NCBI GenBank assembly: GCA_963638355.1
Contig: CAVHRT010000001.1
Coordinates: 4,495 to 68,494 of the forward strand
Direction: 5' to 3'
Source: Flexilinea sp.
GTDB taxonomy: Bacteria > Bacteroidota > Bacteroidia > Bacteroidales > Paludibacteraceae
Length of the DNA: 64,000 bases
In this document: piece by piece, positions 1 through 64,000 of the stretch
Numbering within the stretch: the first letter of the stretch is position 1
Layout: each line of letters begins with the position of its first letter
Position numbers and translations under genes: made by a program
The notes under the pieces: generated by a model
The model's input: the letters and a program-made list of their open reading frames with translations, nothing else
The model's database searches: none
What the model was told of the DNA's origin: nothing

Positions 1-351
1 CGCGGTTTGCAGATAATCGAAAAGGTGGGCGAAACGAACGCGGTGCTCATTGCTGGACCGACATCGGAAAGCAACGACATAATAATCGACGAACTGCTGA
101 TGCGAATCGATTCCACACAAAATGCCATGGGCAAAGTGCGTGTAACACTGCAGGTGCGCCGCGAACTGTGCGATGCGCTGGTGAGCGTGATGCCGAGCAT
201 GCGCCAACCAACCGTTTCGGTGCTCGACGACGAAAATAACATGGTGTGGAGCATTATGGACGAAGTGCGTTTTTGGGATGTGGCTGCCACGCTCAAAGAA
301 AAAGGCGCAACCAACATCGTATTGACACGCGTCGAAAAAGTTATCTTTTGA
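1..351 (+). CDS. hisG: ATP phosphoribosyltransferase, C-terminal part (5' end cut by window edge)
   Basis: The frame is open from nt 1 (track ORF 7..351). The tail ...RQPTVSVLDDENNMVWSIMDE...LKEKGATNIVLTRVEKVIF resembles the HisG C-terminal regulatory domain. This is recalled similarity only. Confidence 0.6.
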   Translation, partial: RGLQIIEKVGETNAVLIAGPTSESNDIIIDELLMRIDSTQNAMGKVRVTLQVRRELCDALVSVMPSMRQPTVSVLDDENNMVWSIMDEVRFWDVAATLKEKGATNIVLTRVEKVIF

Positions 352-398
352 TGACTAAATAACTGAAAATTAAGTAATTAGATAATTAAAAAAGTCTT

Positions 399-1673
399 AT
401 GCAAACAATTGACAAATTCAATTTCGCTGGAAAGAAAGCGATTGTCCGCGTCGACTTCAATGTGCCGCTGGACGAAAATGGTAACATCACCGACGATACT
501 CGCATTCGTGGTGCGCTGCCTACTCTGAAAAAGATTTTGGCCGATGGTGGCGCCGTCATCATCATGAGCCACATGGGCAAACCAAAAGGCAAAGTGAACC
601 CAAAAATGTCGCTTGGTCAGATTGTCGCTCCCGTATCGAAACAACTCGGCGTGGAGGTGAAATTCGCTCACGACTGCGCCAAAGCCGCCGAGGCTGCTGC
701 CGCTCTGAAACCGGGCGAGGCTCTGTTGCTCGAAAACCTTCGTTTCTATCCCGAAGAAGAGGGCAAACCTGTTGGAATCGAGAAAGAAGATCCAGCTTAC
801 GAGGCCGCTAAAAAAGAGATGAAAGCGCGTCAAAAAGATTTCGCAAAAACGCTGGCTTCGTATGCCGATTGCTATGTGAACGATGCTTTTGGCACGGCTC
901 ACCGCAAACACGCTTCGACGGCTGTGATTGCCGACTATTTCGACGCCGACAACAAAATGCTCGGCTATTTGATGGAGAAAGAGGTTGCTGCCGTTGATGC
1001 AGTGCTCAGTAACATCAAACGTCCATTCGTTGCCATCATGGGTGGCTCGAAAGTTTCGTCGAAAATTGGCATTATCGAAAATCTGCTTGGCAAAGTCGAT
1101 AAATTGGTGCTTTGTGGCGGTATGACTTACACATTCTCCAAGGCTCACGGCGGCGAAATCGGTACTTCTATCGTCGAGATGGATAAACTCGATGTGGCTC
1201 TTGGCGTTGAAGAATTGGCTAAGAAAAACGGCGTAGAACTGGTGCTTGGCAGCGATTGTGTCGCTACCGATGGCCTTGATTTCGCTACCATGACTGTAAA
1301 ACCCGGTTCAAAAATCATCAACTGCCCAGCCAACGCAGTTCCCGCTGGAATGGAAGGCGTAGATGCAGGTCCAGAGAGCCGCAAGGCTTTTGCTGAGGCC
1401 ATCAAAGGCGCTAAAACTATTCTGTGGAATGGTCCTGCTGGCGTATTCGAGTGCGACAAATTCTGCGACGGCTCGCGTGCCATTGGCGAGGCCATTGCTC
1501 AAGCTACAAAAGAGGGCGCATTCTCGCTCATCGGTGGCGGCGACTCGGTTGCCTGCGTTAATAAGTTTGGCTTGGCCGACCAAGTATCGTATATCTCGAC
1601 TGGCGGCGGCGCACTGCTCGAAGCCATCGAAGGCAAAGTGCTGCCTGGAATTGCTGCCATCAAGGGGGAATAA
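399..1673 (+). CDS. pgk: phosphoglycerate kinase
   Basis: 424 aa. The N-terminus [39 protein letters not shown] and the motifs ...MSHMGKPKG..., NDAFGTAHR and [10 protein letters not shown] are classic PGK motifs. Confidence 0.95.
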
Positions 1674-1697
1674 TCCTTCCCAGAAAAAATAATCGAA

Positions 1698-1731
1698 CTG
1701 AGGTGCAAAACTCTTGCATCTCAGTTTTTTT
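1698..1731 (+). terminator. rho-independent terminator of pgk
   Basis: An 11-bp stem (ctgaggtgcaa / ttgcatctcag, one G-U pair) with a 5-nt loop is followed by a T7 run, 25 nt after the pgk stop. Confidence 0.7.
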
Positions 1732-1789
1732 ATACCCTTTCGGGTATAATTCAGTAAATTTTCAGCAAAAATATACCTTATCGGGTATA
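1731..1789. repeat. two copies of the inverted repeat TATACC(C)-N4/5-GGGTATAA(T)
   Basis: tataccctttcgggtataat (1731-1750) and tataccttatcgggtataa (1772-1790) lie 41 nt apart between the convergent pgk and GH53 genes. Confidence 0.5.
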
Positions 1790-1811
1790 ATTTTGGTGCA
1801 TTTTAGGGTCG

Positions 1812-1853
1812 AAAAAAGGCGTGCAGAGAGTTTCTACACGCCCTAGTTTTTTT
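1812..1853 (-). terminator. probable terminator of the GH53 gene (A-run/hairpin/T-run, possibly bidirectional)
   Basis: aaaaaa-ggcgtg-(13 nt)-cacgcc-ctag-ttttttt. Read on the minus strand, the 6-bp stem is followed directly by T6. Confidence 0.4.
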
Positions 1854-1864
1854 CGGGATTGCGG

Positions 1865-2992
1865 TTATTCCACGACTCTGAAATTTTTCAATTCGTAGAG
1901 GGCTGGCAGTGCGCGCCCGTTGCTGTTGTTGAACAGTCCGCGGTTGGTCCAGCCGTCGATTATGCCCGTCCATTTGGCCTCGTTTTCTTCGGGGAACCAG
2001 TAGAAAAGTCCCGTAACTTGCTTGTATTTGCGCAGTCGGTTGACGAGCGTTTGGGTCATTTTGGCCTGACCAGCTGGCGTGGCGGGGTAGGTGGCGGTGA
2101 AGTCGTAGGTGGCATCGCTCGGATACCAATTGTTGTAGTAGCCGTATTCCACAATCATCACCTCTTTGCTGGAAAATTTTTGTGCGAGTGAATTTAGCGT
2201 TGTGCCGAGTGCATCGACGTTGCCATGCCAATGCGGGTAGTAACTGAGTCCGATGATGTCGTAGTCCACCGAGTTGTCGGCCATGCTTTGGTAGAACCAA
2301 GTTACGCGGTCGGTCTTTTGTGGGCGCTCGATGTGAAGCACAATTTTGGCATTTGGACAACATTCGCGGCAGGCTTTTCCAGCCGATTTCAGCAGGGTGG
2401 TGAAGTTGCTCATGTTGCTTGTGCTGCCGTCGGGCCACAGCATGCCACCAGTTATCTCGTTGCCCGTTTGAATGTAGTCGGGTGTGCAGCCAGCAGCGTT
2501 CAGTGTGTCGAGGACGCCTTTGGTGTAATCGTAGATTTTTGTGGTTAATTCGCTGAATGTGAGATCTTTCCATGCGGCTGGCTTGGTCTGTTTCACGGGG
2601 TCGGCCCAACCATCGGAGTAGTGAAAATCGAGCATAAATTGGAAGCCTGCAGCCTTGATTTTTTTGGCAAAATTCAGCACATAATCAAGGTCTTGGCACG
2701 AGTCGCTCTTGGTGTTTGGGTTCACAAACAGGCGCACGCGAATGCAGTTGAATTTTTGGTCGGCAAAGAGTGTGAGTGCATCCACGGAATTGCCTAGCGT
2801 GTCGCGATAGACGGCTTTTGCCTCTTCGTAGCGTGGCAGCAGCGAAAGGTCGGCACCGAGCACCAAGTTGTCGTCGTAGACCAACTCTGGCTCCTCTTTT
2901 TGCTGATCGTCCTTCTGTTCGGTTGGCTCATTTTTTTTGTTGCACGCCACCAACATAGCAGCAGCCATTGCCATTAAAAACAATTTTTTCAT
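1865..2992 (-). CDS. arabinogalactan endo-beta-1,4-galactanase (GH53), lipoprotein
   Basis: It has a lipobox signal MKKLFLMAMAAAMLVAC. The motifs FNCIRVRLFVNP, DFHYSDGWADP and IQTGNEITGGMLWP are typical of GH53. Confidence 0.88.
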   Translation of the reverse strand: MKKLFLMAMAAAMLVACNKKNEPTEQKDDQQKEEPELVYDDNLVLGADLSLLPRYEEAKAVYRDTLGNSVDALTLFADQKFNCIRVRLFVNPNTKSDSCQDLDYVLNFAKKIKAAGFQFMLDFHYSDGWADPVKQTKPAAWKDLTFSELTTKIYDYTKGVLDTLNAAGCTPDYIQTGNEITGGMLWPDGSTSNMSNFTTLLKSAGKACRECCPNAKIVLHIERPQKTDRVTWFYQSMADNSVDYDIIGLSYYPHWHGNVDALGTTLNSLAQKFSSKEVMIVEYGYYNNWYPSDATYDFTATYPATPAGQAKMTQTLVNRLRKYKQVTGLFYWFPEENEAKWTGIIDGWTNRGLFNNSNGRALPALYELKNFRVVE

Positions 2993-3041
2993 AGTCGTAT
3001 AAATTTGAAATTTCCTCGATGAAATCGCGGTTTTTTGATGT

Positions 3042-5492
3042 TTATCGCATGTCGATTCGCTTCAGTTCCACTTCGCCATTTTCCAACAAGACGATTATCG
3101 AAGTCAGTTCTGCGGCATTCGGGCGAAGGTCGGTCTGTTTTGGCTCGGTTGGCGTGAAGGCGAACCAAGGATATGCTGAGCGTGTTTGCACGGCAGCGCA
3201 TGGCCGAAAATCGTCGATGTTTACGCCAATTTTTGATGTTTCGCTAGTTAATTTTTGGTGATTTTCGAAATAGCGGCCCTCTTTGTCAGTTAAGATGATG
3301 CGAATTTGCGCTTCATCGTCAGTTTTTGCCGATAAAATGGCGATTTTGCAACTATCTAACTGATGTTGGCACAGGTCGATTTGCATGCCAGCGCCACCTT
3401 CGTAGTTTTCTTCGGTTTTCAGACGAATGGCATCGGGCAGATAGTCGATTTTTACGCCATTTCGCCAAATTATTTCGGTTGCGTCAATATCATTTTCGGC
3501 ATTAAACGCGATGTGTTTGCCAACAATTGTGGTGTAGCAGTTTAGTCCCGTATAGTCCCACTGATGCGGCAAACCTGCGCAATCATCGGGAAAAGTGCGC
3601 ACATTGCCATCGGTGTAGAGTGCGATGTTGTACTCAAAAATGCCGTTGGTTGTGGCGTTGGCGGGCAGCGTGGCGCTCCAGTTTATCGCATCTTTTTGGT
3701 CGAATTTCATGCGAATGGGGCGTCCCCATTTCATCTGACCAAACAGAACGATAGAATCGATTTCTTGTGGAGCAATGGCTTGAATATCAATTTGTTGCTC
3801 TTTGCCTGCTTGCCAACTTTTGGCGGCGTGGTTTGTGAGGTAGGGCTTGTCGCAATCGGTGAGCAGTTGGAAACTCTCAAAAAGTCCCAAATTGCCCATT
3901 TCATCGAGCGATTTTGCATCGATGCTGTCATTCAAAATCAGGTAAGTGCCGGGCGAAACCTTGAACGAATTGCGGTCGATTTGGCTTTCGCCGCGGACGT
4001 TCACGAGGCGACATTTTTCGTCGAGGTCGGGCAGCGACAGTTGCATGGTGTGGCGGTCGTTTTTGATGACTGCCACGGTGCGTTGTGGCGAATTGTGCTG
4101 ACGGAATGGATTGTTCACCACCATGGCATCGGGATAGACCTCGAGCCGCCAAGCACCATCTTTTATCTTGTCGATGAAATAGGCTCCGCTGCCGTCGTAT
4201 TTTACTACGGGCGATGAGCCGCACCCTGCAACTTGCGCCAATTCATCGAGGTTTTTGGGCTGTTCGTCGGTCGAGTTTGAATATGCAAAAATGGTGTCGC
4301 AGTTGAGCAGACTCAGATTTTTTGTGGCATCGACTTTGAAATTTTCGAATGCTGAATTTTCGGGATAATCGCCAAAACTTTCACCCCTTTTTATGTGGCG
4401 GAATGCCTCGGCTGCAATGCGGTAACTGATGGCTTTTTGCGGCGTGTAGGCGATGTTCAGAAAGTGTGTGTTATAATCGGTATTGGCGTGCGCAATCACT
4501 AGCGGATCGTAGGCAAACATAGTGGCCCATTGGAAACCCGCCTCGCGAAACGACCGTGCCATGGCTGGATACATGTAACTGTCCAAAATGTCGGCGGCAT
4601 CGAACTCGTAGACCACGCGTGCTTTGTTGGCAAATTTTTTCTTATCGACAAAAGGAATGGTGTAATGCTCTACCAGTGGAAGAAAATTCTCGGTGCGAGC
4701 GTGCCCACTCACCAGTCCGCTTGGATACCACTGAAAAGTTACGCCATCGATTTTTGCTGCCAAATAACTGTCGATCATCGAGGCATTTTCGGCTACGTTG
4801 TAGAAAATTGGCTTTTGGCAACCCGCTTTTCGTAGTGCTTTCACCATTCGGTTGACGTATGCTGTGAGCTGACGGGTGCGGTCGGGTGCGGTTTGGCTTG
4901 GCTCGTTGTTCACCTCTATCGCCACAATGTTGGGGTCGGCGGCGTAGGTGTAGCCCGTGTACGGATTGCGATGTTGCATCAGTTGGGTGAGGTAGCGTTC
5001 GTGTGCAGCCACGGTCGCTTCGTCCCAAGTGGCTTCGTTTTTCGCGATTTTTGCCGAAAATCCTGGCAGTGAGCGGTCGTCGGGTTCGGGCCAGCCATTG
5101 CCCCAAAAGGCTATGCCAGTGATGAGCGTTTTAGCCCCGCGTTCGGCAAATTTTGCAATGGTATAATCGAGTAAATCTAAGTGGTCGTTGGTGAGCAAAT
5201 TGCCCTTTTCATCGGAAATTTCCACGTCCCACACATGCACCCGAAAGGCGTTTGCGCCAAGGCGAGTCATGTGGTACACGTCGCGGTCGATGGCGGCTTT
5301 GAAGTTGGCTCCAACACGCTGATGCATGCGGTAGCCATGAGCAAATGGCATGCAATAGTTGAATCCGAAAAATGCGCACTCTTGTCCGTTGGCATCGCGT
5401 AAAACGCCGTTTTTATCGACCGAATAGTTTTGCGCCACGCTTGCCGAAAGTGCCAGCCCTGCGAGCAGAAATGCCAGAAAAGTTCGTTTCAT
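3042..5492 (-). CDS. secreted clan GH-A (TIM-barrel) glycoside hydrolase, probable beta-galactosidase/exo-galactanase partner of GH53
   Basis: 816 aa with a signal peptide MKRTFLAFLLAGLALSASVAQ. The motifs ANAFRVHVWD and IVAIEVNNEPS (NEP acid/base motif) are followed by a long C-terminal extension. The exact GH family (GH5-like or GH147-like) cannot be decided by eye. Confidence 0.7.
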   Translation of the reverse strand: MKRTFLAFLLAGLALSASVAQNYSVDKNGVLRDANGQECAFFGFNYCMPFAHGYRMHQRVGANFKAAIDRDVYHMTRLGANAFRVHVWDVEISDEKGNLLTNDHLDLLDYTIAKFAERGAKTLITGIAFWGNGWPEPDDRSLPGFSAKIAKNEATWDEATVAAHERYLTQLMQHRNPYTGYTYAADPNIVAIEVNNEPSQTAPDRTRQLTAYVNRMVKALRKAGCQKPIFYNVAENASMIDSYLAAKIDGVTFQWYPSGLVSGHARTENFLPLVEHYTIPFVDKKKFANKARVVYEFDAADILDSYMYPAMARSFREAGFQWATMFAYDPLVIAHANTDYNTHFLNIAYTPQKAISYRIAAEAFRHIKRGESFGDYPENSAFENFKVDATKNLSLLNCDTIFAYSNSTDEQPKNLDELAQVAGCGSSPVVKYDGSGAYFIDKIKDGAWRLEVYPDAMVVNNPFRQHNSPQRTVAVIKNDRHTMQLSLPDLDEKCRLVNVRGESQIDRNSFKVSPGTYLILNDSIDAKSLDEMGNLGLFESFQLLTDCDKPYLTNHAAKSWQAGKEQQIDIQAIAPQEIDSIVLFGQMKWGRPIRMKFDQKDAINWSATLPANATTNGIFEYNIALYTDGNVRTFPDDCAGLPHQWDYTGLNCYTTIVGKHIAFNAENDIDATEIIWRNGVKIDYLPDAIRLKTEENYEGGAGMQIDLCQHQLDSCKIAILSAKTDDEAQIRIILTDKEGRYFENHQKLTSETSKIGVNIDDFRPCAAVQTRSAYPWFAFTPTEPKQTDLRPNAAELTSIIVLLENGEVELKRIDMR

Positions 5493-5678
5493 ATTATTTT
5501 GATTAAACGCTGTGAACCAAGCTCGATTGCAGAAAATCTGTCTTTTGTCCTTTGTTTTTATTCTTTAATCTGCTCGCAAAATTACTCAAAAACTTGCGAT
5601 TTTCAACTTAAAAGCGCATTTTTCGACAAAAATGTTCGTTTTTTCTCCCGTTTTGTGTTCTTTCTTTTGAAAAATGTT

Positions 5679-5686
5679 TATCTTTG
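5679..5686 (+). promoter_or_regulatory. candidate Bacteroidetes -7 promoter box (TAnnTTTG) for galM-galK
   Basis: tatctttg matches TAnnTTTG. A TTTG lies at 5652-5655, about 23 nt upstream. The box sits in the 325-nt divergent spacer. Confidence 0.35.
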
Positions 5687-5817
5687 CGAGATTAAAAAGG
5701 TTAGCGGTTAGAGATGAAAGGTTAGAGGAGGGTATTGCAACCAAAAACAAACATGGACGTGGCATGCCGCGTCCCTACATCTTGCCGCAGATTTTTGTAC
5801 TTTTATTTCACACTGAT

Positions 5818-6885
5818 ATGAAAACACTTTCAGGTCTCGATTCGGAGCGGTTCGAAATGCTGCTCGATGGCAAAAAAACGGAACTTACGGTGCTGAAAAA
5901 TGCCCATGGTTGCGAGGTGGCGCTACTCAACTACGGCGCGCGCATTGTGTCGCTGCTGGTGCCCGACAAAAATGGCAAAATGGTCGATGTGGTCACTGGT
6001 CACGAGAGCATTGCCGACTATCTGACAACCGAAGAGACCTATTTTGGCGCCATCTGCGGACGTTATGCAAACCGCATTGCGCGCGGGCATTTTTCGCTCG
6101 ATGGAAAAGATTACAATCTTGCGATAAACAATGGACCAAATTCGTTGCACGGCGGCGTGAAAGGTTTCACTTTTCGTGTTTGGGATGTGGAGAAATTGTC
6201 CGATGAAATGGCGGTTTTTCGACTCACTGCTGCCGATGGCGAGGAGGGTTATCCCGGCAATTTGCAAGTGGAAGTGCGCTACACTTTGACCGACGAAAAC
6301 ATCGTGAAAATCGACTACCGCGCCACTACCGACAAACCAACGGTTTTGAACTTGACAAATCACACCTATTTCAACCTTTCGGGCGAGGGCGAACCCACTG
6401 CCGAAGATCATATCGTTACCATTCATGCCGATGAATTTTTGCCGATGGACGACACTTCCATTCCGTACGGAAAACCTGAAAAAGTGGCGGATTCACCGAT
6501 GGATTTTCGCACACCGCATGTGGTTGGCGAGCGCATCGAGGCGGACTATGAGCAGTTGCACTTCGGTCGTGGCTACGATCACACCTTTATCATCAAAAAA
6601 AATGCCGATGAAATGGCGGTTGCGGTAGAATGCGTATCGCCAAAAACGGGCGTAAAACTGACTGTTGTGAGCGATCAACCGGGCGTGCAGTTCTATTCGG
6701 CAAACTGGATGACGGGCAACATGCTGGGCAAACATGGTCATCGCTACCCAATGCGCGCTGCACTGTGTTTCGAGACGCAACATTTCCCCGATAGCCCGAA
6801 CAAACCAGAATATCCGAGCGTGGTTTTGCGCCCAGGCGAAGTCTTCGAGAGCAAAACTGAATTCCGCTTTTCATTATCAATCTGA
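5818..6885 (+). CDS. galM: aldose 1-epimerase (galactose mutarotase)
   Basis: Motifs YFGAICGRYANRIA, NSLHGG and CFETQHFPDSPN. The start is moved from the track's 5674 to ATG 5818 (MKTLSGLD...) because the upstream 48 codons look like non-coding leader. Confidence 0.88.
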   Translation: MKTLSGLDSERFEMLLDGKKTELTVLKNAHGCEVALLNYGARIVSLLVPDKNGKMVDVVTGHESIADYLTTEETYFGAICGRYANRIARGHFSLDGKDYNLAINNGPNSLHGGVKGFTFRVWDVEKLSDEMAVFRLTAADGEEGYPGNLQVEVRYTLTDENIVKIDYRATTDKPTVLNLTNHTYFNLSGEGEPTAEDHIVTIHADEFLPMDDTSIPYGKPEKVADSPMDFRTPHVVGERIEADYEQLHFGRGYDHTFIIKKNADEMAVAVECVSPKTGVKLTVVSDQPGVQFYSANWMTGNMLGKHGHRYPMRAALCFETQHFPDSPNKPEYPSVVLRPGEVFESKTEFRFSLSI

Positions 6886-6912
6886 AATTTTCAATCTGAA
6901 ATTTTTAATACC

Positions 6913-8073
6913 ATGGAAATCGATTATGTACAAAGCCGTTTTTTGAAACATTTCGACGGCAAAGAGGGCAGCGTTTATGCATCGCCCGGACGAATTAACT
7001 TGATTGGCGAACACACCGATTACAACGGCGGATTTGTCTTCCCCGGTGCCATCGACAAAGGCATCGTGTGTGAAATTCGCCCCAACGGCACCAACACGGT
7101 GATGTGCTATTCCATCGACCTGAAAGACCGCGTGGAGTTCAAAGTGGACGACCCCGAAGGTCCGCGGGCTAGCTGGGCGCGCTATATCTACGGCGTGGTG
7201 CAAGAGATGAGAAAACGCGGTGTCGATGTGAAAGGCTTCAACACGGCATTTGCTGGCGATGTGCCGCTGGGTGCGGGATTGTCGTCGTCGGCTGCGCTCG
7301 AGAGTTGTTTTGCTTTTGCGTTGAACGATCTTTTCGGCGAAAATCGTGTGTCGAAATGGGATCTTGTGCTGGCAGGACAGGCCACCGAGCATAACTATTG
7401 CGGTGTGAATTGTGGCATCATGGATCAATTTGCAAGTGTCTTCGGACAAAAAGGCAAACTGATGCGTCTCGACTGTCGCAGTCGCGAGTTCGAGTATTTC
7501 CCATTCGATCCGAAAGACTACAAACTCGTTTTGGTCGATTCGGTGGTGAAACACGAACTCTCTGGTTCGCCATACAACGATCGTCGCCGTTCGTGCGAGA
7601 ATGTGGTGTCGGCAATTGTGGCAAAATTCCCCGATAAAACCGTGGAAACGCTGCGCGATGCCGACTGGCAAATGCTCGATGCTGTGAAAAACGAAGTGAG
7701 TGCCGAAGATTTGAAACGCGCCACCTTCGTTTTGGGCGAAAAAGACCGCGTGCTGGCCGTTTGCGATGCGTTGAACCGCGGCGATTACGAAACCGTAGGT
7801 CAGAAAATGTACGAAACGCACCATGGCTTGAGTGCCGACTACGAGGTTTCGTGCGAGGAACTCGACTTCTTGAACGATGTGGCAAAAGCCGATGGCGTTA
7901 CGGGCAGTCGCATTATGGGCGGCGGCTTTGGCGGTTGCACCATCAATTTGGTGAAAGACGAAATCTACGACCATTTTGTGGCCGATGTCAAAGAAAAATA
8001 CAAAGCAAAATACGGAAAAGAGCCAAAAATCTACGATGTTGTCATCAGCGATGGCTCACGCAAAATTTGCTAA
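6913..8073 (+). CDS. galK: galactokinase
   Basis: GRINLIGEHTDYNGG is the galactokinase signature, GAGLSSSAAL is the GHMP kinase motif, and GGGFGGC is also present. Confidence 0.95.
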   Translation: MEIDYVQSRFLKHFDGKEGSVYASPGRINLIGEHTDYNGGFVFPGAIDKGIVCEIRPNGTNTVMCYSIDLKDRVEFKVDDPEGPRASWARYIYGVVQEMRKRGVDVKGFNTAFAGDVPLGAGLSSSAALESCFAFALNDLFGENRVSKWDLVLAGQATEHNYCGVNCGIMDQFASVFGQKGKLMRLDCRSREFEYFPFDPKDYKLVLVDSVVKHELSGSPYNDRRRSCENVVSAIVAKFPDKTVETLRDADWQMLDAVKNEVSAEDLKRATFVLGEKDRVLAVCDALNRGDYETVGQKMYETHHGLSADYEVSCEELDFLNDVAKADGVTGSRIMGGGFGGCTINLVKDEIYDHFVADVKEKYKAKYGKEPKIYDVVISDGSRKIC

Positions 8074-8100
8074 AAACCGCCATTTCATCGGAAAAAATCA

Positions 8101-8134
8101 GTGGTTCAGTGTCGCGGCATTGAACCACTTTTTT
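8101..8134 (+). terminator. rho-independent terminator of galK
   Basis: A perfect 8-bp stem gtggttca/tgaaccac with a 12-nt loop is followed by T6. Confidence 0.65.
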
Positions 8135-8151
8135 AGTGTCGTAACTTTTTG

Positions 8152-8159
8152 TAAATTTG
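8152..8159 (+). promoter_or_regulatory. candidate -7 promoter box (TAAATTTG) for cvpA
   Basis: taaatttg matches TAnnTTTG, 26 nt upstream of ATG 8185. The same octamer recurs at 16005 and 47167. Confidence 0.35.
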
Positions 8160-8184
8160 CAATCTGAAAAAAGCAGAAATTTCA

Positions 8185-8688
8185 ATGACAACCCTCGACA
8201 TCATCATTCTTATTCCGCTGGCTTACGGTTTGGTGCGCGGATTTTTTCACGGATTTTTCAAAGAGATGGCTTCGCTCGTGAGCGTGGTGCTTGGCATTGT
8301 GGCGGCACGGCTCTGGGGCGGCGATTTTGGCGATTATTTTGTGGCGCAGTTTGCATGGAGCGAACAGGTGTCGCAAGCTGTGGCGTATTTCACGCTGTTT
8401 TTGGGTGTTGCGCTGCTGCTCAATCTGCTAGCATGGTTGCTTGGTAAACTATTTTCGGCGGCGAGCCTCGGTTGGCTCAATAAACTTGCTGGCGCAGTGT
8501 TTGGAACGTTGAAATTCGCTCTTGTGGTCAGCATTTTGCTCAATTGCTTTGCTAGCGTTAACGATTTTACCAAGTGGGTCGACTATGAAACGCTGCAAAA
8601 ATCTGCCCTCTACGAACCGCTAAAAAATATCGCGCCCACAGCGTGGACTGGCGTGCAGCAGTTTGGCGTGCAGGAATCTGAAAACTAG
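8185..8688 (+). CDS. cvpA: CvpA family membrane protein
   Basis: 167 aa with about 4 hydrophobic helices. The N-terminus MTTLDIIILIPLAYGLVRGFFHGF is typical of the CvpA family. Confidence 0.78.
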   Translation: MTTLDIIILIPLAYGLVRGFFHGFFKEMASLVSVVLGIVAARLWGGDFGDYFVAQFAWSEQVSQAVAYFTLFLGVALLLNLLAWLLGKLFSAASLGWLNKLAGAVFGTLKFALVVSILLNCFASVNDFTKWVDYETLQKSALYEPLKNIAPTAWTGVQQFGVQESEN

Positions 8689-8704
8689 AAATTAAAATTT
8701 AGAG

Positions 8705-9862
8705 ATGAAATCAGCGAACGAATTTTCTGCTCTCGACTATAGCGGCTTTCCATCGCCGTGCTATGTGGTGGAGGAGTCGCTCTTGAGGCGAAATCTTGCG
8801 CTCATTCGGTCGGTGGCCGAGCGTGCAGGAGTTGAGATTATTGTGGCATTCAAGGCTTTTGCGCTGTGGAAGACTTTTCCGATTTTCCGTGAATACATCG
8901 ACCATAGCACCGCTAGTTCGTTGGCCGAGGCGCGCATGGCTCTCGAAAAATTTGGCAGCAAAGCGCATACTTACGCGCCCATCTATACCGATCAGGATTT
9001 TCCGCAAATAGCCGCTTGCAGCAGTCATATCACCTTCAATTCGCTTTCGCAATATGCACATTTTGCGGAGCAGGCACGTGTGGCGGGTGTTTCGTGCGGA
9101 CTTCGCATCAATCCCGAATTTTCTGATGTGGAGACTGCGCTCTACAATCCTTGTGCGCCTGGTTCGCGGTTGGGCGTTACGGCCGATGCATTGGGCGATC
9201 AGCTTCCCGAAGGCATCGAAGGACTGCATTTTCACACGCTTTGCGAATCTACTTCGTACGATTTGGAGCGCACCTTGGTTGTGGTGGAGCAGCGTTTTGG
9301 AAAGTTTTTCAGTCAGATAAAATGGCTAAACATGGGCGGCGGACACCTGATGACGCGCGCCGACTACGATGTGGAGCATTTGATCGCGCTTTTGCAAAAT
9401 TTCCGCCGAAAATATCCCAATCTCAAGATTATTCTCGAGCCTGGGAGCGCATTTGCTTGGCGCACTGGCGTGTTGGTTTCGACTGTGCAAGATGTCGTGG
9501 AAAATCACGGTGTGCGCACTGCCATGCTCGATGTGTCGTTCGCTTGCCACATGCCCGACTGCTTGGAAATGCCCTACAAACCTGCCATCGTTGGTGCAAC
9601 CGATGCCGTGGCGGGCAAACCTACTTACCGCATGGGCGGCAATTCGTGCCTGAGTGGCGACTACTATGGCGATTGGAGTTTCGACCACGAACTGCAGCGC
9701 GGCGACCGCATCGTCTTCGAGGATATGATTCATTACACCACCGTGAAAACTACAATGTTCAATGGCGTGGCGCACCCCAGCATTGCCATTCGTCACTGCG
9801 ATGGAACCATCGAAATGTTGCGCCGCTATTCTCCTGATGATTATTTGGAGAGGATGGATTGA
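8705..9862 (+). CDS. nspC: carboxynorspermidine decarboxylase
   Basis: 385 aa. The motifs PSPCYVVEESLLRRNL, NMGGGH and GGNSCLSGD, plus the overall length, fit NspC. Confidence 0.88.
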   Translation: MKSANEFSALDYSGFPSPCYVVEESLLRRNLALIRSVAERAGVEIIVAFKAFALWKTFPIFREYIDHSTASSLAEARMALEKFGSKAHTYAPIYTDQDFPQIAACSSHITFNSLSQYAHFAEQARVAGVSCGLRINPEFSDVETALYNPCAPGSRLGVTADALGDQLPEGIEGLHFHTLCESTSYDLERTLVVVEQRFGKFFSQIKWLNMGGGHLMTRADYDVEHLIALLQNFRRKYPNLKIILEPGSAFAWRTGVLVSTVQDVVENHGVRTAMLDVSFACHMPDCLEMPYKPAIVGATDAVAGKPTYRMGGNSCLSGDYYGDWSFDHELQRGDRIVFEDMIHYTTVKTTMFNGVAHPSIAIRHCDGTIEMLRRYSPDDYLERMD

Positions 9863-9921
9863 TTTAATTACCCAATTTCCAATTATTCAATTGTCTAATT
9901 GTTGGGTGGATAAATGCGGTT

Positions 9922-9984
9922 CTTGTTTAGATTGAGTCTAAATAAGCAATCGGTGAATTCTTCCGATGAAATGGCGTGTTTTTT
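9922..9984 (-). repeat. intergenic repeat element, copy 1 (hairpin module + CGCCATTTCATCGG box), inverted relative to the copy at 41629
   Basis: 9922-9947 is the exact reverse complement of 41659-41684 (26 nt). The box ccgatgaaatggcg lies 15 nt away, the same spacing as in the other copy. Confidence 0.65.
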
Positions 9985-10074
9985 AATTTTTTGCGAAACG
10001 GATTTGTTACTGATTTAGTAAATTTTAACAAGTCGTTTTAGAGCCATAAATCGCCATATCATAATTCTAAATTC

Positions 10075-10926
10075 CTAATTTTCAGCGTGAATTGGTCTGT
10101 GGGCGGCGCGGCGGTTCTCTTTTTCAATTTCGGGGAGAAGGGCGAGCGTGTCGGGCGTGAAGTAAGCTTGCGCAAAACGCTCCCAAACATATTGTACCGC
10201 CATGGGCGAAGGGTGCACCATGTCGTCGGCAAAAAAGCGGTAGTCGCGCAGTTCGTCCAACACTATTTCGTAGGCTGGAAAATAACGCACACCTTCGCAC
10301 TGTTGGCAGAGTGCCTCGGTGGCGAGCAGCAGCGTGGCTTTGCTGGTCTGGTTTTCGGTGGCGGCGTAGCGTATGGGGCTGACCGAAAGCAGAATTTTTA
10401 GCGCGGGATTTTCTTTTCGCAATGCGCCGAAAAGTGCGGTGTAGCGCGCCACAATCTCGTCGATGGTCAGGCGGCGGCGCACAAAAAGGTTGTTCGGCAC
10501 TTTGTGGCAGTTAGCCACAACAATTCCATTGAATTCATACACCCAAGCGGATCCAAAAGTGATGGTCAAAAGATCCGTTTTCTTCAGATTTTTACTTGCC
10601 AAAATGAAGCGCTCGTTCATCTTTTCGAGTGCTTTTTCTTTCGATTGATCGGAAAAACTGCCGTGGTGTAACCAACTGTGCCACAGGCCGTTGTGCTGAA
10701 AAAGCTCGTTAGCGGTGAATGGCTTGCCCGATAGCAGTCGCTCGAGGGCTTGCGCTATCGACAGCGGATTGTAGAGCACGCCAAACGGGTTCATGTCGAC
10801 TTGGAAACGATGGTCGATGAGCCGTTGCCCGATGTTTTCGGCAAAGCAGGAGCCAAGCAGCAGAAACGTCGTGTCGTGCGTGATGAATGGTTGCGGTTTT
10901 ATGGGAATGATGGTGCGGAAATCCAC
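10075..10926 (-). CDS. GSCFA domain protein
   Basis: It contains the literal family motif LLLGSCFAENIG near the N-terminus. 283 aa. Confidence 0.88.
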   Translation of the reverse strand: MDFRTIIPIKPQPFITHDTTFLLLGSCFAENIGQRLIDHRFQVDMNPFGVLYNPLSIAQALERLLSGKPFTANELFQHNGLWHSWLHHGSFSDQSKEKALEKMNERFILASKNLKKTDLLTITFGSAWVYEFNGIVVANCHKVPNNLFVRRRLTIDEIVARYTALFGALRKENPALKILLSVSPIRYAATENQTSKATLLLATEALCQQCEGVRYFPAYEIVLDELRDYRFFADDMVHPSPMAVQYVWERFAQAYFTPDTLALLPEIEKENRRAAHRPIHAEN

Positions 10927-11019
10927 GGAGAATTAAGAATTTAGAATTAAGAAGAGCTTTTCAGCCATATTCAATTTCAGTTCGCCACTTTATGAACTTT
11001 ATAAACTTGATGAACTTTT

Positions 11020-12729
11020 TTACTCTAGCGGAATTTCCACGACTTGCAAATTGGCATCAAGGCCATAGACGATGGAGTCGGGCGCAAAGGTGGGCGAGGC
11101 GAGGCTCTGCGCTGCATTCAATTTTGGATACGGCACATGACCCAACTGCAGCATGGTGGCAAAAAGCGTCATCGACGAGGTTTTGCTGCGTTTGTTTTGC
11201 TGCAGATTTTTTATTTCCGAAGGATATTTGCGAGCGTAACTGTCTGAATACCAGACGATCGTCGGCACATGAAATTCGTAGACGCTGCCGCTGTAGGTGC
11301 CGTGAAGTAGCATGTGGCGGTCGTCGTCGAGCAGATTTTCGCCATGGTCGCCAATGTAGAGCAGCAGGCATGGGCGCTCGGTTTTTTGCAGCATGCTGAT
11401 GGTGCTGTCGAGAAAGAAATCGGTGTAACGAATGGCGTTGTCGTACGAATTCACAAGAATGTTGCGCACTTCGTCAATCAGCACATTTTTGTCGCGATTG
11501 ATGGTGGCTTCGCGCAGGTTCATGGTGAGCGCTTCGATGTCGGGGCGCATGTTCAAATCGGGTAGAAAGGCGGTGCTATCGGCAGGGTAGCGACAGTTGT
11601 ATTTGTAGTGGCAGCCCAGCGAGTGCAGCACAACGAACTGTGATTGCCACGCTGTGTCGAGCAATGGTTGCAGATAGTGCAGCAAATTGATGTCGTAGCA
11701 TTCGTCGCCCGACGGAATGTAGTGTGTGTAGTCGCAATTGCCCGAAATGCGCATCAGAAATTGATTGCCGAAACTCTGGTCGGCTATCCAAGCGGTGGCG
11801 TAGCGCGCTTCGGCAAAGGCTTCGGGCAACGATTTTTGATGAATGTAGTCGGCTGCCGTTTGTGGCGTGGCGGGCGAAAGCATCAGCGGAACCGACACAG
11901 TAGTGAGATTTGCAACTGCATACACGCTATCGAACGAAATTAGATTCGTGCGCTGTTGCAGCCGTGGCGTGGTGTTGCGTGGGTAGCCGTTTATGCCGAA
12001 ATTGCCATAGCGCGCCGTTTCGCCAATCACCAGCACTATGGTTTCGCCTTGTGGTGTTGCGGTGGGTTTTATTCCGAAGGAGAAATTTTCGAGTTGTTGC
12101 GCTGTGGCATCAATTTGGTGGTGCAGTTGCACAATGTCGATGGCGTGGTGCAGCATGTTCAGCGGTTGCACGCGTGTGACTACGCCCTCGTGGCGCTCGT
12201 TGTGTATCGGGAAAACGAGATGATGCCGTGCAATGCCATCGCTGCTGATGGCGCCAAAAAGCATTATGCCCATCAAAAGTTCGGCGGAACCAAGAATGCG
12301 TCTGCCACGATGGCTGAAAAGTGGTGTTTGGTTGTCTATCTTGTTGAAAATGAGCCAAAAATAGCCGCCAAACAACATCAGCGCAAGTACCGCAATGGGC
12401 CAACCGGTGGAACAGAGTTCGAGAAATTCGCCTGGTTCGGCAATGAAAATGGTGTTGACAAACAGGAGCGATGTTGTGGCGTGATAAAGTACCAAATGCA
12501 CAGTCTCGACCAAGCCTGTGAGCAGCGTGATGCTGTGAAAAGTGAAGAATGCTCGTGGGCGCAGCAGCAGTGCGGGCAACAAAAACCACATGGTGCCGCA
12601 AAGCAGGTAGAGTAACCGCATTGGCACAGAGCCAAGGTCGGTGGCAATGATGCTCGCTAGCAGATAAGGCGCAAGTATCAGCAGCGAAAGTGCTGCGCGC
12701 AAAGGTCGTTGTTGCTTATCGGTTTGCAT
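11020..12729 (-). CDS. phosphoethanolamine transferase (EptA/sulfatase-like, lipid A/LPS modification)
   Basis: The N-terminus is multi-TM and is followed by a sulfatase-type domain with VLVIGETARYGNF, HSLGCHYKYNCRYP and YIGDHGENL. Confidence 0.82.
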   Translation of the reverse strand: MQTDKQQRPLRAALSLLILAPYLLASIIATDLGSVPMRLLYLLCGTMWFLLPALLLRPRAFFTFHSITLLTGLVETVHLVLYHATTSLLFVNTIFIAEPGEFLELCSTGWPIAVLALMLFGGYFWLIFNKIDNQTPLFSHRGRRILGSAELLMGIMLFGAISSDGIARHHLVFPIHNERHEGVVTRVQPLNMLHHAIDIVQLHHQIDATAQQLENFSFGIKPTATPQGETIVLVIGETARYGNFGINGYPRNTTPRLQQRTNLISFDSVYAVANLTTVSVPLMLSPATPQTAADYIHQKSLPEAFAEARYATAWIADQSFGNQFLMRISGNCDYTHYIPSGDECYDINLLHYLQPLLDTAWQSQFVVLHSLGCHYKYNCRYPADSTAFLPDLNMRPDIEALTMNLREATINRDKNVLIDEVRNILVNSYDNAIRYTDFFLDSTISMLQKTERPCLLLYIGDHGENLLDDDRHMLLHGTYSGSVYEFHVPTIVWYSDSYARKYPSEIKNLQQNKRSKTSSMTLFATMLQLGHVPYPKLNAAQSLASPTFAPDSIVYGLDANLQVVEIPLE

Positions 12730-12733
12730 TCGC

Positions 12734-15094
12734 TTATCGGTTGATAATCAGAATTTTAGTGGTTTCGTGCTGTTTGCCGTCGGGACTGAAGCACATGGCC
12801 AGATAGATGCCCGTTGCCACGCGTTCGCCATTGCTGCGATTGCCATCCCAAGTGGCGATGCCGCCATTCGAGATGGTTTCGTAAACCACATTTCCTGCGA
12901 TGTCGGTAATCTTCACTCGCGTGTCGGTAACCAAGCCTGTGATGGTGATTACGCCAGTGTAATCTTCGCGAACTGGGTTGGGGAAGGCGTGTACATTTGT
13001 GAATTGCTCGTTGCCTTCGTTGGCATCCGATTGGTACGAAATCAAGCCATTGCCCGTGCCGAAAAATACTTCGCCCGTCTTGTCGTTTATGCCAATGCTG
13101 ATGATGTTGTCCGACAGCAGCGGACTATTTTCGCTGGTGAAATGGTGAATCGTTTCCAATCCATCGTCTGAAACTAGGAAAACACCACTCGCTTCGGTGC
13201 CAATCCATTTGCGGTTCGAACCATCGACGGCAATGGCGTTTATCTGAATGCCATCGAGCAGATAGTCGGCTAGGTTGGTGCCATCGTTGCGCGGAATTTT
13301 CACACGCGAGCAGATGAACCCGTCTTCGAAGGCTTTCAGTTGATTGCTCAGCACGCAGATGCCATCGGTAGAACCAATCCAAAGGCGATTGTCTTGATCT
13401 TGCGCAATGCAGCGGAAGTTGGTTGGCGCATATTTGTTGCCGTCTTGGTCGGTAAACGATTTGAAATAGCGCGTAACATCGTCCGAAGTTTTGCTCGGCG
13501 TGCCGTTGTCGTAGAATGTGAAAAGTGCAGTCGTAGAGCCACTTTGTTCGCGTGGAATCAGCACCCATTTTTGGTGCGTATCTTGGTTCGAAATGATGAT
13601 GTCTTGCGCGGTCTCGATTTGTTGTAATCCGCTGAAATTCAATGCTCGGATTGTTCCATCGGGTTCGCGGTATTTTATCAATTTCACGGCACTCGACGAT
13701 GGCATATTCAGAAACCACAGATTGCCCTCTTTGTCGTAGGTCAGACCATCGAGTCGATGATAGCAATAGTAGGCACTTTCGGGTTTTCGCTGCGGGTAAA
13801 TGGTTTCTACGTCGCTATTGTCGGCATTGTAGAGTTTGTATGGCTGGTCATCGCGAAATTCGTAAAGTCCCATGCCGTATGCTGCCACAAAAAAGTGCTT
13901 TTTGTCGCTTGGGTCGATGGCAACATCAACGAAATCGGTGGCGTTGATGTAATTCGATGAGTGATCTTGCTTGGTGACGGTGTTTATGTCGCTCTGTATG
14001 ATGTTCGTCCAAGTGTTGTTTTCGAAAATCATCACATGTCCAGCACGCTGATATTGGCTTGCCCATCTGCCGCCGGGAACTACAAAAATGCGTCCGTCGC
14101 TGTAGCGAATGCGCCATGCGTAGTTGGTTTGCGGACCGTTTGGTCGATAAATGTTGACATCTTTGGTGCTTGGCGTTATGCGCGCAATGCCTGCAAGGTT
14201 GGCGGCGGTCCATATTTGGTTGTCGATGGAGTCGTACGATGCCATGCAGATGCCGTCGTTGTAGAATGTTTCGCTGCTTTTGGGTGTCAGCATCTGAAAA
14301 TTGTGCTCTGCGCAGATGAACAATCTGTCGTTTTCGGCATTTAGTCCAACTATACTAGTGTAGATTTTGTTCCAATCGCTGCCTTTTTGGCGATAGACGG
14401 TGCTGTCGCTTTGCAGCAAGTAGAGCGCGCCATTGTAGGCCACAGCGCATTTGTTGGTGATTTTGCTGGTGGTGGCGGTTGCAATTTTCGTCCAGTTTTC
14501 GAAATTTGCCAAGTTTTTGCCCGAGGTTGGCGCGGTGAAAATGGCGTTGGTTGTGGTGGCGTACCATTGACCATCGTTCTGAGTGATGGTGAGCACTGCC
14601 ACTTTATCGCCATTGTCGCCAATGGTGTAGGTGTCGGCCACTTCGCGTCGCTCGAGGTCGAGCACCAAAATGCCAAAATCGCACGCCAAGTAGGCATATT
14701 TTCCGTTACAAAAAATCTGATTGATATTTTTGCTGCCCGCCATATTTTTTCGGTAGAGGTCGGTGATATTGTAAACTTCGCCATTGCAAAGCAGGTCGAT
14801 GTTGGCGTTGGCATAGCCCACGACAAGCGTTTTGGCTGCGTCGGAATAGGCAATTGTCGATACGGTATTGTCGTTCAAACCAGTTATTTTCGATAGCAAC
14901 TCCACCGCGTCGTCGTCCTTATCGACCGAATAGAGCGCGCCGGCACTCACGCCATACACTTTGTCGGGCGTTTGGGCTATCACTTGCGTGTTGGTGTATG
15001 CCAAATGTGTGCGCCAACTGCCAATGGCTCGCTGCTCGGCTTGCACCGAGAGCGTGGCGACGAAAATCAGGGCAAGAATAGTGGTTTTTCTCAT
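12734..15094 (-). CDS. porZ: type IX secretion component PorZ-like (double beta-propeller + T9SS C-terminal domain)
   Basis: 786 aa with a signal peptide. The N-terminus WRTHLAYTNTQVIAQTPDKVYGVSAGALYSVDKDD...ITGLNDNTVSTIAYS...GYANANIDLL is followed by a T9SS-type CTD (...HAFPNPVREDYTGVITITGL...ATGIYLAMCFSPDGKQHETTKILIINR). Confidence 0.7.
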   Translation of the reverse strand: MRKTTILALIFVATLSVQAEQRAIGSWRTHLAYTNTQVIAQTPDKVYGVSAGALYSVDKDDDAVELLSKITGLNDNTVSTIAYSDAAKTLVVGYANANIDLLCNGEVYNITDLYRKNMAGSKNINQIFCNGKYAYLACDFGILVLDLERREVADTYTIGDNGDKVAVLTITQNDGQWYATTTNAIFTAPTSGKNLANFENWTKIATATTSKITNKCAVAYNGALYLLQSDSTVYRQKGSDWNKIYTSIVGLNAENDRLFICAEHNFQMLTPKSSETFYNDGICMASYDSIDNQIWTAANLAGIARITPSTKDVNIYRPNGPQTNYAWRIRYSDGRIFVVPGGRWASQYQRAGHVMIFENNTWTNIIQSDINTVTKQDHSSNYINATDFVDVAIDPSDKKHFFVAAYGMGLYEFRDDQPYKLYNADNSDVETIYPQRKPESAYYCYHRLDGLTYDKEGNLWFLNMPSSSAVKLIKYREPDGTIRALNFSGLQQIETAQDIIISNQDTHQKWVLIPREQSGSTTALFTFYDNGTPSKTSDDVTRYFKSFTDQDGNKYAPTNFRCIAQDQDNRLWIGSTDGICVLSNQLKAFEDGFICSRVKIPRNDGTNLADYLLDGIQINAIAVDGSNRKWIGTEASGVFLVSDDGLETIHHFTSENSPLLSDNIISIGINDKTGEVFFGTGNGLISYQSDANEGNEQFTNVHAFPNPVREDYTGVITITGLVTDTRVKITDIAGNVVYETISNGGIATWDGNRSNGERVATGIYLAMCFSPDGKQHETTKILIINR

Positions 15095-15098
15095 GGGG

Positions 15099-15216
15099 AA
15101 AAATTTCAGATTTCAAATTTCAGATTTGGGGCGGAGAACCTGTCGAACCGCAGAATCTTCATCTTTTGCAGTTGGCAGTTCTTAATTCTAAATTCATAAT
15201 TCTAAATTCATAATTC
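15099..15216 (+). repeat. composite intergenic repeat, copy 1 (AT-word array / 60-nt core / AT-word array)
   Basis: The core ggcggagaacctgtcgaaccgcagaatcttcatcttttgcagttggcagttcttaattc matches the reverse complement of 34027-34080 region with only about 2 mismatches. It fills the whole rdgB-porZ spacer. Confidence 0.75.
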
Positions 15217-15813
15217 TTAATTGATTTTACTCCTAGTTCCTAATTTTTGAAGGTATTCTTTCATCTGCATCATTGCTCGGGCGCGGTGGCTGATGGCATT
15301 TTTTTCGTCGGCTGTCATTTGCGCAAAGGTTTTGTTTGTGCTGTCGGGCATGAAAAGTCGGTCGTAGCCAAAGCCGCTTTCGCCGCGCTCGGTGTCGATA
15401 ATTTTGCCCTCAACCGTGCCTTCGAAAGTCATCTCTTCGCCATCGATAATCAGTGCCACCACGGTGCGGAAGCGTGCTCGGCGATTGTCGATGCCGCGCA
15501 GGTGTTCGAGCAGTTTCTGTCGGTTGCGCTCCGAGTTGGCTGGTTCGCCAGCATAGCGCGCTGAATAAACGCCCGGTTCGCCACCAAGCGCATCAACCTC
15601 CAGACCAGTGTCGTCGGCAAAACAGTTTACGCCATAGTGGCGCACCAGAAAACGCGCCTTTTGCAGGGCATTGTCGCGCAGCGTGTGACCAGTCTCGGGC
15701 AGTTCGCCCCAAATGTCGAGCGCATTCAGACTTTGCAGATCGATGGCATCGCCAAGAATAGCGCGCGCCTCGTCAAGTTTATGCGCATTGTGAGTGGCAA
15801 AATAGAGTTTCAT
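15217..15813 (-). CDS. rdgB: non-canonical purine NTP pyrophosphatase (RdgB/HAM1)
   Basis: MKLYFATHNAHKLDEARAIL, FADDTGLEVDALGGEPGVYSARYAG and ESGFGYD. Confidence 0.9.
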   Translation of the reverse strand: MKLYFATHNAHKLDEARAILGDAIDLQSLNALDIWGELPETGHTLRDNALQKARFLVRHYGVNCFADDTGLEVDALGGEPGVYSARYAGEPANSERNRQKLLEHLRGIDNRRARFRTVVALIIDGEEMTFEGTVEGKIIDTERGESGFGYDRLFMPDSTNKTFAQMTADEKNAISHRARAMMQMKEYLQKLGTRSKIN

Positions 15814-15892
15814 GACATCAGTTATAAAGTGGAAAGTTTGTAAAGTTCATAAAGTTTTGCAATGCTCGGGAAAATTCTTTCACTAAAATCTG

Positions 15893-15900
15893 CAAAGATA
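15893..15900 (-). promoter_or_regulatory. candidate -7 promoter box (TATCTTTG on minus strand) for rdgB
   Basis: caaagata on the + strand reads tatctttg on the minus strand, 80 nt upstream of the rdgB ATG. Confidence 0.3.
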
Positions 15901-16004
15901 CAAAATGAATCTGAAAAAACACGCTTTTTTACCCAAAATGCAGCAAATTTGATGTTTTTGCGTCGATTTATTGGGAAAATTTTGGACAAATTGCACACTT
16001 TTTG

Positions 16005-16012
16005 TAAATTTG
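16005..16012 (+). promoter_or_regulatory. candidate -7 promoter box (TAAATTTG) for rnr
   Basis: taaatttg, with a TTTG at 15981-15984 (20 nt upstream). Confidence 0.35.
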
Positions 16013-16034
16013 CAGGTTAATTCGACTGATAATA

Positions 16035-18164
16035 TTGTTTCCAATGAAAAATTCTCCGATAAATAGACTTCAACAGCAACTGCTCGCGGTACTTTCTATT
16101 GCGCCAAATAAACCGCAAAACTACAAGCAGTTGGCTCATGCGCTCGACATGAACTCGGCTAAGCAGCGCCGCCAAGTTACCGCTGCACTCGACGAATTGT
16201 GCGCTCAAGGTGCCATTTCGCAGATTTCGGCTGGCAGGTATCGCATCAACATGCGGCAGAGCTATGTTACGGGCATTCTCGATCGCCAAACGGTGGCAAA
16301 AAAGACCTATCTCATTCCCGACGATGGCGGCGAATCGGTGTTTGTGGCAGAACGCAGCATGGGTTGCGCACTCAATGGCGACCATGTGAAGGTGATGCTC
16401 TATCCGCGCCGCAAAGATCGTGAACCTGAGGGCGAGGTGGTTGAGGTTCTGGAACGCGCACAAAGCACTTTTGTCGGCATTTTGGAGGTGAAATCGTCGG
16501 TTGCTTTCTTGAATATCGATCGCAAGCAGCTGGTTCACGACTTGTTTATTCCGCTCGATAAACTGCATGGCGCAAAAGATGGACAAAAGTGCATCGGGCG
16601 CATTGTGGAGTGGGACGACAAAGCCAAAAATCCTATCGGCGAAATAGTGGAAGTGCTTGGCGAAGTGGGCAACAACGAGACCGAAATGCATGCCATTTTG
16701 GCAGAATTTGGATTGCCTTACAAATATCCTGCAGAGCCCGAAGCCGCTGCCGAAAAAATTGATGCTGGTATCACTCCCGAAGAGATTTCCCGCCGCATCG
16801 ATATGCGCGAAGTCTGCACTTTCACCATCGACCCTGCCGACGCAAAAGATTTTGACGATGCGCTCTCCATTCGTCGCCTCGACAATGGCTTGTGGGAAGT
16901 GGGCGTTCACATTGCCGACGTTACGCACTATGTGAAAGAGGGCGACATCATCGATCAAGAGGCGTATAATCGCGCCACATCGGTCTATTTGGTCGATCGC
17001 ACTGTGCCAATGCTGCCCGAAAGGCTTTGCAATGGCATCTGCTCGCTCCGTCCCGACGAAGAAAAATTGGCATACTCCGTCATCTTCAAAATGAATGATG
17101 AGGCGGAAGTTCAGCAATATAAAATTGCGCGCACGGTCATTCGCTCGAACCGACGTTTTACATACGATGAGGCGCAGCAGCGCATCGAAACGGGCGAGGG
17201 CGACTATGCCGAAGAGATACTTACGCTCGATCGTTTGGCAAAATTGCTTCGCAAAGAGCGTTTTGCGCATGGCGCCATTGCGTTCGATCGTGTAGAGACG
17301 CGTTTCGAAATTGATGAAAAAGGCAAGCCGCTGAGCGTCTATTTCAAAGAATCGAAAGATGCCAACAAGCTCATCGAAGAGTTTATGCTTTTGGCCAACA
17401 AAACTGTGGCAACGCACATTGGCAAACCCAACAAGCGCGGCGACGAGCCGAAAGTGTTCGTATACCGCATTCACGATGTGCCAAATCCCGATAAATTGGA
17501 AAATCTCTCGCAGTTCATCAAACGGTTTGGTTACAAATTGAAGACTTCGGGCAGCAATGCTAGCGTGTCGTCGGCCATCAACGGACTATTGACGCAGGTG
17601 GAAGGCAAAAAAGAGCAAAATCTGATAGAAACGCTAACTATTCGATCCATGGCAAAAGCCATCTATAGCACCGAAAACTGCGGTCACTACGGCTTGGCGT
17701 TCGATTACTACACGCATTTCACATCGCCCATTCGCCGCTATCCCGACATGATGGTTCATCGCTTGCTGACGCGCTATCTGCATGGTGGAAAAAGCGTTGA
17801 CGCCACCACTTGGGAAGAGTATTGCAAGCACAGCAGTGACATGGAGCAGTTGGCTGCCAACGCCGAGCGCGCATCGATAAAGTACAAACAAGTGGAGTAC
17901 ATGCGCGACCACATCGGGCAGATTTACGATGGTGTGATTTCGGGCGTCACCGAGTGGGGCATCTATGTGGAACTGAACGAAAACAAGTGCGAAGGCATGA
18001 TCTCCATTCGCGAACTTGGCAACGACTATTACATGTTTGACGAGAAAAATTACTGCATCGTTGGGCGCACATCGGGCAAAAAGTTCCAACTTGGCGATCC
18101 GCTTACCGTTCGCATTGCTCGTGCCGATTTGATAAAGAAACAGCTTGATTTTCAACTGGTTTGA
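16035..18164 (+). CDS. rnr: ribonuclease R
   Basis: 709 aa. RNB motifs TIDPADAKDFDDALS, VYLVDRTVPMLPE and HYGLAFDYYTHFTSPIRRYPD, plus a C-terminal S1 domain (YDGVISGVTEWGIYVEL). An alternative start lies at 16044. Confidence 0.95.
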   Translation: MFPMKNSPINRLQQQLLAVLSIAPNKPQNYKQLAHALDMNSAKQRRQVTAALDELCAQGAISQISAGRYRINMRQSYVTGILDRQTVAKKTYLIPDDGGESVFVAERSMGCALNGDHVKVMLYPRRKDREPEGEVVEVLERAQSTFVGILEVKSSVAFLNIDRKQLVHDLFIPLDKLHGAKDGQKCIGRIVEWDDKAKNPIGEIVEVLGEVGNNETEMHAILAEFGLPYKYPAEPEAAAEKIDAGITPEEISRRIDMREVCTFTIDPADAKDFDDALSIRRLDNGLWEVGVHIADVTHYVKEGDIIDQEAYNRATSVYLVDRTVPMLPERLCNGICSLRPDEEKLAYSVIFKMNDEAEVQQYKIARTVIRSNRRFTYDEAQQRIETGEGDYAEEILTLDRLAKLLRKERFAHGAIAFDRVETRFEIDEKGKPLSVYFKESKDANKLIEEFMLLANKTVATHIGKPNKRGDEPKVFVYRIHDVPNPDKLENLSQFIKRFGYKLKTSGSNASVSSAINGLLTQVEGKKEQNLIETLTIRSMAKAIYSTENCGHYGLAFDYYTHFTSPIRRYPDMMVHRLLTRYLHGGKSVDATTWEEYCKHSSDMEQLAANAERASIKYKQVEYMRDHIGQIYDGVISGVTEWGIYVELNENKCEGMISIRELGNDYYMFDEKNYCIVGRTSGKKFQLGDPLTVRIARADLIKKQLDFQLV

Positions 18165-18297
18165 AAATAGTTAGAAGTGAGAAGTTAGAAGTGAGCAGTG
18201 TGGCTGAGATTATAATCTTTTCTTGCTACTTGCTACTCATATCTTGCGACTATCAACCAGAAATTAGAAATTTAGAAATCAGAAATAATTTTGAAAA

Positions 18298-19002
18298 ATG
18301 AAGAACAACTTAATCGGAGCATCAATTGTGGCGGTGGCCATAGTGGTGCTGGGCTTTTGCCTGAAAGCAGGAATTGATAATTATGCCTATCGCGACCGCA
18401 GTGTGTCGGTGCGCGGTTTGGCCGAAGTAGATGTGCCAGCCGACCATGTAACCTGTCCGCTGGTTTTCAAAGAGAGCGGCAACGATCTGCTTGCGCTCTA
18501 CAATGTAATCAACACCAAGAGTGAGGCCATCGTCGATTTCATCGTGGCGAGCGGCATCGACAAGACTGACATCACGCTGTCGGCTCCCGAGGTGGTCGAT
18601 ATGCAGACCGAACGCTATGTGAGCAACGAACAACAACGCGCTCGCTACATCTGCACGGCGGTGGTTACCATCTCGAGTGACAAAGTCGACACGGTGCGTG
18701 CGCTGCTTGGCCGACAGAGCGAATTGCTCAAAAAAGGCATTGCGCTCTCGGGCGACGACTATCGCTATCAAACCGTTTACGACTTCACAAAACTGAACGA
18801 TTTGAAGCCCGAAATGATTGAAAACGCCACCAAAAATGCGCGCGCTGCAGCCGAAAAATTTGCAACCGACAGCAATAGCAAACTTGGCGGCATTAAACAC
18901 GCTTCGCAAGGGCTGTTCACCGTCGAAAGCCGCGACGCCAACACGCCATTCATCAAACATGTGCGCGTGGTTACTTCGGTTGAATACTATCTGAATAATT
19001 AG
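18298..19002 (+). CDS. SIMPL (DUF541) domain protein
   Basis: 234 aa with an N-terminal TM/signal segment. The pattern ...SGIDKTDITLS...NARAAAEKFATDSNSKLGGIKHASQG is typical of SIMPL proteins. Confidence 0.65.
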   Translation: MKNNLIGASIVAVAIVVLGFCLKAGIDNYAYRDRSVSVRGLAEVDVPADHVTCPLVFKESGNDLLALYNVINTKSEAIVDFIVASGIDKTDITLSAPEVVDMQTERYVSNEQQRARYICTAVVTISSDKVDTVRALLGRQSELLKKGIALSGDDYRYQTVYDFTKLNDLKPEMIENATKNARAAAEKFATDSNSKLGGIKHASQGLFTVESRDANTPFIKHVRVVTSVEYYLNN

Positions 19003-19107
19003 AAAATTTCAAATTTCAAATTTCAAATTTCAGATTAGGGTATCCACGACCAACTGCAGAATGCTGTGGCGCGCGAAACTTTATGAACTTTATAACTTTA
19101 CAAACCT
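19000..19107 (+). repeat. ~108-nt direct repeat, copy A (starts at the TAG stop of the SIMPL gene)
   Basis: tag-aaaa-(tttcaaa)x4-tttcagatt-aggg-tatccacgaccaactgcagaatgctg...gcgcgaaactttatgaactttataactttac. It is about 88% identical to 19820-19927 by hand alignment. Confidence 0.75.
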
Positions 19108-19153
19108 TATAAACTTATCAACTAAATAATAACCCTTTTAATCAACCAAAATT

Positions 19154-19822
19154 ATGAAAAAACAGATCAAATTTTTATGCACTGTTGCGCTTGTGGGCGT
19201 GGTGCTGTTTGCTGCATCGTGCGGATCGAAACACGAAGAGCAAGTCGGAACCGTTGGTCAAATGGTCGACCTTGGACTTAGCGTGAAATGGGCCGACCAC
19301 AACGTTGGCGCCATCTTGCCCGAAGAATTTGGCAACCACTATGCTTGGGGCGAAATTCACAGCAAAGATTTCTATGGTTGGAACACGTATGCTCATGGCA
19401 GCGACTACAACCAAATCACCAAGTATTGCAACGATGAGCAAAATGGCGTGTGCGATGATAAACTCACGCTCGACCTCGAGGACGATGTGGCGCACGCAGC
19501 TTGGGGCGGCACTTGGCGCATGCCTACGCTCGACGAGGCGCGCGAACTCATCGACAGTTGCTCGTGGAATCTGGTCGAGAAAAATGGTGTGAAAGGCTAC
19601 CTTGTGGTTGGTCGCAATAGCAATTCCATCTTTTTGCCAGCCGCTGGCTATTGCAGCAACGATGGTCATGGTAGCGTTGGTGTTTATGGCTATTACTGGA
19701 CAAAATCGCTCTACGAAGGCATTCCAAGCGTGGCTTACGAACTCATTTTCAACACCTACAGCATCTACACCCAAGGCGATTATCGTTTCGATGGTCGTTC
19801 GGTGCGCCCGGTGTGCGAATAG
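19154..19822 (+). CDS. lipoprotein with FISUMP/DUF1566-like domain
   Basis: Lipobox MKKQIKFLCTVALVGVVLFAASC. Motifs DLGLSVKWADHNVGA, YAWGE, AWGGTWRMPTLDEARELI, FLPAAGY, YYWTKS and VRPV. A paralogue lies at 21940. Confidence 0.7.
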   Translation: MKKQIKFLCTVALVGVVLFAASCGSKHEEQVGTVGQMVDLGLSVKWADHNVGAILPEEFGNHYAWGEIHSKDFYGWNTYAHGSDYNQITKYCNDEQNGVCDDKLTLDLEDDVAHAAWGGTWRMPTLDEARELIDSCSWNLVEKNGVKGYLVVGRNSNSIFLPAAGYCSNDGHGSVGVYGYYWTKSLYEGIPSVAYELIFNTYSIYTQGDYRFDGRSVRPVCE

Positions 19823-19927
19823 AAAAATTTCAAATTTCAAATTTCAAATTTCAGATTGGGGGATCCACGATCAATTGCAGAATGTTGAGAAGCGCGAAAC
19901 TTTACGAACTTTATAACTTTACGAACT
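19820..19927 (+). repeat. ~108-nt direct repeat, copy B (starts at the TAG stop of the lipoprotein gene)
   Basis: It has the same architecture and order as copy A, with about 12 substitutions and 1 indel. Confidence 0.75.
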
Positions 19928-19939
19928 TTCAACTAAAAA

Positions 19940-20422
19940 ATGAATATATCCGATTCTGACATCGAACAGCGCGCGCAGCAGGCCGAGGATTTTTTCCGTT
20001 CGGGCTACAATTGTGCGCAATCGGTCTATATGGCATATTCCGATTTGTTTGGGCTCGACCGCCGCTTGGCTGCAAAAATCAGTGCGCCGTTTGGTGGCGG
20101 CATGGGTCGGCTGCGCGAGGTGTGCGGCACTTGCAGTGGCATGTTTTTGGTGGCGGGATTGGCTATTCCAGCCGACGATCCGCAAAATCGCGAAGCAAAA
20201 GCCGCCAATTACGCCTTAGTGCAACAGTTGGCTGCCGATTTCCGTGCCGAAAATGGTTCCATCATCTGCCGCGAACTGCTCGGACTCGATCACAAAAGCG
20301 ATGCTCCAATGCCCGAGGCTCGTACCGAAGGTTACTACAAAAAGCGTCCTTGTGCCGAATTGGTGCATCAAGCTGCGCAAATTGTGGGCCGTCGACTGCA
20401 AAATTTGCAGAAATCGGAATAA
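19940..20422 (+). CDS. C_GCAxxG_C_C family protein
   Basis: 160 aa. SGYNCAQSVYMAY..., GGGMGRLREVCGTCSG and a C-terminal Cys (RPCAELV). Confidence 0.72.
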   Translation: MNISDSDIEQRAQQAEDFFRSGYNCAQSVYMAYSDLFGLDRRLAAKISAPFGGGMGRLREVCGTCSGMFLVAGLAIPADDPQNREAKAANYALVQQLAADFRAENGSIICRELLGLDHKSDAPMPEARTEGYYKKRPCAELVHQAAQIVGRRLQNLQKSE

Positions 20423-20453
20423 ACTGCTACATTTGCAAAATGATTAGTTGAAA

Positions 20454-20903
20454 ATGCGAATCCTCATTCAGCGCGTGGCGAACGCATCGGTTACGATAGA
20501 TGGTCAGCTGAAATCGGCCATTGGGCGCGGATTGTTGGTGCTGCTTGGCATCGAAGAGAGCGATGGCGAAGCCGATATTGACTATCTGACCAACAAAATG
20601 GTGAATTTGCGCATCTTTCCCGACGAGGCTGGTGTGATGAACCGCTCGTTGATTGATGTTGGTGGCGAATTGTTGGTGGTGAGCCAATTTACGCTCTACG
20701 CACAGACTGCCAAAGGCAATCGCCCGTCGTACATTCGAGCAGCAAAAGGTGAAATCTCCGAGCCGCTCTATGAGCGATTTTGTGCAGTGGCGCAACAAAA
20801 GCTCGGTCGCGAGGTGAAGACTGGAACGTTTGGCGCTGATATGCAAGTCGCGCTTGTAAACGATGGACCAGTCACAATCTGGATCGACTCTAAGAATAAT
20901 TAA
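20454..20903 (+). CDS. dtd: D-aminoacyl-tRNA deacylase
   Basis: MRILIQRVANASVTIDG...GLLVLLGIE...SQFTLYA...GNRPS. The track start at 20448 is a TTG, and ATG 20454 fits the family N-terminus. Confidence 0.93.
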   Translation: MRILIQRVANASVTIDGQLKSAIGRGLLVLLGIEESDGEADIDYLTNKMVNLRIFPDEAGVMNRSLIDVGGELLVVSQFTLYAQTAKGNRPSYIRAAKGEISEPLYERFCAVAQQKLGREVKTGTFGADMQVALVNDGPVTIWIDSKNN

Positions 20904-21014
20904 GAATTTAGAATTAGTGGTGAGCGTAGTCAGCCTACACTTTATACACTTTTTACTTTATAGACTTTACACTGATTAAATCAACAAAATTGATAACCTA
21001 AAAACACTTTTATC

Positions 21015-21899
21015 ATGGAAAAAATGAAAGAACTGTATGCTCAGTACAACTGCAACCTGAACGATGCCGAAGTGAAGGCCGCTGTCGACAAAATTGTGGC
21101 TGAAAACTTTGAGCGCAACAACAATCGCGAGGTTTGGAAACAGTGCTTGCACTCTATCGACTTGACTTCGCTGAATGGCACCGATACCGAGCAGAAAATC
21201 GGCACAATGATGCAAAAAGTGAACGATTTCAACCAGAATTTCCCCGATCTGCCAAATGTGGCTGCCGTGTGCGTCTATCCCGCTTTGGTTCCCGTGTCGC
21301 GCGCCGTGCTCGATCGCGAAAATGGCGTTCACATTGCCGCTGTGTCGGCTTGTTTCCCAGCTTCGCAATCGTTTATCGAGGTGAAAGTGGCCGAAACTGC
21401 CATGACCGTGAAGGCTGGTGCCGACGAGATTGACGTGGTCATCTCCATTGGCAAATTTTTCAGCGGATTGCATAGCGAGGTCTACGACGAATTGCGCGAA
21501 CTGAAAGCCGCTTGTGGCAAGGCACATCTGAAAGTGATTCTCGAAAGCGGTGCCATGCACAACGCCGTCGAGGTGAAACAGGCCTCGCTGCTTGCCATTG
21601 CCGCTGGCGCCGATTTCATCAAGACATCGACTGGCAAAACCGAACCCGCAGCCACGCTCGAGGCAGCCTATGTAATGTGCGGTGCCATAAAAGAGTACTA
21701 CGAAAAAACTGGTATCAAAATCGGTTTCAAACCCGCTGGTGGCGTATCGACAACCGATGAGGCCGTGAAATTCTATTGCATTGTCGAGGCTGTTTTGGGC
21801 AAAGAGTGGCTCAACAACACGCTCTTCCGCTTTGGTGCAAGCCGCTTGGCCAACAACCTGCTCAGCAGCATCGAAGGCAAAGAGGTGAAATATTTTTAG
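21015..21899 (+). CDS. deoC: deoxyribose-phosphate aldolase (long form)
   Basis: IDLTSLNGTDT..., VCVYP, VISIG and ADFIKTSTGK (Schiff-base Lys). Confidence 0.9.
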   Translation: MEKMKELYAQYNCNLNDAEVKAAVDKIVAENFERNNNREVWKQCLHSIDLTSLNGTDTEQKIGTMMQKVNDFNQNFPDLPNVAAVCVYPALVPVSRAVLDRENGVHIAAVSACFPASQSFIEVKVAETAMTVKAGADEIDVVISIGKFFSGLHSEVYDELRELKAACGKAHLKVILESGAMHNAVEVKQASLLAIAAGADFIKTSTGKTEPAATLEAAYVMCGAIKEYYEKTGIKIGFKPAGGVSTTDEAVKFYCIVEAVLGKEWLNNTLFRFGASRLANNLLSSIEGKEVKYF

Positions 21900-21939
21900 A
21901 ACGTAACTTTCGATAGTTAATAAAGTTACCATAGATGGC

Positions 21940-22536
21940 GTGACTGTGTCAGGTTCTATTGCTAGTCACGACTATGTCGATCTTGGCTTGAGCGTGAAAT
22001 GGGCAACCTGCAATTTGGATGCAACCAAACCTGAAGAATTTGGTAACTATTATGCTTGGGGCGAAACCGCTTCGAAAAGTGATTATTCGTGGAGTACCTA
22101 CAAGCATGGCTCTGACTTCGATGCATTGACTAAATACTGCAACAATAGCAGCTACGGCACGGAGGATAACTTGACCACTCTCGAGGCAGCCGACGATGCC
22201 GCAACCGCCAACTGGGGCAGTGAATGGCGCATGCCAACAATTGATGAATGGCAGGAGTTGATAAGCGATTGCTCTTGGAAATGGGTAAGCCTAAACGAGA
22301 TAGATGGATACGAGGTGAAAAGTAGCAAAAACGGAAACACACTGTTTCTCCCCGCGGCTAGCTGTTTCCGCGCCGAGGAATTGGGCTATCCAAGCGCACA
22401 TGGATGCTATTGGTCGAGTTCGCTTGGCACAGACAACCCAAGCGGTGCACAGAGCGTGTTCTTCTACTCTGGCAAGCACTATACGGGCAACAGCAGTCGC
22501 TGCTATCTTCAGACCATTCGCCCTGTGAGCAAGTAA
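21940..22536 (+). CDS. FISUMP/DUF1566-like protein, paralogue of 19154..19822 lacking the signal/lipobox (possibly a 5'-truncated remnant)
   Basis: The same motif order is present (DLGLSVKWATCNL, YAWGE, NWGSEWRMPTIDEWQELI, FLPAAS, YWSSS, IRPV). The frame opens only at 21907, the first possible start is GTG 21940, and there is no in-frame ATG and no signal peptide. Confidence 0.5.
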   Translation: MTVSGSIASHDYVDLGLSVKWATCNLDATKPEEFGNYYAWGETASKSDYSWSTYKHGSDFDALTKYCNNSSYGTEDNLTTLEAADDAATANWGSEWRMPTIDEWQELISDCSWKWVSLNEIDGYEVKSSKNGNTLFLPAASCFRAEELGYPSAHGCYWSSSLGTDNPSGAQSVFFYSGKHYTGNSSRCYLQTIRPVSK

Positions 22537-22552
22537 ATTTGCATTCGCATAA

Positions 22553-22597
22553 AAAAGATTTGTAGGGACGCGCCTCGGCACGCCCCTACAATCTTTT
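22553..22597. terminator. bidirectional terminator between the convergent 21940 gene and polA
   Basis: aaaagatttgtagggacg-(10 nt)-cgcccctacaatctttt forms a stem of about 16 bp with one bulge, flanked by A4/T4. Confidence 0.6.
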
Positions 22598-22645
22598 ATT
22601 GACTCACATTCAATGATTCAATGATTCAATAATTCGATGATTGAT

Positions 22646-25447
22646 CTATCCGTGTGCTTCGAGCCAATTTTGACCGATGCCGATGTCTACTTTCAGCGGA
22701 ATTTGCAGCGGATAGGCGCCTTCCATCTCTTCGCGGACAAGGTTTTTCACGCGTTCAATCTCATCGTTTGGCACATTGAAATTCAACTCGTCGTGCACCT
22801 GTAGAATCATTTGCGTCTTCAGCCCTTCGCGCTCTAGGCGGTCGGCTATGCGCACCATGGCAATTTTTATGATGTCGGCTGCTGAGCCTTGAATCGGTGC
22901 ATTTATGGCATTGCGTTCGGCAAAACCGCGCACTGTGGCGTTGTGCGAATTGATATCTGGCAGAAAGCGTTTGCGGTGAAAAATGGTCTCGACAAAACCC
23001 TGCTTGTGCGCTTGTGCAATGGCACGATCCATGTAGGCTTTCACCTGCGGAAATGTGGCGAAATAGCCATCGATCAACTCTTTGGCTTCAGCACGCGGAA
23101 TGCCCAATCGCTCCGAAAGTCCGAAGGTGGAAATGCCGTAGATGATGCCGAAATTGGCAGTTTTGGCCTTGCGACGCATGTCGGAGGTTACCTCTTCAAT
23201 TGGCACATGGTAGATGTTGGCAGCCGTGGCGGCATGAATGTCGTGGTCGGCACGGAAGGCGGCAAGCATGTTTTCGTCGCCGCTCAAGTGCGCCATTATG
23301 CGCAGTTCTACCTGCGAATAGTCGGCACTCAGGAACACGCAACCTTGCTCGGCGATGAACGCTCGACGAATCTCTTTGCCCTGCTCGTCGCGAACGGGAA
23401 TGTTCTGCAGATTTGGGTTGCTCGAACTCAATCGGCCCGTGGCGGTAACCGTTTGGTTGAACGAGGTGTGTACTTTTCCCGTCTCGGGATTGATGAGTGC
23501 TGGCAGCGCATCAATGTAGGTCGAGAGCAGTTTTTTCAGGCCGCGATAATCGAGAATTTTTCCAACAATCGGGTGTTTGCCGCGCAGTGCCTCGAGCGTC
23601 TCCTCATCGGTAACATATTGTCCTGTCTTGGTTTTCTTGGCTTTCTCTACTATTTTCAGGCGGTCGAAAAGTAACTCGCCAATCTGTTTTGGCGAACTTA
23701 CATTGATGGGACAATCGGCCATTTGCTTTATTTCGCGTTCGATGTTTTGCAGCGTGGCGGTCATGGTTTCCGACGATTGCGCTAGTGCAAAATCGTCGAT
23801 TAAAACGCCATTTTTCTCCATTTTTGCCAACACGCGAACTAGCGGCATTTCGATGTCGTAGAAGAGGTGCTCGAGTTGATTTTCAGCGATTTTATCGACT
23901 AAAATCTGTTTCAATTGCAGTGTGATGTCGGCATCTTCGGCGGCGTATTCGGCAATTTTTGGCACAGGCACGCAGTCCATGGTCAGCTGATTTTTGCCTT
24001 TTGCGCCAATCAGTTCTTCGATGTGAATGGTGCGGTAGTGCAGCATTATTTCGGCCATGTAGTCCATGCCGTGGCGCAGTTCGGGATTTAGCAGATAGTG
24101 CGCCACCATGGTGTCGAACAGTCGTCCCTGAACGGTGATGCCGTAGCGGTCGAGTATCAGCAGGTCGAATTTGACGTTTTGCCCGATTTTATCGATGTTT
24201 TTTGCCTCATAAATGGGACGGAAACGCTCTAAGATTTTCTGCGCTTCGGTGCGATTTTGCGGCAGCGGCACATAGAATGCTTTGTGCGCCTTCACGGCAA
24301 ACGATAAGCCCACCAAATTAGCGCGGAAAATATCGATCGAAGTAGTTTCGGTGTCGAAACAGATTTCGCTCGATGCCGATAAAATGCCGATTAAATCGTC
24401 GATTTCGGCATCGGTTTGAATGGTTTTGTAGTCGTGAGCAATGGTCGCCACGCTGTCGAATGTCTGCACTTCGGTTTGTTGTGCTTCAGAAACTGAATTT
24501 TCGCCCATTTCATCGGCAAAAAGTGAGCCTTGAGCAGTGTCTTTTGTCTTCGATTTTATCGGCGAAATTGGCGCACTCTCGTTGCCGAGTAGTTTGTTCA
24601 GTTGACCACGAAATTCCAATTCGGTGAAAAGTGCGATGAGTGCCTCGCGATCGGGTTCTTTGCGGCGCAATTCTTCTTCGTTGAACTCAATTGGCACATC
24701 GGTTTTGATGGTCGCAAGGAAGCGCGAAAACTCGATTTTATCGCGATTTTCTTCTATTTTTGTCTTCAATGCGCCCTTCAGTTGGTCTGTGTGCTGCAGT
24801 AGATTTTCGATGCTACCGAAGTCGTTGAGCAGTTTCACCGCAGTTTTTTCGCCCACGCCGGGACAGCCCGGAATGTTGTCGGCCGTGTCGCCCATCAGTC
24901 CCAGCAGATCGATGACCTGCTCCACGCGCTGAAGTCCCCATTTTTCAAGTACTTCAGGCATGCCGAGCGTGTCGAAACCATTGCCGCCAAATTTCGGTTT
25001 GTAGATGAACGAATGCTCCGAAACTAACTGCCCGTAATCCTTATCGGAAGTCATCATGTAGGTGTCAAAACCTTGATTTTCGGCCATTTTTGCGAGCGTT
25101 CCAACCACATCATCGGCCTCGAAACCAGCCACTTGCACCACTGGAATGCGATATGCCTCGACCATCTGTTTGATGATTGGCACCGATTGGCGAATGACTT
25201 CAGGCGTCTCTTCGCGCTGCGCCTTGTATTGCGCGTAGGCCTCGTGGCGGAAAGTCGGTCCCGAAGGGTCGAAACAGACCGCAATGTGCGTTGGATTTTC
25301 GCGATTAAGCACATCTTGAAGCGTGTTCAAAAAACCGTAAATAGCCGATGTGTTCAGCCCTTTCGAGTTGGTGCGCGGATTTTTGATGAACGCATAGTAG
25401 GCGCGATAAATCATCGCATAAGCATCGATAAGAAAAAGACGATTCAT
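22646..25447 (-). CDS. polA: DNA polymerase I
   Basis: 933 aa. A 5'-nuclease N-terminus (MNRLFLIDAYAMIYRAYYAF) is followed by 3'-5' exonuclease and polymerase motifs (SADYSQVELRIMAH, RRKAKTANFGIIYG, QVHDEL). Confidence 0.97.
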   Translation of the reverse strand: MNRLFLIDAYAMIYRAYYAFIKNPRTNSKGLNTSAIYGFLNTLQDVLNRENPTHIAVCFDPSGPTFRHEAYAQYKAQREETPEVIRQSVPIIKQMVEAYRIPVVQVAGFEADDVVGTLAKMAENQGFDTYMMTSDKDYGQLVSEHSFIYKPKFGGNGFDTLGMPEVLEKWGLQRVEQVIDLLGLMGDTADNIPGCPGVGEKTAVKLLNDFGSIENLLQHTDQLKGALKTKIEENRDKIEFSRFLATIKTDVPIEFNEEELRRKEPDREALIALFTELEFRGQLNKLLGNESAPISPIKSKTKDTAQGSLFADEMGENSVSEAQQTEVQTFDSVATIAHDYKTIQTDAEIDDLIGILSASSEICFDTETTSIDIFRANLVGLSFAVKAHKAFYVPLPQNRTEAQKILERFRPIYEAKNIDKIGQNVKFDLLILDRYGITVQGRLFDTMVAHYLLNPELRHGMDYMAEIMLHYRTIHIEELIGAKGKNQLTMDCVPVPKIAEYAAEDADITLQLKQILVDKIAENQLEHLFYDIEMPLVRVLAKMEKNGVLIDDFALAQSSETMTATLQNIEREIKQMADCPINVSSPKQIGELLFDRLKIVEKAKKTKTGQYVTDEETLEALRGKHPIVGKILDYRGLKKLLSTYIDALPALINPETGKVHTSFNQTVTATGRLSSSNPNLQNIPVRDEQGKEIRRAFIAEQGCVFLSADYSQVELRIMAHLSGDENMLAAFRADHDIHAATAANIYHVPIEEVTSDMRRKAKTANFGIIYGISTFGLSERLGIPRAEAKELIDGYFATFPQVKAYMDRAIAQAHKQGFVETIFHRKRFLPDINSHNATVRGFAERNAINAPIQGSAADIIKIAMVRIADRLEREGLKTQMILQVHDELNFNVPNDEIERVKNLVREEMEGAYPLQIPLKVDIGIGQNWLEAHG

Positions 25448-25581
25448 GGTTTGGAATAAGGAGCAAAGAATAAAGACAATTTAATTGATAATTGATAATT
25501 GAAAATTGATAATGCGCAGTTCTGACGGGTTCACCGCACTAATCTTCAAATTTTCAAATCTTCAAATGAACAATCAATTAA

Positions 25582-26367
25582 TTAATCTATTTCCGCGATT
25601 TTATCGGTAGAATTTGCAACTTCTGGTCCTTCTTCTTCGGTGGTAAGTTCGCGGTAGATTACGGCGTCGCAACCCAGTGCCCAAACGGCGATGATGATAT
25701 TTACAACCAACATCAGCAAAATGTACCACCAAGCCGTTGTCACTGCTTCCTCGGTTGCAGTTTCGTACTCGTTCATTGCTGTTTCATAAACATCTAACAC
25801 GGCAAGAGGATCGTTTGGATCGGCGATTGGATCGTTGAACGTGGCTTCGAAGATCTCTTCGTAATTTGGCTTGTTTTGTTCTTCGTAGATGACTTGCGAA
25901 ATGCTCAGAATTATCGGTATGATTCCGAGAATGAGCGAGATGGCGAAAATTCTCCATTTGTTGCCGTAGGTTAGTGTGTTGCTTCGTGTGAGCGCTTCGG
26001 TGGGCGACAGACCTTTGTCAATCACCAAATAAATGCCCAATCCCCAAGCAATGCTCACTACAAAGGCTGGAATGATGCCGCAGAAAATGAGCAGCACAAT
26101 CGCCAACAGTTCGAGCGCAAAAAGCAGAATAACCTCGCCCATCATTTTGCGGTATTTCGACTCGAAAATGAACAGCGGCGAAATGGTTTTGCCCTGCGAT
26201 AGCGCCACTGGAATGCTGTAGATGGCAATGGTGGTGCCGACATTGATGTATGGAACCCAGATGGTGAGTATCCACAGAACGATGGCGCCAAGAACCGACA
26301 GACAATTTTTCAAACCAAGCGAAAAACCTTCGCTCAGCACAGGCAGAATTTGAAGTTTCTTTTTCAT
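25582..26367 (-). CDS. multi-pass membrane protein, unknown function
   Basis: 261 aa with about 5 hydrophobic helices and an acidic C-terminal tail. No family was recognised. Confidence 0.55.
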   Translation of the reverse strand: MKKKLQILPVLSEGFSLGLKNCLSVLGAIVLWILTIWVPYINVGTTIAIYSIPVALSQGKTISPLFIFESKYRKMMGEVILLFALELLAIVLLIFCGIIPAFVVSIAWGLGIYLVIDKGLSPTEALTRSNTLTYGNKWRIFAISLILGIIPIILSISQVIYEEQNKPNYEEIFEATFNDPIADPNDPLAVLDVYETAMNEYETATEEAVTTAWWYILLMLVVNIIIAVWALGCDAVIYRELTTEEEGPEVANSTDKIAEID

Positions 26368-26398
26368 AATTTTTGAAATTTAAAGGGTGAATAATTTT

Positions 26399-27670
26399 TT
26401 AGTCAGCGATTTTTTTGAAGACAAAATTTGCAAAGCGGCAACGCAGGCAGTTGTGTGTGTCGCAGTAGGCGCGTTTCAGCTGAATGAGTGCTTGCGTGTC
26501 GGCGGCCGACTGCGGCATAATGCCTTCGGCTGCAAAACCATCGACAATGTGATTTTTCTCGGCAGGTAGATTGCTCAGCAGATCGATGGCGCGCTGCGTG
26601 GTGCGCTCGTCGTTGTGCGTGCGACCATAGCAAAACAGAAATGGCGCAACCGTATTTATCAGCAAAAGATTGATGCTATGTTCCGCTAAACGCTTCGGTT
26701 TTGATTTCGATTCTTCGCCAAAACGGTAGTGTGTGAGCCAATAGTCCGATGTTTCGCACTCGAATAGTTGGCGCAGCGAGTTTTCATCGTCAGTGGCGAT
26801 AATTTGTGAGAAAAGTCGGTGCGAACGATATGCTAAATTGCCCAATTGCGACAGCCGAATGGTCGGGAAATTGGCGGGACGCAATCGCAAAAATTTCCAC
26901 AGCGATGCGTCGATTGGCGTAAGGTTGAATTTGGCTTTCAGAAAATTGTATTCGTGCAGCAGTTGCGCCTGATAATCGTCTTTGGGAGTGCCGCCAAGCA
27001 TTCCAGCCTGACCGAAAAGCAGTGCTTCAATCTGCATCGGATTGTTGCGGTGCTTGCCGATGATGGCCAGCGGCAGCGATTTTGCCAATCGTTCGAAGGC
27101 AAAGGCATTGGTCGAGAAGCCAAAATTTCGTGCCAAAACCGTGTAGAATGCCTCGTCCCAATCGTTGGTGGTTTGCTGCAAAAGCGCCTCGATGGCGTGC
27201 GTTTTTTGTTCCAATCGTTCTATCAGCAGGCGATCGAGCCACGCCATTTTTTCGGCTTCGGGAACGCTTTTCAGACTATCGGCGCAGCGCACAAAACGCG
27301 TTTCGCTCATCAGTTGTTCGTAGGTGGCGGCGAGTTCGGGCGCAAAACGCAGTTGCATCTGCGGAATGGTCTGTCCATCGGCGCGGGCAATGGTGCAATC
27401 GGACTCCAAAACCACATGCAGCACCACCGAATTGTAGGCGCGGTCGGTGGAGTGACCATGTCGTAGCCAATCGCTGGCGCGGTGGTGAAACTCCACATTG
27501 CCAGCCCACAATGTGCCATCGATTTTCACCTTGGCGTTGAACACGTCGGGTCCAGCGTCGGTGTTGCGTTGCCCCGTGTCGATTATCTCCACTGGCCGCC
27601 CATCGATGGTAGTTTGCTGCGGTGCGAAACGCTTGCTAAACCACACATATTGCAGAAATTGCTCGTTCAT
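26399..27670 (-). CDS. DUF2851 family protein
   Basis: MNEQFLQYVWFSKRF... and GNVEFHHRASDWLRHGH. The track ORF (to 27961) carries a 97-aa Arg/Trp-rich extension that overlaps the next gene, so the start is set at ATG 27670. Confidence 0.78.
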   Translation of the reverse strand: MNEQFLQYVWFSKRFAPQQTTIDGRPVEIIDTGQRNTDAGPDVFNAKVKIDGTLWAGNVEFHHRASDWLRHGHSTDRAYNSVVLHVVLESDCTIARADGQTIPQMQLRFAPELAATYEQLMSETRFVRCADSLKSVPEAEKMAWLDRLLIERLEQKTHAIEALLQQTTNDWDEAFYTVLARNFGFSTNAFAFERLAKSLPLAIIGKHRNNPMQIEALLFGQAGMLGGTPKDDYQAQLLHEYNFLKAKFNLTPIDASLWKFLRLRPANFPTIRLSQLGNLAYRSHRLFSQIIATDDENSLRQLFECETSDYWLTHYRFGEESKSKPKRLAEHSINLLLINTVAPFLFCYGRTHNDERTTQRAIDLLSNLPAEKNHIVDGFAAEGIMPQSAADTQALIQLKRAYCDTHNCLRCRFANFVFKKIAD

Positions 27671-27777
27671 TTTGCAAAGATAGTGTTTTTTTGCAAAAGT
27701 GGCAAGGTGGGGTGGATAGGATTGCGTAGCGCAGGAAATTTTTCTCCTGCGCTCGTTGTTTTTTAGGTTTTGCGATC

Positions 27778-28335
27778 TTACAAATTCAGTGTCTTCACTA
27801 CGCGGCATGGATTGCCAACGGCTATCGAGTTGTCGGGAATGTCGCGAACCACTACCGAGCCAGCGCCAATGGTGCAATTGTTGCCAATGGTTACGCCGGG
27901 CAAAATGGTTACCGAGCCGCCAATCCAGCAGTTGCGACCAATGGTTACGGGTTTTGCCCACTCTTGGCGCGTGTTGCGTTCGATGGGAATTGTGCTATGG
28001 CAAGCAGTGTAGATGCTCACATTTGGCCCGATGAAAGCGTCGTCGCCAATGCGCACTTCGGCCTCGTCGAGCACTGTGAAACGGAAGTTGATGAACACGC
28101 GATGCCCCAAATGTATGTGGCTGCCGTAGTCGCATAGGAATGGTTGCAGAATGGTGCAATCGTCGTGAAAAGTGCCCAACAATTGCTGTAGAATCTGGTG
28201 CAGTTCGGCGGTTTGGTTGGGCTGCGTGTTGTTGTAACGCCACAGCGCATCTTTGCACGCTCTGATTTCGCAGAGCAACTCTTCGTCGCAGGCATCGTAG
28301 ATTTGCCCAGCGAGCATTTTCTCTTTTTCAGTCAT
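27778..28335 (-). CDS. sugar (maltose/galactoside-type) O-acetyltransferase
   Basis: 185 aa. The Mac N-terminal motif (MLAGQIYDACDEEL...) is followed by hexapeptide repeats (IGDDAFIGPNVSI..., IGRNCWIGGSVTILPGVTIGNNCTIGAGSVV). Confidence 0.85.
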   Translation of the reverse strand: MTEKEKMLAGQIYDACDEELLCEIRACKDALWRYNNTQPNQTAELHQILQQLLGTFHDDCTILQPFLCDYGSHIHLGHRVFINFRFTVLDEAEVRIGDDAFIGPNVSIYTACHSTIPIERNTRQEWAKPVTIGRNCWIGGSVTILPGVTIGNNCTIGAGSVVVRDIPDNSIAVGNPCRVVKTLNL

Positions 28336-28418
28336 TTTGGGTAGATTTTTTAGATGATAGAATAAAGATGGCAGACTTTTTGCTTCCCATTTTTTTGATT
28401 GGGTTGCGAAAAGGGCGG

Positions 28419-28426
28419 CAAAGGTA
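28419..28426 (-). promoter_or_regulatory. candidate -7 promoter box (TACCTTTG on minus strand) for the acetyltransferase gene
   Basis: caaaggta on the + strand, 84 nt upstream of ATG 28335. An identical octamer lies at 47001 upstream of uvrB at similar spacing. Confidence 0.3.
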
Positions 28427-28600
28427 CTGTTTTTTTCTGAAAAAGGAGTGTAACCGAATTCGTTTTCAATAAAAAATCATCGAAAAACGATAAAAATTTT
28501 GGTGGTTTCAAAAAAAATTTTTTACTTTGCAGCCCGAAAATCAAACAAAAAATTGCGATTGAGCAATTTTCAAACCCAAAAACTTAGAAACTACTTCGTG

Positions 28601-29263
28601 ATGAAACGCATTCGCATACTCTGTTCGTTGTTGCTTTTGAGCCTTTTCATCGGCATTTTTCAGGAGTCGGTCATGTCGTTTGTCGAAGGTTTTCAGCTGG
28701 GACTGAATGTCGCTGATTTCACCGAAAGCAATGGCATGGACGAGGACACTTTTGTGTCGCTCGATGTGAAACCCACTGCGCCGCAGTTGCAGCCAGAACT
28801 TTTGAACGCCAGCGACAGCACGCTAGTAGTGATGGCACCATCGACGGTGGCGGTGTCGCTCTTCTATCCGCACGGACAAATGCATCGCACCGCATTGCAG
28901 CAGGGCATCGCCATTTTTGGCACGGTGCTGAGTTTTGTGAGTGTCGGTATTTTCATCTACTTGATAGTGCTGTTGGTAAAAATCATTCTCTCGTTCCGCC
29001 GCGGGCAGATGTTCAACGAGCAGAATATTCGCCGAATAAACATCATTGGCATTGGATTTTTGGTGCTTGGCGTGCTGAATACGCTTTGGAGCGCGTTGAA
29101 TGTCTATCTGGCATCGAGTGTGGCAACGCTTCAAGGCTACGAATTTTCGTACGCCAAAGTGGTCGATTGGGACTACATCATCGTGGGATTTGTTATTTTG
29201 CTAATGAACGAGGTGCTACGCCTCGCCACCAACATGAAAAAGGAACAAGATTTGACCATCTAA
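28601..29263 (+). CDS. DUF2975-like membrane protein
   Basis: About 220 aa from ATG 28601 (MKRIRILCSLLLLSLFIG...), with 4 predicted TM helices. It lies immediately upstream of a small HTH regulator, which is the usual DUF2975 pairing. Confidence 0.55.
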   Translation: MKRIRILCSLLLLSLFIGIFQESVMSFVEGFQLGLNVADFTESNGMDEDTFVSLDVKPTAPQLQPELLNASDSTLVVMAPSTVAVSLFYPHGQMHRTALQQGIAIFGTVLSFVSVGIFIYLIVLLVKIILSFRRGQMFNEQNIRRINIIGIGFLVLGVLNTLWSALNVYLASSVATLQGYEFSYAKVVDWDYIIVGFVILLMNEVLRLATNMKKEQDLTI

Positions 29264-29287
29264 ATTTTTTTGTGGGAGAGTAGAATT

Positions 29288-29503
29288 ATGCCGATAGTTG
29301 TGAATTTAGATGTGATGATGGCAAAGCGCAAAATGTCGCTCAACGAATTGTCGGAGCGGGTAGATGTTACGCCAGCCAACCTATCCATTTTGAAAACGGG
29401 CAAAGCCAAGGCCATTCGTTTCAGCACGCTCGAAGCCGTGTGCCGCGCCCTGAAGTGCCAGCCAGGCGACATTCTAGAATTTTCTGATGAAGAAAATAAG
29501 TAG
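29288..29503 (+). CDS. XRE-family helix-turn-helix transcriptional regulator (YozG-like)
   Basis: 71 aa: MPIVVNLDVMMAKRKMSLNELSERVDVTPANLSILKTGKAKAIRFSTLEAVCRALKCQPGDILEF. Confidence 0.85.
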   Translation: MPIVVNLDVMMAKRKMSLNELSERVDVTPANLSILKTGKAKAIRFSTLEAVCRALKCQPGDILEFSDEENK

Positions 29504-29560
29504 TTAATCGATTGATAATCAATAAATTATTCAATAAAAATCAAATCAAAATTTGATCGT

Positions 29561-32512
29561 ATGAAAAAAAGAATTTTGACGCTCGTGGCCATTGTGGCAA
29601 CCGTTGCTACTGTGGCATTTGCACAGCAAAATCCGAGCAAAGGTTTCACGCAGTACACGCTCAGCAATGGCTTGACCGTTTATCTGTGGGAAGATCACAA
29701 CCAACCCGATGTTCACGGACGCGTGGTTTGCCGCGCTGGTGCCATCGACGAACCTGCCGACTACACTGGTCTTGCGCACTATTTGGAGCACATGCTTTTC
29801 AAAGGCACCGACCAAATTGGCGCGCTCAACTGGGAGAAAGAACAGCCTCTCTACGAAGAGATTATCCGCCTCTACGACGAGTTGGCAAAAGTGCCGATGA
29901 AAGATGAGAAAAAACGCGACGAATTGACCAAAAAAATTAACGAAGTGTCGCGCGAAGCTGCCCAGTATGGCGCAACCGACGATTTCTCGAACTTGATCGA
30001 AGGCATGGGCGGTGAAGATCTGAACGCATTCACAAGTTACGACTTGACCGCTTACTTCAACAATTTCCCCGCATTTCAAATGGAGAAATGGCTCGAAGTG
30101 AACTCGGAACGTCTGCGCAACCCTGTGTTTCGTTCGTTCCAAGCCGAGTTGGAAAATGTGTTCGAAGAGTACAACATGTACCAAGACTACAACAGCACGC
30201 ATGTGAACGATTTCATGCTCGAAAACCTCTACAAAGGTCACCCCTACGAGCGCGATGTAATTGGCAAAGTGGAGCATTTGCGCAACCCAAGCCTTTCGCC
30301 GCTTATCGAGTTTTTCCACACTTGGTATGTGCCAAACAATATGTGCTTGTTGCTGGTTGGTAATTTCGATACCGAAGAGGTGAAACCTTTAGTTGAAAAA
30401 TACTTCGGTCGTTTGGAGCCAAAACCGCTGCCCGAGCGCGAACATTTCACCGCAACCGATTTCGCTGGAAATCCGAAAGTGTCGAAAAAACTTGGCTATT
30501 ATCCCGAAATCGTTTGGGGCTACAATGGCGTGAAACAGGGCGACGAAGATAATCTGCTTATCGACTTCACTTTGGGCATGCTCAACAACGATCACAGCAC
30601 TGGCTTGTTCGATAAACTGATGCTCGATGGCGACATCACAGCCGCTTATGCCGAAAGCGACTCGCGCCGCGATCTTGGTCGCATCATGCTCATTGGCATT
30701 CCTTACTTCGACGTGGCTCAAGGTCAGTACGAGTCGAACGCTGCCACCGAAAAATTGATCATGAAAGAGGTCGATAAACTGAAAAATGGTCAGTTCGAGG
30801 ATTGGTTGTTCAAATCGGTGAAAGAGCAGTTGCTGCAAGAGACGCAGCTGATGTTCGAGGAGTCGGACAACAAAGTGAACATGCTTACTTACGCATTTGC
30901 TTACAATAAGCCTGTCGAAAACTACTTCAATCAGGCCAACCGCATCAACGCCATTACGCGCGAAGATGTGCAACGCTGCGCTCAAAAATACCTGACGGGC
31001 AACCATATTACCATCACCATCGAGGAAGGCACGCCTAAAAAGAACAAACTGAAAAAGCCTGATATTCTGCCACTCGATCCGCCAAAAGAGAATGTAACGG
31101 CATACGACGAAAAAATCAAAAATATGCCTGTTGGCACAGTGAAAGAGGAGTACAACAACTTTGCCGATGTTACCAAAACCAAACTCTATAACGATGTAAC
31201 GCTCTTCTGCACCGAAAACAAAGAGAACGACATTTTCTCGCTCACTCTGAAATATGGTGTCGGCACTGCCAAAATGCCAAAACTCGAATATGCTACACAG
31301 TTGATGAACTCCGCTGGCGTAATGCCAAACACTGATGCACAAAGTCTGCGCCGCCAATTCAGCGAACTTGGCGCAAGTTGCACCTACTCGGTGAGCGACA
31401 GCTATTTCTACATCACGCTGATGGGCGACGAGAAAAACTTGTCGGAAATCTGCAAACTGATGACGCGTCAAACGCTATTCCCAAAACTCGACAACAAACA
31501 ACTCGAGAGTGTGATTGGTGGCGTAATCAGCGGTCGTCTTATCGAGAAGAAAGACCCAAGCACCGTTTCGTCGGCTCTGATGGAATATGTGCTATACAAA
31601 GACAAATCGAAATATATCGACCGCATCGATGTGGAAGATATGTACAACGTTGTGGCAACCGACGATGGCGATGTCTCGGTTAACTACCTGATTACTATTG
31701 GCGACCTGACCAAAACCATTATCGACGCTACAAACTACGAACTCGAAATTCACTTTACTGGTAAAACGCCAGCCAACGAGGTTGCAGAAATTTGCCGTCG
31801 CGACCTGCCTCTGAAGGAAGGCTTGACCAAGAGCGAATCGCCAGTGATCCGCGACCGCGCAAAATACGATCAGCAGACCATCTTCTTCTTGCCAAATGCC
31901 GATATGCAGCAGGCCAAAGTCTACTTCTACATCAATGGTCAGCCCTACGACATCGCGCAAGATGTGCCGACCGAAGCCTTCAACCAATATTTCAGTGGCG
32001 GCTTTAGCGGCTTGGTAATGAACGAAATACGCGAAAAACGCTCGATGGCCTACACCGCCTTCGGACAGATGGTTGCGCCAGAACTTCCGGGCAAAGATAC
32101 CTATCTGATTGGCTATGTCGGCACGCAAGGCGACAAAGTGGCTGATGCCGTTGATGTCTACCTCAATCTGCTCAAAAATATGCCGCTCTATCCCGAGCGT
32201 TTGGAGAACATCAAGACCTATTTGCGCCAAGAGGCACTCACCACCAAGCCATCGTTCCGCAACAAGAGCTTCACATTCGATTATTGGCAGCGCATTGGCT
32301 ACAACGATGATCCCGCTCGCGTGAACATGCCAAAAATTGATGAGCTGCAGTTCGACGAAATCAGCGATTTCTACAACAAATACATTAAGGGACAACCCAT
32401 TGTTGTGGTCATCACTGGCGACCCGAAAACTATCGATCTGAAAGCCATTCAGGCAAAATGGGGCAAAGTTACCAAAGTCAGCACCTCGCGGTTGTTTAAG
32501 GGTGGCTTCTAA
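29561..32512 (+). CDS. M16 family (pitrilysin/insulinase-like) zinc peptidase, secreted
   Basis: 983 aa with a signal peptide. The inverted zinc motif is HYLEHMLFKGT (HxxEH), and the protein has a two-half M16 architecture. Confidence 0.85.
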   Translation: MKKRILTLVAIVATVATVAFAQQNPSKGFTQYTLSNGLTVYLWEDHNQPDVHGRVVCRAGAIDEPADYTGLAHYLEHMLFKGTDQIGALNWEKEQPLYEEIIRLYDELAKVPMKDEKKRDELTKKINEVSREAAQYGATDDFSNLIEGMGGEDLNAFTSYDLTAYFNNFPAFQMEKWLEVNSERLRNPVFRSFQAELENVFEEYNMYQDYNSTHVNDFMLENLYKGHPYERDVIGKVEHLRNPSLSPLIEFFHTWYVPNNMCLLLVGNFDTEEVKPLVEKYFGRLEPKPLPEREHFTATDFAGNPKVSKKLGYYPEIVWGYNGVKQGDEDNLLIDFTLGMLNNDHSTGLFDKLMLDGDITAAYAESDSRRDLGRIMLIGIPYFDVAQGQYESNAATEKLIMKEVDKLKNGQFEDWLFKSVKEQLLQETQLMFEESDNKVNMLTYAFAYNKPVENYFNQANRINAITREDVQRCAQKYLTGNHITITIEEGTPKKNKLKKPDILPLDPPKENVTAYDEKIKNMPVGTVKEEYNNFADVTKTKLYNDVTLFCTENKENDIFSLTLKYGVGTAKMPKLEYATQLMNSAGVMPNTDAQSLRRQFSELGASCTYSVSDSYFYITLMGDEKNLSEICKLMTRQTLFPKLDNKQLESVIGGVISGRLIEKKDPSTVSSALMEYVLYKDKSKYIDRIDVEDMYNVVATDDGDVSVNYLITIGDLTKTIIDATNYELEIHFTGKTPANEVAEICRRDLPLKEGLTKSESPVIRDRAKYDQQTIFFLPNADMQQAKVYFYINGQPYDIAQDVPTEAFNQYFSGGFSGLVMNEIREKRSMAYTAFGQMVAPELPGKDTYLIGYVGTQGDKVADAVDVYLNLLKNMPLYPERLENIKTYLRQEALTTKPSFRNKSFTFDYWQRIGYNDDPARVNMPKIDELQFDEISDFYNKYIKGQPIVVVITGDPKTIDLKAIQAKWGKVTKVSTSRLFKGGF

Positions 32513-32536
32513 CTTGCTGAAAATTAAAACATTGTA

Positions 32537-32571
32537 GAGACGCAGTTTCGACTGCGCCTCTGCGTGTTTTT
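32537..32571 (+). terminator. rho-independent terminator of the M16 peptidase gene
   Basis: gagacgcag-tttcga-ctgcgcctc (8 of 9 bp) is followed by tgcgtgttttt. Confidence 0.65.
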
Positions 32572-32633
32572 CTGGAAATCTGTAGAAATAGCGCGAAGCG
32601 CAATTTGAAATCTGAAATTTGAAATCTGTTTGT

Positions 32634-33095
32634 ATGGAAAGAACTCTCGTAATCATCAAACCGGGCGCAGTACAACGCAATTTGATTGGCGAAATCATCA
32701 CCCGTTTCGAGCGCAAAGGTCTGCAACTTCAAGGGCTGAAAATGATTCAACTCGACGACCGCATTCTGGCCGAACACTACGCGCACCTCACCGACAAACC
32801 ATTTTTCCCAACCATCTGCAACTCGATGAAGGCTTCGCCCGTAATCGTCTGCTGCTGGGCTGGCGTTGACGCAGTGCAAGTGGTTCGAAACATGACTGGT
32901 GTGACCAATTCGCGCAATGCACAACCAGGCACCATTCGTGGCGACTTTGGCATGAGCATGCAAGAAAACATCATTCACACTAGCGATTCGGTTGAAAATG
33001 CTGCCATAGAATTGGTGCGCTTTTTCCGCCCCGAGGAGATGTTCGATTATCCCATCGCCACGCAACAGTTTGTCTATTCAATAACTGAGAAATGA
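32634..33095 (+). CDS. ndk: nucleoside-diphosphate kinase
   Basis: MERTLVIIKPGAVQRNLIGEII.RFE.KG and NIIHTSDS (active-site His). The stop overlaps the next start (ATGA). Confidence 0.95.
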   Translation: MERTLVIIKPGAVQRNLIGEIITRFERKGLQLQGLKMIQLDDRILAEHYAHLTDKPFFPTICNSMKASPVIVCCWAGVDAVQVVRNMTGVTNSRNAQPGTIRGDFGMSMQENIIHTSDSVENAAIELVRFFRPEEMFDYPIATQQFVYSITEK

Positions 33096-33967
33096 TGCGC
33101 AGCGTTCGTTTTTGGCTGCTGGGCGCAATGACTTGCGCACCGGCACTTGTTCTGCACGCCCAAGAGGTGCTCTCGAGCGACGACCTTGGTGATATCGATG
33201 AATTGAAGGACACCACCGTTGTGGTCGATTCGCTGGTTCTCGATCCGACCTATCTCTACGGCTGTCCCGCTGCCGAACTCTATCACCATTCGTGGACTTC
33301 GCAGCGCATCAATCCTTATGGCGTGAAAATTGATAGCATTCCCGATTCTACGCTGATAGATGTGCGCGATTTTGTTTATCCTACGGTGAGTAATCGCATC
33401 ACATCAAATTTTGGCATGCGGCGCTATCGTTGGCACTACGGCACCGACATTGGTCTGACTGTGGGCGATACCATTTTTTCGACTTTTGGCGGTTGCGTGC
33501 GCATTATCGACTACGAGCCGAAAGGTTACGGACGCTATGTGGTGGTCCGTCACGACAATGGTTTGGAAACGGTCTATGCGCACCTCAGTCGCGTGCTTTG
33601 TCACCTCGACGAAGAGGTGGAGGCTGGTCAACCTATCGCCCTTGGCGGAAACACGGGACGCAGCACTGGACCGCATCTTCACTACGAAATTCGCTATCTT
33701 GGCAACGCATTCAACTCTGTGAAACTTATCGACTACGAAAATCGTTGTGCTCGTGGCGAGACTTATCTGATAACGCTGGCCGACACCTACAGCCACAATG
33801 CTGCGCTGAAAGAGTTGGCAAAAGCCAAGTATCACAAAGTGCGCAAAGGCGATACGCTCTCGGGCATTGCGCGGCGCTATGGCACAACGGTTTCCAAACT
33901 CTGCAAGTTGAATCACATCAGTCCAAAAAAAATCCTCCGCATCGGACAATCCATTCGGTATAGATAG
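33092..33967 (+). CDS. M23 family metallopeptidase with C-terminal LysM domain
   Basis: Signal peptide. The HYGTD ... GNTGRSTGPHLHYEIR motifs are followed by LysM (YHKVRKGDTLSGIARRYGTTVSKLCKLN). Confidence 0.85.
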   Translation: MMRSVRFWLLGAMTCAPALVLHAQEVLSSDDLGDIDELKDTTVVVDSLVLDPTYLYGCPAAELYHHSWTSQRINPYGVKIDSIPDSTLIDVRDFVYPTVSNRITSNFGMRRYRWHYGTDIGLTVGDTIFSTFGGCVRIIDYEPKGYGRYVVVRHDNGLETVYAHLSRVLCHLDEEVEAGQPIALGGNTGRSTGPHLHYEIRYLGNAFNSVKLIDYENRCARGETYLITLADTYSHNAALKELAKAKYHKVRKGDTLSGIARRYGTTVSKLCKLNHISPKKILRIGQSIRYR

Positions 33968-34000
33968 TTAAAATTAGGAATTAGGAGTGAGAAGTCACGT

Positions 34001-34110
34001 CAATTAAGAATTATGAATTAAGAATTAAGAACTGCCAACTGCAAAAGATGAAGATTCTGCGGTTCGACAGAATCTCCGCCCAAATTTTCAAATTTTCAAA
34101 TCTTCAAATG
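34001..34110 (-). repeat. composite intergenic repeat, copy 2 (inverted relative to 15099..15216)
   Basis: The order is (gaattaaga)n, then actgccaactgcaaaagatgaagattctgcggttcgacagaatctccgcc, then (caaattttcaaat)n. The core contains an 8-9-bp hairpin agattctg/cagaatct. Confidence 0.75.
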
Positions 34111-34168
34111 AAAAATAGATTTTTGGCTCACAGACCCTAACTAAACCATTAAACTCATCAACTAGATT

Positions 34169-35506
34169 ATGTACGATTTCGCAATCATTGGTGGCGGTCC
34201 TGCGGGTTACACGGCTGCCGAACGCGCCTCGAAGGCTGGACTCAGCGTGGTGCTTTTCGAAAAAAATGCACTTGGCGGCGTTTGCCTCAACGAGGGTTGC
34301 ATTCCCACAAAAACGTTGCTCTATAGCGCAAAACTCTATCAAAATGCGCTCAATTCGGCAAAATATGGCATCTCGGTTGGAGATGTGTCGTTCGATTTCG
34401 CAAAAATCAGCGTGCGCAAAACCAAAGTGGTGCGTAAACTGAACGCTGGCATACGTGCAAAACTGCAAAATGTTACGGTTGTTTCGGGCGAGGCAACGCT
34501 GAAAAATGCCGATGCAATCGCCAAAATTGAATGTAACGGCGAATTTTACGAAGCCAAAAAAGTTTTGCTCTGTAATGGCTCGTCAGTTTTCATTCCGCCG
34601 ATAAAAGGCACTGAAAATGGTCAGTTTTGGACTAGTCGCGAGGCGTTGCAGACTACCGAAGTGCCCGAAAGCATCGTCATTGTCGGTGGTGGTGTCATCG
34701 GAATGGAGTTTGCCGCGCTCTTTTCGGCATTTGGCAGCAAAGTTTCGGTTGTGGAGATGGCTTCCGAAATTCTGCCTGGAATAGATGGCGAAATTGCCGC
34801 ACTTTTGCGTGTCGAATATGCCAAGCGTGGGGTCGAGTTTTACCTCGGTGCAAAGGTGCTTGAGTTGGACGATGGATGCGTAAAATTTGCCGATGAAATG
34901 GGCGAAAAGTCAATTTCTGCATCGCAAATTTTGCTGTGCGTTGGTCGCCGTCCAAATCTGCAAAATATCGACCTCGATGCGTTGCATTTGCAGTTGGCTG
35001 GTCGTGGTCTGAAAGTGGACGAACACATGCTCACCACCAATCCGATAATTTACGCTGCTGGCGACATCAATGGTGTGTCGATGTTGGCCCACACTGCCGT
35101 GCGCGAGGCCGAAGTGGCGGTGGCTCATCTGCTTGGCAACGACGACCGCATGCACTACGATGCCGTGCCTGGCGTGGTCTATACCAATCCCGAAGTGGCT
35201 GGCGTGGGCGCAACCGAACAGTCGCTGCAGCGCGCTGGCATTGCCTATTGGGCGAAAAAATTGCCGCTGGCATATTCAGGACGGTTTGTGTCTGAAAACG
35301 AAGGCGGCAACGGTCTTTGCAAACTTTTGTTCGACAACGAAAGTCACCTGATTGGCGCGCACATCATCGGAAATCCTGCGTCGGAACTGATTGCCACGGC
35401 TGCGCTCGCCATCGAACAGCACCTCACTGCCGACGAATTTAGCAGCATCATTTTCCCGCATCCATCAGTTGGCGAGATCCTGAAAGAAACCGTTTTTTCA
35501 AATTAA
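34169..35506 (+). CDS. lpdA: dihydrolipoyl dehydrogenase-family FAD/NAD(P) disulfide oxidoreductase
   Basis: IIGGGPAGYTAA, the redox CLNEGCIPTK motif, VGGGVIGMEFA, and the C-terminal dimerisation HPS.GE motif. Confidence 0.85.
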   Translation: MYDFAIIGGGPAGYTAAERASKAGLSVVLFEKNALGGVCLNEGCIPTKTLLYSAKLYQNALNSAKYGISVGDVSFDFAKISVRKTKVVRKLNAGIRAKLQNVTVVSGEATLKNADAIAKIECNGEFYEAKKVLLCNGSSVFIPPIKGTENGQFWTSREALQTTEVPESIVIVGGGVIGMEFAALFSAFGSKVSVVEMASEILPGIDGEIAALLRVEYAKRGVEFYLGAKVLELDDGCVKFADEMGEKSISASQILLCVGRRPNLQNIDLDALHLQLAGRGLKVDEHMLTTNPIIYAAGDINGVSMLAHTAVREAEVAVAHLLGNDDRMHYDAVPGVVYTNPEVAGVGATEQSLQRAGIAYWAKKLPLAYSGRFVSENEGGNGLCKLLFDNESHLIGAHIIGNPASELIATAALAIEQHLTADEFSSIIFPHPSVGEILKETVFSN

Positions 35507-35651
35507 GAATTTTGAATTAAGAATTAAGAATTAGTCGGTAATTTCGTAAAATATTGCGGTTTATTCGCTTTATCGGCTAACTTAGAAACAGAAAATGCGT
35601 TAGCATTTTCGAAAAACAATTTCAAACAATTAGAAACACTTTTAATCAGAA

Positions 35652-37724
35652 ATGAAAAAATCTTTTCGTCACCGCGTTGCCTTCCGTTTTCGTCGCTTTT
35701 GCAGGGCGAAATATGCCATGTTCTGTTCTGTGAAACGCGAAGTGACCATCGGTCGCGTGGCGGGCTACATTGCCGATCTGCAGTTGGCAAAATCGAAACT
35801 CGCTGGCGCAGCTGTTTGCGCAGTAGCAACCATTTTTTCGCCGTTGATGCTCTTGGCCGACGACGACCCCGATGCTTTCGATCTTCAGAACCTTGACGAG
35901 GTGCAGATTACGGCTGTGAAACGCCAAGTGGCGAGCAATGCGCTGCATGTGGTGGCGACTGTCTCGGCCGAACAACTGCAATCGTTCCCTGTCACAACCC
36001 TTCCCGAACTGCTCGATTATCTCCCTGGAATCGACATACGCACACGTGGCGCAAATGGTGCGCAAGCCGACATCTCGATGCGCGGCGGCACCTTCGATCA
36101 AGTGCTAATCCTCCTCAATGGCGTGAACATCACCGACGCACAAACGGGCCACGCCAACCTCGACATTCCCATTGATTTTTCTGCCATCGAACGCATCGAA
36201 ATCCTGCGCGGCACTTCGGTGTGCCAATTTGGACTTTCGGCATTCAGCGGCGCCATCAACATAGTTACAAACGCCACGCCACAACGCACTGTGCGCGCTG
36301 CCGTGCATGGTGGCGACTTCGGCTTTTTCGCTCCGAAAATCGATTTTCGTTATGCAAAAGATGATTGGCACGTCGAGGCATCGGTCGACTACAATCAGTC
36401 CACTGGCTACACCGATAATACCGATTACAAATACGGAAATGCTTATCTATCAGCCACTTGCGACGATTCACTCACGGGAACTTGGCAAATGCAGTTGGGC
36501 GGACAGCTGAAAAATTTTGGCAGCAATTCGTTCTATTCGCTCAAATATCCCGATCAATTCGAGGCAACGAAAACACTGCTCGGCTCACTTTTGTGGCAAA
36601 AACGGCTGAATGTCGTTTCGCTCGAGGCATCGCTTTTTTACCGCGGGCATTACGATCGTTTCGAACTTTTTCGCGAAGGCAAAACGGAGGCACCAACGTG
36701 GTACACAGGGCATAACTATCACTGCACCGACATGGGCGGAGCAAATCTGAAAGCGTCGTTCCCCTACCGAATTGGGCGCACTTCGTTTGGCGCGGAATTG
36801 CGTGACGAACATATCTTCAGCAATGTGCTTGGCGACAAGCTTGAAAACGCGCGCCGTGTGCCTTTTGCTGCGGATTCGGTGCAATTTACCAAGGCAAAAA
36901 ATCGGCTGAATGTGAACTATTTTGCCGAGCAGATGTTTAGCGTGGGCAATTTTGTGGCGGCGGTGGGCATTTCGGGCAACTACAACACCATGTTTCGCCA
37001 CAATTTCGCCTTCACGGCCAATGCGTCGTATCATTTTGCTGCCGATGGCGAGGTGTTTGCCAACGTGAGTCGTGCGCTGCGTCTGCCCACTTTCACCGAT
37101 CTCTATTACCAGAGCACTACGCAGATTGCCAATCCGAACCTAAAGCCCGAAGAAAGCCTTACTTCGGAGATCGGCGTGCGCTGGGCTGGACATGGTTTTC
37201 GCACTAGCCTGAATGCCTATTATCGTGTTGGAAAAAATCTGATCGATTGGGTAAAAACGCCCGACGAGGAGCGCTGGCGCAGCGTGAACCATACGCGCGT
37301 CGATGCCTTTGGTGGTGAGGCTTCGCTGGCTTATTCGCACGGCTATTGGCTGAAAAATCTGGAGTTGAACTATGCCTATTGTCAGCTTTCGAAGGACGCG
37401 GGCGAGCTGATGTCGAAATATGCGCTCGACTACTTGCGGCACAAATTCACAGTAAATTTGGCGCACGGAATTTATAAAGGCTTTGGCGCAAGTTGGCAGT
37501 TCACTTTTCAGCAGCGCGAAGGCACTTACACCGATGTCGATGGTGCGGTGCAACGCTACACGCCAGCCTATCTGCTCGATGGCAGAATTTTCTGGCAAAA
37601 TCAGAAATTGAACATTTTTTTGGAGGGCAGCAACCTGATCGGTCAAAAATACTATGACTATGGCGGCATCGTTCAGCCAGGACGCTGGATAAAGGCAGGA
37701 ATTTCAGTAAAATTTGATTACTAA
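35652..37724 (+). CDS. TonB-dependent receptor
   Basis: 690 aa. The plug motifs (LDEVQITAV, RGANGAQADISMRGGTFDQVLILLNGVNITD) are followed by a beta-barrel with terminal ...AGISVKFDY. Confidence 0.85.
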   Translation: MKKSFRHRVAFRFRRFCRAKYAMFCSVKREVTIGRVAGYIADLQLAKSKLAGAAVCAVATIFSPLMLLADDDPDAFDLQNLDEVQITAVKRQVASNALHVVATVSAEQLQSFPVTTLPELLDYLPGIDIRTRGANGAQADISMRGGTFDQVLILLNGVNITDAQTGHANLDIPIDFSAIERIEILRGTSVCQFGLSAFSGAINIVTNATPQRTVRAAVHGGDFGFFAPKIDFRYAKDDWHVEASVDYNQSTGYTDNTDYKYGNAYLSATCDDSLTGTWQMQLGGQLKNFGSNSFYSLKYPDQFEATKTLLGSLLWQKRLNVVSLEASLFYRGHYDRFELFREGKTEAPTWYTGHNYHCTDMGGANLKASFPYRIGRTSFGAELRDEHIFSNVLGDKLENARRVPFAADSVQFTKAKNRLNVNYFAEQMFSVGNFVAAVGISGNYNTMFRHNFAFTANASYHFAADGEVFANVSRALRLPTFTDLYYQSTTQIANPNLKPEESLTSEIGVRWAGHGFRTSLNAYYRVGKNLIDWVKTPDEERWRSVNHTRVDAFGGEASLAYSHGYWLKNLELNYAYCQLSKDAGELMSKYALDYLRHKFTVNLAHGIYKGFGASWQFTFQQREGTYTDVDGAVQRYTPAYLLDGRIFWQNQKLNIFLEGSNLIGQKYYDYGGIVQPGRWIKAGISVKFDY

Positions 37725-37795
37725 AAAGTGAAGGACTGGAAATTAAACCTCGCTGACCACCGTTAATGCGTTAAACTTTTCAACTCGTCATCTTT

Positions 37796-38887
37796 TCAAC
37801 TTTTCCACCTAAAATCTCCAACCAATCCGCGCAGCGCAGAATAGACCACATAAACGGGATAGATTGCGCTCAAAGCGAGTGTGTGGCGCAGAAGTTTAGT
37901 TTGGTGTGTGAATGGCAGAAAAATCGCCAAAAATGCCGTATCTATCGCGAATTTTGCGCAAAAAGCAATGCAAAATGGCGTGAGCGTGGCAAAATGCAAA
38001 AAAATGCCGATGAAATCGAGCAAAATCAACGCAGAAAGTCCAAAAACCAAGCACGCCACGACGATGGTCGCTGGGTCGGTGTAACTGGCGGCTTTCGAGG
38101 TCCAGCGCGCCCGCTGATTTACAAAATCGTGCAGCGTGGTTTGCGGCTTGGTCGTTACCACAGTTTTTTCACTCTTCAAAAAGGCGATTTTACCGCCCAT
38201 TTTCTTCACTTCGTGCAGAAGAAAAACATCGTCGCCCGAAGGTTGTTCGGTGTGCAATGCGCTATGGCACTGCAGCCAAACGCTTTTTTTGAAAGCCAAA
38301 TTCGCACCATTGCACATCACTGGCGCGTGTGCGCCACAAGCCCCAGCTGTCGATGCAATGAGCGAAGCAAATTCCAACGCTTGCAGTTGCTGAAACAGCG
38401 TGCTGTCGTCGGTCATGCGCACTGCGCCAAGCAGCAAATCAGGCTCATTTTCGGCGAAATAATCGGAAATAATTTGCAGATGTTCGGCCTGCAGCGTGCA
38501 GTCGGCATCGGTGCAGACGATTATCTCATTTTTGGCGGCTAAAATGCCATCGCTGAGCGCACTTTTTTTGCCATTTCCTGATGCCAAAATGCAGCGCACA
38601 AAAGTGTGATTTTTGGCGAATTCATCGAGAATTTTTGCGGTGTCGTCGGTGGAGTGGTCGTCTACAAAAATTACCTCGAAATCGGTGTGCGTTTGTGCTT
38701 CGATCGACTGCAAAAGTGGCGGCAGATTTTCGGCTTCGTTTTTGCAGCAGACAACGAGCGAAATCAGCGATTTCATCGGCATTTTTTCGGTATAGCGCGG
38801 TGTGCGTTTCCAGCCGATGGCAAACACCAAAATCATGGCAGCGTAGAGCGCCAAAAAACAGTATGTGGCAATGGAAATGACGACCAT
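37796..38887 (-). CDS. family 2 glycosyltransferase (membrane-anchored)
   Basis: VVCCKNEAENLPPLLQSIEAQTHTDFEVIFVDDHSTD, a CTDADC (DxD-like) motif, and a C-terminal TM segment. The start is set at ATG 38887, overlapping the comF stop by 1 nt (TAATG). Confidence 0.8.
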   Translation of the reverse strand: MVVISIATYCFLALYAAMILVFAIGWKRTPRYTEKMPMKSLISLVVCCKNEAENLPPLLQSIEAQTHTDFEVIFVDDHSTDDTAKILDEFAKNHTFVRCILASGNGKKSALSDGILAAKNEIIVCTDADCTLQAEHLQIISDYFAENEPDLLLGAVRMTDDSTLFQQLQALEFASLIASTAGACGAHAPVMCNGANLAFKKSVWLQCHSALHTEQPSGDDVFLLHEVKKMGGKIAFLKSEKTVVTTKPQTTLHDFVNQRARWTSKAASYTDPATIVVACLVFGLSALILLDFIGIFLHFATLTPFCIAFCAKFAIDTAFLAIFLPFTHQTKLLRHTLALSAIYPVYVVYSALRGLVGDFRWKS

Positions 38888-39576
38888 TATGCTGCAGCAA
38901 GTGTGAAGACTGAAATCCGCGCTGTGGGCGTTTGCTCCAAAATGGCTTCGGCACAAGCAATGAGCGTGGAACCTGTGGTCAGTACATCGTCAACTATCAG
39001 AATGCGCTTATCGGCAAAAAGCGCTGCATCGTGCACCGCAAAAATGCCCTTGGTGTTTTCCCAACGCTCGTAGACCGATTTTTTGGTCTGCGTCGGATTT
39101 TCGATAGCGCGGTAGAGGTTGGTGGTCTCCACGGGCGCACCCATCACTGCCGACAAACCCTGCGCAATGCATTCGGCCTGATTGTAGCCGCGTTTGGCAA
39201 ATTTTTTCGGGTGCAGTGGCACTGGCACAATGTAGTCGAAGTCCCTAAAATCGGGCGACTCCATTATTTCCGAAGCGGCATATTTGGCAATGTTGTAACC
39301 AATGTCGGTGCCGTTTTTGTACTTCAGTTGGTGCAAAATGGTGCGATATTTCGATCCTTTCTGAAAATAGTAGAACGATGTGGCGCGCTCAATTTCTGCT
39401 TTGCCCCAAAAGCGTTTCTCTAGCTGATTGTCGCGTTCAAGATGCAGATTGGTGCGCGGCAAGTGTAGCAGACAATCCATACAAATGCTCTCTTCGCCCA
39501 CAGTCAGCACTTTACCGCAAGCACAACAGAGGTTTGGGTAAAAAATGTCGATTAAATGGGCAAAAAGGCGTTTCAT
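38887..39576 (-). CDS. comF: ComF family protein (phosphoribosyltransferase domain)
   Basis: An N-terminal Cys-rich zinc-finger-like CCACG...C.DC is followed by the PRT motif ILIVDDVLTTGSTL. Confidence 0.85.
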   Translation of the reverse strand: MKRLFAHLIDIFYPNLCCACGKVLTVGEESICMDCLLHLPRTNLHLERDNQLEKRFWGKAEIERATSFYYFQKGSKYRTILHQLKYKNGTDIGYNIAKYAASEIMESPDFRDFDYIVPVPLHPKKFAKRGYNQAECIAQGLSAVMGAPVETTNLYRAIENPTQTKKSVYERWENTKGIFAVHDAALFADKRILIVDDVLTTGSTLIACAEAILEQTPTARISVFTLAAA

Positions 39577-39601
39577 TTCTTCTTCAAACTATGACTTTTG
39601 A

Positions 39602-39961
39602 TTAAGCGAATAATCCGATAATTTTTGGCAAAAACACGATCACTCCAACGCAGGCAGCGGCAATGGCGCATGCCAAAACTGCTCCAGCGGCGATGTCTTT
39701 GATTGCGCGGATTTTTTCGTTGAGATTTGGTTCGACTACATCGCACAATTTTTCGATGGCGGTATTCACCATTTCTGCCGAAATCACCAAGCCGCAGCAG
39801 AGTAGCACTGCCGCCCATTCCATCGGTGAAATTTGTAGCACAAAACCTGCCACCACTACGCACACCGCAGCCACAGCGTGGAACTTCATGTTCCTTTCGC
39901 TCCTAACAGCGGCCAAAATGCCGCGCCATGCGTACATAAATCCCTTCAGAAACTTCTTCAT
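39602..39961 (-). CDS. dgkA: diacylglycerol kinase family protein
   Basis: 119 aa with 3 TM helices. Contains FKGFMYAWRGILAAVRSERNMKFH and AIE.L.D. Confidence 0.85.
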   Translation of the reverse strand: MKKFLKGFMYAWRGILAAVRSERNMKFHAVAAVCVVVAGFVLQISPMEWAAVLLCCGLVISAEMVNTAIEKLCDVVEPNLNEKIRAIKDIAAGAVLACAIAAACVGVIVFLPKIIGLFA

Positions 39962-40005
39962 TTTTTCAATTGCAGTGCTCCAACAATCTGAAATTTGAAA
40001 TCACT

Positions 40006-41505
40006 TTACTCTGTAAAGTGATGGTACGGCATCATCTTCTCCACCTCTTTTGCAATCTCTTTGGCGCGATTGGTCAGAAAATCGGCCATGGCCCAGCCGT
40101 AAATTTTCTTCTCTTTTGCCAATTTGTCGAGGTCGGCGTTGGTCATTTTTTTGTCGTGATTTACTAACTCTTTCTCGTCGGGGCGGCTCTGCGGATCGCC
40201 ACGATAGGTCACAATCTCGGTGCCGACTTCGCTCACGGTGTAGCGACCAGCCTTCTCTATCTGACCAGCCTTGGCATCTTGGCGCAAATCGATCACGCCA
40301 AAGGTGTAATCAATCTCCATCACCGATTCAATCGTGAATTTGTGCACTTTGCCATGATACATATTAAAGTCCTCTGTACCAGTGGTTTGCGATTTGCCTT
40401 TGTTGTAATCTTTCTCACTGATTGCCTTCTCGCTTACTACGCCATCTTTGGTAATGCGCTGCATATATTTCACCACCTCTCTGTCGACATTCGATTTGTT
40501 GTGAGCGTATTTGTAATGACCAAATTTTTCCGAATCGTAGGTGAAAATGAGCGCGCAGCGATGATTTTTCAGCGAATCGAGTGGCAGACCTTGTAACGTT
40601 TCGAAATCGTAATAATCGGGGAAGGCGTTGCGCAAGGTTTTCAGCGTTTTTGCGTCGAGATTGAGTGCGGTGTTGGTCACGCTATCGACTATGGCCACAC
40701 TCAGCACACCGCGTTTGTATGCCAATTTTTCTTTCTCTACCGAATTGCCAAAATCGCCTGCCAGAGCGTAGTAGCGAGCGGCATCGTATTGTGCTTGATA
40801 GCGCTCTTTACCGAAAAGTGCCTCGGCTTTGTCGAAAAATAGGTTTTGCAGCCGCACGCGGTCGGGAGTGATGCGCGCCACCATGGCCGAGTCGCCTTCG
40901 TGCCGTGCAATGATGGCGTTGAACAGACCGAGTGCCTCAATCTGGTCAGTCTCTTTGTTCGATTGTGCAAGGGTGTGAGCGTAGGGCAGTTCCACGCTGT
41001 CGCGATAGTTCACAATGTTGGCGGCGTAGATGGTGTCGTATTTGTTGGCTTTCTCCATGGTGGCGAGACCAATCTGTTTCTGCTCCATCTTTTTGCTCGA
41101 TTCGCACTGTTTGCGACCTTCATCGTAGTAGTATTTGGCGGCGTGTGCGCGAATGTCGGTCTGCAGCGAATCGTAGTTCACATGCTCCACGGCAGTCCAT
41201 TTGCCCTCTTGCACAAGGCGTTCCATGCGCGTTTGCAGGTCGGCCCAGAGGTGACATTCGTCGGCCATCTTCACATAGTTTTCTGGTTTTTTCTGCGCTG
41301 CGGCTTGCAGTGTTGCAATCTCTTTCAAAGCCTTTGCGTAGATGCCTTTCAGAGCTTTTTGCTCTTTTTTCAGCTGTTTCTTGTTGGTTTCGAAGCTCAC
41401 TTTTTCGGCTTGCGAAAGTGCGTCGTTCACCGCCTGTTGTGCTTCGATGGCTTGCATTGGCACCAACATGGCTGCCGCAACAAGCGCAATGATTGTTCTT
41501 TTCAT
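40006..41505 (-). CDS. secreted hypothetical protein
   Basis: 499 aa. Signal peptide MKRTIIALVAAAMLVPMQAIEAQ, a Lys/Glu/Ala-rich helical N-terminal third, then a mixed domain. No family was recognised. Confidence 0.6.
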   Translation of the reverse strand: MKRTIIALVAAAMLVPMQAIEAQQAVNDALSQAEKVSFETNKKQLKKEQKALKGIYAKALKEIATLQAAAQKKPENYVKMADECHLWADLQTRMERLVQEGKWTAVEHVNYDSLQTDIRAHAAKYYYDEGRKQCESSKKMEQKQIGLATMEKANKYDTIYAANIVNYRDSVELPYAHTLAQSNKETDQIEALGLFNAIIARHEGDSAMVARITPDRVRLQNLFFDKAEALFGKERYQAQYDAARYYALAGDFGNSVEKEKLAYKRGVLSVAIVDSVTNTALNLDAKTLKTLRNAFPDYYDFETLQGLPLDSLKNHRCALIFTYDSEKFGHYKYAHNKSNVDREVVKYMQRITKDGVVSEKAISEKDYNKGKSQTTGTEDFNMYHGKVHKFTIESVMEIDYTFGVIDLRQDAKAGQIEKAGRYTVSEVGTEIVTYRGDPQSRPDEKELVNHDKKMTNADLDKLAKEKKIYGWAMADFLTNRAKEIAKEVEKMMPYHHFTE

Positions 41506-41628
41506 AATAGGAATGATTTTTTTTAGTTTATCAAGTTTGTAAAGTTTCGTTCAAAATCCTCGATGAAATGATTTGTTAAGATGTATCAAATCGGTATCAA
41601 TTTTCTCTTTCAAAAAAAAATGAAAATT

Positions 41629-41684
41629 CCGCCATTTCATCGGAAAAAATCGCGGTTTGCTTATTTAGACTCAATCTAAACAAG
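41629..41684 (+). repeat. intergenic repeat element, copy 2 (CCGCCATTTCATCGG box + 15 nt + hairpin module)
   Basis: ccgccatttcatcggaaaaaatc is identical over 23 nt to 8077-8099. gcttatttagactcaatctaaacaag is the exact reverse complement of 9922-9947. Confidence 0.65.
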
Positions 41685-41729
41685 GTTCCGCCGATTATTA
41701 TTCACTATTCATTTTTTATTGTTTATTTT

Positions 41730-43823
41730 TTACGAAATGACTCCCCAGTTTATGGTGGTTTTTGTGAGTTTTGCGAGTTGCAAATTTAAGCATTTATTTT
41801 CGTCTGATGACAAATCTGGATCGGTTTCGAGCAGATTGTGTGCAATGGTGCGCGCGGCTTGCAGTATTTTGCCGTCGCTGGCGAGGTTGGCTATTTTCAG
41901 GTCGAATGGCAATCCGCTCTGAATGGTGCCGTCGATGTCGCCCGGCCCGCGCAGGTTCATGTCAGCTTCGGCTATCACAAAACCATCGGTCGAGTCGACC
42001 ATTATCTGCAGTCGGCGGCGCGTGTCGTTGGCCAGTTCGTAGCGCGACATCAGTATGCAATAGCTCTGGTCGGCGCCGCGCCCCACGCGACCGCGCAGTT
42101 GGTGCAGTTGCGCCAAACCAAAACGCTCGGCATTTTCTATCACCATCACGCTGGCATTTGGCACATTCACGCCCACTTCTATCACCGTGGTGGCGACCAT
42201 TATCTGCGTTTTTCCCGCTACAAAATCGTTCATTTCGCGCTCTTTGTCGGCTGGTTTCATCTTGCCATGAACCATGCTGATGCGGTAGTTCGGGAAGGTG
42301 GCGCGCACTTGCTGAAAACCGTTTTCGAGGTCTTTCAGGTCGAGTTTTTCGGACTCTTGAATGAGCGGATAGACTATGTAGACTTGCCTGCCAGCGTCTA
42401 TTTGTTTTGCCAAAAAGCGATTCAGCGCATCGCGTTTGTTGTCGAACAGATGATATGTGGCAATGGGTTTGCGTCCGGGTGGTAGCTCGTCAATCACCGA
42501 CACATCGAGGTCGCCGTAGATGGTCATGGCCAGTGTGCGCGGAATGGGCGTGGCGGTCATCACCAAGATGTGCGGCGGCTGAATGTTTTTGCTCCAGAGT
42601 TTGGCGCGTTGAGCCACGCCAAAGCGGTGTTGCTCGTCGATCACTACAAGTCCGAGGTTTTTGAAAACCACCGAATCTTCGATGAGTGCGTGCGTTCCGA
42701 TGAGCAGTTGCAGCGTGCCATCTTGCAGCTCTTGGGCAATCACGGCGCGCTCCGATTTTTTTGTAGAACCCGTGAGCAATCGCACATTCAGCCCAATTTT
42801 TTCGACCTGTTTCGAGATGGATTGAAAATGTTGCGTAGCCAAAATTTCGGTCGGCGCCATAATGCAGGCCTGAAAACCGTTGTCGATGGCAATGAGCGCG
42901 GTCATTAGTGCCACCATGGTTTTGCCGCTGCCCACATCGCCTTGCAGCAGACGGTTCATCTGTTTGCCCGAGGCAAGGTCGGCGCGAATCTCTTTGATCA
43001 CGCGCTTTTGCGCTCCAGTGAGTTCAAATGGCAGACATTCGCGGTAGAAACGATTGAAATTTTGCCCGATTTTACCGAGAATATAGCCTTGATATTTCAA
43101 CTCGCGCAGTTTCGTTTGGCGGATGATGCTGAGCTGAATGAAGAAGAGTTCTTCGAATTTCAGTCGGCGTTGTGCTTGCTCGAGCAGTTGTAGATTTTTC
43201 GGAAAATGAATGTTGCGAATGGCCTGATCGCGCGGCATCAGCGCGTACTTTTTGATGAGCGATGGCGGCAATGTTTCGGGAATTTGCAGGTTTGGATCGG
43301 ACAAGGCGGTGTAGATGAGTTTGCGCAGCGCGGCCGAGTTCAGAAACGATGATTTCATCTTCTCGGTGGTGTTGTAGTGCGCTTGCCAGCCTTGCGTTTT
43401 TTGCTGATTTTCGTCGGTGAGCGGGTCAATTTCGGGGTGGGCAATGTTGAACATGCGCCCGTAGCGTTGTGGCTTGCCGAAAATGATGTACCACTGCCCA
43501 ATGCGGTATTTGTCCTCCACATATTTCAGCCCTTTGAACCAGACGAGTTCCATTGCGCCCGTGCCATCGCTGATGGTGGCAACGAGGCGTTGCGAGCGAC
43601 CTTCGCCTTTCTTCTCAAACCGAACGATTTGCGCCTTCAGCTGAATGAGTGGCATGGTTTCGTTTACTTCGGCAATGGAGTAGAAGCGGCTGCGATCGAT
43701 GTGTTTGTAGGGAAAATAGGTGATGAGATCTTCGACGGTGCGAATGCCGAGTTCACCCGTAAGCGTAAGTGCGCGCTTGGGACCAACTCCTGGCAGATAC
43801 ATTATGTCGGTATTTAGCACCAT
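41730..43823 (-). CDS. recG: ATP-dependent DNA helicase RecG
   Basis: 697 aa. Wedge domain plus helicase motifs (LLQGDVGSGKT, VIDEQHRFG, MTATPIPRT, QLHQLRGRVGRG). Confidence 0.95.
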   Translation of the reverse strand: MVLNTDIMYLPGVGPKRALTLTGELGIRTVEDLITYFPYKHIDRSRFYSIAEVNETMPLIQLKAQIVRFEKKGEGRSQRLVATISDGTGAMELVWFKGLKYVEDKYRIGQWYIIFGKPQRYGRMFNIAHPEIDPLTDENQQKTQGWQAHYNTTEKMKSSFLNSAALRKLIYTALSDPNLQIPETLPPSLIKKYALMPRDQAIRNIHFPKNLQLLEQAQRRLKFEELFFIQLSIIRQTKLRELKYQGYILGKIGQNFNRFYRECLPFELTGAQKRVIKEIRADLASGKQMNRLLQGDVGSGKTMVALMTALIAIDNGFQACIMAPTEILATQHFQSISKQVEKIGLNVRLLTGSTKKSERAVIAQELQDGTLQLLIGTHALIEDSVVFKNLGLVVIDEQHRFGVAQRAKLWSKNIQPPHILVMTATPIPRTLAMTIYGDLDVSVIDELPPGRKPIATYHLFDNKRDALNRFLAKQIDAGRQVYIVYPLIQESEKLDLKDLENGFQQVRATFPNYRISMVHGKMKPADKEREMNDFVAGKTQIMVATTVIEVGVNVPNASVMVIENAERFGLAQLHQLRGRVGRGADQSYCILMSRYELANDTRRRLQIMVDSTDGFVIAEADMNLRGPGDIDGTIQSGLPFDLKIANLASDGKILQAARTIAHNLLETDPDLSSDENKCLNLQLAKLTKTTINWGVIS

Positions 43824-43882
43824 CGAATGACGAATTTTTCTCGATGAAAAGGCGCATTTCTCGATTTTTCGGAGGTGAAAAA

Positions 43883-44884
43883 TCAGTTGTTGCGTTCAAG
43901 GGCAAAGTCGAGTAGCGCGGCCAGAGCATTGCGGGCATCGTTTTCGGAGAAAATGGCCAAACAATCGAGCGCTTTTGCCCGAAAATAGTCCATTTTTTTG
44001 TTGGCATAGTCGATGCCGCCATTTTGCAAAACGAATTGCTGAATCCAAGTGCCATTTTCGGCGATTTCATCGGCATTTTTTGCTATATCGACAATGCGTT
44101 TTTTCGCGGTTTCATCGGCATTTTTTATGGCTTGAATTATCGGTAAAGTGAATTTGCCTTCGCGCAGATCGTTGAGCGTGGGTTTGCCGATGTTGGCTTG
44201 CGGTGTGTAGTCGAAAATGTCGTCTTTTATCTGGAAACAGATGCCAAGATTTTCGCCAAAATGTTGCAGCGCATCAACTTTTTCGGGCGATGCTCCTGCC
44301 GACAGTGCGCCAGCCAAGGCACAATGCGCAAAAAGTGAGGCGGTTTTCAGGCGAATTATCTCGTAGTAGACCGATTCGTCGGCCAAAGTGAAGGCGTTTT
44401 GTTGTTGCAAAAGTTCGCCGCGCGTGGTATCTTTGCCCAGTTCCACAAGACAGCGCATCAAATCCATGCTTTCGGTGCGCGACATAAATCCCATCGACTT
44501 GGTGAGCAGATAGTCGCCTACGAGTACGGCCGTTTGGTTGCCAAAGCGCGCATTCACCGATGGGAGTCCGCGGCGTTGATCGGTGCAGTCCACCACATCG
44601 TCGTGGAGCAGGCTGGCGGTGTGCAGCACTTCGAACGAGGCTGCCGCCAAGTGGGTGCGAGCGTTTATCTGTCCTGCCACTTGTGCCGATAGCAGCGTGA
44701 GTGTGGGGCGCAGTTGTTTGCCTTTGCTTTTGGCTACATGGCTCAAGGCCGATTGCAACAGAGCATCGGGCGAGTCGAACGCAGTGTCGAGCAATGCCTC
44801 GAAACGCTGCCATTCGTCGGCTAGTGGTTTGCGTATTTCGTTCAAATCGGCCATTGGTGGCGGTAGAATTTTTTCAGAGTGCAA
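43883..44884 (-). CDS. ispB: polyprenyl (octaprenyl-type) diphosphate synthase
   Basis: LLHDDVVD (first DDxxD) and FQIKDDIFD (second DDxxD). An alternative start at 44854 (MADLNEI...) is possible. Confidence 0.85.
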   Translation of the reverse strand: MHSEKILPPPMADLNEIRKPLADEWQRFEALLDTAFDSPDALLQSALSHVAKSKGKQLRPTLTLLSAQVAGQINARTHLAAASFEVLHTASLLHDDVVDCTDQRRGLPSVNARFGNQTAVLVGDYLLTKSMGFMSRTESMDLMRCLVELGKDTTRGELLQQQNAFTLADESVYYEIIRLKTASLFAHCALAGALSAGASPEKVDALQHFGENLGICFQIKDDIFDYTPQANIGKPTLNDLREGKFTLPIIQAIKNADETAKKRIVDIAKNADEIAENGTWIQQFVLQNGGIDYANKKMDYFRAKALDCLAIFSENDARNALAALLDFALERNN

Positions 44885-44902
44885 AAGTACGAAAAAAATT
44901 GC

Positions 44903-46915
44903 TTACTTTCCAAGTAGTTGTTTTTCGAGTTTCAACAATTCGTCGCGATATTGGGCGGCCTCGATGAAGTTGAGATCTTTGGCGGCTTTCTCCATCAGGC
45001 GGCGAGTATGCTCTATGGCTTTCTCCAAGGCTTGTGGCGTCATCGATTTCACTACTGGGTCGGCGGCGAGGCTCGCAACTTCGGGTTCTACGTAGTAGTC
45101 GACGGGCTGCGGCTGTTTTTGCGGAGCGAGCGACGAGATGCCATTTTTCACAATCGGCGTTGGCGTGATGTGATGCTCCTCGTTGTAGCGCAACTGCTTT
45201 TCGCGGCGGCGGTTGGTCTCGTCGATGGTGCGCTGCATGCTCTCGGTGATGGTGTCGGCATACATAATCACTTTGCCGTTCACATTGCGGGCAGCGCGAC
45301 CCGCCGTTTGTGTGAGCGAGCGATGATTGCGCAAAAATCCCTCTTTGTCGGCATCGAGAATGGCAACGAGCGACACTTGCGGCAGGTCCAAGCCTTCGCG
45401 CAGAAGATTGATGCCAATCAGCACATCGAAAAGCCCGTTGCGCAGGTCGTTCAAAATCTCCACACGTTCCAATGTTTCGATGTCGGAGTGAATGTAGCGA
45501 CAACGTACGCCCATTTTTGTGAAATATTTGTCCAACTCCTCGGCCATGCGTTTGGTGAGTGTGGTCACTAGCACGCGCTCGTCTTTTTCGGCACGCTGCG
45601 CAATCTCCTCTAGCAGATCGTCTATCTGGTTCAGGCTTGGGCGCACTTCGATGATGGGGTCGAGCAGTCCCGTTGGGCGAATGACCTGTTCCACCACCAC
45701 GCCTTCCGATTTTTGCAGTTCGTAGTCGGCGGGTGTGGCGCTTACATAGATGGCAGTATGCACAAGACTTTCGAACTCTTCGAATTTCAGCGGACGATTG
45801 TCGAGCGCGGCAGGCAGACGAAATCCGTAATCTACCAGATTTTGCTTGCGCGAACGGTCGCCGCCAAACATGGCGTGAACCTGCGGCAGTGTCACATGGC
45901 TCTCGTCGACAAAAAGCAGAAAATCTTTTGGAAAATAGTCGAGAAGACAGAATGGTCGCGTGCCGGGTTGCCGTCCATCGAAGTAGCGCGAATAGTTCTC
46001 CACGCCAGAGCAGTAACCCACTTCGCGTATCATTTCGAGGTCGTAATTCACCCTCTCTTCGAGGCGTTTGGCTTCGTATGGTTTTCCCATTTCGCGCAAC
46101 TCTTCGGTGCGTTTCCCGAGGTCTATTGCTATCTGGTCGATGGCGGTGTTGATGCGTTCGCGAGTGGTTACGAAAATGTTGGCAGGGTAGATGTTGAATG
46201 CATCGAAACGCTCGATGGTGTGGTTGCTGGCAGGGTCGATGGCTTCGATGCTTTCTACCTCATCGTCCCAAAAGATGATGCGCAAAATGTAGTCTGTGTA
46301 GGCCAGAAAAATGTCTACTGTGTCGCCTTTTGCGCGGAAATTGCCGTGGTTCAGATCTATCTCGTTGCGTGTGTAGAGCCCGTCGACCAAGCGGCGCAAA
46401 AGGTCGTCGCGGAGCAGGCGTTTGCCGCACTCCACGCGAATGGCAGTGTCGTGAAAATCATCGGGATTGCCAATGCCGTAGAGGCACGAAACCGACGAGA
46501 TGACCACCACATCGCGCCGTCCCGAGAGCAGTGCCGAAGTGGTGGCGAGTCGCAATTTTTCAATCTCGCCATTGATGGCAAGGTCTTTTTCGATGTAAGT
46601 GTCGCTGCTCGGAATGTAGGCCTCGGGCTGATAGTAGTCGTAGTACGAGACGAAATATTCCACTGCATTTTCGGGGAAAAACGCTTTGAACTCGTCGTAC
46701 AGTTGCGAAGCCAGCGTCTTGTTGTGGCTCAGAATGAGCGTGGGGCGATTCAGGTTTGCCACCACATTGGCCATGGTGAAAGTCTTGCCCGAACCCGTAA
46801 CTCCCAGCAGTGTTTGAAACGGCACGCCGCTCTCGACCCCTTCGGTGAGTTGCCGAATGGCCTCGGGCTGGTCGCCTGTGGGTTTGTAGTCAGAAACGAG
46901 CTTGAATTTTCCCAT
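44903..46915 (-). CDS. uvrB: excinuclease ABC subunit B
   Basis: MGKFKLVSDYKPTGDQPEAI..LLGVTGSGKTFT and the C-terminal UVR domain (FIEAAQYRDEL). The track ORF's extra 48 N-terminal codons are rejected. Confidence 0.97.
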   Translation of the reverse strand: MGKFKLVSDYKPTGDQPEAIRQLTEGVESGVPFQTLLGVTGSGKTFTMANVVANLNRPTLILSHNKTLASQLYDEFKAFFPENAVEYFVSYYDYYQPEAYIPSSDTYIEKDLAINGEIEKLRLATTSALLSGRRDVVVISSVSCLYGIGNPDDFHDTAIRVECGKRLLRDDLLRRLVDGLYTRNEIDLNHGNFRAKGDTVDIFLAYTDYILRIIFWDDEVESIEAIDPASNHTIERFDAFNIYPANIFVTTRERINTAIDQIAIDLGKRTEELREMGKPYEAKRLEERVNYDLEMIREVGYCSGVENYSRYFDGRQPGTRPFCLLDYFPKDFLLFVDESHVTLPQVHAMFGGDRSRKQNLVDYGFRLPAALDNRPLKFEEFESLVHTAIYVSATPADYELQKSEGVVVEQVIRPTGLLDPIIEVRPSLNQIDDLLEEIAQRAEKDERVLVTTLTKRMAEELDKYFTKMGVRCRYIHSDIETLERVEILNDLRNGLFDVLIGINLLREGLDLPQVSLVAILDADKEGFLRNHRSLTQTAGRAARNVNGKVIMYADTITESMQRTIDETNRRREKQLRYNEEHHITPTPIVKNGISSLAPQKQPQPVDYYVEPEVASLAADPVVKSMTPQALEKAIEHTRRLMEKAAKDLNFIEAAQYRDELLKLEKQLLGK

Positions 46916-47000
46916 TTTCAACCGATTTTGCGAAAAAAACTGTTGATAACTTTCCGAAAAATGACGAAAATCTGACGATTTTTGCCTTTCGAAAACGCTG

Positions 47001-47008
47001 CAAAGGTA
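47001..47008 (-). promoter_or_regulatory. candidate -7 promoter box (TACCTTTG on minus strand) for uvrB
   Basis: caaaggta on the + strand, 86 nt upstream of ATG 46915. Confidence 0.3.
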
Positions 47009-47166
47009 CAATTTTTCCGAAAATCCACCATTTTTCGGGCAAAAGTTATCACCGCGCAAAGTTCATAAGTTGTTGATAACTTGGCACTTTTGTCGATAAA
47101 GTGTGCATTTTGTGCAATTTTCGCATTTTTTTTCGAGAAATACACACTATATATGGAAAAAAGTGG

Positions 47167-47174
47167 TAAATTTG
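47167..47174 (+). promoter_or_regulatory. candidate -7 promoter box (TAAATTTG) for the giant repeat-protein gene
   Basis: taaatttg lies 80 nt upstream of ATG 47254. It is the same octamer as at the cvpA and rnr candidates. Confidence 0.35.
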
Positions 47175-47253
47175 TCCGTTATATATGTTGATAACTTGCC
47201 GAGAGTGTAATTTTTCGGCTGAAAACAAAGAAAAACATCCAAAACCTGATATT

Positions 47254-47325
47254 ATGAAACGCTTCAGTTTGAGTTTTGCTGCTGTTGTTACCACGTTGCT
47301 GAGCATCGCTCCGCTCGCCAATGCG
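47254..47325 (+). other. Sec signal peptide of the giant protein (MKRFSLSFAAVVTTLLSIAPLANA | Q)
   Basis: It has a positively charged n-region (KR), a hydrophobic core, and an A-N-A cleavage motif. Confidence 0.75.
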
Positions 47326-50300
47326 CAGGTAACATTTAGTCCAACTGTAACTCCAAGCACCACGGTTTGTGCCAACGATGAGGTTACCCTTTCGCTTACT
47401 CCAAGCGATGGCGGTACCAACTATTCGTACAACTGGAAATGGACCGATGGTTTAGGAAATTCACAAACCAAAGTGGATCTGCAGTCGTTTACCGACAATC
47501 CGAGTGCGACAACTACTTACGAATGGTGGGCTCGTGATGAGTATGACGACCTTGCTGGGCATGGTACAGTCTCGGTGAATGTAAATTCCGCGCCTACGGT
47601 AACAGCTGACCCATCGACCTACTATGTGATTTCGGGCGGAGACGTTACGCTCAAGGTTTCGGGCAATGCATTGGCTAAGTCGTACGAGTGGACTGCCGCC
47701 GACGGAACAGTGCAGACATCAACTACCGACGAACTCAATCTTACTGGCGTTACTGAAGATACACAATATACCGTTGTAGCCATTGGAGCGAATGGCTGCA
47801 GAAGCAAATCTGTTACTGTAAAAGTTGTTACTTTCAGTGTAGAAGCAAACAATGAAACGGTTTGCTATGGCGATGCGGTTACACTTACGGCAGAATCAGC
47901 CGATGGTTCTAAATACTATTGGGACGATGGTTTTGTGGGCGAATCGAATACTGTTTATCCTAAGGGCGTTCCTACTACAACCTACACGGTAACCATCAAA
48001 GATGCAAACGATGCTTTGGTGGCAACGCAGTCGATAAAAGTAAATGTGATTGCTAAACCTGAGGTTACCCTTACGCCAGACGAAACCAATATTTGCGCTG
48101 GCAAGACTGTAACTATCACGGCCACAAACAATACGGGAAACAAAGGTAAGTATGTTTGGAACACAGGCGATACCGGCAATTCGTTAATAGATGATCCAAG
48201 CGTCACCACTACTTACTGGGTACAGTTTACCGATGGAACCACAGGTTGTACGAGTGGGAAGACATATTGCACCATCAACGTAAGTCAAGCGGGTTCGGCC
48301 TCGATAAATGGCGCGAACTCTACTTGCGTGAATACGCCAATAGAACTCACCGTTTCGGGCGGCACAGCACAGCGCTGGTTCGACGAGAGCGGCATCGACA
48401 TTACAATGCCATACACACCTACTTCGGTTGGCACAAAAACTATCTACTGCATAGTGAAAGATGCCAACGGCTGCGAGGTGAAAGCACAGAAAACCATTAC
48501 CGTTGCGCCCGCACTCACGCCAACCATCTATGGCGATTTTGATATCTGCGTAGGCGAATCGGCTCAACTCAAAGTTTCGACCGATGGCGCAACCTACTTG
48601 TGGAGCAATAATTCTACCGAGCAGAGCATTACTGTTAGCCCAACTTCGGACGCTTCGTATTGGGTCGATGTTACAAAAAATGGCTGCACAGCACGAGTAA
48701 CGCAAAAAGTTACAGTCAATGCCAAACCGACCATTAACATCACTGGTGGAACTACCATTTGCAAAGGTAGCACAGCGGTTGTTACAGCCGTAGCAACTGG
48801 CGGCAGCGGCACATACACCTATGCTTGGGACGACGAAAACAGCACTACCAATGCTACATTACGCGTAGCACCAACCTCTACTAAAACTTACAAAGTAACC
48901 GCTACCGATGCCGCTACTGGCTGCAGTAGCGAAAAATCGGTAACTATCGCTGTTGAAAGCGGTACGCCACCAACCATTCTCGGTCCAACCACGGTTTGCA
49001 AAGGCGTAGACTTCACACTTACTGCTTCCGATGGCGACTCGTTCGCTTGGGACGACGACGCTAGCACCACCACGGCAAGCATGACCGCCAATCTTACTAC
49101 CGATCGCACCTACACTCTGACGGTGAAGAAAGGCAGTTGCACCTACACTGTTCAGCACAAGGTAACTATTGAAGATGGTCCAGTGGGTGAAATCACTGGC
49201 GAAACCAGCATCTGCAAAGGAGGCAGCACCAAACTGACTGCACCTGCGGGTACATCGTACACTTGGAGCACGGGTTCTACCGAACAATCAATCACTGTTA
49301 CGACGGCTGGCACCTATTGGGTAGAAGTGAAGAAAGGCAACTGCACACTACACAAAGACATCACCATAACGGTAAACACGCCAACGGTAGCATCAATCAC
49401 TACTCCTGATGGATTGACACTCTGCGCCAACAACGAACTCGGACTTAAGTTGGTGGCTTCGGAAGGTAAAGCCTACAAATGGAGCCCAACGGGCGAGACT
49501 TCGCAAGAGATCACCGCCAAACCAACAGCAACTGGACTCTATTCGGTTACTGTAACTGACGAACATGGTTGCGAATCGACTGCATCGGTGCTGGTTACGG
49601 TTGTTGAAGATCCTGCCGAATTGGCTCTGAATGCATCGGCGACCACAGTCTGCAAAGGCGAAAATGTGATTCTCACCGTGCTGAATGCTCCTTCGGGCAG
49701 CACTATCTCGTCGAACGATGGCAGCGTAACGGGCAATGTCGTTACTCACACCGCTTCTATTAGCAAGACCGTAACCGTGAAGGTAAAATCTGGCACTTGC
49801 GAATATGTTTTGACAAAAGACATCACCGTGCTCGATGCTCCTGCGGGAACAATCACTGGCACGACGGCTATTTGCCAAGGCGGAAGCACCGTGTTGGCTG
49901 CACCTGTTGCTCCTGCTGGTCAGGTCTACACCTATTTATGGAATACGGGCGAAACCTCGTCGACCATCACCGTGTCGGCAGTGGGCGATTATTATGTAAC
50001 GGTGTCGAACGGCTCGTGCGAGACAAAATTGGCAGCCGTAACTGTTACTGAAAATATTCCTACTGCGCCAACTATCACGGCAAGTAAATCGACCATTTGC
50101 GCTGGCGAAACTATCACCCTTACGGCATCGAACTATGGTTCGATAACGGGTTGGAACGATGGCACACAAAATCTTGGTAACGCACAAGTTATATCGGTGT
50201 CGCCAACCACCACTACCAACTACGAACTCGTAGTAACCGATGCTAACGGCTGCGAGGCGAAAGCTTATCAGCAGATTGTGGTGAGCGCACCTATCGATGT

Positions 50301-53300
50301 AACCCTCACGGGCGACAATTCGGTTTGCGAAGGTGGCACTATCAGCGTAACCGTGAGTGGTGCGCCTAGCGGAAGCACCTATTCGTGGTCGACTGCTGGC
50401 ACGCTGAGCAATGGCGATGCCACTCTCACCTTCACGCCAGGTGTGAACGACGCTGCTGTGTCGGTAACTGTAACTCCACCAGCGGCAAAAGGTTGCGCTG
50501 TTACTAAGACATTCTCGTTCACGGTAACGCCTGCTCCTACGGGCAACATCACTGGTGTAACATCGGTTTGCAATGGCGGTAGCACCACGCTGTATGCTCC
50601 TGCTGGTCCTACGGGAACAACCTACAAATGGAACACTGGCGCAACCACACAATCGATCACCACACCTGCGTTGTTCAAAAATACCGTTTATTCGGTCGAC
50701 ATTGTTTATCCAACGGGATGCACGCTGTCGCCAACGCCTGTCACTGTGAAGATAAACGCTGCGCCAATTGGCACCATCACTGCTTCGAGCGATGTGGTTT
50801 GTGTAGGCGAACAGGTTGAACTCACCGTTACTTCGGCTACCGCTACGGGTTGGACTTGGAGCAATGGCACAACTGGCACAAACAAGGCTTATTACACGCC
50901 AACTACCAGCGGCAATGTTCAATATTATGTCGATATCACTGCCAACGGCTGCACCGAGCGTGTAAGCAAAAACATCACTGTGGTTGATAAACCTGTGGCT
51001 GCCATCGACAAATCGGCATCGACCTCATCGTTCTGCGAAGGCGAGCAGGTAACCATTGTCGCTACGGGCGGTACACGTTACGAATTAAACGGACAAAGTA
51101 GCACTACTGGTGTATTCTTGCTCAATCCAACGGCAACGACCACTTACACCATTTCGGTATTCAACGAAAATGATTGCGAAAGTCTGGTAACGCACACCGT
51201 AACCAAACTCACGCCAACTGCCGAACCGAGCATTGTGGCGAACGGATCGCTCGAACTTTGCGTAGGCGATAGTCGCACACTTTCGATCAATAATGGCACA
51301 ATAATTAGTTGGGCTGACGGCACATCTACACCAAATTATATATATACGGCAACTTCGGCCGACTTGGGAACGAAAACAATCACTGCCGAAGTGAAAGATA
51401 TGAACGGCTGCACCAAGTCGTTAAGCATAGATTTTGTCGTTACCGAAATTCCTTCGGTGGCCATCACTACAACTAACGAAACCATCTGCAAAGGTGAAAA
51501 GGTAACTCTGACCGCTACACCGGGCTTGGCTTCGTATTCGTGGGAATCGGGCGAAAAGACTCAGGAGATAATTGTCTCGCCAAGCATTACCACAACTTAT
51601 GTTGTAACTGGAACTAACGCTGGCGGTTGCTCGTCGACGGCTAAAATCACCATCAATGTGGCGACGCCTGATGCAGTATCGATTTCTGGTCCTGCCACGG
51701 CTTGCCCAGGCGAGAGCGTAACTCTGAGTGCTGTGGGCGGCAAAGCATGGAACTGGTCGCACGGACTTGGCACAGGCAATACGGCAACATTCAACGCTGC
51801 CACTACCACTACCTACACTTGCGAAATTACCGATTCGAAAGGTTGCGTAACCAAAGTGTCGCACACGCTCACCGTGAAAGAGACTCCAACGCCAACCGTT
51901 TCGGGTAATCTGAAAGTGTGTCAAGGTTTGAACACCACACTGAGCGCAAGCACCGCCGATGCCTACGAATGGAAGAAGGGCGCAACCGTGCTCAGCACTG
52001 CCTCGACATTGACATTGACCAATGTTCAAAGTTCGGAAGATTACACATTGACCGTAACCGTGAACGGCTGCCAAGCAAGCACTTCGTTCCGCGTAACGGC
52101 ATGCGAAAATCCAACCGATGCAGCAATCGTTGGTAAAAATCAAGTCTGCGAAGGCGAATCGGTAACACTCACCGCTGTGGGCAATGGCACTTACTCGTGG
52201 AGTACTGGTGCAACAGGCAGTGAAATCACTGTAACGCCAACTGCTGCCAACCACATCTACCAACTGACTGTAACCGACATGAACGGTTGCACGCAGACGG
52301 TACAAAAGAACATCACCGTATCGCCAACGCCATCGGTAACCATCGATGGTCCGACCGAGGTTTGCGCTGGTGGTTCGGTTACCCTCACTGCTAGTGGTTC
52401 TGGCACGTTCTTGTGGGACGATGGCACGACCACTACTGCAACTCTCAACGTAACGCCTAGCGTAACGCGCGCTTACAAAGTAACCCTTACCGATGCTTCG
52501 GGCTGCACCGTAACTGCATCGCACACTGTAAATGTGAAGACATTGACCGCTCCGAAAATTTCGGCTGCGAAGACCGATGTCTGCAAAGGCGATAAAGTAA
52601 CCCTGACTGCCACGGGCGAAACGGGTTGCACCTTCACTTGGCCCGATCTTGGAAGGACGGGTGCTAGCGTGGAGGTTTATCCAAGCACAACTACCACCTA
52701 CAAAGTTACGGCTACGAACACCACTGGTTGCACTGCCGATGGCTACATCACTATCAATGTACACGAGCAACCTACGGTAACAGTGCTTGTCGATAAGTCG
52801 GCAATTTGCGCTGGCGAATCGGCTACCATCACCGTAACGGGCGGTACGGAATATACTTGCAATGGCGAGACGAACACTTCTGGTATTTTCAATGTTTCGC
52901 CAACCACGACTACACCATATAATATAGTGGTGAAAAATTCGGCTGGTTGCACCACAACTACATCGCAAACTATCACCGTAAATGAATTGCCGACTATCAG
53001 CATCTCGGGCGTCGATAAAGCATGCGCTGGCGAACTCATTACTCTCACGGCTACGGGCGGCACCGAATATTCGTGGAGCAACGGCATGACATCGCAAACT
53101 GCCACTTACACAATTTCTGGCACTGGCACCATGTCGGTTTGGGTGAAAGGTAAGAACGCTAGCGGCTGCTGGAGCGGTCAAGTGGCGCACAACATCACCA
53201 TCAATACAAAACCAACCATTGCTGTTTCGGGAACGATGGATATTTGCGTTGGCAAATCGACTACACTCACTGCTTCGGGTGCAAGCACATACGTTTGGAC

Positions 53301-56300
53301 TTGGAATGGCGGCTCGGCTATGGGCAACACATTGAACGTATCGCCAAATGCTACCACCGTTTATAAAGTAGTTGGTACTGATGCCAATGGTTGCGTAGGC
53401 GAAACTTCGGTTACTGTGAACGTTTATCCTGAACCTACGGTTTCCATTACAGGCGCGACCGAGGTGTGCGAGGGTGGCGAGATTACTCTTACTGCCAACG
53501 GCACAGGCACATTCTTGTGGAACACTGGCGAATCGTCGCAAAGCATAAAAGTAACATCGGCTGGAACTTATTCGGTTACCCTCACGGGCGAAGGCGGTTG
53601 CACTTCGAAAGCCGAAATCATTGTGAAACAGAGAACCATCACCGCTAAGATAAACGATGTGATAGATGGTGTATCGACTATTTGCGAAGGTAGCGACATC
53701 ACTCTTACCGCTTCGGGTGGCAATGCATATAAGTGGGACAATGGCCTCGGAACGAACGCTACTGTTACTGTAAATCCGACTACATCGACCACCTATTGGG
53801 TTGAAGTTACTGACGCTTCGGGCTGCAGCAAACGCGTAAGTCACACTGTGAAGGTAACGCCCCAACCAACGCTCACCGTTGTGGGTAACACCACCATTTG
53901 CTATGGCGAGACCGCTAGCATCACTGTTTCGGGTGCGAAGACTTATGTTTGGAGCGATGGCATTGGCACTGGCGCAAGCATCAATGTAACGCCAGCATCG
54001 ACATCGACCTACACCGTAACTGCTACCGACGAAAATGGTTGCGTTACAACGCAAGATATTAAGATTGAAGTTGTTCCAACGCCTGTGGCTTCTATCAAGG
54101 CTAGCAAAACAACTGTTTGCGAAGGCGAGTCGGTTACACTTACTGCCGAGGGCGGCGACAACTATGTTTGGGGCGATGGTAGCACGGGCGCATCCATTAC
54201 CGTTACACCAACTGCGCCAAGCACTACCTATTCGGTTACGGCCTACAAGAATGGTTGCGCAAGTGCTGAAGTTTCGCAAGTCATCACTGTGAACGCGCTG
54301 CCAACGGTAACCATTAAACCATCGGCAACCACCGTTTGCAAAGGCGAACAGGTTACCCTTACTGCTTCGGGCGCTACATCGTACGAATGGAGCACGGGCG
54401 AAAAGACGCAAGCCATCACCGTTACGGTGAACAGCGATGCCACCTATTCGGTAATTGGTACACAAAATGGCTGCCAAGGCACTGCCTCGCAGAGCATTAA
54501 AGTGGCTACACCGCCTACCATCAACATCTCGAGCAACACTGGAAAACTCTATATCTGCAATGGCGAAAGCATTACGCTGACCGCCTCGGGAGCAAACACC
54601 TACACATGGTCTGGCGGATTGGGCAACACTGCTTCTATCACCGTTACGCCAACTGCTACCACTACATACGAGGTCGAAGGTGTTTCGGCAAATGGTTGCA
54701 AGGCTAAGGTGACGGTTGAAGTAATCGTTTACGATAAACCAAATCCGACGATCTCTGGTCAAACCGAAATTTGCGAAGGTAGTTACACCACTCTGACTGC
54801 CAACGATGCTAATGCCGTGGCTTGGGAGTGGAACACTGGAGCCAAAACTAAGAGCATCAATGCTTATCAGGCTGGCACTTACACAGTGACGGTAACTGGC
54901 AAGGGTGGTTGCACCTCTACTGCTACGGTCATTGTTACCTACCTGACGCCTGTCAATGGTTCGATTAGTGGGCCAGAAACCGTATGCAAAGGCGAAACTG
55001 TAACTCTTACGGCAAGTGGCGGTAAGACTTACAAATGGGATGAAAATGCTGCCGAAAGTGAGAAACTTGTTCTTTCGAATATCCAAGTTAGTGGCACGCA
55101 CTGGGTTACCATTACTGGTGCCAATGGTTGCACGCAGCGTTTGGGTCATAGCATCATTGTGAACGAGCCACCAACGCTCTCCATCACTGGTAATCAAACC
55201 TTCTGCGAAGGTGGAAGCACCACTCTTACTGCAGTTGGTACGGGCGATGTGCTGTGGAGCACAGGAAGCACCAATCGTTCGATCACCGTATCTGCCGAAG
55301 GCAAGTACGATGCTACATTGACCGATGCCAACGGCTGCTCGACAACTCAGTCAGTGAACGTAACGCGCAATCCGCTGCCAGTAGCCATCATCTCTGGTCC
55401 TACAAAGGCTTGCGAAGGTGAACCTGTTACACTTACTGTTTCGGGTGCTGAAAGTTACACTTGGAGCACGGGCGCTACGGGTTCGAGCATTACGGTTCAA
55501 CCTACTACAACCACAACCTACACCGTTACACCGAAGACTGGACTCTGCACTGGCGATCCAGCGAAGTTCACCGTAACTGTAAATAAGAAACCTGTAATTA
55601 CTTTCAGTGGCGATTTGGAGATTTGCGCCGGCACTAAAGCCGTGATCACTGCCGATGGTGCCGACGAATATGTTTGGGGCGATGGCTCTACGGGCGCAAC
55701 CTACACCACCGCAGTACTCGAATCGAACACCACATTCACCGTAACTGGTACAATTACTGAAACTGGTTGCTCGGCACAAAAACAGATTACCGTCGTTGTC
55801 AATCCAAAACCGGAAATCTCTATTTCGGGTACAACATCGGTTTGCGCTGGCGAATCGACCAAACTGACGGCTTCGCCTAGTGGTGCAACTTACGCATGGA
55901 GCAATGGTTCTACTGGTCGCACCGCAACCTTCAGCAATCTGATTAGCGACGAAGACTATTGGGTTGATGTAACCTTGGACAATGGCTGCACCGATCGCTA
56001 TTATGGCACTATCAAAGTTTATGATATGCCTGCTGCCGAAATTATTACAAACACTGGTACGAACACTGTCTGTCGTGGCGAAAGCATCACCCTTACTGCT
56101 TCGGGCGGAACTACCTATTTGTGGACGCACGATGGCACGCGTAGTGCATCTGTTACCGTTACGCCAACGACCGATACAAAATATACTGTGAAGGTGATTG
56201 GCGAGGGCAACTGCTCGTCGACGGCTAGCATCAACATTCAAGTGCTCGATGTGCCAGAGGCTGCTATTGTGGCTGATAAGACCACGGTCTGCGAAGGCGA

Positions 56301-59300
56301 CGATGTTACACTGTCGGCCAACGATGGTGTGAAATGGCAATGGTACAAAGGCAATACTGCGATTGCTGGCGAGACTGGTCAGCATTACACGATAAGCAAC
56401 GCTTCGTATGGCACAACAACCTATAAAGTTGTGGTCGAAAATGCCGCAGGTTGCTCTACCACGGCTTCGTATGCGCTGGCTGTTACGCGCAAACCTGATG
56501 CCACCATTTCGGGCGTTACCAACATTTGCAGCGGCACAAGCACAACACTTACTGCACCGCTCTCCGATAGCTATCTGTGGAGTACGGGCGAGACTACGCG
56601 CAGCATCAATGTAACGCCGGCTGCTGGTAAAACTGACTATACGGTAACCGTTACTGTGGGCGATTGCTCGGCTACAGGCACAGTAACTGTAACTGTTAAC
56701 CCGCTACCAACGCCAACGCTTCAGGCAGACGAAAATCCTGTTTGCGTGGGCAATTCTACCACACTGACTGCTGGCGCGGGCTTCAAATACTATAAATGGA
56801 GCACTGGCCAAGAGGGTCCGAATTTGCAATCGATTGGTGTTTCACCAACTGAAAATACCATCTACACTGTAACTGTAACCGATGCCAATGGTTGCACTGG
56901 TGTGGCGCAAGTTACCGTAAATGTAACGCAAGTGCCTGCACCAACCATCACCGTGCTTTCGGGTTCTGAAACCGTTTGCGCTGGCGAAGAGGTTATTCTG
57001 CAATCGAGCGCTGCCAAGGGATATCAGTGGAGCAGCAATGTGGAAGTATCGCAACAAAATGGACAAACCGTAGTGGTTTATCCAACGCAAACGAGTGTCT
57101 ACACTGTAACAACCACAAACAAATCAGGTTGCCAAAGTTCGAAAGATATCACCATCAATGTAACTAAGTTGCCAACGCCTAAGATTACTGGCGCCGACAA
57201 TATGTGCAAAGGCGATGAGACTGGTGTTGAACTTACCGCTAGCAGCGATGTTGCAGGCGCAACCTTCGTTTGGAGCACGGGCGACAATACTGCCAACATC
57301 GTTGTTAAACCTACCAAGACCACCACTTATAAAGTCTGGGCATACAACGGCACTTGCAAGAACCCAACGCCTGCCGAATTCACGCTGAAAGTGAACGACG
57401 CTCCTGCCGCTGCCATCACGGGTCGTTCGGCTATTTGCCTTGGCGAAACTGTTGAACTGGAAGCTACGGGCGGTGTTACCTACTTGTGGCAGAACATCGA
57501 AGGCTCGGCTAAAGCATTGAGCAAGATCACAGTATCGCCAACGCAGACCACAAAATATATCTGCACGGTAACCGACGATCATGGTTGCACGAAAGATGTT
57601 TCGCTCGAAGTAGTTGTTAATCCGCTGCCGAAACCAAGCATTACTGGTAAGAATAAGATTTGCCGTGGCGGAAGTGTAACTTTGGCTGCTACGGGTGGCA
57701 ATAGTTACTTGTGGAGCACGAACGAAACCACCAAAGAGATCACCGTAACTCCTGCCTACACCACCACTTACACCGTGGAGGCTACCAATGCCAATGGTTG
57801 CACAAGCGAGGCTACATTCACTGTGGAGGTTGTTCAAGAACCTAAAGTGCATATCGAGGGACCGTCCGTGAGCTGCTCTGGCACGCCAGTTACACTTACC
57901 GTAACGCCCGAAGACAGCCGCACCTACACCTGCATTTGGAAACACAACAACTCTACCAAACTGGCCGAGGCTGTGAATCCAACTACGACTACCACCTACG
58001 AGGTAGAGGTGTTCGATGGCGAATGCTCTAAGACCTTGACGCACACGGTTACGGTAAATAAATTGGAAGATCCGAAGATTGACGGTCCTGCACAAATCTG
58101 CTTGGGCGAAGCGACCACGCTGACTGTGTCGAATAATCCGAACAACTTCGTATCGTATCAGTGGAGCACGGGCGAAACCACTCAAAGCATTGAGGTGAAA
58201 CCTGCTGTAGTGGGTATGAGCACCTACACCGTTATTTGTACCGATGCTAACGAATGCACCAGCGAAGCTACCATCGACATTGTGGTTAACGCACTGCCCG
58301 ATGTTACTGTTACTGCCTCGACCGACGTGCTTTGCGAAGGCGACAACAGCGTTACGCTGACCGCTTCGGGCGCTGGCATCAGTGGCAAATATAATTGGTA
58401 CGAAGATGAACTCGCCACTGTGCTGTTGGCTGGTGGCGAAGGCACTGCGACCTACACATTCAACGACCTGACCTACACGAAGAAGATCTATGTGGTTGCC
58501 ATCTCGAAACTTGGTTGCAAGAGCGCACCGAAAGAGTACGAATTGGTTGTAACGCCTAAACCGACCCCAACCATCACTTCGTCGGTTCCTGCCAATGTAA
58601 TCTGCGCTGGCGGCACGGTCGAGTTGAGCGTTTCTGATCCCGATCCTGATGTAACCTTCGTTTGGAGCGATGGCACCGAGGGCGCGCACATGACCGCTAC
58701 GGCTGCTGGCGAATATCGCGTTACGGCTACCAATGTGGCTGGCTGCACGCAAGATGCAACCATCACCCTCAACGAAGAGCCATTGCCCGCTGCGAAGATA
58801 ACACCTTCGATTATAACAGGCACAGGTGCTGGCGTAGCAGAGGAAAATATTGCAAGAATTTGCGCTGGCACACGCTTGAAACTGACTGCCTCGCCGCTAT
58901 CAACGCAGCAGCTCACCTATACCTACAAATGGAACACTGGTTCTATTGCAAGCGAAATAACTGTGAACCCAACTGCTAGCACCACCTATTCGGTAGTGAT
59001 AACCAGTGCTTCGGGTTGCGAACAGACCGCTACAATAGAAGTGAAGGTGAACGAATTCGTAACCATCGAAGGTAAAACCGAAGTCTGCGCAGGAATGCCG
59101 TACGTATTGAATGCGATAGGCAATAATTTGAGCTATTACGAATGGACGCGCAATGGTGAGAAGTTGCCTCAATTTGATGGCGTGTCGAGCATCAAATGTG
59201 TCGATTCTGTGCCTGATGGACAGATGTCGGCCGAGGTAGTTTATGGCGTGAAGTGTATTTACGACAACAACTGCGAAACCGATACTACCATCACCGTTAA

Positions 59301-62300
59301 GGTTTATGCCAAACCGAGCGATCTCACCATCAATGGCATTGGTGGCGCCGATGCAATGGATTCGGTTTGTGTAGAATCGGCAAAACAACTCTCGGTAATT
59401 CCAACGGGCGGTTCGTCGCTCACGGGCGCAACTTACAACTGGACTGGTTCGGGCATTACCGATCCAACGGCGGCTACGCAAACCATCACGCCAACGGCTG
59501 TTGGTCAAGAACCTTACTCTTGCCAAATAACCATGCCTGGCGGTTGCGATACCACTGTCAACATCATCTTGAAAGCCGTGGCATTGCCCGAATTGGCAGT
59601 TTGCCCAGATACTACTATCTGCTTTGGAACAGAGGCACAACTCTATCTGACCGCTAAGAATAACTGTCCTGATGGCACAACCATTACATGGACTAGCGAT
59701 AATGGCGGTGGCGGCGCTAGTGGCGATGTTGTTCGCGTGGCACCAACCACAACGACCACCTACACCGTTACGGCTAAAACGCCTGCACCACTTGGTTGCA
59801 GCACCACTCAAACGGTTACCGTAACTGTCATTCCGCAACAGCAGCCCACGGTTACTCCTTCGCCTGCACTCATCTGCCTCGATGCAGCGGGCATTAGCGA
59901 GGACGATCTGAACTTGACTACTGAAGATACCGACTCGGAAGGTCGCGCCTTTAAGGCTTACAAGTGGTATGCCGAGGACGATCCGACCACCATCATTGGT
60001 ACATCGAATGCCATCACAGTGCCGAAAGCCAACATCACAGCCACACGCACCTATGTGGTTGAGGTTACCACGCAAGAAGGTTGCACCGCTCTTGGTAGCA
60101 TCGAAGTGCCTGTAAGCGAGAAACCATCGGTATCGATCAAGGGCGAAACGCAAGTTTGCGAAGGCAAGTCGCTTGTGCTGCAAGCCGAAAGTCCAATAAA
60201 TGTAACGCGTTACGAATGGACTACCAACGACGATCCGAATACGGTATTCGCCACCACGCAGAGTGTTACCGTTTGGCCAACTACCACGGTTAATACCTAC
60301 TACTTGACCGTTTACAACGACAAGGGTTGCCGCTTCGAGGTGAACCCAGGTCATAATGTAACAATTCTGAAAGCACCGAAACCGCAGATTGCTGCCGATC
60401 ACAACCCAATTTGTGAAGGCGATGATGTAATTCTTACCGCATCTGACCTGAACAGCGGCACTTGCACGGTTGTTTGGGACGATAACTCTACCAACCCAGT
60501 GCGTAAGATTGTTGGTTTGACATCGACTACCACCTACAATGTAACCCTCACCAACGAGAATGGTTGCGTTGAGCAGGTTGAATACATCGTTAATGTGAAC
60601 CCGCTGCCGAAACTGAAGATTACGGGTAACACGCAAGTGTGCGTTGGCGACAGCGTGCTGTTGAGCGTTGAAGATGCCAATGGCGTCGACAATAAATACA
60701 GCTGGACTGGCGGCGCATGGCGCGAGGCTACCGATCAAGGTTCGGTCAACAACAGCAAAGTTTGGGTTTATCCGACCAATATTGTCGACAGCACCGAATA
60801 CTGCGTAACATCTGTCGATGTGAACTCGTGCAATAGCAAACAGGTTTGTCATAAGATTTTGGCATTCGCTAAACCGATAGCCATGATCAACGGCAAACAG
60901 ATGGCTACCGACACCATTTGCGTGGGTCAGAGCCTGATACTCGAAGCCACGGGCGGTAGCAAGTTCAAATGGAGCACCAATGCCGAATCGCAGCAGATAA
61001 CCACGCCTATCTACAACTCGGTAAATACCTACATATTCTGGGTTGATGTGTATAACGAGGCTAACTGCGTTCAACGCGACTCCATCTGGATTAAAGTCGC
61101 TCCGAAACCGAGTGCTTACATCGAATCAGTTTCGCCTGCTACACAAGTGTGCGAAGGTACAACCGTGACCATGCGCGCTTCGGACGCTCCTACGGGCAGC
61201 CGCTACACCTATGCATGGACCAACAATACGGGCGAAACCATCGAAAATGCTAATCAGCAAGAAATCTCGGTAACGCCAACCGTTACTACGGCTTACAAAC
61301 TTGTGATTACCGATGTCGAAACCGAGTGTGTGAAAGAGATTTTGCAGACCATCTACATCGATCCGAAGGCTAAAGTGAACTTCACTGCAACGCCCGACAC
61401 CATTTGCGAAGGCGATGTGTTCAGTCTTGAGATCGAAGGCGATGTGTCGAATCAGACTATTGCTTGGGAGAAGTTGCGCAACGGCTCGGCTCAAGATGCA
61501 TCGTCGTGGGCTGACAAGACGACCATTCTCGACTCGCCAACGGCTAGCGAATATATCTACCGCGCTACGCTCACCAACAAGGTTACTGGTTGCCTGACAG
61601 TGCTCGAACGCCGACTCGTGGTTGTTCGTGTGCCGAAAGCCTCTATTCAGATTCCGAATAAGACAACCACTACCATTTGCCAAGGCGATCCAATAGAATT
61701 GCAGGCTTGGAACGACGAAGGTAAGTACTCGCTTGCGCAGATGATTCAGTTTGTTTGGAAAGTTGGTGACGACACCATCGCACCACTCAACCAACAGAAG
61801 ATAACTGTTTATCCGCGCACTACTACCACCTACACGCTGATAATGCAGAGCCTTGAAAATGGTTGCACTTCGTCGTACGATACCACTATCAATGTGCTCG
61901 AGATTCCGAAAGTGAATGTCGTGGAGCCTGATAATCAGGTTATTTGCGAGGACGAAGAGATCACCTTTACGCTCGAAGGTCTTTTGCCAGAGTATGGCGT
62001 AACGTGGAACAAATACGATCGTGGTAATCTCATCGCATCGTGGACTAAGAATGGCGTAACAACTGTTACCGATAAACCAACCAAGAGTGAATACGAGTAC
62101 AGAGTGAATGTCTCAAACCCACTCGGTTGCGATACCACCATTGTGCGCCACTTGCGCGTGAACGCTGTGCCACGACCAGGCATTAAGTTCCCAGGTACTA
62201 AGCAAGACACCATCTGCGAGGGCGAAGAGGCTTGGTTGCAGGCTACAAATGCCGAAAGCAGCTGGAGTACGATGTACTACACCTACGGCTGGTTGAACCA

Positions 62301-64000
62301 TGGCGATACGCTGACGCACGACGACTACACGCTGAAGTTGAAACCGACTAAGACTGACAATTATACCTTCTATATCATCGATAAGACTTCGGGTTGCCGC
62401 CGCACCATCGACACCACCATTGTAGTGCTGCCGATACCGCGTGTCGAGCTGAGTGAACCAGGCACATCGCTGTGCGAAGGCGAAATGTACACCCTCGAAC
62501 TCAGTAGCGAACTGCCGCTGACCGATGCTACCATCACTTGGACTAAGACTGATAGTTACAGCACAACGCTCGATACGAAGAACGACATCGTAACCTACAG
62601 CGATATGCCAACTGCTGGTAACTACACCTACACTGTGGTGATTGCCAACAAGAACAAGTGCGACACTACCATTGTTCGTAAACTGAGCGTCAGCACCGTG
62701 CCGCAACCTTACATCATGATTGGCGATGGCACTGGCGACACCATTTGCGAAGGCGATCAAGTGAAGCTGATTGGTCAGAACCTGAAGAGCAACTACAACT
62801 TTACCGATTATCCTGTAGCATGGATTGTTGGTAACGATACGCTCCAAAAAGATCAGACGCAACTGATTGACAAACCACAAAAGACCACAACCTACAAATT
62901 TGTGGTAACCAATGCGGCTACGGGTTGCTTCCTCGCTGTCGACACCACCATATATGTGAAGGCTCGCCCAGCAACCAAGCTGAAAGTGAAGTTGCCAGGT
63001 GGCTCTACCGATAGCGCCATTTGCAAAGGCGAATCTATCAGCATGCAGATAGTCGATACTGTGGCTAACAACACCGACGGATTGCATGTTCAGTGGAAAC
63101 GCAATGGCGTGATTGTGAACGAATGGAAGGATAAGTTCGACATTGTGAACTACACGCCCGACGATGACGAAAGTTATGTGATAACCGTCGACAATGGTCG
63201 CTGCCCGATAGTGCTGAACTACGACCTGACAGTGAACTATCTGCCCGATCCTACGGTTGAGCTGAGAGCTGGCTCGCGTGAGGTTTGCGCTGGTACGCGT
63301 GTCGACATTGGCGGCGCACAAAACCAAGATCTCGATTCGCGCTATGTTTACGAATGGACAACAGTGCCTGTGGGCGAAGTCATCGCAAATCCGCACGACA
63401 AGGACATTGCGGTTTATCCGTACACCACAACCACCTATGTCTACACCGTAACCGATACGCAGACGGGTTGCTCGCGCTCCGACAGCATTGCTATCGCCGT
63501 AAATCAACGGCCAAATGTAACGCTCGAGGTCATCTATCCCGAAGGCGCTGACGGCAACCTCATCTGCCAGACCGAGCCTGTAACACTGCGTCTGCGTGGC
63601 GAAACCGATAGTCTGACTACTCTGTGGTTTGTGAATACGATTCCACAAGCCGAATGGGCCGACAAACTCTCAATTACTGATGCACCAAGCAACGAGCGAA
63701 ACGACTACACTGTGAAAGTTTCTAACGGTAAATGCGAACTGCAAATAGACACAACTATTTTGGTAAGCAAAGTGCCTAATCCGAAGATTTACAGCGTAGG
63801 CGACATCACCACCATTTGCGAAGGCACCAAAGTGGAACTGAAAGCGCAAGAGCCGCAAATTTCGACGATGGTAAATGGTAAGAACATCAACGACTATCGC
63901 TGGACAAGTAGCAATCCGAAGGAAGTTCTCGAAAATCCGACGAACCAAAACATTCTCGTTTACCCGAAGACTACTACGACTTACACTTACACCGCTACCA
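47254..64000 (+). CDS. giant secreted Ig-like-repeat cell-surface protein (SprB/CHU-type adhesin-like), 3' end beyond the window; >=5,582 codons
   Basis: It was hand-translated in frame +1 (positions = 1 mod 3), with codons checked at more than 40 line starts between 47461 and 63961, and no stop was found. The motif CxGxxVxLTAxG...YxW..G.T...I.V.P..TT.Y.V.V.D.NGC persists to the last codon. It is missing from the supplied track, which lists only ORFs closed inside the window. An alternative in-frame ATG lies at 47185. Confidence 0.88.
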   Translation, partial: MKRFSLSFAAVVTTLLSIAPLANAQVTFSPTVTPSTTVCANDEVTLSLTPSDGGTNYSYNWKWTDGLGNSQTKVDLQSFTDNPSATTTYEWWARDEYDDLAGHGTVSVNVNSAPTVTADPSTYYVISGGDVTLKVSGNALAKSYEWTAADGTVQTSTTDELNLTGVTEDTQYTVVAIGANGCRSKSVTVKVVTFSVEANNETVCYGDAVTLTAESADGSKYYWDDGFVGESNTVYPKGVPTTTYTVTIKDANDALVATQSIKVNVIAKPEVTLTPDETNICAGKTVTITATNNTGNKGKYVWNTGDTGNSLIDDPSVTTTYWVQFTDGTTGCTSGKTYCTINVSQAGSASINGANSTCVNTPIELTVSGGTAQRWFDESGIDITMPYTPTSVGTKTIYCIVKDANGCEVKAQKTITVAPALTPTIYGDFDICVGESAQLKVSTDGATYLWSNNSTEQSITVSPTSDASYWVDVTKNGCTARVTQKVTVNAKPTINITGGTTICKGSTAVVTAVATGGSGTYTYAWDDENSTTNATLRVAPTSTKTYKVTATDAATGCSSEKSVTIAVESGTPPTILGPTTVCKGVDFTLTASDGDSFAWDDDASTTTASMTANLTTDRTYTLTVKKGSCTYTVQHKVTIEDGPVGEITGETSICKGGSTKLTAPAGTSYTWSTGSTEQSITVTTAGTYWVEVKKGNCTLHKDITITVNTPTVASITTPDGLTLCANNELGLKLVASEGKAYKWSPTGETSQEITAKPTATGLYSVTVTDEHGCESTASVLVTVVEDPAELALNASATTVCKGENVILTVLNAPSGSTISSNDGSVTGNVVTHTASISKTVTVKVKSGTCEYVLTKDITVLDAPAGTITGTTAICQGGSTVLAAPVAPAGQVYTYLWNTGETSSTITVSAVGDYYVTVSNGSCETKLAAVTVTENIPTAPTITASKSTICAGETITLTASNYGSITGWNDGTQNLGNAQVISVSPTTTTNYELVVTDANGCEAKAYQQIVVSAPIDVTLTGDNSVCEGGTISVTVSGAPSGSTYSWSTAGTLSNGDATLTFTPGVNDAAVSVTVTPPAAKGCAVTKTFSFTVTPAPTGNITGVTSVCNGGSTTLYAPAGPTGTTYKWNTGATTQSITTPALFKNTVYSVDIVYPTGCTLSPTPVTVKINAAPIGTITASSDVVCVGEQVELTVTSATATGWTWSNGTTGTNKAYYTPTTSGNVQYYVDITANGCTERVSKNITVVDKPVAAIDKSASTSSFCEGEQVTIVATGGTRYELNGQSSTTGVFLLNPTATTTYTISVFNENDCESLVTHTVTKLTPTAEPSIVANGSLELCVGDSRTLSINNGTIISWADGTSTPNYIYTATSADLGTKTITAEVKDMNGCTKSLSIDFVVTEIPSVAITTTNETICKGEKVTLTATPGLASYSWESGEKTQEIIVSPSITTTYVVTGTNAGGCSSTAKITINVATPDAVSISGPATACPGESVTLSAVGGKAWNWSHGLGTGNTATFNAATTTTYTCEITDSKGCVTKVSHTLTVKETPTPTVSGNLKVCQGLNTTLSASTADAYEWKKGATVLSTASTLTLTNVQSSEDYTLTVTVNGCQASTSFRVTACENPTDAAIVGKNQVCEGESVTLTAVGNGTYSWSTGATGSEITVTPTAANHIYQLTVTDMNGCTQTVQKNITVSPTPSVTIDGPTEVCAGGSVTLTASGSGTFLWDDGTTTTATLNVTPSVTRAYKVTLTDASGCTVTASHTVNVKTLTAPKISAAKTDVCKGDKVTLTATGETGCTFTWPDLGRTGASVEVYPSTTTTYKVTATNTTGCTADGYITINVHEQPTVTVLVDKSAICAGESATITVTGGTEYTCNGETNTSGIFNVSPTTTTPYNIVVKNSAGCTTTTSQTITVNELPTISISGVDKACAGELITLTATGGTEYSWSNGMTSQTATYTISGTGTMSVWVKGKNASGCWSGQVAHNITINTKPTIAVSGTMDICVGKSTTLTASGASTYVWTWNGGSAMGNTLNVSPNATTVYKVVGTDANGCVGETSVTVNVYPEPTVSITGATEVCEGGEITLTANGTGTFLWNTGESSQSIKVTSAGTYSVTLTGEGGCTSKAEIIVKQRTITAKINDVIDGVSTICEGSDITLTASGGNAYKWDNGLGTNATVTVNPTTSTTYWVEVTDASGCSKRVSHTVKVTPQPTLTVVGNTTICYGETASITVSGAKTYVWSDGIGTGASINVTPASTSTYTVTATDENGCVTTQDIKIEVVPTPVASIKASKTTVCEGESVTLTAEGGDNYVWGDGSTGASITVTPTAPSTTYSVTAYKNGCASAEVSQVITVNALPTVTIKPSATTVCKGEQVTLTASGATSYEWSTGEKTQAITVTVNSDATYSVIGTQNGCQGTASQSIKVATPPTINISSNTGKLYICNGESITLTASGANTYTWSGGLGNTASITVTPTATTTYEVEGVSANGCKAKVTVEVIVYDKPNPTISGQTEICEGSYTTLTANDANAVAWEWNTGAKTKSINAYQAGTYTVTVTGKGGCTSTATVIVTYLTPVNGSISGPETVCKGETVTLTASGGKTYKWDENAAESEKLVLSNIQVSGTHWVTITGANGCTQRLGHSIIVNEPPTLSITGNQTFCEGGSTTLTAVGTGDVLWSTGSTNRSITVSAEGKYDATLTDANGCSTTQSVNVTRNPLPVAIISGPTKACEGEPVTLTVSGAESYTWSTGATGSSITVQPTTTTTYTVTPKTGLCTGDPAKFTVTVNKKPVITFSGDLEICAGTKAVITADGADEYVWGDGSTGATYTTAVLESNTTFTVTGTITETGCSAQKQITVVVNPKPEISISGTTSVCAGESTKLTASPSGATYAWSNGSTGRTATFSNLISDEDYWVDVTLDNGCTDRYYGTIKVYDMPAAEIITNTGTNTVCRGESITLTASGGTTYLWTHDGTRSASVTVTPTTDTKYTVKVIGEGNCSSTASINIQVLDVPEAAIVADKTTVCEGDDVTLSANDGVKWQWYKGNTAIAGETGQHYTISNASYGTTTYKVVVENAAGCSTTASYALAVTRKPDATISGVTNICSGTSTTLTAPLSDSYLWSTGETTRSINVTPAAGKTDYTVTVTVGDCSATGTVTVTVNPLPTPTLQADENPVCVGNSTTLTAGAGFKYYKWSTGQEGPNLQSIGVSPTENTIYTVTVTDANGCTGVAQVTVNVTQVPAPTITVLSGSETVCAGEEVILQSSAAKGYQWSSNVEVSQQNGQTVVVYPTQTSVYTVTTTNKSGCQSSKDITINVTKLPTPKITGADNMCKGDETGVELTASSDVAGATFVWSTGDNTANIVVKPTKTTTYKVWAYNGTCKNPTPAEFTLKVNDAPAAAITGRSAICLGETVELEATGGVTYLWQNIEGSAKALSKITVSPTQTTKYICTVTDDHGCTKDVSLEVVVNPLPKPSITGKNKICRGGSVTLAATGGNSYLWSTNETTKEITVTPAYTTTYTVEATNANGCTSEATFTVEVVQEPKVHIEGPSVSCSGTPVTLTVTPEDSRTYTCIWKHNNSTKLAEAVNPTTTTTYEVEVFDGECSKTLTHTVTVNKLEDPKIDGPAQICLGEATTLTVSNNPNNFVSYQWSTGETTQSIEVKPAVVGMSTYTVICTDANECTSEATIDIVVNALPDVTVTASTDVLCEGDNSVTLTASGAGISGKYNWYEDELATVLLAGGEGTATYTFNDLTYTKKIYVVAISKLGCKSAPKEYELVVTPKPTPTITSSVPANVICAGGTVELSVSDPDPDVTFVWSDGTEGAHMTATAAGEYRVTATNVAGCTQDATITLNEEPLPAAKITPSIITGTGAGVAEENIARICAGTRLKLTASPLSTQQLTYTYKWNTGSIASEITVNPTASTTYSVVITSASGCEQTATIEVKVNEFVTIEGKTEVCAGMPYVLNAIGNNLSYYEWTRNGEKLPQFDGVSSIKCVDSVPDGQMSAEVVYGVKCIYDNNCETDTTITVKVYAKPSDLTINGIGGADAMDSVCVESAKQLSVIPTGGSSLTGATYNWTGSGITDPTAATQTITPTAVGQEPYSCQITMPGGCDTTVNIILKAVALPELAVCPDTTICFGTEAQLYLTAKNNCPDGTTITWTSDNGGGGASGDVVRVAPTTTTTYTVTAKTPAPLGCSTTQTVTVTVIPQQQPTVTPSPALICLDAAGISEDDLNLTTEDTDSEGRAFKAYKWYAEDDPTTIIGTSNAITVPKANITATRTYVVEVTTQEGCTALGSIEVPVSEKPSVSIKGETQVCEGKSLVLQAESPINVTRYEWTTNDDPNTVFATTQSVTVWPTTTVNTYYLTVYNDKGCRFEVNPGHNVTILKAPKPQIAADHNPICEGDDVILTASDLNSGTCTVVWDDNSTNPVRKIVGLTSTTTYNVTLTNENGCVEQVEYIVNVNPLPKLKITGNTQVCVGDSVLLSVEDANGVDNKYSWTGGAWREATDQGSVNNSKVWVYPTNIVDSTEYCVTSVDVNSCNSKQVCHKILAFAKPIAMINGKQMATDTICVGQSLILEATGGSKFKWSTNAESQQITTPIYNSVNTYIFWVDVYNEANCVQRDSIWIKVAPKPSAYIESVSPATQVCEGTTVTMRASDAPTGSRYTYAWTNNTGETIENANQQEISVTPTVTTAYKLVITDVETECVKEILQTIYIDPKAKVNFTATPDTICEGDVFSLEIEGDVSNQTIAWEKLRNGSAQDASSWADKTTILDSPTASEYIYRATLTNKVTGCLTVLERRLVVVRVPKASIQIPNKTTTTICQGDPIELQAWNDEGKYSLAQMIQFVWKVGDDTIAPLNQQKITVYPRTTTTYTLIMQSLENGCTSSYDTTINVLEIPKVNVVEPDNQVICEDEEITFTLEGLLPEYGVTWNKYDRGNLIASWTKNGVTTVTDKPTKSEYEYRVNVSNPLGCDTTIVRHLRVNAVPRPGIKFPGTKQDTICEGEEAWLQATNAESSWSTMYYTYGWLNHGDTLTHDDYTLKLKPTKTDNYTFYIIDKTSGCRRTIDTTIVVLPIPRVELSEPGTSLCEGEMYTLELSSELPLTDATITWTKTDSYSTTLDTKNDIVTYSDMPTAGNYTYTVVIANKNKCDTTIVRKLSVSTVPQPYIMIGDGTGDTICEGDQVKLIGQNLKSNYNFTDYPVAWIVGNDTLQKDQTQLIDKPQKTTTYKFVVTNAATGCFLAVDTTIYVKARPATKLKVKLPGGSTDSAICKGESISMQIVDTVANNTDGLHVQWKRNGVIVNEWKDKFDIVNYTPDDDESYVITVDNGRCPIVLNYDLTVNYLPDPTVELRAGSREVCAGTRVDIGGAQNQDLDSRYVYEWTTVPVGEVIANPHDKDIAVYPYTTTTYVYTVTDTQTGCSRSDSIAIAVNQRPNVTLEVIYPEGADGNLICQTEPVTLRLRGETDSLTTLWFVNTIPQAEWADKLSITDAPSNERNDYTVKVSNGKCELQIDTTILVSKVPNPKIYSVGDITTICEGTKVELKAQEPQISTMVNGKNINDYRWTSSNPKEVLENPTNQNILVYPKTTTTYTYTAT
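47329..64000 (+). repeat. tandem array of ~71 divergent protein-coding modules (~219-240 nt proximal, ~270 nt distal)
   Basis: I counted 71 module starts of the form [IV]CxG(E/D/G)xxxL. An example module is 52105-52323 (ENPTDAAIVGKNQVCEGESVTLTAVGNGTYSWSTGATGSEITVTPTAANHIYQLTVTDMNGCTQTVQKNITVS). The copies are diverged at the nucleotide level. Confidence 0.85.

Follow-up and report, generated by a model that had tools for sequence, protein, structure and literature searches.

Why should one 11-nt word recur on both strands, in genes and spacers alike, of a Paludibacteraceae (Bacteroidales) genome? In a stretch of 64,000 nt (the window) we found CGATGAAATGG eight times, on the + strand at 6201, 6606, 9964 and 34891 and on the - strand at 3896, 8080, 24505 and 41632, as compared to an expectation of 0.07 to 0.3 copies. 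Dinucleotide shuffles of the window contained 0.07 copies on average and never more than 1, while Markov models predicted 0.24 (order 3) and 0.32 (order 5). The original prediction had placed all eight copies correctly, and the excess that it claimed held against both types of expectation. Once the giant repeat ORF had been masked, this was the sole dispersed family of over-represented words in the window; the remaining families were tandem A/T-rich heptamers found in spacers only.

The 11-mer was found to form the core of a longer motif, non-palindromic and ~27 nt in length, with the layout seven A/T, N, C, CGATGAAAT, S, G, S, S, N and four A/T. The A/T-run flanks described earlier proved to be specific to the word, since at least six of the seven positions from -9 to -3 were A/T in 59% of CGATGAAA copies but only in 7-10% of cases around control tetramers or random positions. 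Within these tracts A runs and T runs were interchangeable. We counted ~18 strong copies, all within 3-44 kb of the window and using the strands evenly (Table 1), and a position weight matrix (PWM) identified further degenerate copies, e.g. at 3330+, 25599-, 34510+, 38620- and 39549+. Eight cores were perfect versus 16 that were one-off. The looser variants listed previously were approximately where they had been placed, but the final T was missing in four of them: 28641 and 43836 read ...GATGAAAA, 29893 read ...GATGAAAG and 44105 read ...GATGAAAC. The density was ~1 per 8 kb for the exact 11-mer and ~1 per 3-5 kb for near-consensus copies, in a patchy distribution with gaps of 10-20 kb; strong copies were missing at 10-23.8 kb and 44.1-64 kb of the window, at 8-17.9 kb of L163 and over 9.4 kb of new L164 DNA. 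Spacers held 5 strong copies in 4.0 kb versus 15-20 in the 60 kb that are coding, a density ~5 times that in genes. No stable hairpin was detected in the motif and no inverted-pair terminators were formed, so a hairpin or terminator explanation was rejected. Chi and KOPS are polar, strand-skewed words of 5-8 nt that are co-oriented with replication. Our motif shares with them a lineage-specific excess, occurrence inside genes and a spacing of one per several kb, but it is ~27 nt long and its orientations stood at 10:11 while the GC skew, largely positive, kept one sign across ~1-48 kb, though close to zero at 32-40 kb; a strand-polar word was rejected on this ground.

Table 1. Motif copies and conserved intergenic elements in the window.
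Position	Strand	Feature	Context and remarks
3008..3034	+	variant CTCGATGAAATCGCGG then T6	spacer, GH5 stop (3042) to GH53 start (2992), antisense to both; PWM 30.8; one core substitution in relative L002
3889..3915	-	exact 11-mer	GH5-like gene, sense, L-D-E-M-G-N-L; site is CGATAAAATGG in L003, diverged in L004
5197..5223	-	one-off CCGATGAAAAGGGC	GH5-like gene, sense, S-D-E-K-G-N-L; orthologous site in L004 is a perfect 11-mer
6192..6218	+	exact 11-mer	galM, S-D-E-M-A-V-F; TCCGATGAAATGGCGGTTTTT is the reverse complement of 8072-8092
6597..6623	+	exact 11-mer	galM, K-N-A-D-E-M-A-V; 8 A directly before
8073..8099	-	exact 11-mer	immediately 3' of galK stop codon and antisense to that gene, whose true terminator hairpin (8100-8129) lies further downstream; 37/39 nt kept in L004 (genome 76% identical)
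9925..10040	+	conserved intergenic element, copy 1, ~115 nt	5' hairpin CTTGTTTAGATTGAGTCTAAATAAG; word unpaired at centre
9955..9981	+	exact 11-mer	nspC/GSCFA convergent spacer, mid ~115-nt conserved element
24498..24524	-	exact 11-mer	polA inter-domain linker, F-A-D-E-M-G-E-N
28635..28661	-	one-off AAAAATGCCGATGAAAAGGC	antisense in signal-peptide coding part of DUF2975 gene, there L-F-I-G-I-F
34501..34527	+	degenerate GAAAAATGCCGATGCAATCGCC	lpdA; found by PWM; intact CGATGAAATCG in the 94% identical relative L159
34882..34908	+	exact 11-mer	lpdA, F-A-D-E-M-G-E-K
37999..38025	+	AAAAAATGCCGATGAAATCG	antisense in GT2 glycosyltransferase gene; perfect 20-nt inverted repeat with 38761-38787
38761..38787	-	AAAAAATGCCGATGAAATCGC	close to GT2 gene 5' end, other frame (K-M-P-M-K-S); may overlap the true GT2 start codon
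41545..41690	-	conserved intergenic element, copy 2	
41552..41578	+	weak CCTCGATGAAATGAT	spacer downstream of recG; PWM 18.9; inverted to 41625-41651, ~66 nt apart
41625..41651	-	exact 11-mer	spacer downstream of recG, within second ~115-nt element
43833..43859	+	one-off TTCTCGATGAAAAGGCGC	spacer, polyprenyl synthase stop to recG start
44055..44081	-	AAAAAATGCCGATGAAATCGCCGAAAA	polyprenyl synthase gene, K-N-A-D-E-I-A
44100..44126	-	AAAAAATGCCGATGAAACCGCGAAAAA	polyprenyl synthase gene, K-N-A-D-E-T-A; 45 nt from the 44055..44081 copy

Within sub-families the copies had 20-34 nt of sequence in common. The AAAAAATGCCGATGAAATCG sub-family had three copies and a fourth, at 44110, with one base different; GATTTTTTCCGATGAAATGGCGG was common to two copies, the polA and lpdA copies were identical at 32 of 34 nt, and the two spacer elements had 55 nt in common. 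An identity of 23 nt reported earlier, between 8077-8099 and 41629-41651, was exact. So was the 21-nt inverted identity with 6199-6219, though its partner lies at 8072-8092 and not at 8074-8094.

The signal lies at the DNA level and is conserved as DNA, not as protein. As predicted, all five exact copies in coding sequence were sense and in a single frame, C-GAT-GAA-ATG-G, in differing proteins, which Pfam identified as a GH5-like hydrolase, galM (twice), polA and lpdA. Synonymous-codon shuffles gave 0.6 coding copies versus the five observed. For PWM matches in coding sequence we observed 20 with a score of at least 20 (4.0 +/- 1.4 in the shuffles) and 11 with a score of at least 28 (0.5 in the shuffles), the top matches being partly circular as the matrix was derived from window copies. 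Across the family the word was read as D-E-M, as M-K or, in antisense, as I-S-S or F-I-G. The D-E-M-[AG] peptide was not conserved in the galM orthologues, a result that leaves the DNA-level idea standing: both DEMAV peptides were missing there, and both lie in variable loops where non-conserved residues were replaced. Comparison with the orthologues further indicated that the galM copies arose by substitution, without indels. In motif spans compared with 90-94% identical relatives, only 1 of 60 third codon positions differed (~9 expected) and 3 of 75 spacer positions (~12 expected), a contrast that is inflated up to ~two-fold because the sites were picked for matching the consensus in the window. 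The three copies in uvrC lie on conserved peptides, and protein constraint therefore contributes there.

To determine if the excess was local to the window, an outcome that would have counted against the original prediction, we searched a further 23.4 kb from close relatives, which brought the DNA sampled to roughly 90 kb, and found three exact copies in the added sequence versus ~0.1 expected; the excess thus continues past the window. The exact 11-mer occurred at 0.126 per kb in the close clade, 0.105 in clade B, 0.024 in clade C and 0 in clade D, the outgroup loci being orthologous to motif-rich regions. Other loci yielded one exact copy in 354 kb, and these loci, mostly from Bacteroidota and some similar in GC content, had no PWM matches of 20 or above. 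The motif is confined to one uncultured Paludibacteraceae lineage and fades with phylogenetic distance.

Two explanations fail. One is that composition, codon usage or protein selection for D-E-M-[AG] or K-N-A-D-E yields the excess as a by-product. A/T runs are indeed abundant in the genome and alternate with words of the GCCG and CGAT types, the weaker PWM matches in polA are kept in all relatives and resemble ordinary coding sequence, and the uvrC peptides are conserved. However, order-5 Markov expectation and synonymous shuffles both fell far short of the observed counts (0.3 vs 8 and 0.6 vs 5), the peptides were not conserved in galM orthologues, copies also occurred in spacers, antisense to genes and in another reading frame, and the 354 kb of other loci lacked high-scoring matches. 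This explanation is already largely refuted and we regard it as very improbable. HIP1 (GCGATCGC), the highly iterated palindrome of cyanobacteria, is an 8-bp word of debated function; like our motif it is lineage-specific, in excess in coding and non-coding DNA and kept at the DNA level, but it is a short palindrome and much denser, whereas the word described here is at least 11 nt long, asymmetric and flanked by A/T tracts. The other explanation takes the copies for what is left of a small mobile or palindromic repeat (REP, MITE or RPE-like) inserted in genes and spacers. REP/BIME, MITE and Rickettsia palindromic elements have palindromic sequences and reach their sites by inserting, and the Rickettsia elements can sit in frame within genes. 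Our copies are likewise short dispersed repeats in both orientations, and in L004 a 1.07-kb cassette lies between motif-containing direct repeats of 39 nt. On the other hand, the direct repeats flanking a second cassette (L164) lack the motif, which makes the association in L004 a probable coincidence. Moreover, the copies had no stable hairpin, no terminal repeats and no target duplications, and the coding copies were collinear with orthologues without insertion, which refutes a mobile-repeat origin for them and leaves the idea as a whole exceedingly improbable.

Our best reading, offered tentatively and by analogy, is molecular drive through sequence-biased DNA uptake and recombination, the process best known for generating such a pattern, as with the uptake sequences grouped as 'DUES' (DUS in Neisseriaceae, USS in Pasteurellaceae). 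In this reading the word is the core of a lineage-specific ~27-bp signature acting on double-stranded DNA, whatever its orientation or coding content. New copies arise by point substitution at tolerant places, namely variable protein loops, a few compatible peptides and above all spacers, and are retained once formed. These Paludibacteraceae would have a DNA receptor, at the surface or in the periplasm, that prefers motif-bearing fragments, with the flanking A/T tracts assisting DNA bending, and through this preference motif-bearing alleles would replace motif-less ones. The likeness to uptake sequences that had been proposed was borne out in several respects (PMC3458573; bioRxiv 10.1101/2025.10.24.684340): a long non-palindromic word over-represented in one lineage only, strand symmetry, presence in genes and spacers with enrichment in the latter, frame bias at tolerant positions in genes, an extended consensus with A/T tracts, and a dialect-like variation in density among related clades. 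In other respects it did not hold, since the motif belongs to another phylum, is patchy and several-fold less dense, has A/T tracts on both sides of the core, forms no inverted-pair terminators, and falls into sub-families with 20-34 nt in common. To our knowledge no uptake sequences have been described in Bacteroidota. The only competence gene seen here belonged to the ComF family, with a score below the NCBIfam cut-off; natural competence in the phylum has been reported for P. gingivalis (PMC3268665) and R. anatipestifer (PMC8459023). The H. influenzae USS, of which roughly 2000 sites were analysed in one small genome, has helically phased T tracts, and the direction of replication or transcription is without effect (PMC3458573). 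About half of known uptake sequences sit in terminators, and they are biased to genome-maintenance genes (bioRxiv 10.1101/2025.10.24.684340). The motif resembles them in the latter respect, with copies in polA and uvrC (three) and flanking recG.

An uptake-like drive or the site of a lineage-specific DNA-binding protein, either of them putative, fits the data best. In the latter case the motif would be the site of an abundant double-stranded-DNA-binding protein (nucleoid-organising, chromosome-maintenance or self-marking, e.g.) and would be selected for binding, not uptake. A DNA-level, orientation-independent signal with constrained silent sites agrees with such a site, as do the long asymmetric motif with A/T tracts favouring bending, the enrichment in spacers and the intergenic location of those copies that are oldest and conserved best, at the 3' end of galK and in the ~115-nt element; the patchy regional spread resembles that of domain-specific binding sites more than that of uptake sequences. 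Nevertheless, the exact 11-mer would carry at least 22 bits where ~14 would be needed at one per 8 kb, the ratio of eight perfect to 16 one-off cores has more perfect copies than a degenerate binding site would give, the majority of copies are within genes, and no candidate protein is known. We consider a protein site possible but on the whole doubtful, and infer that a bias in uptake or recombination, rather than chromosomal protein binding, would be the selective agent. A pure uptake drive does not predict the 20-34 nt sub-families or the parallel difference between polA and lpdA (TTTCTG in both genes of the window, TTTCGG in both in L159), which suggest copying between sites. Ectopic gene conversion or templated repair could spread patches of 20-35 nt between core-sharing sites, in concerted evolution of a word that is itself functionless, and the copied patches might originate from the conserved intergenic element. 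The long identities within sub-families (AAAAAATGCCGATGAAATCG in three copies, GATTTTTTCCGATGAAATGGCGG in two, 55 nt between the spacer elements, 32/34 nt between polA and lpdA) favor this, and so does the convergence of polA and lpdA copies that derive from differing ancestral sequences (L160, L162). However, the parallel difference is a single synonymous site, expected by chance at ~0.05 over the shared segment (a rough estimate from 12.3% third-position divergence); it is the one weak hint of the gene-conversion hotspot raised as an option earlier. Copying alone explains neither the silent-site constraint in single-copy contexts nor the interchangeable A-run and T-run architecture, and no mechanism is known for such short patches between unlinked genes; we judge it unlikely. 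Finally, the ~115-nt element may be a small RNA whose unpaired centre pairs with mRNA copies, or the word may be an RNA-protein binding site. Both paralogous elements were almost invariant among genomes that are 75-93% identical, with compensatory changes in the 5' hairpin and the word left unpaired, and, of the six copies in antisense orientation, four are no more than ~60 nt from a start codon as read from coordinates (3017, 28645, 41561 and 43842). Against this, no Rfam family matched the element and neither a promoter nor a terminator was identified for it; we find an RNA-level role highly unlikely. About 11 of 17 copies share the polarity of the putative RNA, which makes pairing impossible for them, and copies of both polarities were constrained.

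The over-representation of the 11-mer CGATGAAATGG (the word) in the window is real and robust. We found eight exact copies, four per strand, at the sites named in the original prediction. One hundred dinucleotide-preserving shuffles gave a mean of 0.07 copies and a maximum of 1, while Markov models fitted to the window predicted 0.24 (order 3) and 0.32 (order 5) copies. Variants differing at one position numbered 16 against 4.1 expected, with the perfect word still the single most frequent form. When the giant repeat ORF was masked, the CGATGAAATGG family was the sole dispersed over-represented word family in the window, and the remaining top words were A/T-rich heptamer tandem repeats present in spacers only. 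Five copies are coding and, as predicted, every one is read on the sense strand in a single frame, C/GAT/GAA/ATG/G; galM has two of them, and polA, lpdA and the gene for a GH5-like hydrolase, which are unrelated to it and to each other, have one each. The 23-nt identity reported between 8077-8099 and 41629-41651 was exact; the 21-nt inverted identity reported for 6199-6219 was also exact, but its partner is located two bases away from the position first given, at 8072-8092.

We aligned 17 copies of CGATGAAA to define the motif of which the word is the core. Positions -9 to -3 were A or T almost without exception, AAAAAAT, ATTTTTT and AAATTT being examples of the runs. Next came G, T or C, a C, CGATGAAA itself without variation, T in 13 of 17 copies, and S, G, S and S; after a variable base, a second A/T run occupied +14 to +17 at the 3' end. 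At least six of the seven upstream bases were A or T in 59% of the CGATGAAA copies relative to 7-10% for control tetramers and random positions, and this flank is specific to the word. A 27-position weight matrix (PWM) identified 42 window sites scoring at least 12, as compared to 2.6 in order-3 Markov simulations, and ~30 scoring at least 18 against 0.1 expected, the top hits being partly circular because window copies went into the matrix. The additional members to which this does not apply are listed in the table. Weak hits (18-24) in polA were conserved in all relatives, including clades lacking the word, and were treated as ordinary coding sequence and not as members of the family.

A composition or codon effect was excluded by the Markov expectations together with synonymous shuffles and coding PWM counts. 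When codons were shuffled synonymously within genes 300 times with the proteins fixed, 0.6 sense-strand 11-mers were expected and never more than 3 occurred, whereas five are present; coding PWM hits of at least 20 numbered 20 against 4.0 +/- 1.4, and those of at least 28 numbered 11 against 0.5 expected. The sequence AAAAAATGCCGATGAAA reads K-N-A-D-E in galM and in a polyprenyl synthase gene and K-M-P-M-K at the 5' end of a GT2 gene, and it also occurs in antisense orientation, in GT2 as well as in a region encoding a signal peptide. One motif copy in uvrC of relatives is likewise antisense, reading A-I-S-S-G-K-F, and family-wide the copies lie in sense, in antisense, in two reading frames and in spacers. 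With the exception of uvrC, the coding copies are a DNA-level feature at protein-tolerant positions and not a conserved peptide. The uvrC copies sit on peptides conserved in four of the four lineages compared (IDEI, LLDEMA and AISSGKF), so protein constraint contributes there.

The original prediction had named a peptide kept with different codons as the sign of protein-level selection. This was not so in galM: both copies lie in variable loops, and peptide and word are each lineage-specific. The SDEMAV and NADEMAV segments differ in every more distant orthologue (HDEKTAV and KPLGEFG in L004, a syntenic locus of a relative; IDSQTVE and KKENEFS in Parabacteroides), and the alignment across orthologues is collinear, with no indel. 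Turnover was evident: the GH5 gene of L004 has a perfect 11-mer where the window has a one-off form at 5207, both galM copies are missing in L004, a one-off copy lies at its galK 3' end, and the spacer copy at 9964 is common to both. The polA and lpdA sites have CGATGAAA with different tails in more distant relatives, the window clade being nearer the consensus. Copies thus originate through substitution where the sequence tolerates it.

Loci of relatives were obtained by a galM-based scan of reference genomes, by which the window belongs to uncultured Paludibacteraceae (Bacteroidales), and then with polA, M13-peptidase and gidA homologues; an exact look-up of the window's polA matched only a 2.9-kb Logan contig. 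L002, L003 and L004 are syntenic with the window (93%, 90% and 76% nucleotide identity), L159, L163 and L164 are 94%, 95% and ~91% identical to it, and L160, L161, L162, L165, L166, L167 and L168 are more distant. The excess reaches beyond the window but is patchy. Outside the window, 23.4 kb of close-clade DNA held three exact copies against ~0.1 expected (Poisson P ~3e-4, order-5 expectation). All three, with five PWM hits of at least 24, fall in the ~14 kb of L163 past the left end of the window, where copies are confined to uvrC, the apt-uvrC spacer and the spacer upstream of gidA. There was no such copy in the 10 kb of L163 with hisG, the M13 peptidase gene, infB, nusA and rimP or in a further 9.4 kb of new DNA reached via L164, and no strong copy in the window at 10-23.8 kb or past 44.1 kb, where the giant ORF makes up most of the sequence. 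The 4.0 kb of spacer contained five strong copies and the 60 kb of coding DNA 15-20. DNA-repair genes are clustered in or near the window, uvrC lying ~10 kb to its left in relatives; uvrC has three motif copies, polA one exact copy, recG three flanking copies and uvrB none, the polA, uvrC and recG numbers being too small for a statistical test of genome-maintenance bias.

The signal is limited to one lineage and follows a gradient within it. The close clade (window plus the new DNA of L163 and L164) had 11 exact copies and 18 PWM hits of at least 28 in 87.4 kb of non-redundant DNA, or 0.126 exact 11-mers per kb. The density was 0.105 per kb in clade B (L004 and L165; 38 kb, four copies against 0.08 expected), 0.10 per kb in L168 (19 kb, gidA 88% identical), 0.024 per kb in clade C (L162 and L166; 42 kb) and zero in both clade D (L160 and L161; 45 kb) and L167 (22 kb, gidA 80% identical). 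These outgroup densities are if anything over-estimates, because in the close clade the regions orthologous to these loci are rich in the motif. Other loci, mostly from Bacteroidota (L005-L023; 354 kb), contained one exact copy in total and no PWM hit of at least 20. Among the matches listed in a metagenome scan for the 16-mer TCCGATGAAATGGCGG, we found single chance matches in unrelated organisms (GC 36-71%), with neither A/T flanks, extra copies nor new DNA of the lineage, and scans of viral contigs gave chance-level single matches only.

We compared the 15-nt spans of 11 window sites with L002, L003 and L159 (90-94% identical). Third codon positions within the spans differed at 1 of 60 positions against ~9 expected from background, and spacer copies at 3 of 75 against ~12. 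The sites were picked as consensus matches in the window, which may hide changes on the window branch and inflate the contrast up to about two-fold; the deficit persists despite this selection (4 differences against ~11). Relative to the 76% identical genomes, the spans were about as divergent as background overall and about half as divergent at third positions. On this comparison the copies are constrained as DNA.

Several known kinds of element were considered. REP, MITE and other palindromic elements are imperfect palindromes with a stable stem-loop that spread by insertion, and the word is not a stem-loop palindrome arriving in this way. Five of six folded motif sequences were no better than shuffles, and the polA/lpdA-type variant was modestly stable (z = -2.1); no terminator predicted in 1-20 kb coincided with a motif copy, and one inverted motif pair was found (41561/41635, ~66 nt apart). 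Folding and the terminator scan rule out a hairpin, terminator or REP reading, and an inserted mobile element is ruled out by the collinearity of the coding copies with orthologues. Chi and other polar words are 5-8 nt long and co-oriented with replication, whereas the conserved span here is ~27 nt and the orientation is 10 '+' to 11 '-', which rules out a Chi-like word; GC skew is positive or near zero over 1-48 kb, and the balanced orientation under this skew argues against a replication-polar word. HIP1-like iterated elements are short perfect palindromes, while CGATGAAATGG is not palindromic and has partial symmetry only in CGAT-N3-ATCG variants. Rfam covariance models matched nothing in the window at gathering thresholds, with only a chance-level hit near 9850-9899. 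A short ORF from the word (ATGAAATGGCG, read as M-K-W-R) was rejected, its length and sequence not being conserved between copies.

A recombination (att) site was suggested by L004, in which a 1.07-kb cassette with three small minus-strand ORFs (DUF3791/DUF3990-like by eye) lies between galK and cvpA with 39-nt direct repeats AAAATTTGCTAAAAACCGCCATTTAATCGGGAAAAATTA, made up of the last galK codons and the motif, on both sides. This candidate was weakened by L164, where a toxin-antitoxin-like cassette (a small ORF and a PIN-domain gene) between uvrC and rimP, inserted relative to L163, is flanked by ~16-nt direct repeats TTACGCGCATTTTCAC from the uvrC 3' end. Because these repeats are without the motif, the overlap in L004 is probably a positional coincidence at a gene 3' end. 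The small ORF of the L164 insertion itself holds an exact 11-mer.

Uptake sequences are, to our knowledge, the only well-understood molecular drive writing a word genome-wide in bacteria, and we know of their description to date in Neisseriaceae (DUS) and Pasteurellaceae (USS) only. They occur in hundreds to thousands of copies genome-wide, competent cells prefer DNA bearing them, and their systems include ComEC, ComEA, DprA and an outer-membrane uptake apparatus or receptor. Like DUS and USS, the word is without strand, replication or transcription bias, lies in both genes and spacers, and has coding copies set by DNA at protein-tolerant sites (uvrC excepted). Unlike them, it forms no terminator pairs from inverted copies, and its density in the 87.4 kb sampled is several-fold lower and patchy. 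In the known systems, helically phased T tracts adjoin a short core, most copies are inside genes, and the direction of replication or transcription is without effect (PMC3458573); the copies are also described as biased in frame and enriched in genes for genome maintenance, UvrABC among them, and about half of the known sequences are in terminators (bioRxiv 10.1101/2025.10.24.684340). Natural competence has been reported in the Bacteroidota P. gingivalis (PMC3268665) and R. anatipestifer (PMC8459023). In the literature we found neither an uptake sequence described in Bacteroidota nor an earlier account of the word, which matched only unrelated primers and sequences. The only competence-type protein found in the window is of the ComF family (99 bits against a cut-off of 233), which is weak support for competence. 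The feature resembles a known kind of system, one not known from this phylum.

Such a pattern would need an agent that recognises double-stranded DNA over ~27 bp, whichever way round it lies, and favours the retention or spread of matches; uptake bias in natural transformation is the known process that leaves a word like this in genes and spacers alike. That the word is the product of such an uptake-like bias is a possibility we entertain tentatively, at less than an even chance, and it is somewhat more doubtful that a sequence-specific signal of ~27 bp, with the core CCGATGAAATGG between A/T tracts, serves DNA uptake in these Paludibacteraceae. Against an origin by uptake bias stand the low density, the patchiness and the absence of terminator pairs, as well as the 20-34 nt that motif sub-families have in common. 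The main rival, a site for an abundant lineage-specific DNA-binding protein, would account for the constraint and the regional distribution and leaves unexplained the excess information content and the dominance of perfect copies inside genes; we consider it rather unlikely. The polA and lpdA copies, which have 32 of 34 nt around the word in common, converged from different ancestors, with TTTCTG in both genes of the window and TTTCGG in both of the 94% identical L159. Such a synonymous difference in parallel is a hint of concerted evolution, or of copying between sites. Short-patch conversion as the source of the word seems improbable, and an RNA-level role tied to a conserved ~115-nt spacer element more improbable still by a wide step; both are compatible with either an uptake bias or a binding protein. 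If uptake bias were the cause, the motif would be the first uptake sequence found beyond Proteobacteria, and it would imply that natural transformation is biased towards self DNA in a Bacteroidales lineage represented solely by metagenome assemblies. It would provide a handle for finding the receptor, a marker separating core from recently acquired DNA in metagenome-assembled genomes, and a possible way of making these organisms more accessible to genetics. Should a chromosomal protein bind the word instead, the word would define a new protein-DNA system that is easy to test. In both cases the motif stands out in uncultured genomes as a clear feature open to testing.

The ~115-nt spacer element is nearly invariant across genomes only 75-93% identical overall. 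On its 5' side is the hairpin CTTGTTTAGATTGAGTCTAAATAAG, whose base shows compensatory changes; the word is unpaired mid-element, and a 3' domain is possible. No Rfam family matched the element, which is a candidate for a small RNA or a site of protein binding.

Coordinates of features in the window and in loci of related genomes
Feature	Locus	Coordinates	Strand
Additional PWM member	window	3330	+
Additional PWM member	window	25599	-
Additional PWM member	window	34510	+
Additional PWM member	window	38620	-
Additional PWM member	window	39549	+
Word and flanks in polA	window	24498-24531	-
Word and flanks in lpdA	window	34882-34915	+
Word and flanks in polA and lpdA	L159	480-520, 10925-10965	
~115-nt spacer element	window	9925-10040	+
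~115-nt spacer element	window	41545-41690	-
~115-nt spacer element	L002	8144-8276	
~115-nt spacer element	L003	14096-14228	
~115-nt spacer element	L004	15203-15335	
Tandem-unit spacers (examples)	window	10929-10953, 15101-15127, 15179-15222, 19004-19036, 19076-19123, 19825-19857, 25482-25513, 34002-34031, 35501-35533	
polA	window	22646-25447	
recG	window	41730-43823	
uvrB	window	44903-47059	
uvrC	L163	17074-18915	
ComF-family protein	window	38887-39576	
nspC	window	8705-9862	+
Giant ORF	window	47170-64000, past window end	+
Antisense ORFs	window	6877-7974, 16017-17474, 30389-31471	-
Antisense ORF	window	45713-46975	+
Cassette between galK and cvpA	L004	12240-13387	
Cassette between uvrC and rimP	L164	14392-15335	
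23S_rRNA_IVP/bAvd-domain gene	L161	18322-18681	

Many window spacers contain three to six tandem copies of a 7-9 nt A/T-rich unit (AGAATTA, AAATTTC, ATTTCAG, AAACTTTAT or TAATTGA), and the same units recur between spacers. The giant ORF has >5600 codons and encodes Ig-like (CHU_C-associated, PF19081) repeats that each contain TGCGAAGGC (C-E-G); it has no motif copies. The gene that Pfam hits alone suggested to be a lysA-like decarboxylase is the carboxynorspermidine decarboxylase gene nspC (486 bits to TIGR01047, whose cut-off is 409). Antisense ORFs of 360-485 codons lie opposite real genes and probably result from codon usage that avoids antisense stops, a trap for gene callers. A small gene between two methylmalonyl-CoA mutase genes, seen in L161 only, has 23S_rRNA_IVP/bAvd domains as in accessory proteins of diversity-generating retroelements.

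What the first reader, a model, noticed from the sequence alone, without database searches (positions are those of the whole stretch)
34886..34908. 23-nt identical string shared by lpdA and polA coding sequences
TTTGCCGATGAAATGGGCGAAAA at 34886-34908 (lpdA, sense) is identical to the reverse complement of 24498-24520 (polA, also sense for that gene). Both encode F-A-D-E-M-G-E-(K/N). The positions have no obvious functional equivalence: one is in a linker of Pol I between the 5'-nuclease and 3'-5' exonuclease regions, the other is in the NAD domain of a flavoprotein. A 23-nt identity between unrelated genes cannot be explained by protein homology. It is the clearest single instance of the over-represented word behaving as a DNA-level element tolerated in frame.
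Basis: seen in the sequence. Interest (0 to 1): 0.6.

Follow-up and report, generated by a model that had tools for sequence, protein, structure and literature searches.

The report
Origin-domain DNA motif inside genes
The identical 23 bases in the DNA polymerase I and dihydrolipoyl dehydrogenase genes are two in-frame copies of a roughly 30-base DNA motif, of which this group of uncultured Bacteroidales keeps about 30 copies almost entirely in the chromosome stretch beside its centromere site (parS); this points to an undescribed chromosome-level binding site, not chance or an inserted element.

Summary
The 23-nt identity is real: 34886-34908 (+) matches 24498-24520 (-), and these are the only two copies in the 1.98-Mb genome. 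It is not an insertion. Ten related species carry the same stretch at the same codons of both genes with no length change.

Chance or codon bias is very unlikely. Codon bias is mild, and the 23-mer is a near-consensus copy of a ~33-nt motif family, G.AAAAAATGCCGATGAAATCGCCGAAAAT, an imperfect palindrome GCCGAT-GAA-ATCGGC with A/T flanks.

- A weight matrix trained only on other species finds 28 strong copies in this genome. 25 lie in four adjacent contigs (9% of the genome), 3 lie on contig C18, and a reversed control finds 0.
- That domain holds the genome's only parS sites (after mnmG/gidA) and its only parB.
- Copies occur in four reading frames and in spacers.
- Inside polA and lpdA they are among the most invariant DNA across ten species.
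- The same 20-mer (DEMGEN) arose independently in uvrC of another lineage.

An outer clade of the genus showed no copies in the one genome stretch tested.

Most likely these are cis-acting sites for an unknown origin-domain DNA-binding factor. Function is inferred, not shown. Selection on point mutations versus short-patch conversion is unresolved.

The parts
34880..34912 (+). Motif copy in lpdA (second copy of that gene). It contains the reported 23-mer at 34886-34908 and is read in frame as V-K-F-A-D-E-M-G-E-K-S.
   Evidence: PWM score 36.2 bits, rank 2 in the genome. Frame. Core CCGATGAAA and GGCGAAAA are among the 7 longest runs invariant in 10 species.
24494..24526 (-). Motif copy in the polA linker. 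It contains the reverse complement of the 23-mer at 24498-24520 and is read as S-L-F-A-D-E-M-G-E-N-S. It overlaps the QGSLF clamp-binding-like motif.
   Evidence: PWM 32.3 bits, rank 6. CTTTTTGCCGATGAAA is the second-longest invariant run in the 2.8-kb gene across 10 species. It folds as a 25-nt dyad at -9 kcal/mol, z -2.2.
22646..25447 (-). polA, DNA polymerase I, 933 aa.
   Evidence: Pfam 5_3_exonuc, DNA_pol_A_exo1 and DNA_pol_A on orthologues.
34169..35506 (+). lpdA-like pyridine nucleotide-disulfide oxidoreductase, 445 aa (dihydrolipoyl dehydrogenase by source names).
34499..34531 (+). First motif copy in lpdA (L-K-N-A-D-A-I-A-K-I). The core is degraded to CCGATGCAA in this genome and intact in relatives.
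   Evidence: PWM 31.4. Relatives carry CCGATGAAATCG 381 nt upstream of the second copy.
24377..24409 (+). Further motif-like copy inside polA, on the antisense strand (read A-E-I-D-D-L-I-G-I-L-S by the gene).
   Evidence: PWM 26.7.
44051..44083 (-). Consensus-perfect copy in ispB (A-K-N-A-D-E-I-A-E-N-G).
   Evidence: Best PWM score in the genome, 41.1. Absent at this site in G005, G007 and G003, present in G013 and G001.
44096..44128 (-). Second ispB copy, 45 nt from the first (I-K-N-A-D-E-T-A-K-K-R).
   Evidence: PWM 29.5. At this site G013, G005, G007 and G003 have unrelated sequence, so the copy arose by a clustered replacement.
37997..38029 (+). Copy on the antisense strand of the GT2 glycosyltransferase gene (gene reads L-I-L-L-D-F-I-G-I-F-L).
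   Evidence: PWM 35.3.
38757..38789 (-). Copy at the start of the GT2 gene, in a different frame (E-K-M-P-M-K-S-L-I-S).
   Evidence: PWM 34.2. Conserved in G001, G013, G004 and G007.
28631..28663 (-). Copy on the antisense strand of the DUF2975 gene.
   Evidence: PWM 31.6.
41621..41653 (-). Intergenic copy between recG and the orphan secreted-protein gene.
   Evidence: PWM 30.0. 23 nt identical to the copy at 8077-8099.
8069..8101 (-). Intergenic copy after the gene 6913-8070.
   Evidence: PWM 24.2. 21 nt identical to the galM copy at 6199-6219.
9953..9985 (+). Intergenic copy after the gene 8705-9859.
   Evidence: PWM 24.1.
6190..6222 (+). Copy in galM (E-K-L-S-D-E-M-A-V-F-R).
   Evidence: PWM 25.5.
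6595..6627 (+). Second copy in galM (K-K-N-A-D-E-M-A-V-A-V).
   Evidence: PWM 23.4.
5193..5225 (-). Copy in the gene 3045-5492 (V-E-I-S-D-E-K-G-N-L-L).
   Evidence: PWM 25.2.

Best explanation
The two 23-mers are in-frame copies of one DNA-level motif family of about 33 nt. The consensus is G.AAAAAA-TG-CCGATGAAA-TCGCCG-AAAAT, an imperfect palindrome GCCGAT-GAA-ATCGGC between A/T tracts. An inner clade of ten species of this uncultured Paludibacteraceae genus keeps about 30 copies. Almost all lie in the roughly 150-kb chromosome domain that begins at the parS sites behind mnmG/gidA and contains parB.

Shown:
- the family exists;
- it is restricted to that domain;
- it occurs in several frames, on both strands and in spacers;
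- the polA and lpdA copies are old and sit at orthologous sites without indels;
- these copies are among the most invariant DNA of their genes;
- in this species group both copies moved to the same more symmetric variant, (T)n-GCC-G-AT-GAA-AT-G-GGC-G-(A)n;
- uvrC of another lineage reached that same variant independently.

The identity is therefore convergence of two family members on one preferred sequence.

Inferred: the preferred sequence is kept because it is a cis-acting site for a sequence-specific, probably dimeric, DNA-binding factor that acts on the origin/parS-proximal domain. Known analogues are RacA-ram, RicO-ricS and MatP-matS. I put this functional part at about 40%. The site is placed in coding DNA where the encoded peptide (x-D-E-[IM]-[GA]-E-N, or F-I-G-I-F on the other strand) is tolerated. 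Point mutation under selection and short-patch templated conversion between copies may both supply the changes.
For: Family and domain restriction:
- The window's first 47 kb holds 15 copies of the core CCGATGAAA; the reversed control holds 0. The genome total is 70.
- The 15 regional copies share flanks. The 55 copies elsewhere show no shared flanks as a group, apart from a few on C2, C14, C18 and C50.
- A PWM trained only on G003, G004, G005, G007 and G013 gives 28 hits of at least 24 bits in G000. 25 lie on contigs C14, C50, C1 and C2 (9.0% of the genome), 3 on C18, and the reversed PWM gives 0. My binomial estimate is about 1e-23.
- These four contigs are contiguous on G001:C1.
- G001:C1 has 33 hits: 0 in 0-20 kb, 23 in 20-80 kb, 0 in 80-135 kb and 10 in 135-183 kb. 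The syntenic 60 kb of outer-clade G008 has 0.

Domain identity:
- The only parS-like sites in the genome are TGTTCCACGTGGAACA and TGTTCCATGTGGAACA. They begin directly after the mnmG/gidA stop codon on C50.
- The only ParB is at C2:272-556.
- GC skew changes sign near 20 kb of G001:C1.

DNA-level nature:
- Among the 33 best copies, 13 are sense x-D-E-x, 2 are sense P-M-K, 9 are antisense and 9 are intergenic.

Age and absence of insertion.

Constraint:
- In lpdA only 7 of 1327 9-nt windows are invariant in 10 species. CCGATGAAA, GGCGAAAA and TGCCGATG are among the 7 longest invariant runs.
- In polA, CTTTTTGCCGATGAAA (16 nt) is the second-longest invariant run, and it sits inside a hypervariable linker.

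Convergence:
- uvrC of G005, G007 and G003 has CCC GAT GAA ATG GGC GAA AAT (P-D-E-M-G-E-N). The other nine species of the genus aligned have a different peptide there, P-D-[FLS]-I-D-E-[KN] in eight of them.
- The changes in the G000 clade (lpdA ACC to GCC and AAC to ATG; polA ATC GGG CAA to ATG GGC GAA) raise the match to the family consensus and the dyad symmetry.

Known kinds of origin-domain motif: ram covers 25 regions from -412 to +200 kb (PMC4914108). ricS has nine sites within about 700 kb around oriC (bioRxiv 10.64898/2026.03.06.710092).
Against: - No binding protein is identified and no experiment is possible on this uncultured MAG.
- The palindrome is imperfect: only 9 of 71 training copies have CCGATGAAATCGG. 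Many copies have A-tracts on both sides, which is not symmetric.
- The core 10-mer is also moderately common (12-31 per genome) throughout the order, against 0-10 for a reversed control. Part of the raw word count therefore reflects general coding bias ([APST]-D-E-[IM] with common codons).
- A maximal-order Markov model does not single the word out genome-wide.
- The similarity downstream of the motif in this pair (TCA-xTT-TCT) is not explained by the family consensus. It may need a pair-specific conversion or chance.
- Concerted evolution by conversion alone could also keep a core invariant between species without any function.
- The position of oriC is inferred only from skew and from the parS/gidA/parB markers.
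Confidence: 0.68

Rival explanations
1. Neutral concerted evolution. The family is a functionless short dispersed repeat. Short-patch templated repair or ectopic gene conversion between nearby copies keeps it homogeneous and spreads it locally. polA and lpdA are identical because copies convert one another.
For: - The window holds many identities of 17-23 nt between family members: 8077/41629 at 23 nt, 38767/44061 at 21 nt, 6199/8072 at 21 nt and 37999/44062 at 20 nt.
- New copies appear as clustered multi-base replacements flanked by pre-existing similarity. The second ispB copy lies 45 nt from its likely template. uvrC changed TTx ATC GAy to GAA ATG GGC.
- Regional clustering fits conversion that depends on distance.
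- In the G000 clade both genes gained the rare Ser codon TCA at the same place.
Against: - It does not explain why only the parS-proximal domain has such a family. Other contigs show no comparable non-AT-rich family of their own.
- It does not explain why the family starts next to parS, with 0 hits in the 20 kb on the other side.
- The polA path is stepwise across lineages: ACC GCC, then ACC GCG, then ATC GGG, then ATG GGC. It was not one patch.
- No exact donor for the uvrC 20-mer was seen among the copies of that clade that I listed.
- RecA-type conversion normally needs longer homology than 13-20 nt (own knowledge).
Confidence: 0.2
2. One private ectopic conversion between polA and lpdA, which lie 10.4 kb apart in inverted orientation. 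It was seeded by an older chance similarity and has nothing to do with a wider family.
For: - The ancestral states were already 27/36 identical: polA TTT GCC GAT GAA ATC GGG CAA AAT GAG GTT TCG against lpdA TTT ACC GAT GAA AAC GGC GAA AAT CGA CTT TCG.
- In the G000/G001/G009 clade both carry ATG, GGC, GAA, TCA and TCx.
- The pair-specific downstream similarity is 16/18 beyond the family consensus.
Against: - The first 20 nt equal the family's preferred variant, which uvrC of another clade reached on its own.
- About 30 further copies exist.
- Both genes changed on the branch, so a donor had to drift first.
- Variable sites within the clade match between the two genes in 3 of 6 cases, close to the 2 expected.
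Confidence: 0.07
3. Chance coincidence helped by codon and amino-acid bias.
For: - Exact 23-mers between unrelated genes do occur by chance in this genome; there is one other.
- Across about 250,000 scanned windows some such pairs are expected.
- Conditioning on a striking match today also predicts less similar ancestors.
Against: - A score of 28 is expected about 0.04 times per genome, and far less often within 10 kb.
- Codon bias is mild and the shared Ser codons are the rarest.
- The sequence is a top-ranked member of a family with a domain-restricted distribution and zero control hits.
- The same 20-mer occurs in uvrC of other species.
Confidence: 0.02
4. In-frame insertion of a miniature mobile element, like Rickettsia palindromic elements or MITEs.
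For: The sequence is palindrome-like, flanked by A/T, present in many genes and read in frame.
Against: - No length difference separates orthologues with and without the sharpened motif in lpdA or uvrC. polA shows none among inner-clade species.
- The copies arise by replacement, not addition.
- There are no target duplications, and the length of about 30 nt is far below known elements.
Confidence: 0.02
5. Protein-level convergence. x-A-D-E-M-G-E-N is a short linear peptide motif selected in several proteins.
For: 13 of 24 coding copies are read as x-D-E-[IM]-x. Two of the three DEMGEN proteins are DNA-repair enzymes (PolA, UvrC).
Against: - The same DNA is read as M-P-M-K-S, as D-F-I-G-I-F and as A-I-S-S in other genes, and 9 copies are intergenic.
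- Synonymous positions are invariant.
- LpdA has no plausible shared partner with PolA and UvrC.
Confidence: 0.02

Closest known systems
Origin-domain protein-binding motif families: RacA-ram of Bacillus subtilis, RicO-ricS of Staphylococcus aureus (and, for the terminus, MatP-matS of E. coli)
   Same: A specific motif of 14-18 bp or more occurs in about 10-30 copies restricted to one chromosomal domain next to oriC/parS. It lies within genes as well as between them, works in either orientation and tends to dyad symmetry. ram covers 25 regions from -412 to +200 kb (PMC4914108). ricS has nine sites within about 700 kb around oriC.
   Different: - No binding protein is known here and the sequence is unrelated to ram, ricS or matS.
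- The domain is smaller, about 150 kb with two sub-clusters, and the density is higher, about one copy per 3-6 kb.
- The symmetry is imperfect.
- The family is confined to about ten species of one genus.
DNA uptake sequences (USS of Pasteurellaceae, DUS of Neisseriaceae)
   Same: A DNA word is kept for a DNA-level reason and accumulates inside coding regions in particular frames, at poorly conserved residues. It leaves a footprint of recurring peptides (Findlay and Redfield 2009, PMC2817400).
   Different: Uptake sequences number hundreds to thousands and are spread over the whole genome. Here there are about 30 copies, about 90% of them in 9% of the genome.
parS, the ParB centromere site
   Same: It is origin-proximal, palindromic and often sits inside or beside genes.
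   Different: The genome's true parS sites (TGTTCCACGTGGAACA, twice, after mnmG) lie elsewhere, on C50. The motif shares no more than TGAAA with them.
Templated mutation / short-patch ectopic gene conversion between imperfect repeats (quasi-palindrome and template-switch mutagenesis)
   Same: Clusters of substitutions turn an imperfect repeat into a perfect copy of a nearby sequence, as seen at the second ispB copy and perhaps in this pair.
   Different: Classical cases involve repeats tens to hundreds of bases apart. This pair lies 10.4 kb apart, and the uvrC case has no exact donor.
Rickettsia palindromic elements and other in-frame MITE insertions
   Same: Palindrome-like DNA is read through in frame in unrelated housekeeping genes.
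   Different: Those are insertions of 100-150 bp that lengthen the protein. Here nothing is inserted.

Membership tests
DNA uptake sequence (USS/DUS) | Hundreds to thousands of copies spread over the whole chromosome | tested here: not met
   28 copies of at least 24 bits, 25 of them in 9.0% of the genome. 55 stray cores elsewhere show no common flanks as a group.
DNA uptake sequence (USS/DUS) | Coding copies sit in preferred frames at poorly conserved residues | tested here: met
   13 of 24 coding copies are read x-D-E-[IM]. The copies lie in the polA linker and a variable stretch of lpdA (variable among the aligned orthologues).
DNA uptake sequence (USS/DUS) | Sequence-biased DNA uptake by a competence machinery | not testable with these tools
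   The organism is uncultured and no assay is available.
parS (ParB binding site) | 16-bp palindrome matching TGTTNCACGTGAAACA | tested here: not met
   Only two sites in the genome match, at C50:1863 and 46 nt downstream. The motif itself does not match.
Domain-specific chromosome-organiser sites (ram, ricS, matS type) | Specific motif confined to one macrodomain next to ori or ter | tested here: met
   Searches show the distribution. Searches give parS, gidA and parB as domain markers. One search shows the skew change.
Domain-specific chromosome-organiser sites (ram, ricS, matS type) | Dyad symmetry fitting a dimeric binder | tested here: inconclusive
   The consensus GCCGAT-GAA-ATCG(C/G)C is an imperfect palindrome. 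9 of 71 copies are perfect over 13 nt. The polA/lpdA variant is a 25-nt dyad. Many copies have asymmetric flanks.
Domain-specific chromosome-organiser sites (ram, ricS, matS type) | A cognate protein that binds the sites (ChIP, EMSA) | not testable with these tools
   The nearby HTH_26 gene was checked as a candidate. It is present in all 15 genomes of the genus, including the outer clade; the one outer-clade stretch tested had no copies. It is therefore not informative.
In-frame mobile mini-element (RPE/MITE) | Presence/absence length polymorphism against orthologues, with terminal repeats or target duplication | tested here: not met
   Codon alignments of polA, lpdA and uvrC show replacement without length change.
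Ectopic gene conversion / templated mutation | Clustered substitutions that all match another locus of the same genome | tested here: inconclusive
   Fits: the second ispB copy and the shared derived ATG/TCA codons of this pair. Does not fit: the stepwise polA series and the uvrC patch, which has no exact donor.
REP/BIME elements | Intergenic imperfect palindromes with a conserved GTAG head, associated with a RAYT transposase | tested here: not met
   73% of copies are inside genes and none has a GTAG head. A separate REP-like element, GTAGGGACGCGGCATGCCACGTCC, exists on other contigs.
Beta-clamp-binding motif (applies to the polA residues overlapping the copy) | Pentapeptide close to QL[SD]LF in an exposed segment | tested here: met
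   Q-x-S-L-F is present in all 18 polA orthologues aligned, across the order. Actual clamp binding was not tested. The consensus is recalled from the literature.

The most novel reading that the evidence does not exclude
The motif family is the set of cis-acting sites of a so far unknown, ParB-independent organiser of the origin-proximal chromosome domain. Its role could be anchoring, insulation or condensin guidance, in the manner of RacA-ram or RicO-ricS. It arose within one Paludibacteraceae genus. Selection for these sites has rewritten short stretches of housekeeping proteins (PolA, LpdA, UvrC, IspB, GalM, a GT2 transferase) and drove unrelated genes to identical 20-23-mers.
Probability: 0.35. 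Interest if true: 0.8.

Novelty: new variant of a known kind. Interest (0 to 1): 0.64.

Why it matters
If the reading is right, sequence alone has revealed a new centromere-like or origin-domain site family in the Bacteroidota, a phylum where chromosome organisation beyond ParABS is almost unstudied. The family is young: it was found in ten species and was absent from the one sister-clade stretch tested. Its birth, the gain and loss of sites, and its cost to proteins can therefore be followed step by step. It is also a clean natural example of DNA-level selection, or of conversion drive, forcing convergent peptides (DEMGEN, KNADEIAEN) into unrelated enzymes. That matters for anyone who reads short shared peptides as signs of homology or function. 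For annotation, it warns that 20-23-nt identities between unrelated genes can be real signals rather than assembly artefacts.

Tried and rejected
- **Chance plus codon bias.** Rejected on the codon table, the self-blast score tail, a codon-shuffle null (CCGATGAAATGG 13 against 4.8; 15-mer AAATGCCGATGAAAT 5 against 1.0) and the family evidence.
- **Insertion.** Rejected by the codon alignments.
- **Maximal-order Markov word statistics.** These did not flag the word. They are blind to a rare, long, regional motif.
- **Getting polA from the assemblies behind L244-L248.** This failed because the records are not held. The 10-kb flanks of L246 and L247 end about 40 nt short of the polA site.
- **Within-clade covariation between the two genes as a test of ongoing conversion.** 3 of 6 variable sites match, which is not informative.
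- **Rfam.** No family matched in the window.
- **RNA hairpin reading.** Only some variants fold better than shuffles. The consensus copy does not, with z -0.36.
- **HTH_26 regulator at 29288-29500 as candidate binder.** It is present in all 15 genomes of the genus, so it does not track the family.
- **GC skew inside the window.** This is ambiguous, because the sign change at 47 kb coincides with the giant gene.
- **DnaA-box-like cluster at 46941-47186.** TTGATAA words are very common in this genome's spacers, so I do not call it oriC.
- **Look-up of the motif among earlier findings by sequence.** Nothing was found.
Full report
**Observation.** The 23-mer TTTGCCGATGAAATGGGCGAAAA stands at 34886-34908 on the + strand. 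Its reverse complement stands at 24498-24520. These are the only two copies in the window, even allowing three mismatches, and the only two in the whole 1.98-Mb assembly.

Both copies are read in the sense frame. In DNA polymerase I (22646-25447, -) the reading is S-L-F-A-D-E-M-G-E-N-S-V-S. In a 445-aa flavoprotein (34169-35506, +) it is K-F-A-D-E-M-G-E-K-S-I-S. Sources name close relatives of the flavoprotein dihydrolipoyl dehydrogenase. The similarity continues to 34 nt with two mismatches. The organism is an uncultured Paludibacteraceae bacterium (Bacteroidales), with 48.8% G+C.

**Is it chance?** In a blastn comparison of the genome with itself, scores between non-repeated, unrelated sequences fall about 0.37-fold per unit: 3077 at 16, 25 at 21. 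A score of 28 is therefore expected about 0.04 times per genome, and far less often within 10 kb. One other exact 23-mer between unrelated genes does exist, so a bare 23-mer is not proof of anything.

Codon bias does not explain the match. The codons used have frequencies of .38-.59, and the shared serine codons TCA and TCT are the two rarest.05 and .06.

**Is it an insertion?** No. I fetched polA and lpdA from the other 14 species of the genus and from neighbouring families and made codon alignments.

- Ten species form an 'inner clade': G000, G001, G009, G002, G004, G006, G013, G003, G005 and G007. All carry CTT TTT GCC GAT GAA Axx Gxx xAA AAy at the same codons of polA. All carry AAA TTT [GA]CC GAT GAA Axx GGC GAA AAy at the same codons of lpdA. 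There is no length change among them.
- The five other species of the genus have different residues there: polA L-F-D-E-P.., lpdA F-A-T-S-E-G...
- Protein variants from the large protein collection show an intermediate polA lineage that still has F-A-D-E-I-G-Q-N-E-V-S-D. All close lpdA relatives have F-A-D-E-M-G-E-K.

The two stretches were therefore already 27/36 identical in the ancestor. Both changed in the G000/G001/G009 group: polA went ATC GGG CAA .. GAG to ATG GGC GAA .. TCA, and lpdA went ACC .. AAC .. CGA to GCC .. ATG .. TCA.

This pattern alone does not separate chance from conversion. Conditioning on a striking match today predicts less similar ancestors under either view.

**The turn: a regional motif family.** Listing every occurrence of the core showed that the 23-mer is one of many related sequences.

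- The first 47 kb of the window hold 15 copies of CCGATGAAA, against 0 of the reversed word. The genome total is 70.
- 15 of the 26 genome matches to TGCCGATGAAATGGCG with up to two mismatches lie on this one 69-kb contig, against 1 control match.
- The window has 44 exact repeats of 16 nt or more that are not AT-rich, where about 0.6 are expected. Most belong to this family. After a further filter, 22 of 41 repeat pairs were family members. Other large contigs have no such family of their own.
- The regional copies share long flanks. The 55 cores elsewhere show no shared flanks as a group, apart from a few on C2, C14, C18 and C50.
- The syntenic regions of six inner-clade relatives are equally rich, with 7-16 cores per 20-60 kb.

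From 71 copies taken only from G003, G004, G005, G007 and G013 I built a 33-column weight matrix. Its consensus is G.AAAAAA-TG-CCGATGAAA-TCGCCG-AAAAT, that is, an imperfect palindrome GCCGAT-GAA-ATCGGC between A/T tracts.

Scanning the whole G000 genome gives 28 hits of at least 24 bits. 25 lie on contigs C14, C50, C1 and C2 (9.0% of the genome), the other three lie within 1.3 kb on C18, and the reversed matrix gives no hit above 18 bits. My binomial estimate for 25 of 28 is about 1e-23. The lpdA copy ranks second in the genome at 36.2 bits and the polA copy sixth at 32.3 bits.

**Where the family sits.** By alignment to the 183-kb contig G001:C1, the four contigs are neighbours in the order C14-C50-C1-C2.

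- On G001:C1 there are 33 hits: none in the first 20 kb, 23 between 20.5 and 78.7 kb, none from 80 to 135 kb, and ten from 138 to 153 kb.
- The syntenic 60 kb of the outer-clade species G008 has none.
- The left edge of the family coincides with the only parS-like sites in the genome. TGTTCCACGTGGAACA begins directly after the stop codon of mnmG/gidA on C50, and TGTTCCATGTGGAACA follows 46 nt further on.
- The only ParB gene is at the start of C2.
- GC skew on G001:C1 changes from negative to positive at about 20 kb.

The window therefore lies in the parS/origin-proximal domain, and the family is a feature of that domain.

**DNA level, not peptide level.** Of the 33 best copies, 13 are read as x-D-E-[IM]-x in the sense frame. 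Two are read as P-M-K; one of these is the start of a GT2 transferase, M-P-M-K-S. Nine lie on the antisense strand and are read D-F-I-G-I-F or A-I-S-S. Nine are intergenic.

**Constraint.** In the ten-species nucleotide alignment of lpdA, only 7 of 1327 nine-base windows are invariant. The family core CCGATGAAA, the adjoining GGCGAAAA, and TGCCGATG of the gene's other copy are among the seven longest invariant runs.

In polA, CTTTTTGCCGATGAAA (16 nt) is the second-longest invariant run of the 2.8-kb gene, although it sits in a linker whose flanks are hypervariable. Part of the polA conservation is protein-level. Q-x-S-L-F is kept in all 18 orthologues and matches the clamp-binding consensus, which I recall from my own knowledge. 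That does not explain the invariant synonymous positions.

**Independent convergence.** In uvrC, on C50, the other nine species of the genus aligned have a different peptide at this site, P-D-[FLS]-I-D-E-[KN] in eight of them. G005, G007 and G003 instead have CCC GAT GAA ATG GGC GAA AAT, read P-D-E-M-G-E-N. This is the same 20-mer as in polA and lpdA of G000, in another gene and another lineage, again with no length change.

The two ispB copies show the same kind of in-place birth. The second copy replaces unrelated sequence seen in G013, G005, G007 and G003.

The shared variant is more symmetric than the average copy: (T)n GCC-G-AT GAA AT-G-GGC G (A)n. It folds at -7 to -9 kcal/mol with z about -2. 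The consensus copy does not fold better than shuffles.

**Explanation.** The identity is best read as two old family members that both moved to the same preferred form of the motif.

Why is that form preferred? The domain restriction, the onset at parS, the indifference to orientation, the partial dyad symmetry, the invariance between species and the repeated gain of sites all fit cis-acting sites for a sequence-specific DNA-binding factor of the origin domain. Known examples of this kind are RacA-ram, with 25 regions from -412 to +200 kb (PMC4914108), and RicO-ricS, with nine sites within about 700 kb around oriC. The footprint on proteins resembles that of uptake sequences (PMC2817400), but uptake sequences are spread genome-wide.

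This functional step is inference, and I put it at about 40%. No binder is known. A nearby HTH_26 gene is present in all 15 genomes of the genus, so it does not track the family.

**Main rival.** The main rival, at about 20%, is a functionless repeat kept alike by short-patch templated conversion between nearby copies. This fits the many 20-23-nt identities and the clustered replacements. It does not explain the tie to parS or the stepwise polA series. Conversion may well be the mutational route even if selection sets the target. In particular, the pair-specific similarity downstream of the motif (TCA xTT TCT, rare codons) may come from a private conversion or from chance.

**Verdict.** It is a new variant of a known kind of system: chromosome-domain-specific site families.

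Noticed in passing
Outside the window: genome contig C50:1863-1878 and about 1909-1924 (equivalent to G001:C1:22780 and 22826): These are the only parS-like sites in the genome. TGTTCCACGTGGAACA begins directly after the mnmG/gidA stop codon, and TGTTCCATGTGGAACA lies 46 nt downstream, overlapping the start of the next gene. The only ParB gene is at C2:272-556, right after the giant gene of this window.
   Followed up: partly
window 46941-47186 (uvrB to giant-gene spacer): Four DnaA-box-like words (TGTTGATAA, one mismatch from TGTGGATAA) lie within 250 bp. This is the only cluster of four within 600 bp in the genome at one mismatch or fewer. TTGATAA words are very common in this genome's spacers, so I do not call it oriC. 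On G001:C1, eight such boxes lie at 14.8-20.1 kb, where GC skew changes sign.
   Followed up: partly
window 24521-24535 (-), polA residues about 305-309: A Q-G-S-L-F motif lies just before, and overlaps, the motif copy. Q-x-S-L-F is conserved in all 18 polA orthologues across the order and matches the beta-clamp-binding pentapeptide consensus.
   Followed up: partly
window 24545-24565 (-), polA linker 46 nt upstream of the copy: G000 has TCG CCG ATA AAA TCG (S-P-I-K-S). G001 and the cluster representative have TCG CCG ATG AAA TCG (S-P-M-K-S). This is a further core of the family in another frame, inside a 5-residue segment that only this clade and an intermediate lineage possess.
   Followed up: partly
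Contig C50:3528-3548 (uvrC); L290, L289 and L291 in relatives: uvrC of G005, G007 and G003 carries the same 20-mer CCGATGAAATGGGCGAAAAT (P-D-E-M-G-E-N). G000 has CCC GAT TCC ATC GAT GAA AAT (P-D-S-I-D-E-N).
   Followed up: yes
Proteins P0013 (lpdA) and P0124-P0128 (polA): A lineage known only from short metagenome contigs looks mosaic. In both genes some segments are G000-like and others G004/G006-like. It is either a true intermediate, a recombinant, or an assembly chimera.
   Followed up: no
Contigs C4:8875, C4:12401, C4:19024 and C12:14477: A separate REP-like palindromic element, GTAGGGACGCGGCATGCCACGTCC(CTAC), occurs in several exact copies. It is unrelated to the motif family.
   Followed up: no
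L246:3287-3918 and L247:3176-3909 (G001-like strains), corresponding to about window 27900-28400: Close relatives carry a small two-gene insert (a 73-107-aa protein plus a PIN_3 toxin-like gene) between the DUF2851 and Mac-acetyltransferase genes. G000 lacks it.
   Followed up: no
window 15140-15189 and 34021-34070: A 50-nt exact inverted repeat lies in two spacers 19 kb apart. It is the longest short repeat of the region and is unrelated to the motif family.
   Followed up: no
Whole genome: TGCCGATG occurs 555 times against 143 in codon-shuffled genomes. CGATGCCGA is among the commonest 9-mers. I guess these come from D-A-D-G-type repeats in giant surface proteins, not from the motif family; I did not check this.
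   Followed up: no

Follow-up and report, generated by a model that had tools for sequence, protein, structure and literature searches.

A giant Ig_7-repeat T9SS type A cargo protein of an uncultured Paludibacteraceae bacterium

The giant gene and its coding strand

The DNA analysed here, a stretch of 64,000 nucleotides that we call the window, belongs to an uncultured Paludibacteraceae (Bacteroidales) bacterium, whose habitat appears to be of the wastewater or digester type. Positions 47254 to 63999 (+ strand, frame +1) form one reading frame of 5,582 codons, in which machine translation found zero stops up to the window end. This agrees with an earlier, sequence-only reading of the same DNA, which had proposed a single uninterrupted frame of at least 5,582 codons from the ATG at 47254. 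The closest in-frame stop upstream of this ATG lies at 47167, and at the regional base composition a stop-free run of 5,582 codons would be expected by chance with a probability of about 1e-116. The ORF was missing from the + strand ORF track because the ORF lister leaves out any ORF that extends past the edge of its source sequence. The gene had also been described as unannotated, which is not the case, as public assemblies already carry a gene call for it. The protein encoded by the neighbouring uvrB gene (minus strand, ending at 47059, assigned by Pfam) is present in identical form on the NCBI MAG contig CAVJQG010000001.1 (GCA_963651745.1, 79 kb) and on one ENA contig, and on both contigs the gene adjoining uvrB is called at 7,243-7,244 residues and has a PF19081 match.

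The public call of 7,243 aa starts at a second in-frame ATG, at 47185, 23 codons upstream of 47254; a start at this position would add 23 residues ahead of the signal peptide. Two orthologous proteins, P0065 and P0066, have the N-termini MKRFNLSF and MNRFNLKL, both at the Met homologous to 47254. Comparison with these N-termini supports ATG 47254 as the true start, and since the orthologues begin there, the protein counted from 47254 would be about 7,220 aa long. The start codon and the predicted Sec signal peptide MKRFSLSFAAVVTTLLSIAPLANA occupy positions 47254-47325 (+), with cleavage predicted after ANA. Read by eye, this N-terminus shows the successive basic, hydrophobic and A-x-A parts expected of a Sec signal peptide, with Q as the following residue, and the layout is kept in the orthologues, so that the signal peptide noticed earlier can be retained. 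In Bacteroidota, cleavage of the signal peptide commonly leaves an N-terminal Gln (the 'Q-rule'). The Gln is not kept in the orthologues, and the rule is therefore not invoked here. Between uvrB and the giant gene lies a divergent intergenic region (47060-47253, + strand), which presumably contains the promoter of the giant gene; a scan of the region upstream of the gene for sigma-70 promoters and terminators yielded two weak sigma-70 matches, not exceeding the shuffled control.

A genome scan recovered two loci labelled Paludibacteraceae (L003 and L004), the ORFs of which are colinear with the window ORF, with 98% and 92% amino acid identity, respectively, and 1-3 gaps over 3,400 residues. 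Both ORFs run 1,640 residues past the window end, which bears out the expectation that the gene extends beyond the window and that its true size is larger. Judged by these orthologues, from which the 3' part is taken, the 16.7-kb region amounts to the initial 77% of a single gene with about 7,220 codons. The predicted mature protein has a mass of about 755 kDa and a pI of 4.6; it is probably the largest protein of the host organism and a major feature of its surface.

The opposite strand of the same region carries nine long ORFs (48184-63648, minus strand; for example 51421-55197, 1,258 aa), which are non-coding shadows of the sense gene. All nine lie in one antisense frame, whose codon position 1 coincides with the sense wobble position. 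Antisense stops correspond to TTA, CTA or TCA in the sense frame, and as these make up just 22 of the 5,582 sense codons, their rarity explains why long minus-strand ORFs exist at all. Substitutions relative to L003 (95.6% nucleotide identity) fall at codon position 3 in 396 of 482 cases (53/33/396 at positions 1/2/3), and relative to L004 (90.2% nucleotide identity) in 720 of 1,056 cases (193/143/720). Nei-Gojobori dN/dS ratios for the two orthologous loci are 0.056 and 0.131 in the sense frame, compared with 3.1 and 1.6 in the antisense frame of the long minus-strand ORFs. As far as can be read from sequence comparison, the giant + strand gene is thus shown to be under purifying selection, and the minus-strand ORFs are artefacts, given dN/dS of 0.06-0.13 in the sense frame against more than 1.5 in the antisense frame. 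The earlier reading had itself raised the case that the minus-strand ORFs might be conserved instead; both the dN/dS values and the positions of the substitutions speak against them.

The same data bear on a broader objection, namely that the frame is non-functional: an artefact of repeat assembly, a decaying pseudogene, or the shadow of true genes on the minus strand. Repetitive genes are often misassembled in metagenomes, and long minus-strand ORFs are indeed present. However, the modules that make up the array (see below) are old and diverged, with a median pairwise identity of 29% and a maximum of 55%, which does not confuse assemblers, and colinear genes were recovered from at least five independent assemblies. 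Collapse or misassembly is therefore not a concern, and the repeat count does not have to be confirmed by long reads, as had been recommended. Taken together with the strong selection on the sense frame and with the codon usage that accounts for the minus-strand ORFs, this refutes the objection as far as sequence can show, and we regard a non-functional frame as exceedingly improbable.

Ig-like modules and their conserved cysteines

An HMM built from 41 central modules placed 71 modules across residues 28-5582, with almost no linkers between them, which is exactly the number of tandem modules that had been estimated (about 71). Along the ORF, the spacing of cysteines alternates between about 47 and about 25 residues. 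When the window part was joined to the tail of L003 (referred to as the composite), 86 credible modules were counted; about 170 non-repetitive residues separate the last of them from the sorting domain. Four zones can be distinguished within the window. Modules 1-5 (47335-48510, + strand, aa 28-419) are divergent Ig-like modules of the putative distal tip, scoring 18-44 bits with the HMM. Modules 6-51 (48511-58782, + strand, aa 420-3843), delimited by HMM, alignment and PF19081, represent the canonical array with a period of 72-75 aa and the consensus xPxxxIxGxxxxCxGxxxTLTAxGGxxYxWxxGxxTxxxxTVxPxxxxTYxVTxTxxxGCxxxxxxxxxVxx; every one of these 46 central modules has both cysteines in the alignment, and conservation of the C-x-G glycine and of the tryptophan reaches at least 90%. 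Modules 52-60 (58783-61113, + strand, aa 3844-4620) form an irregular zone, with modules of 71-97 aa, extra cysteines and gaps of 12-23 aa. With module 61, modules of type A and type B begin to alternate, giving a super-repeat of two modules (about 175 aa), which was recognised by comparing identity at lag 2 (32%) with that at lag 1 (19%). Its modules 61-71 fill the remainder of the window (61114-63999, + strand, aa 4621-5582), and in the composite it continues through the L003 tail to about module 78 (about aa 6270), with variable modules thereafter. Most of the A/B block (aa about 4700-5780) has no counterpart in the orthologue P0066 (6,159 aa); the block is therefore a lineage-specific expansion by duplication of di-modules.

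The Bacteroidota O-glycosylation sequon D(S/T)(AILVMT) is not enriched overall in the window ORF (25 matches, compared with 30.8 +/- 5.0 in shuffled sequences). All 25 matches lie after residue 3500 (window positions 57754-63999) and none in the first 3,500 residues, and a DTT motif recurs directly after the second cysteine in the tail modules. This skew may be a mere reflection of the module consensus.

As for family assignment, PF19081 (Ig_7) matched the two halves of the ORF with 325.3 and 269.1 bits (cutoff 27.3), 17 and 9 stretches passing individually, and it matched the orthologue tail with 138 bits. These scores substantiate the likeness to the 'Ig-like domain, CHU_C-associated' family that had been noted by eye, while a second suggested likeness, to the SprB repeat, was not recovered: there is no PF13573 match at E <= 0.01 in either the window ORF or the orthologue tail. 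Besides PF19081, nothing in Pfam exceeded its threshold on the window ORF. NCBIfam gave no match there, because the sole part of the protein that NCBIfam can recognise, the C-terminal sorting domain, falls outside the window. A literature search on PF19081 or Ig_7 returned unrelated papers only.

Structure prediction agrees with this assignment. An AlphaFold model of three modules (aa 2132-2348), computed with an alignment of 44 in-protein tri-module rows, reached a pLDDT of 96.9 and has about seven strands per module, and a model of aa 25-425 (pLDDT 93.5) consists of five Ig-like modules, in which DSSP found all beta strands and no helices. The Ig-like fold that had been anticipated was thus obtained for three as well as for five modules, as a beta-sandwich that matches structures of Ig domains. 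In Foldseek searches of the PDB, the best seven matches to the tri-module model were all fragments of GhpA of Aureispira sp. CCB-QB1 (PDB 9flp, 9fls, 9flu-9fly and 9g8b), with TM scores of 0.66-0.72 over three modules, compared with less than 0.45 for other multi-Ig structures; the best eight matches to the model of aa 25-425 were all GhpA stem fragments. Searched with the module profile, the GhpA sequence itself was matched in 38 stretches with E = 4.3e-222. GhpA (grappling hook protein A) is a T9SS cargo of 5,898 aa with an N-terminal, adhesin-like hook module at residues 26-1402 and a stem of 52 Ig-like repeats (bioRxiv 10.1101/2024.01.29.577165).

The presence of two conserved cysteines per module had been recognised earlier and holds true; the accompanying proposal of a disulfide within each module does not, as three lines of evidence point to a bond between neighbours instead. 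First, the bond Cys2988-Cys3140 joins neighbouring domains in GhpA (bioRxiv 10.1101/2024.01.29.577165). On our profile, GhpA residue 2988 is position 13 (the first conserved cysteine, Cys1) of the domain starting at 2977, and residue 3140 is within one residue of position 60 (the second, Cys2) of the next domain (3082-3151). Second, in the window protein Cys1 occurs alone in modules 1 and 3 and Cys2 alone in module 2, and module 4 contains both. Pairing of neighbours leaves zero unpaired cysteines in these N-terminal modules, compared with three under the intramodule rule, and the same pattern of lone cysteines is found in the orthologues P0065 (71% identity) and P0066 (42%). Third, among 5,612 modules of 151 proteins, the presence of Cys1 in module i is associated with that of Cys2 in module i+1 (phi 0.38, Fisher p = 2e-56), compared with a phi of 0.04 for Cys1 and Cys2 of the same module. 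A neighbour control, Cys2 of module i with Cys1 of module i+1, was also positive (phi 0.20), because degenerate modules cluster together. By analogy with GhpA and from these patterns, a disulfide between Cys1 of module i and Cys2 of module i+1 is most likely. Anaerobic Bacteroidales are regarded as inefficient in forming disulfides in their envelope, which counts against such staples between modules. If the inter-module rule is true, about 85 staples would stiffen the chain, and the rule could be tested across all 172,693 Ig_7 clusters (see below), whose conserved cysteines would link neighbouring modules rather than close their own.

Orthologues, export and neighbouring genes

More distant orthologues were also found to be colinear with the window protein. 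P0065 (7,201 aa) is 71% identical over its whole extent, the alignment of 7,200 aa containing only 51 gap positions, and its 90% cluster comprises eight members, each of precisely 7,201 aa. P0066 shares 42% identity and the uvrB synteny, and is devoid of the A/B block and of two small blocks. Owing to this colinearity, every module has its own orthologue. In these alignments, the length of the array is constant within a lineage, and changes between lineages involve whole blocks. Compared with P0065, the N-terminal residues 25-250 (window positions 47326-48000) are the least conserved (53%, versus 71% overall), followed by the A/B block (56-58%). The low conservation of the N-terminus would fit an exposed distal tip.

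A profile search of 1.84 billion cluster representatives yielded 172,693 proteins with the module, and 40,651 of these matched at E <= 1e-30. Among the best 150 of the 172,693, at least eight clusters exceed 7,000 aa and contain 61-92 modules; type B C-termini occur in some of these best 150 clusters, and SprB-like repeats in some. Proteins built as giant arrays of the module have thus arisen repeatedly in public data. Since arrays of similar size recur and the structure of a homologous stem module, that of GhpA, has been solved, the suggestion that the window encodes a novel kind of fibre or adhesin could not be upheld. Going by these homologues, the giant protein is rather a large, well-conserved Ig_7-repeat T9SS type A cargo, of a class that is already known and abundant.

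The assignment as type A cargo comes from the C-termini of the orthologues at 92-98% identity, from which the sorting domain and the stop of the giant gene were taken. There, the type A sorting domain TIGR04183 was matched with 32.3 bits in L003 and 29.6 bits in L004 (cutoff 23), and Pfam Por_Secre_tail (PF18962) stayed just under its threshold on the orthologue tail (25.7 versus 27). Export by the T9SS, which had been suspected, is thereby corroborated. The likeness to giant gliding or adhesion proteins, drawn at the same time, stands in one respect, as the protein is a T9SS cargo, and falls in another, as the CHU_C type B signal of gliding adhesins (PF13585) had no match at the orthologue C-termini, where only type A was matched. 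In Porphyromonas, the sorting domain of type A cargo is removed by PorU and the product is joined to anionic LPS, which results in C-terminal anchoring.

A T9SS component is encoded in the window itself. The ORF at 12734-15094 (minus strand), described before as PorZ-like, is a bona fide PorZ, which belongs to the attachment complex of the T9SS; the ORF matched the equivalog model NF052228 (T9SS_PorZ) with 717 bits (cutoff 260) and Pfam PorZ_N_b_propeller with 151 bits. As porZ is located 32 kb from the giant gene, among housekeeping genes and not in the same operon, it provides evidence of a genomic T9SS and not of an operon link. The type A sorting model gives the C-terminus of PorZ itself 22.9 bits (cutoff 23). 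Downstream of porZ, within 10075-15094 and likewise on the minus strand, come a phosphoethanolamine-transferase-like gene (11020-12729; EptA/CptA model matches, all below cutoffs) and a GSCFA-family gene (10075-10926). This neighbourhood could represent a link between LPS modification and the protein that delivers A-LPS.

Two other ORFs of the window deserve mention. A 499-aa ORF at 40006-41505 (minus strand), located between recG and a DAGK-like gene and called in public assemblies, has no Pfam or NCBIfam match. An 816-aa ORF at 3042-5492 (minus strand) has a weak GH5 cellulase match (26 bits) over its first 230 residues only, the roughly 580 residues beyond them having no assignment.

Downstream of the giant gene, outside the window, a companion ORF of 287-311 aa was present 16-40 nt further on the same strand in every lineage examined (L003:16127-17059, L004:16150-17055, L005:24508-25371, L006-L009:4001-4882 and L010:3616-4482). 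From its sequence, the companion protein has a signal peptide, an amphipathic, beta-rich pattern and an invariant GWRFxDxHxCNCI motif at the C-terminus; it had no match in Pfam, NCBIfam or, by profile, in the PDB. Its family is small (11 clusters) and far better conserved than the giant protein, with 77% identity where the giants share 42%. In two more distant lineages, whose giants are orthologous with 38% identity to the very end, the companion gene is followed after 18-29 nt by a gene whose secreted product has a thioredoxin fold and a WCGPC or WCPPC active site (L007:4911-5519 and L010:4500-5105), so that the genes of the giant protein, the companion and the thioredoxin look like an operon there. 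A thioredoxin gene does not follow the companion in L004 or L005, and none is present in the loci most closely related to the window. An operon-linked thioredoxin would fit with a need for disulfide chemistry during assembly, and the companion and the thioredoxin offer leads to how a cysteine-rich rod of 750 kDa is made in an anaerobe. Farther downstream in L004, some 4 kb from the giant gene, a 279-aa ORF (L004:20234-21073, minus strand) has a weak match to the PorV/PorQ family (NF033709, 39.8 bits versus a cutoff of 90).

Proposed function and relation to known systems

We consider it probable that the gene of about 7,220 codons encodes a T9SS-exported, C-terminally anchored rod of about 86 Ig_7 modules, which serves contact, adhesion or spacing. 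According to this model, the Sec signal peptide would bring the giant protein to the periplasm and the C-terminal type A sorting domain would route it through the T9SS. As expected for type A cargo, PorU would then cleave the sorting domain away and attach the protein, by its newly formed C-terminus, to anionic LPS that PorZ supplies. The protein would then be held at the outer membrane by its C-terminal end, its N-terminus forming the distal tip, and inter-module disulfides such as those of the GhpA stem would turn it into a stiff rod, the length of which can be estimated at about 300 nm (86 modules x 3.5-4 nm). Most likely, the protein would make long-reach contact with cells, particles or polymers or adhere to them, or else keep them at a fixed distance. 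The tip consists of faster-evolving Ig-like modules only, and no ligand-binding head or hook was found in it, so that the term 'adhesin' is derived from the architecture alone.

The closeness of the modules to those of GhpA raises the question of whether the protein forms an appendage of the same type, in which several copies would pack laterally into a rigid, hollow tube, seated on the outer membrane and used to catch other cells. The stem of GhpA is built in this manner from seven copies, is rigid and hollow, and reaches a length of 240 nm (bioRxiv 10.1101/2024.01.29.577165). The profile match to GhpA (E = 4e-222), the TM scores over three modules, which set GhpA apart from other multi-Ig structures, the agreement of the cysteine pattern with the inter-domain disulfide of GhpA, and the strictly conserved length of the orthologues would all be in keeping with such an assembly. 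Nevertheless, there is no N-terminal hook module in the window protein, its C-terminal 280 aa show no similarity to GhpA (and the region preceding the sorting domain gave chance-level matches only against PDB sequences), and no T6SS genes were detected among the window ORFs scanned against family libraries. In Aureispira, GhpA ends in a C-terminal sorting domain and its gene is followed by the PorP-like ghpB and the PorE-like ghpC (bioRxiv 10.1101/2024.01.29.577165). Downstream of the giant gene in L004, no Pfam or NCBIfam match to PorP- or PorE-like (ghpB/C) or SprF-family genes was obtained, and their place is taken by the conserved companion gene. Furthermore, Ig_7 is common to 172,693 clusters, so that similarity of the stem is by itself weak evidence for the same assembly. 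For these reasons, a GhpA-type appendage appears unlikely to us.

One could also imagine that the protein is no lone filament but the subunit of a headless, GhpA-like multimeric tube of about 300 nm in an anaerobic, non-gliding member of Bacteroidales, anchored as type A cargo without a PorP/PorE base and dependent on the strictly conserved companion protein for its assembly, which in some lineages would be assisted by the operon-encoded, periplasmic thioredoxin. The latter would then make or shuffle the roughly 85 inter-module disulfides. We put this forward as a speculation that is more doubtful still; if it were true, it would describe a new type of T9SS-built surface appendage with a dedicated redox helper.

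A further possibility is that the protein is, like SprB of Flavobacterium johnsoniae, an adhesin moved along the cell surface by gliding machinery. Both are giant, repetitive T9SS cargo, the window protein being built of Ig-like repeats, and SprB forms a filament on the cell surface. SprB has SprB repeats (PF13573) and a type B CHU_C C-terminal domain and depends on the adjacent sprF (PorP/SprF family) gene; none of these was found here, the sorting domain being of type A, and gliding is not a known trait of Paludibacteraceae or other Bacteroidales, which counts against this reading as well. In size the two proteins are similar, SprB having 6,497 aa (bioRxiv 10.1101/2024.01.29.577165). On balance, we hold a function in gliding to be very unlikely, and the anchored rod remains our preferred interpretation.

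Comparison with known systems places this rod within the range of established architectures. Proteins named 'T9SS type A sorting domain-containing protein' at NCBI that carry Ig_7 share the module family, the sorting domain and the phylum with the window protein. This name and Ig_7 Pfam sets are borne by the matches to the C-terminal 882 aa and the N-terminal 419 aa of the window ORF among 5.8 billion proteins, which were all short, below about 1.75 times the query length. Such generic proteins are mostly 400-1,500 aa long, with few modules and often with an enzyme or other functional domain, whereas the window protein, at about 7,220 aa, is a nearly pure array of modules. As to the working principle, a long chain of Ig-like domains, parallels are seen in SiiE of Salmonella and MpIBP of Marinomonas, giant Ig-repeat adhesins whose long chain holds the cell at a distance from a surface. 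These differ from the window protein in having BIg repeats, stiffening by Ca2+ instead of cysteines, type I secretion and distal ligand-binding domains; the MpIBP structures 4p99 and 5irb were weak Foldseek matches to the tri-module model.

GhpA itself shares with the window protein the status of a giant Bacteroidota T9SS cargo, the Sec signal peptide, a C-terminal T9SS sorting domain, and an uninterrupted array of homologous Ig-like modules with two conserved cysteines each and a similar inter-module geometry. It differs by its N-terminal hook of about 1,400 aa, in place of which the window protein has Ig-like modules from residue 28 onwards, and by its 52 modules of about 83 aa, compared with about 86 modules of 72-90 aa here. 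The super-repeat comprises two modules in the window protein, whereas the GhpA domain table has a three-module period, and the hosts are an anaerobic member of Bacteroidales and a gliding marine predator, respectively. Judged from these sequences, the window protein shares its stem module with GhpA but is not an orthologue of GhpA. No new category is opened by this finding, and standard pipelines would annotate the giant protein correctly; what it adds is that the stem architecture of GhpA is now extended to Bacteroidales and to type A cargo.
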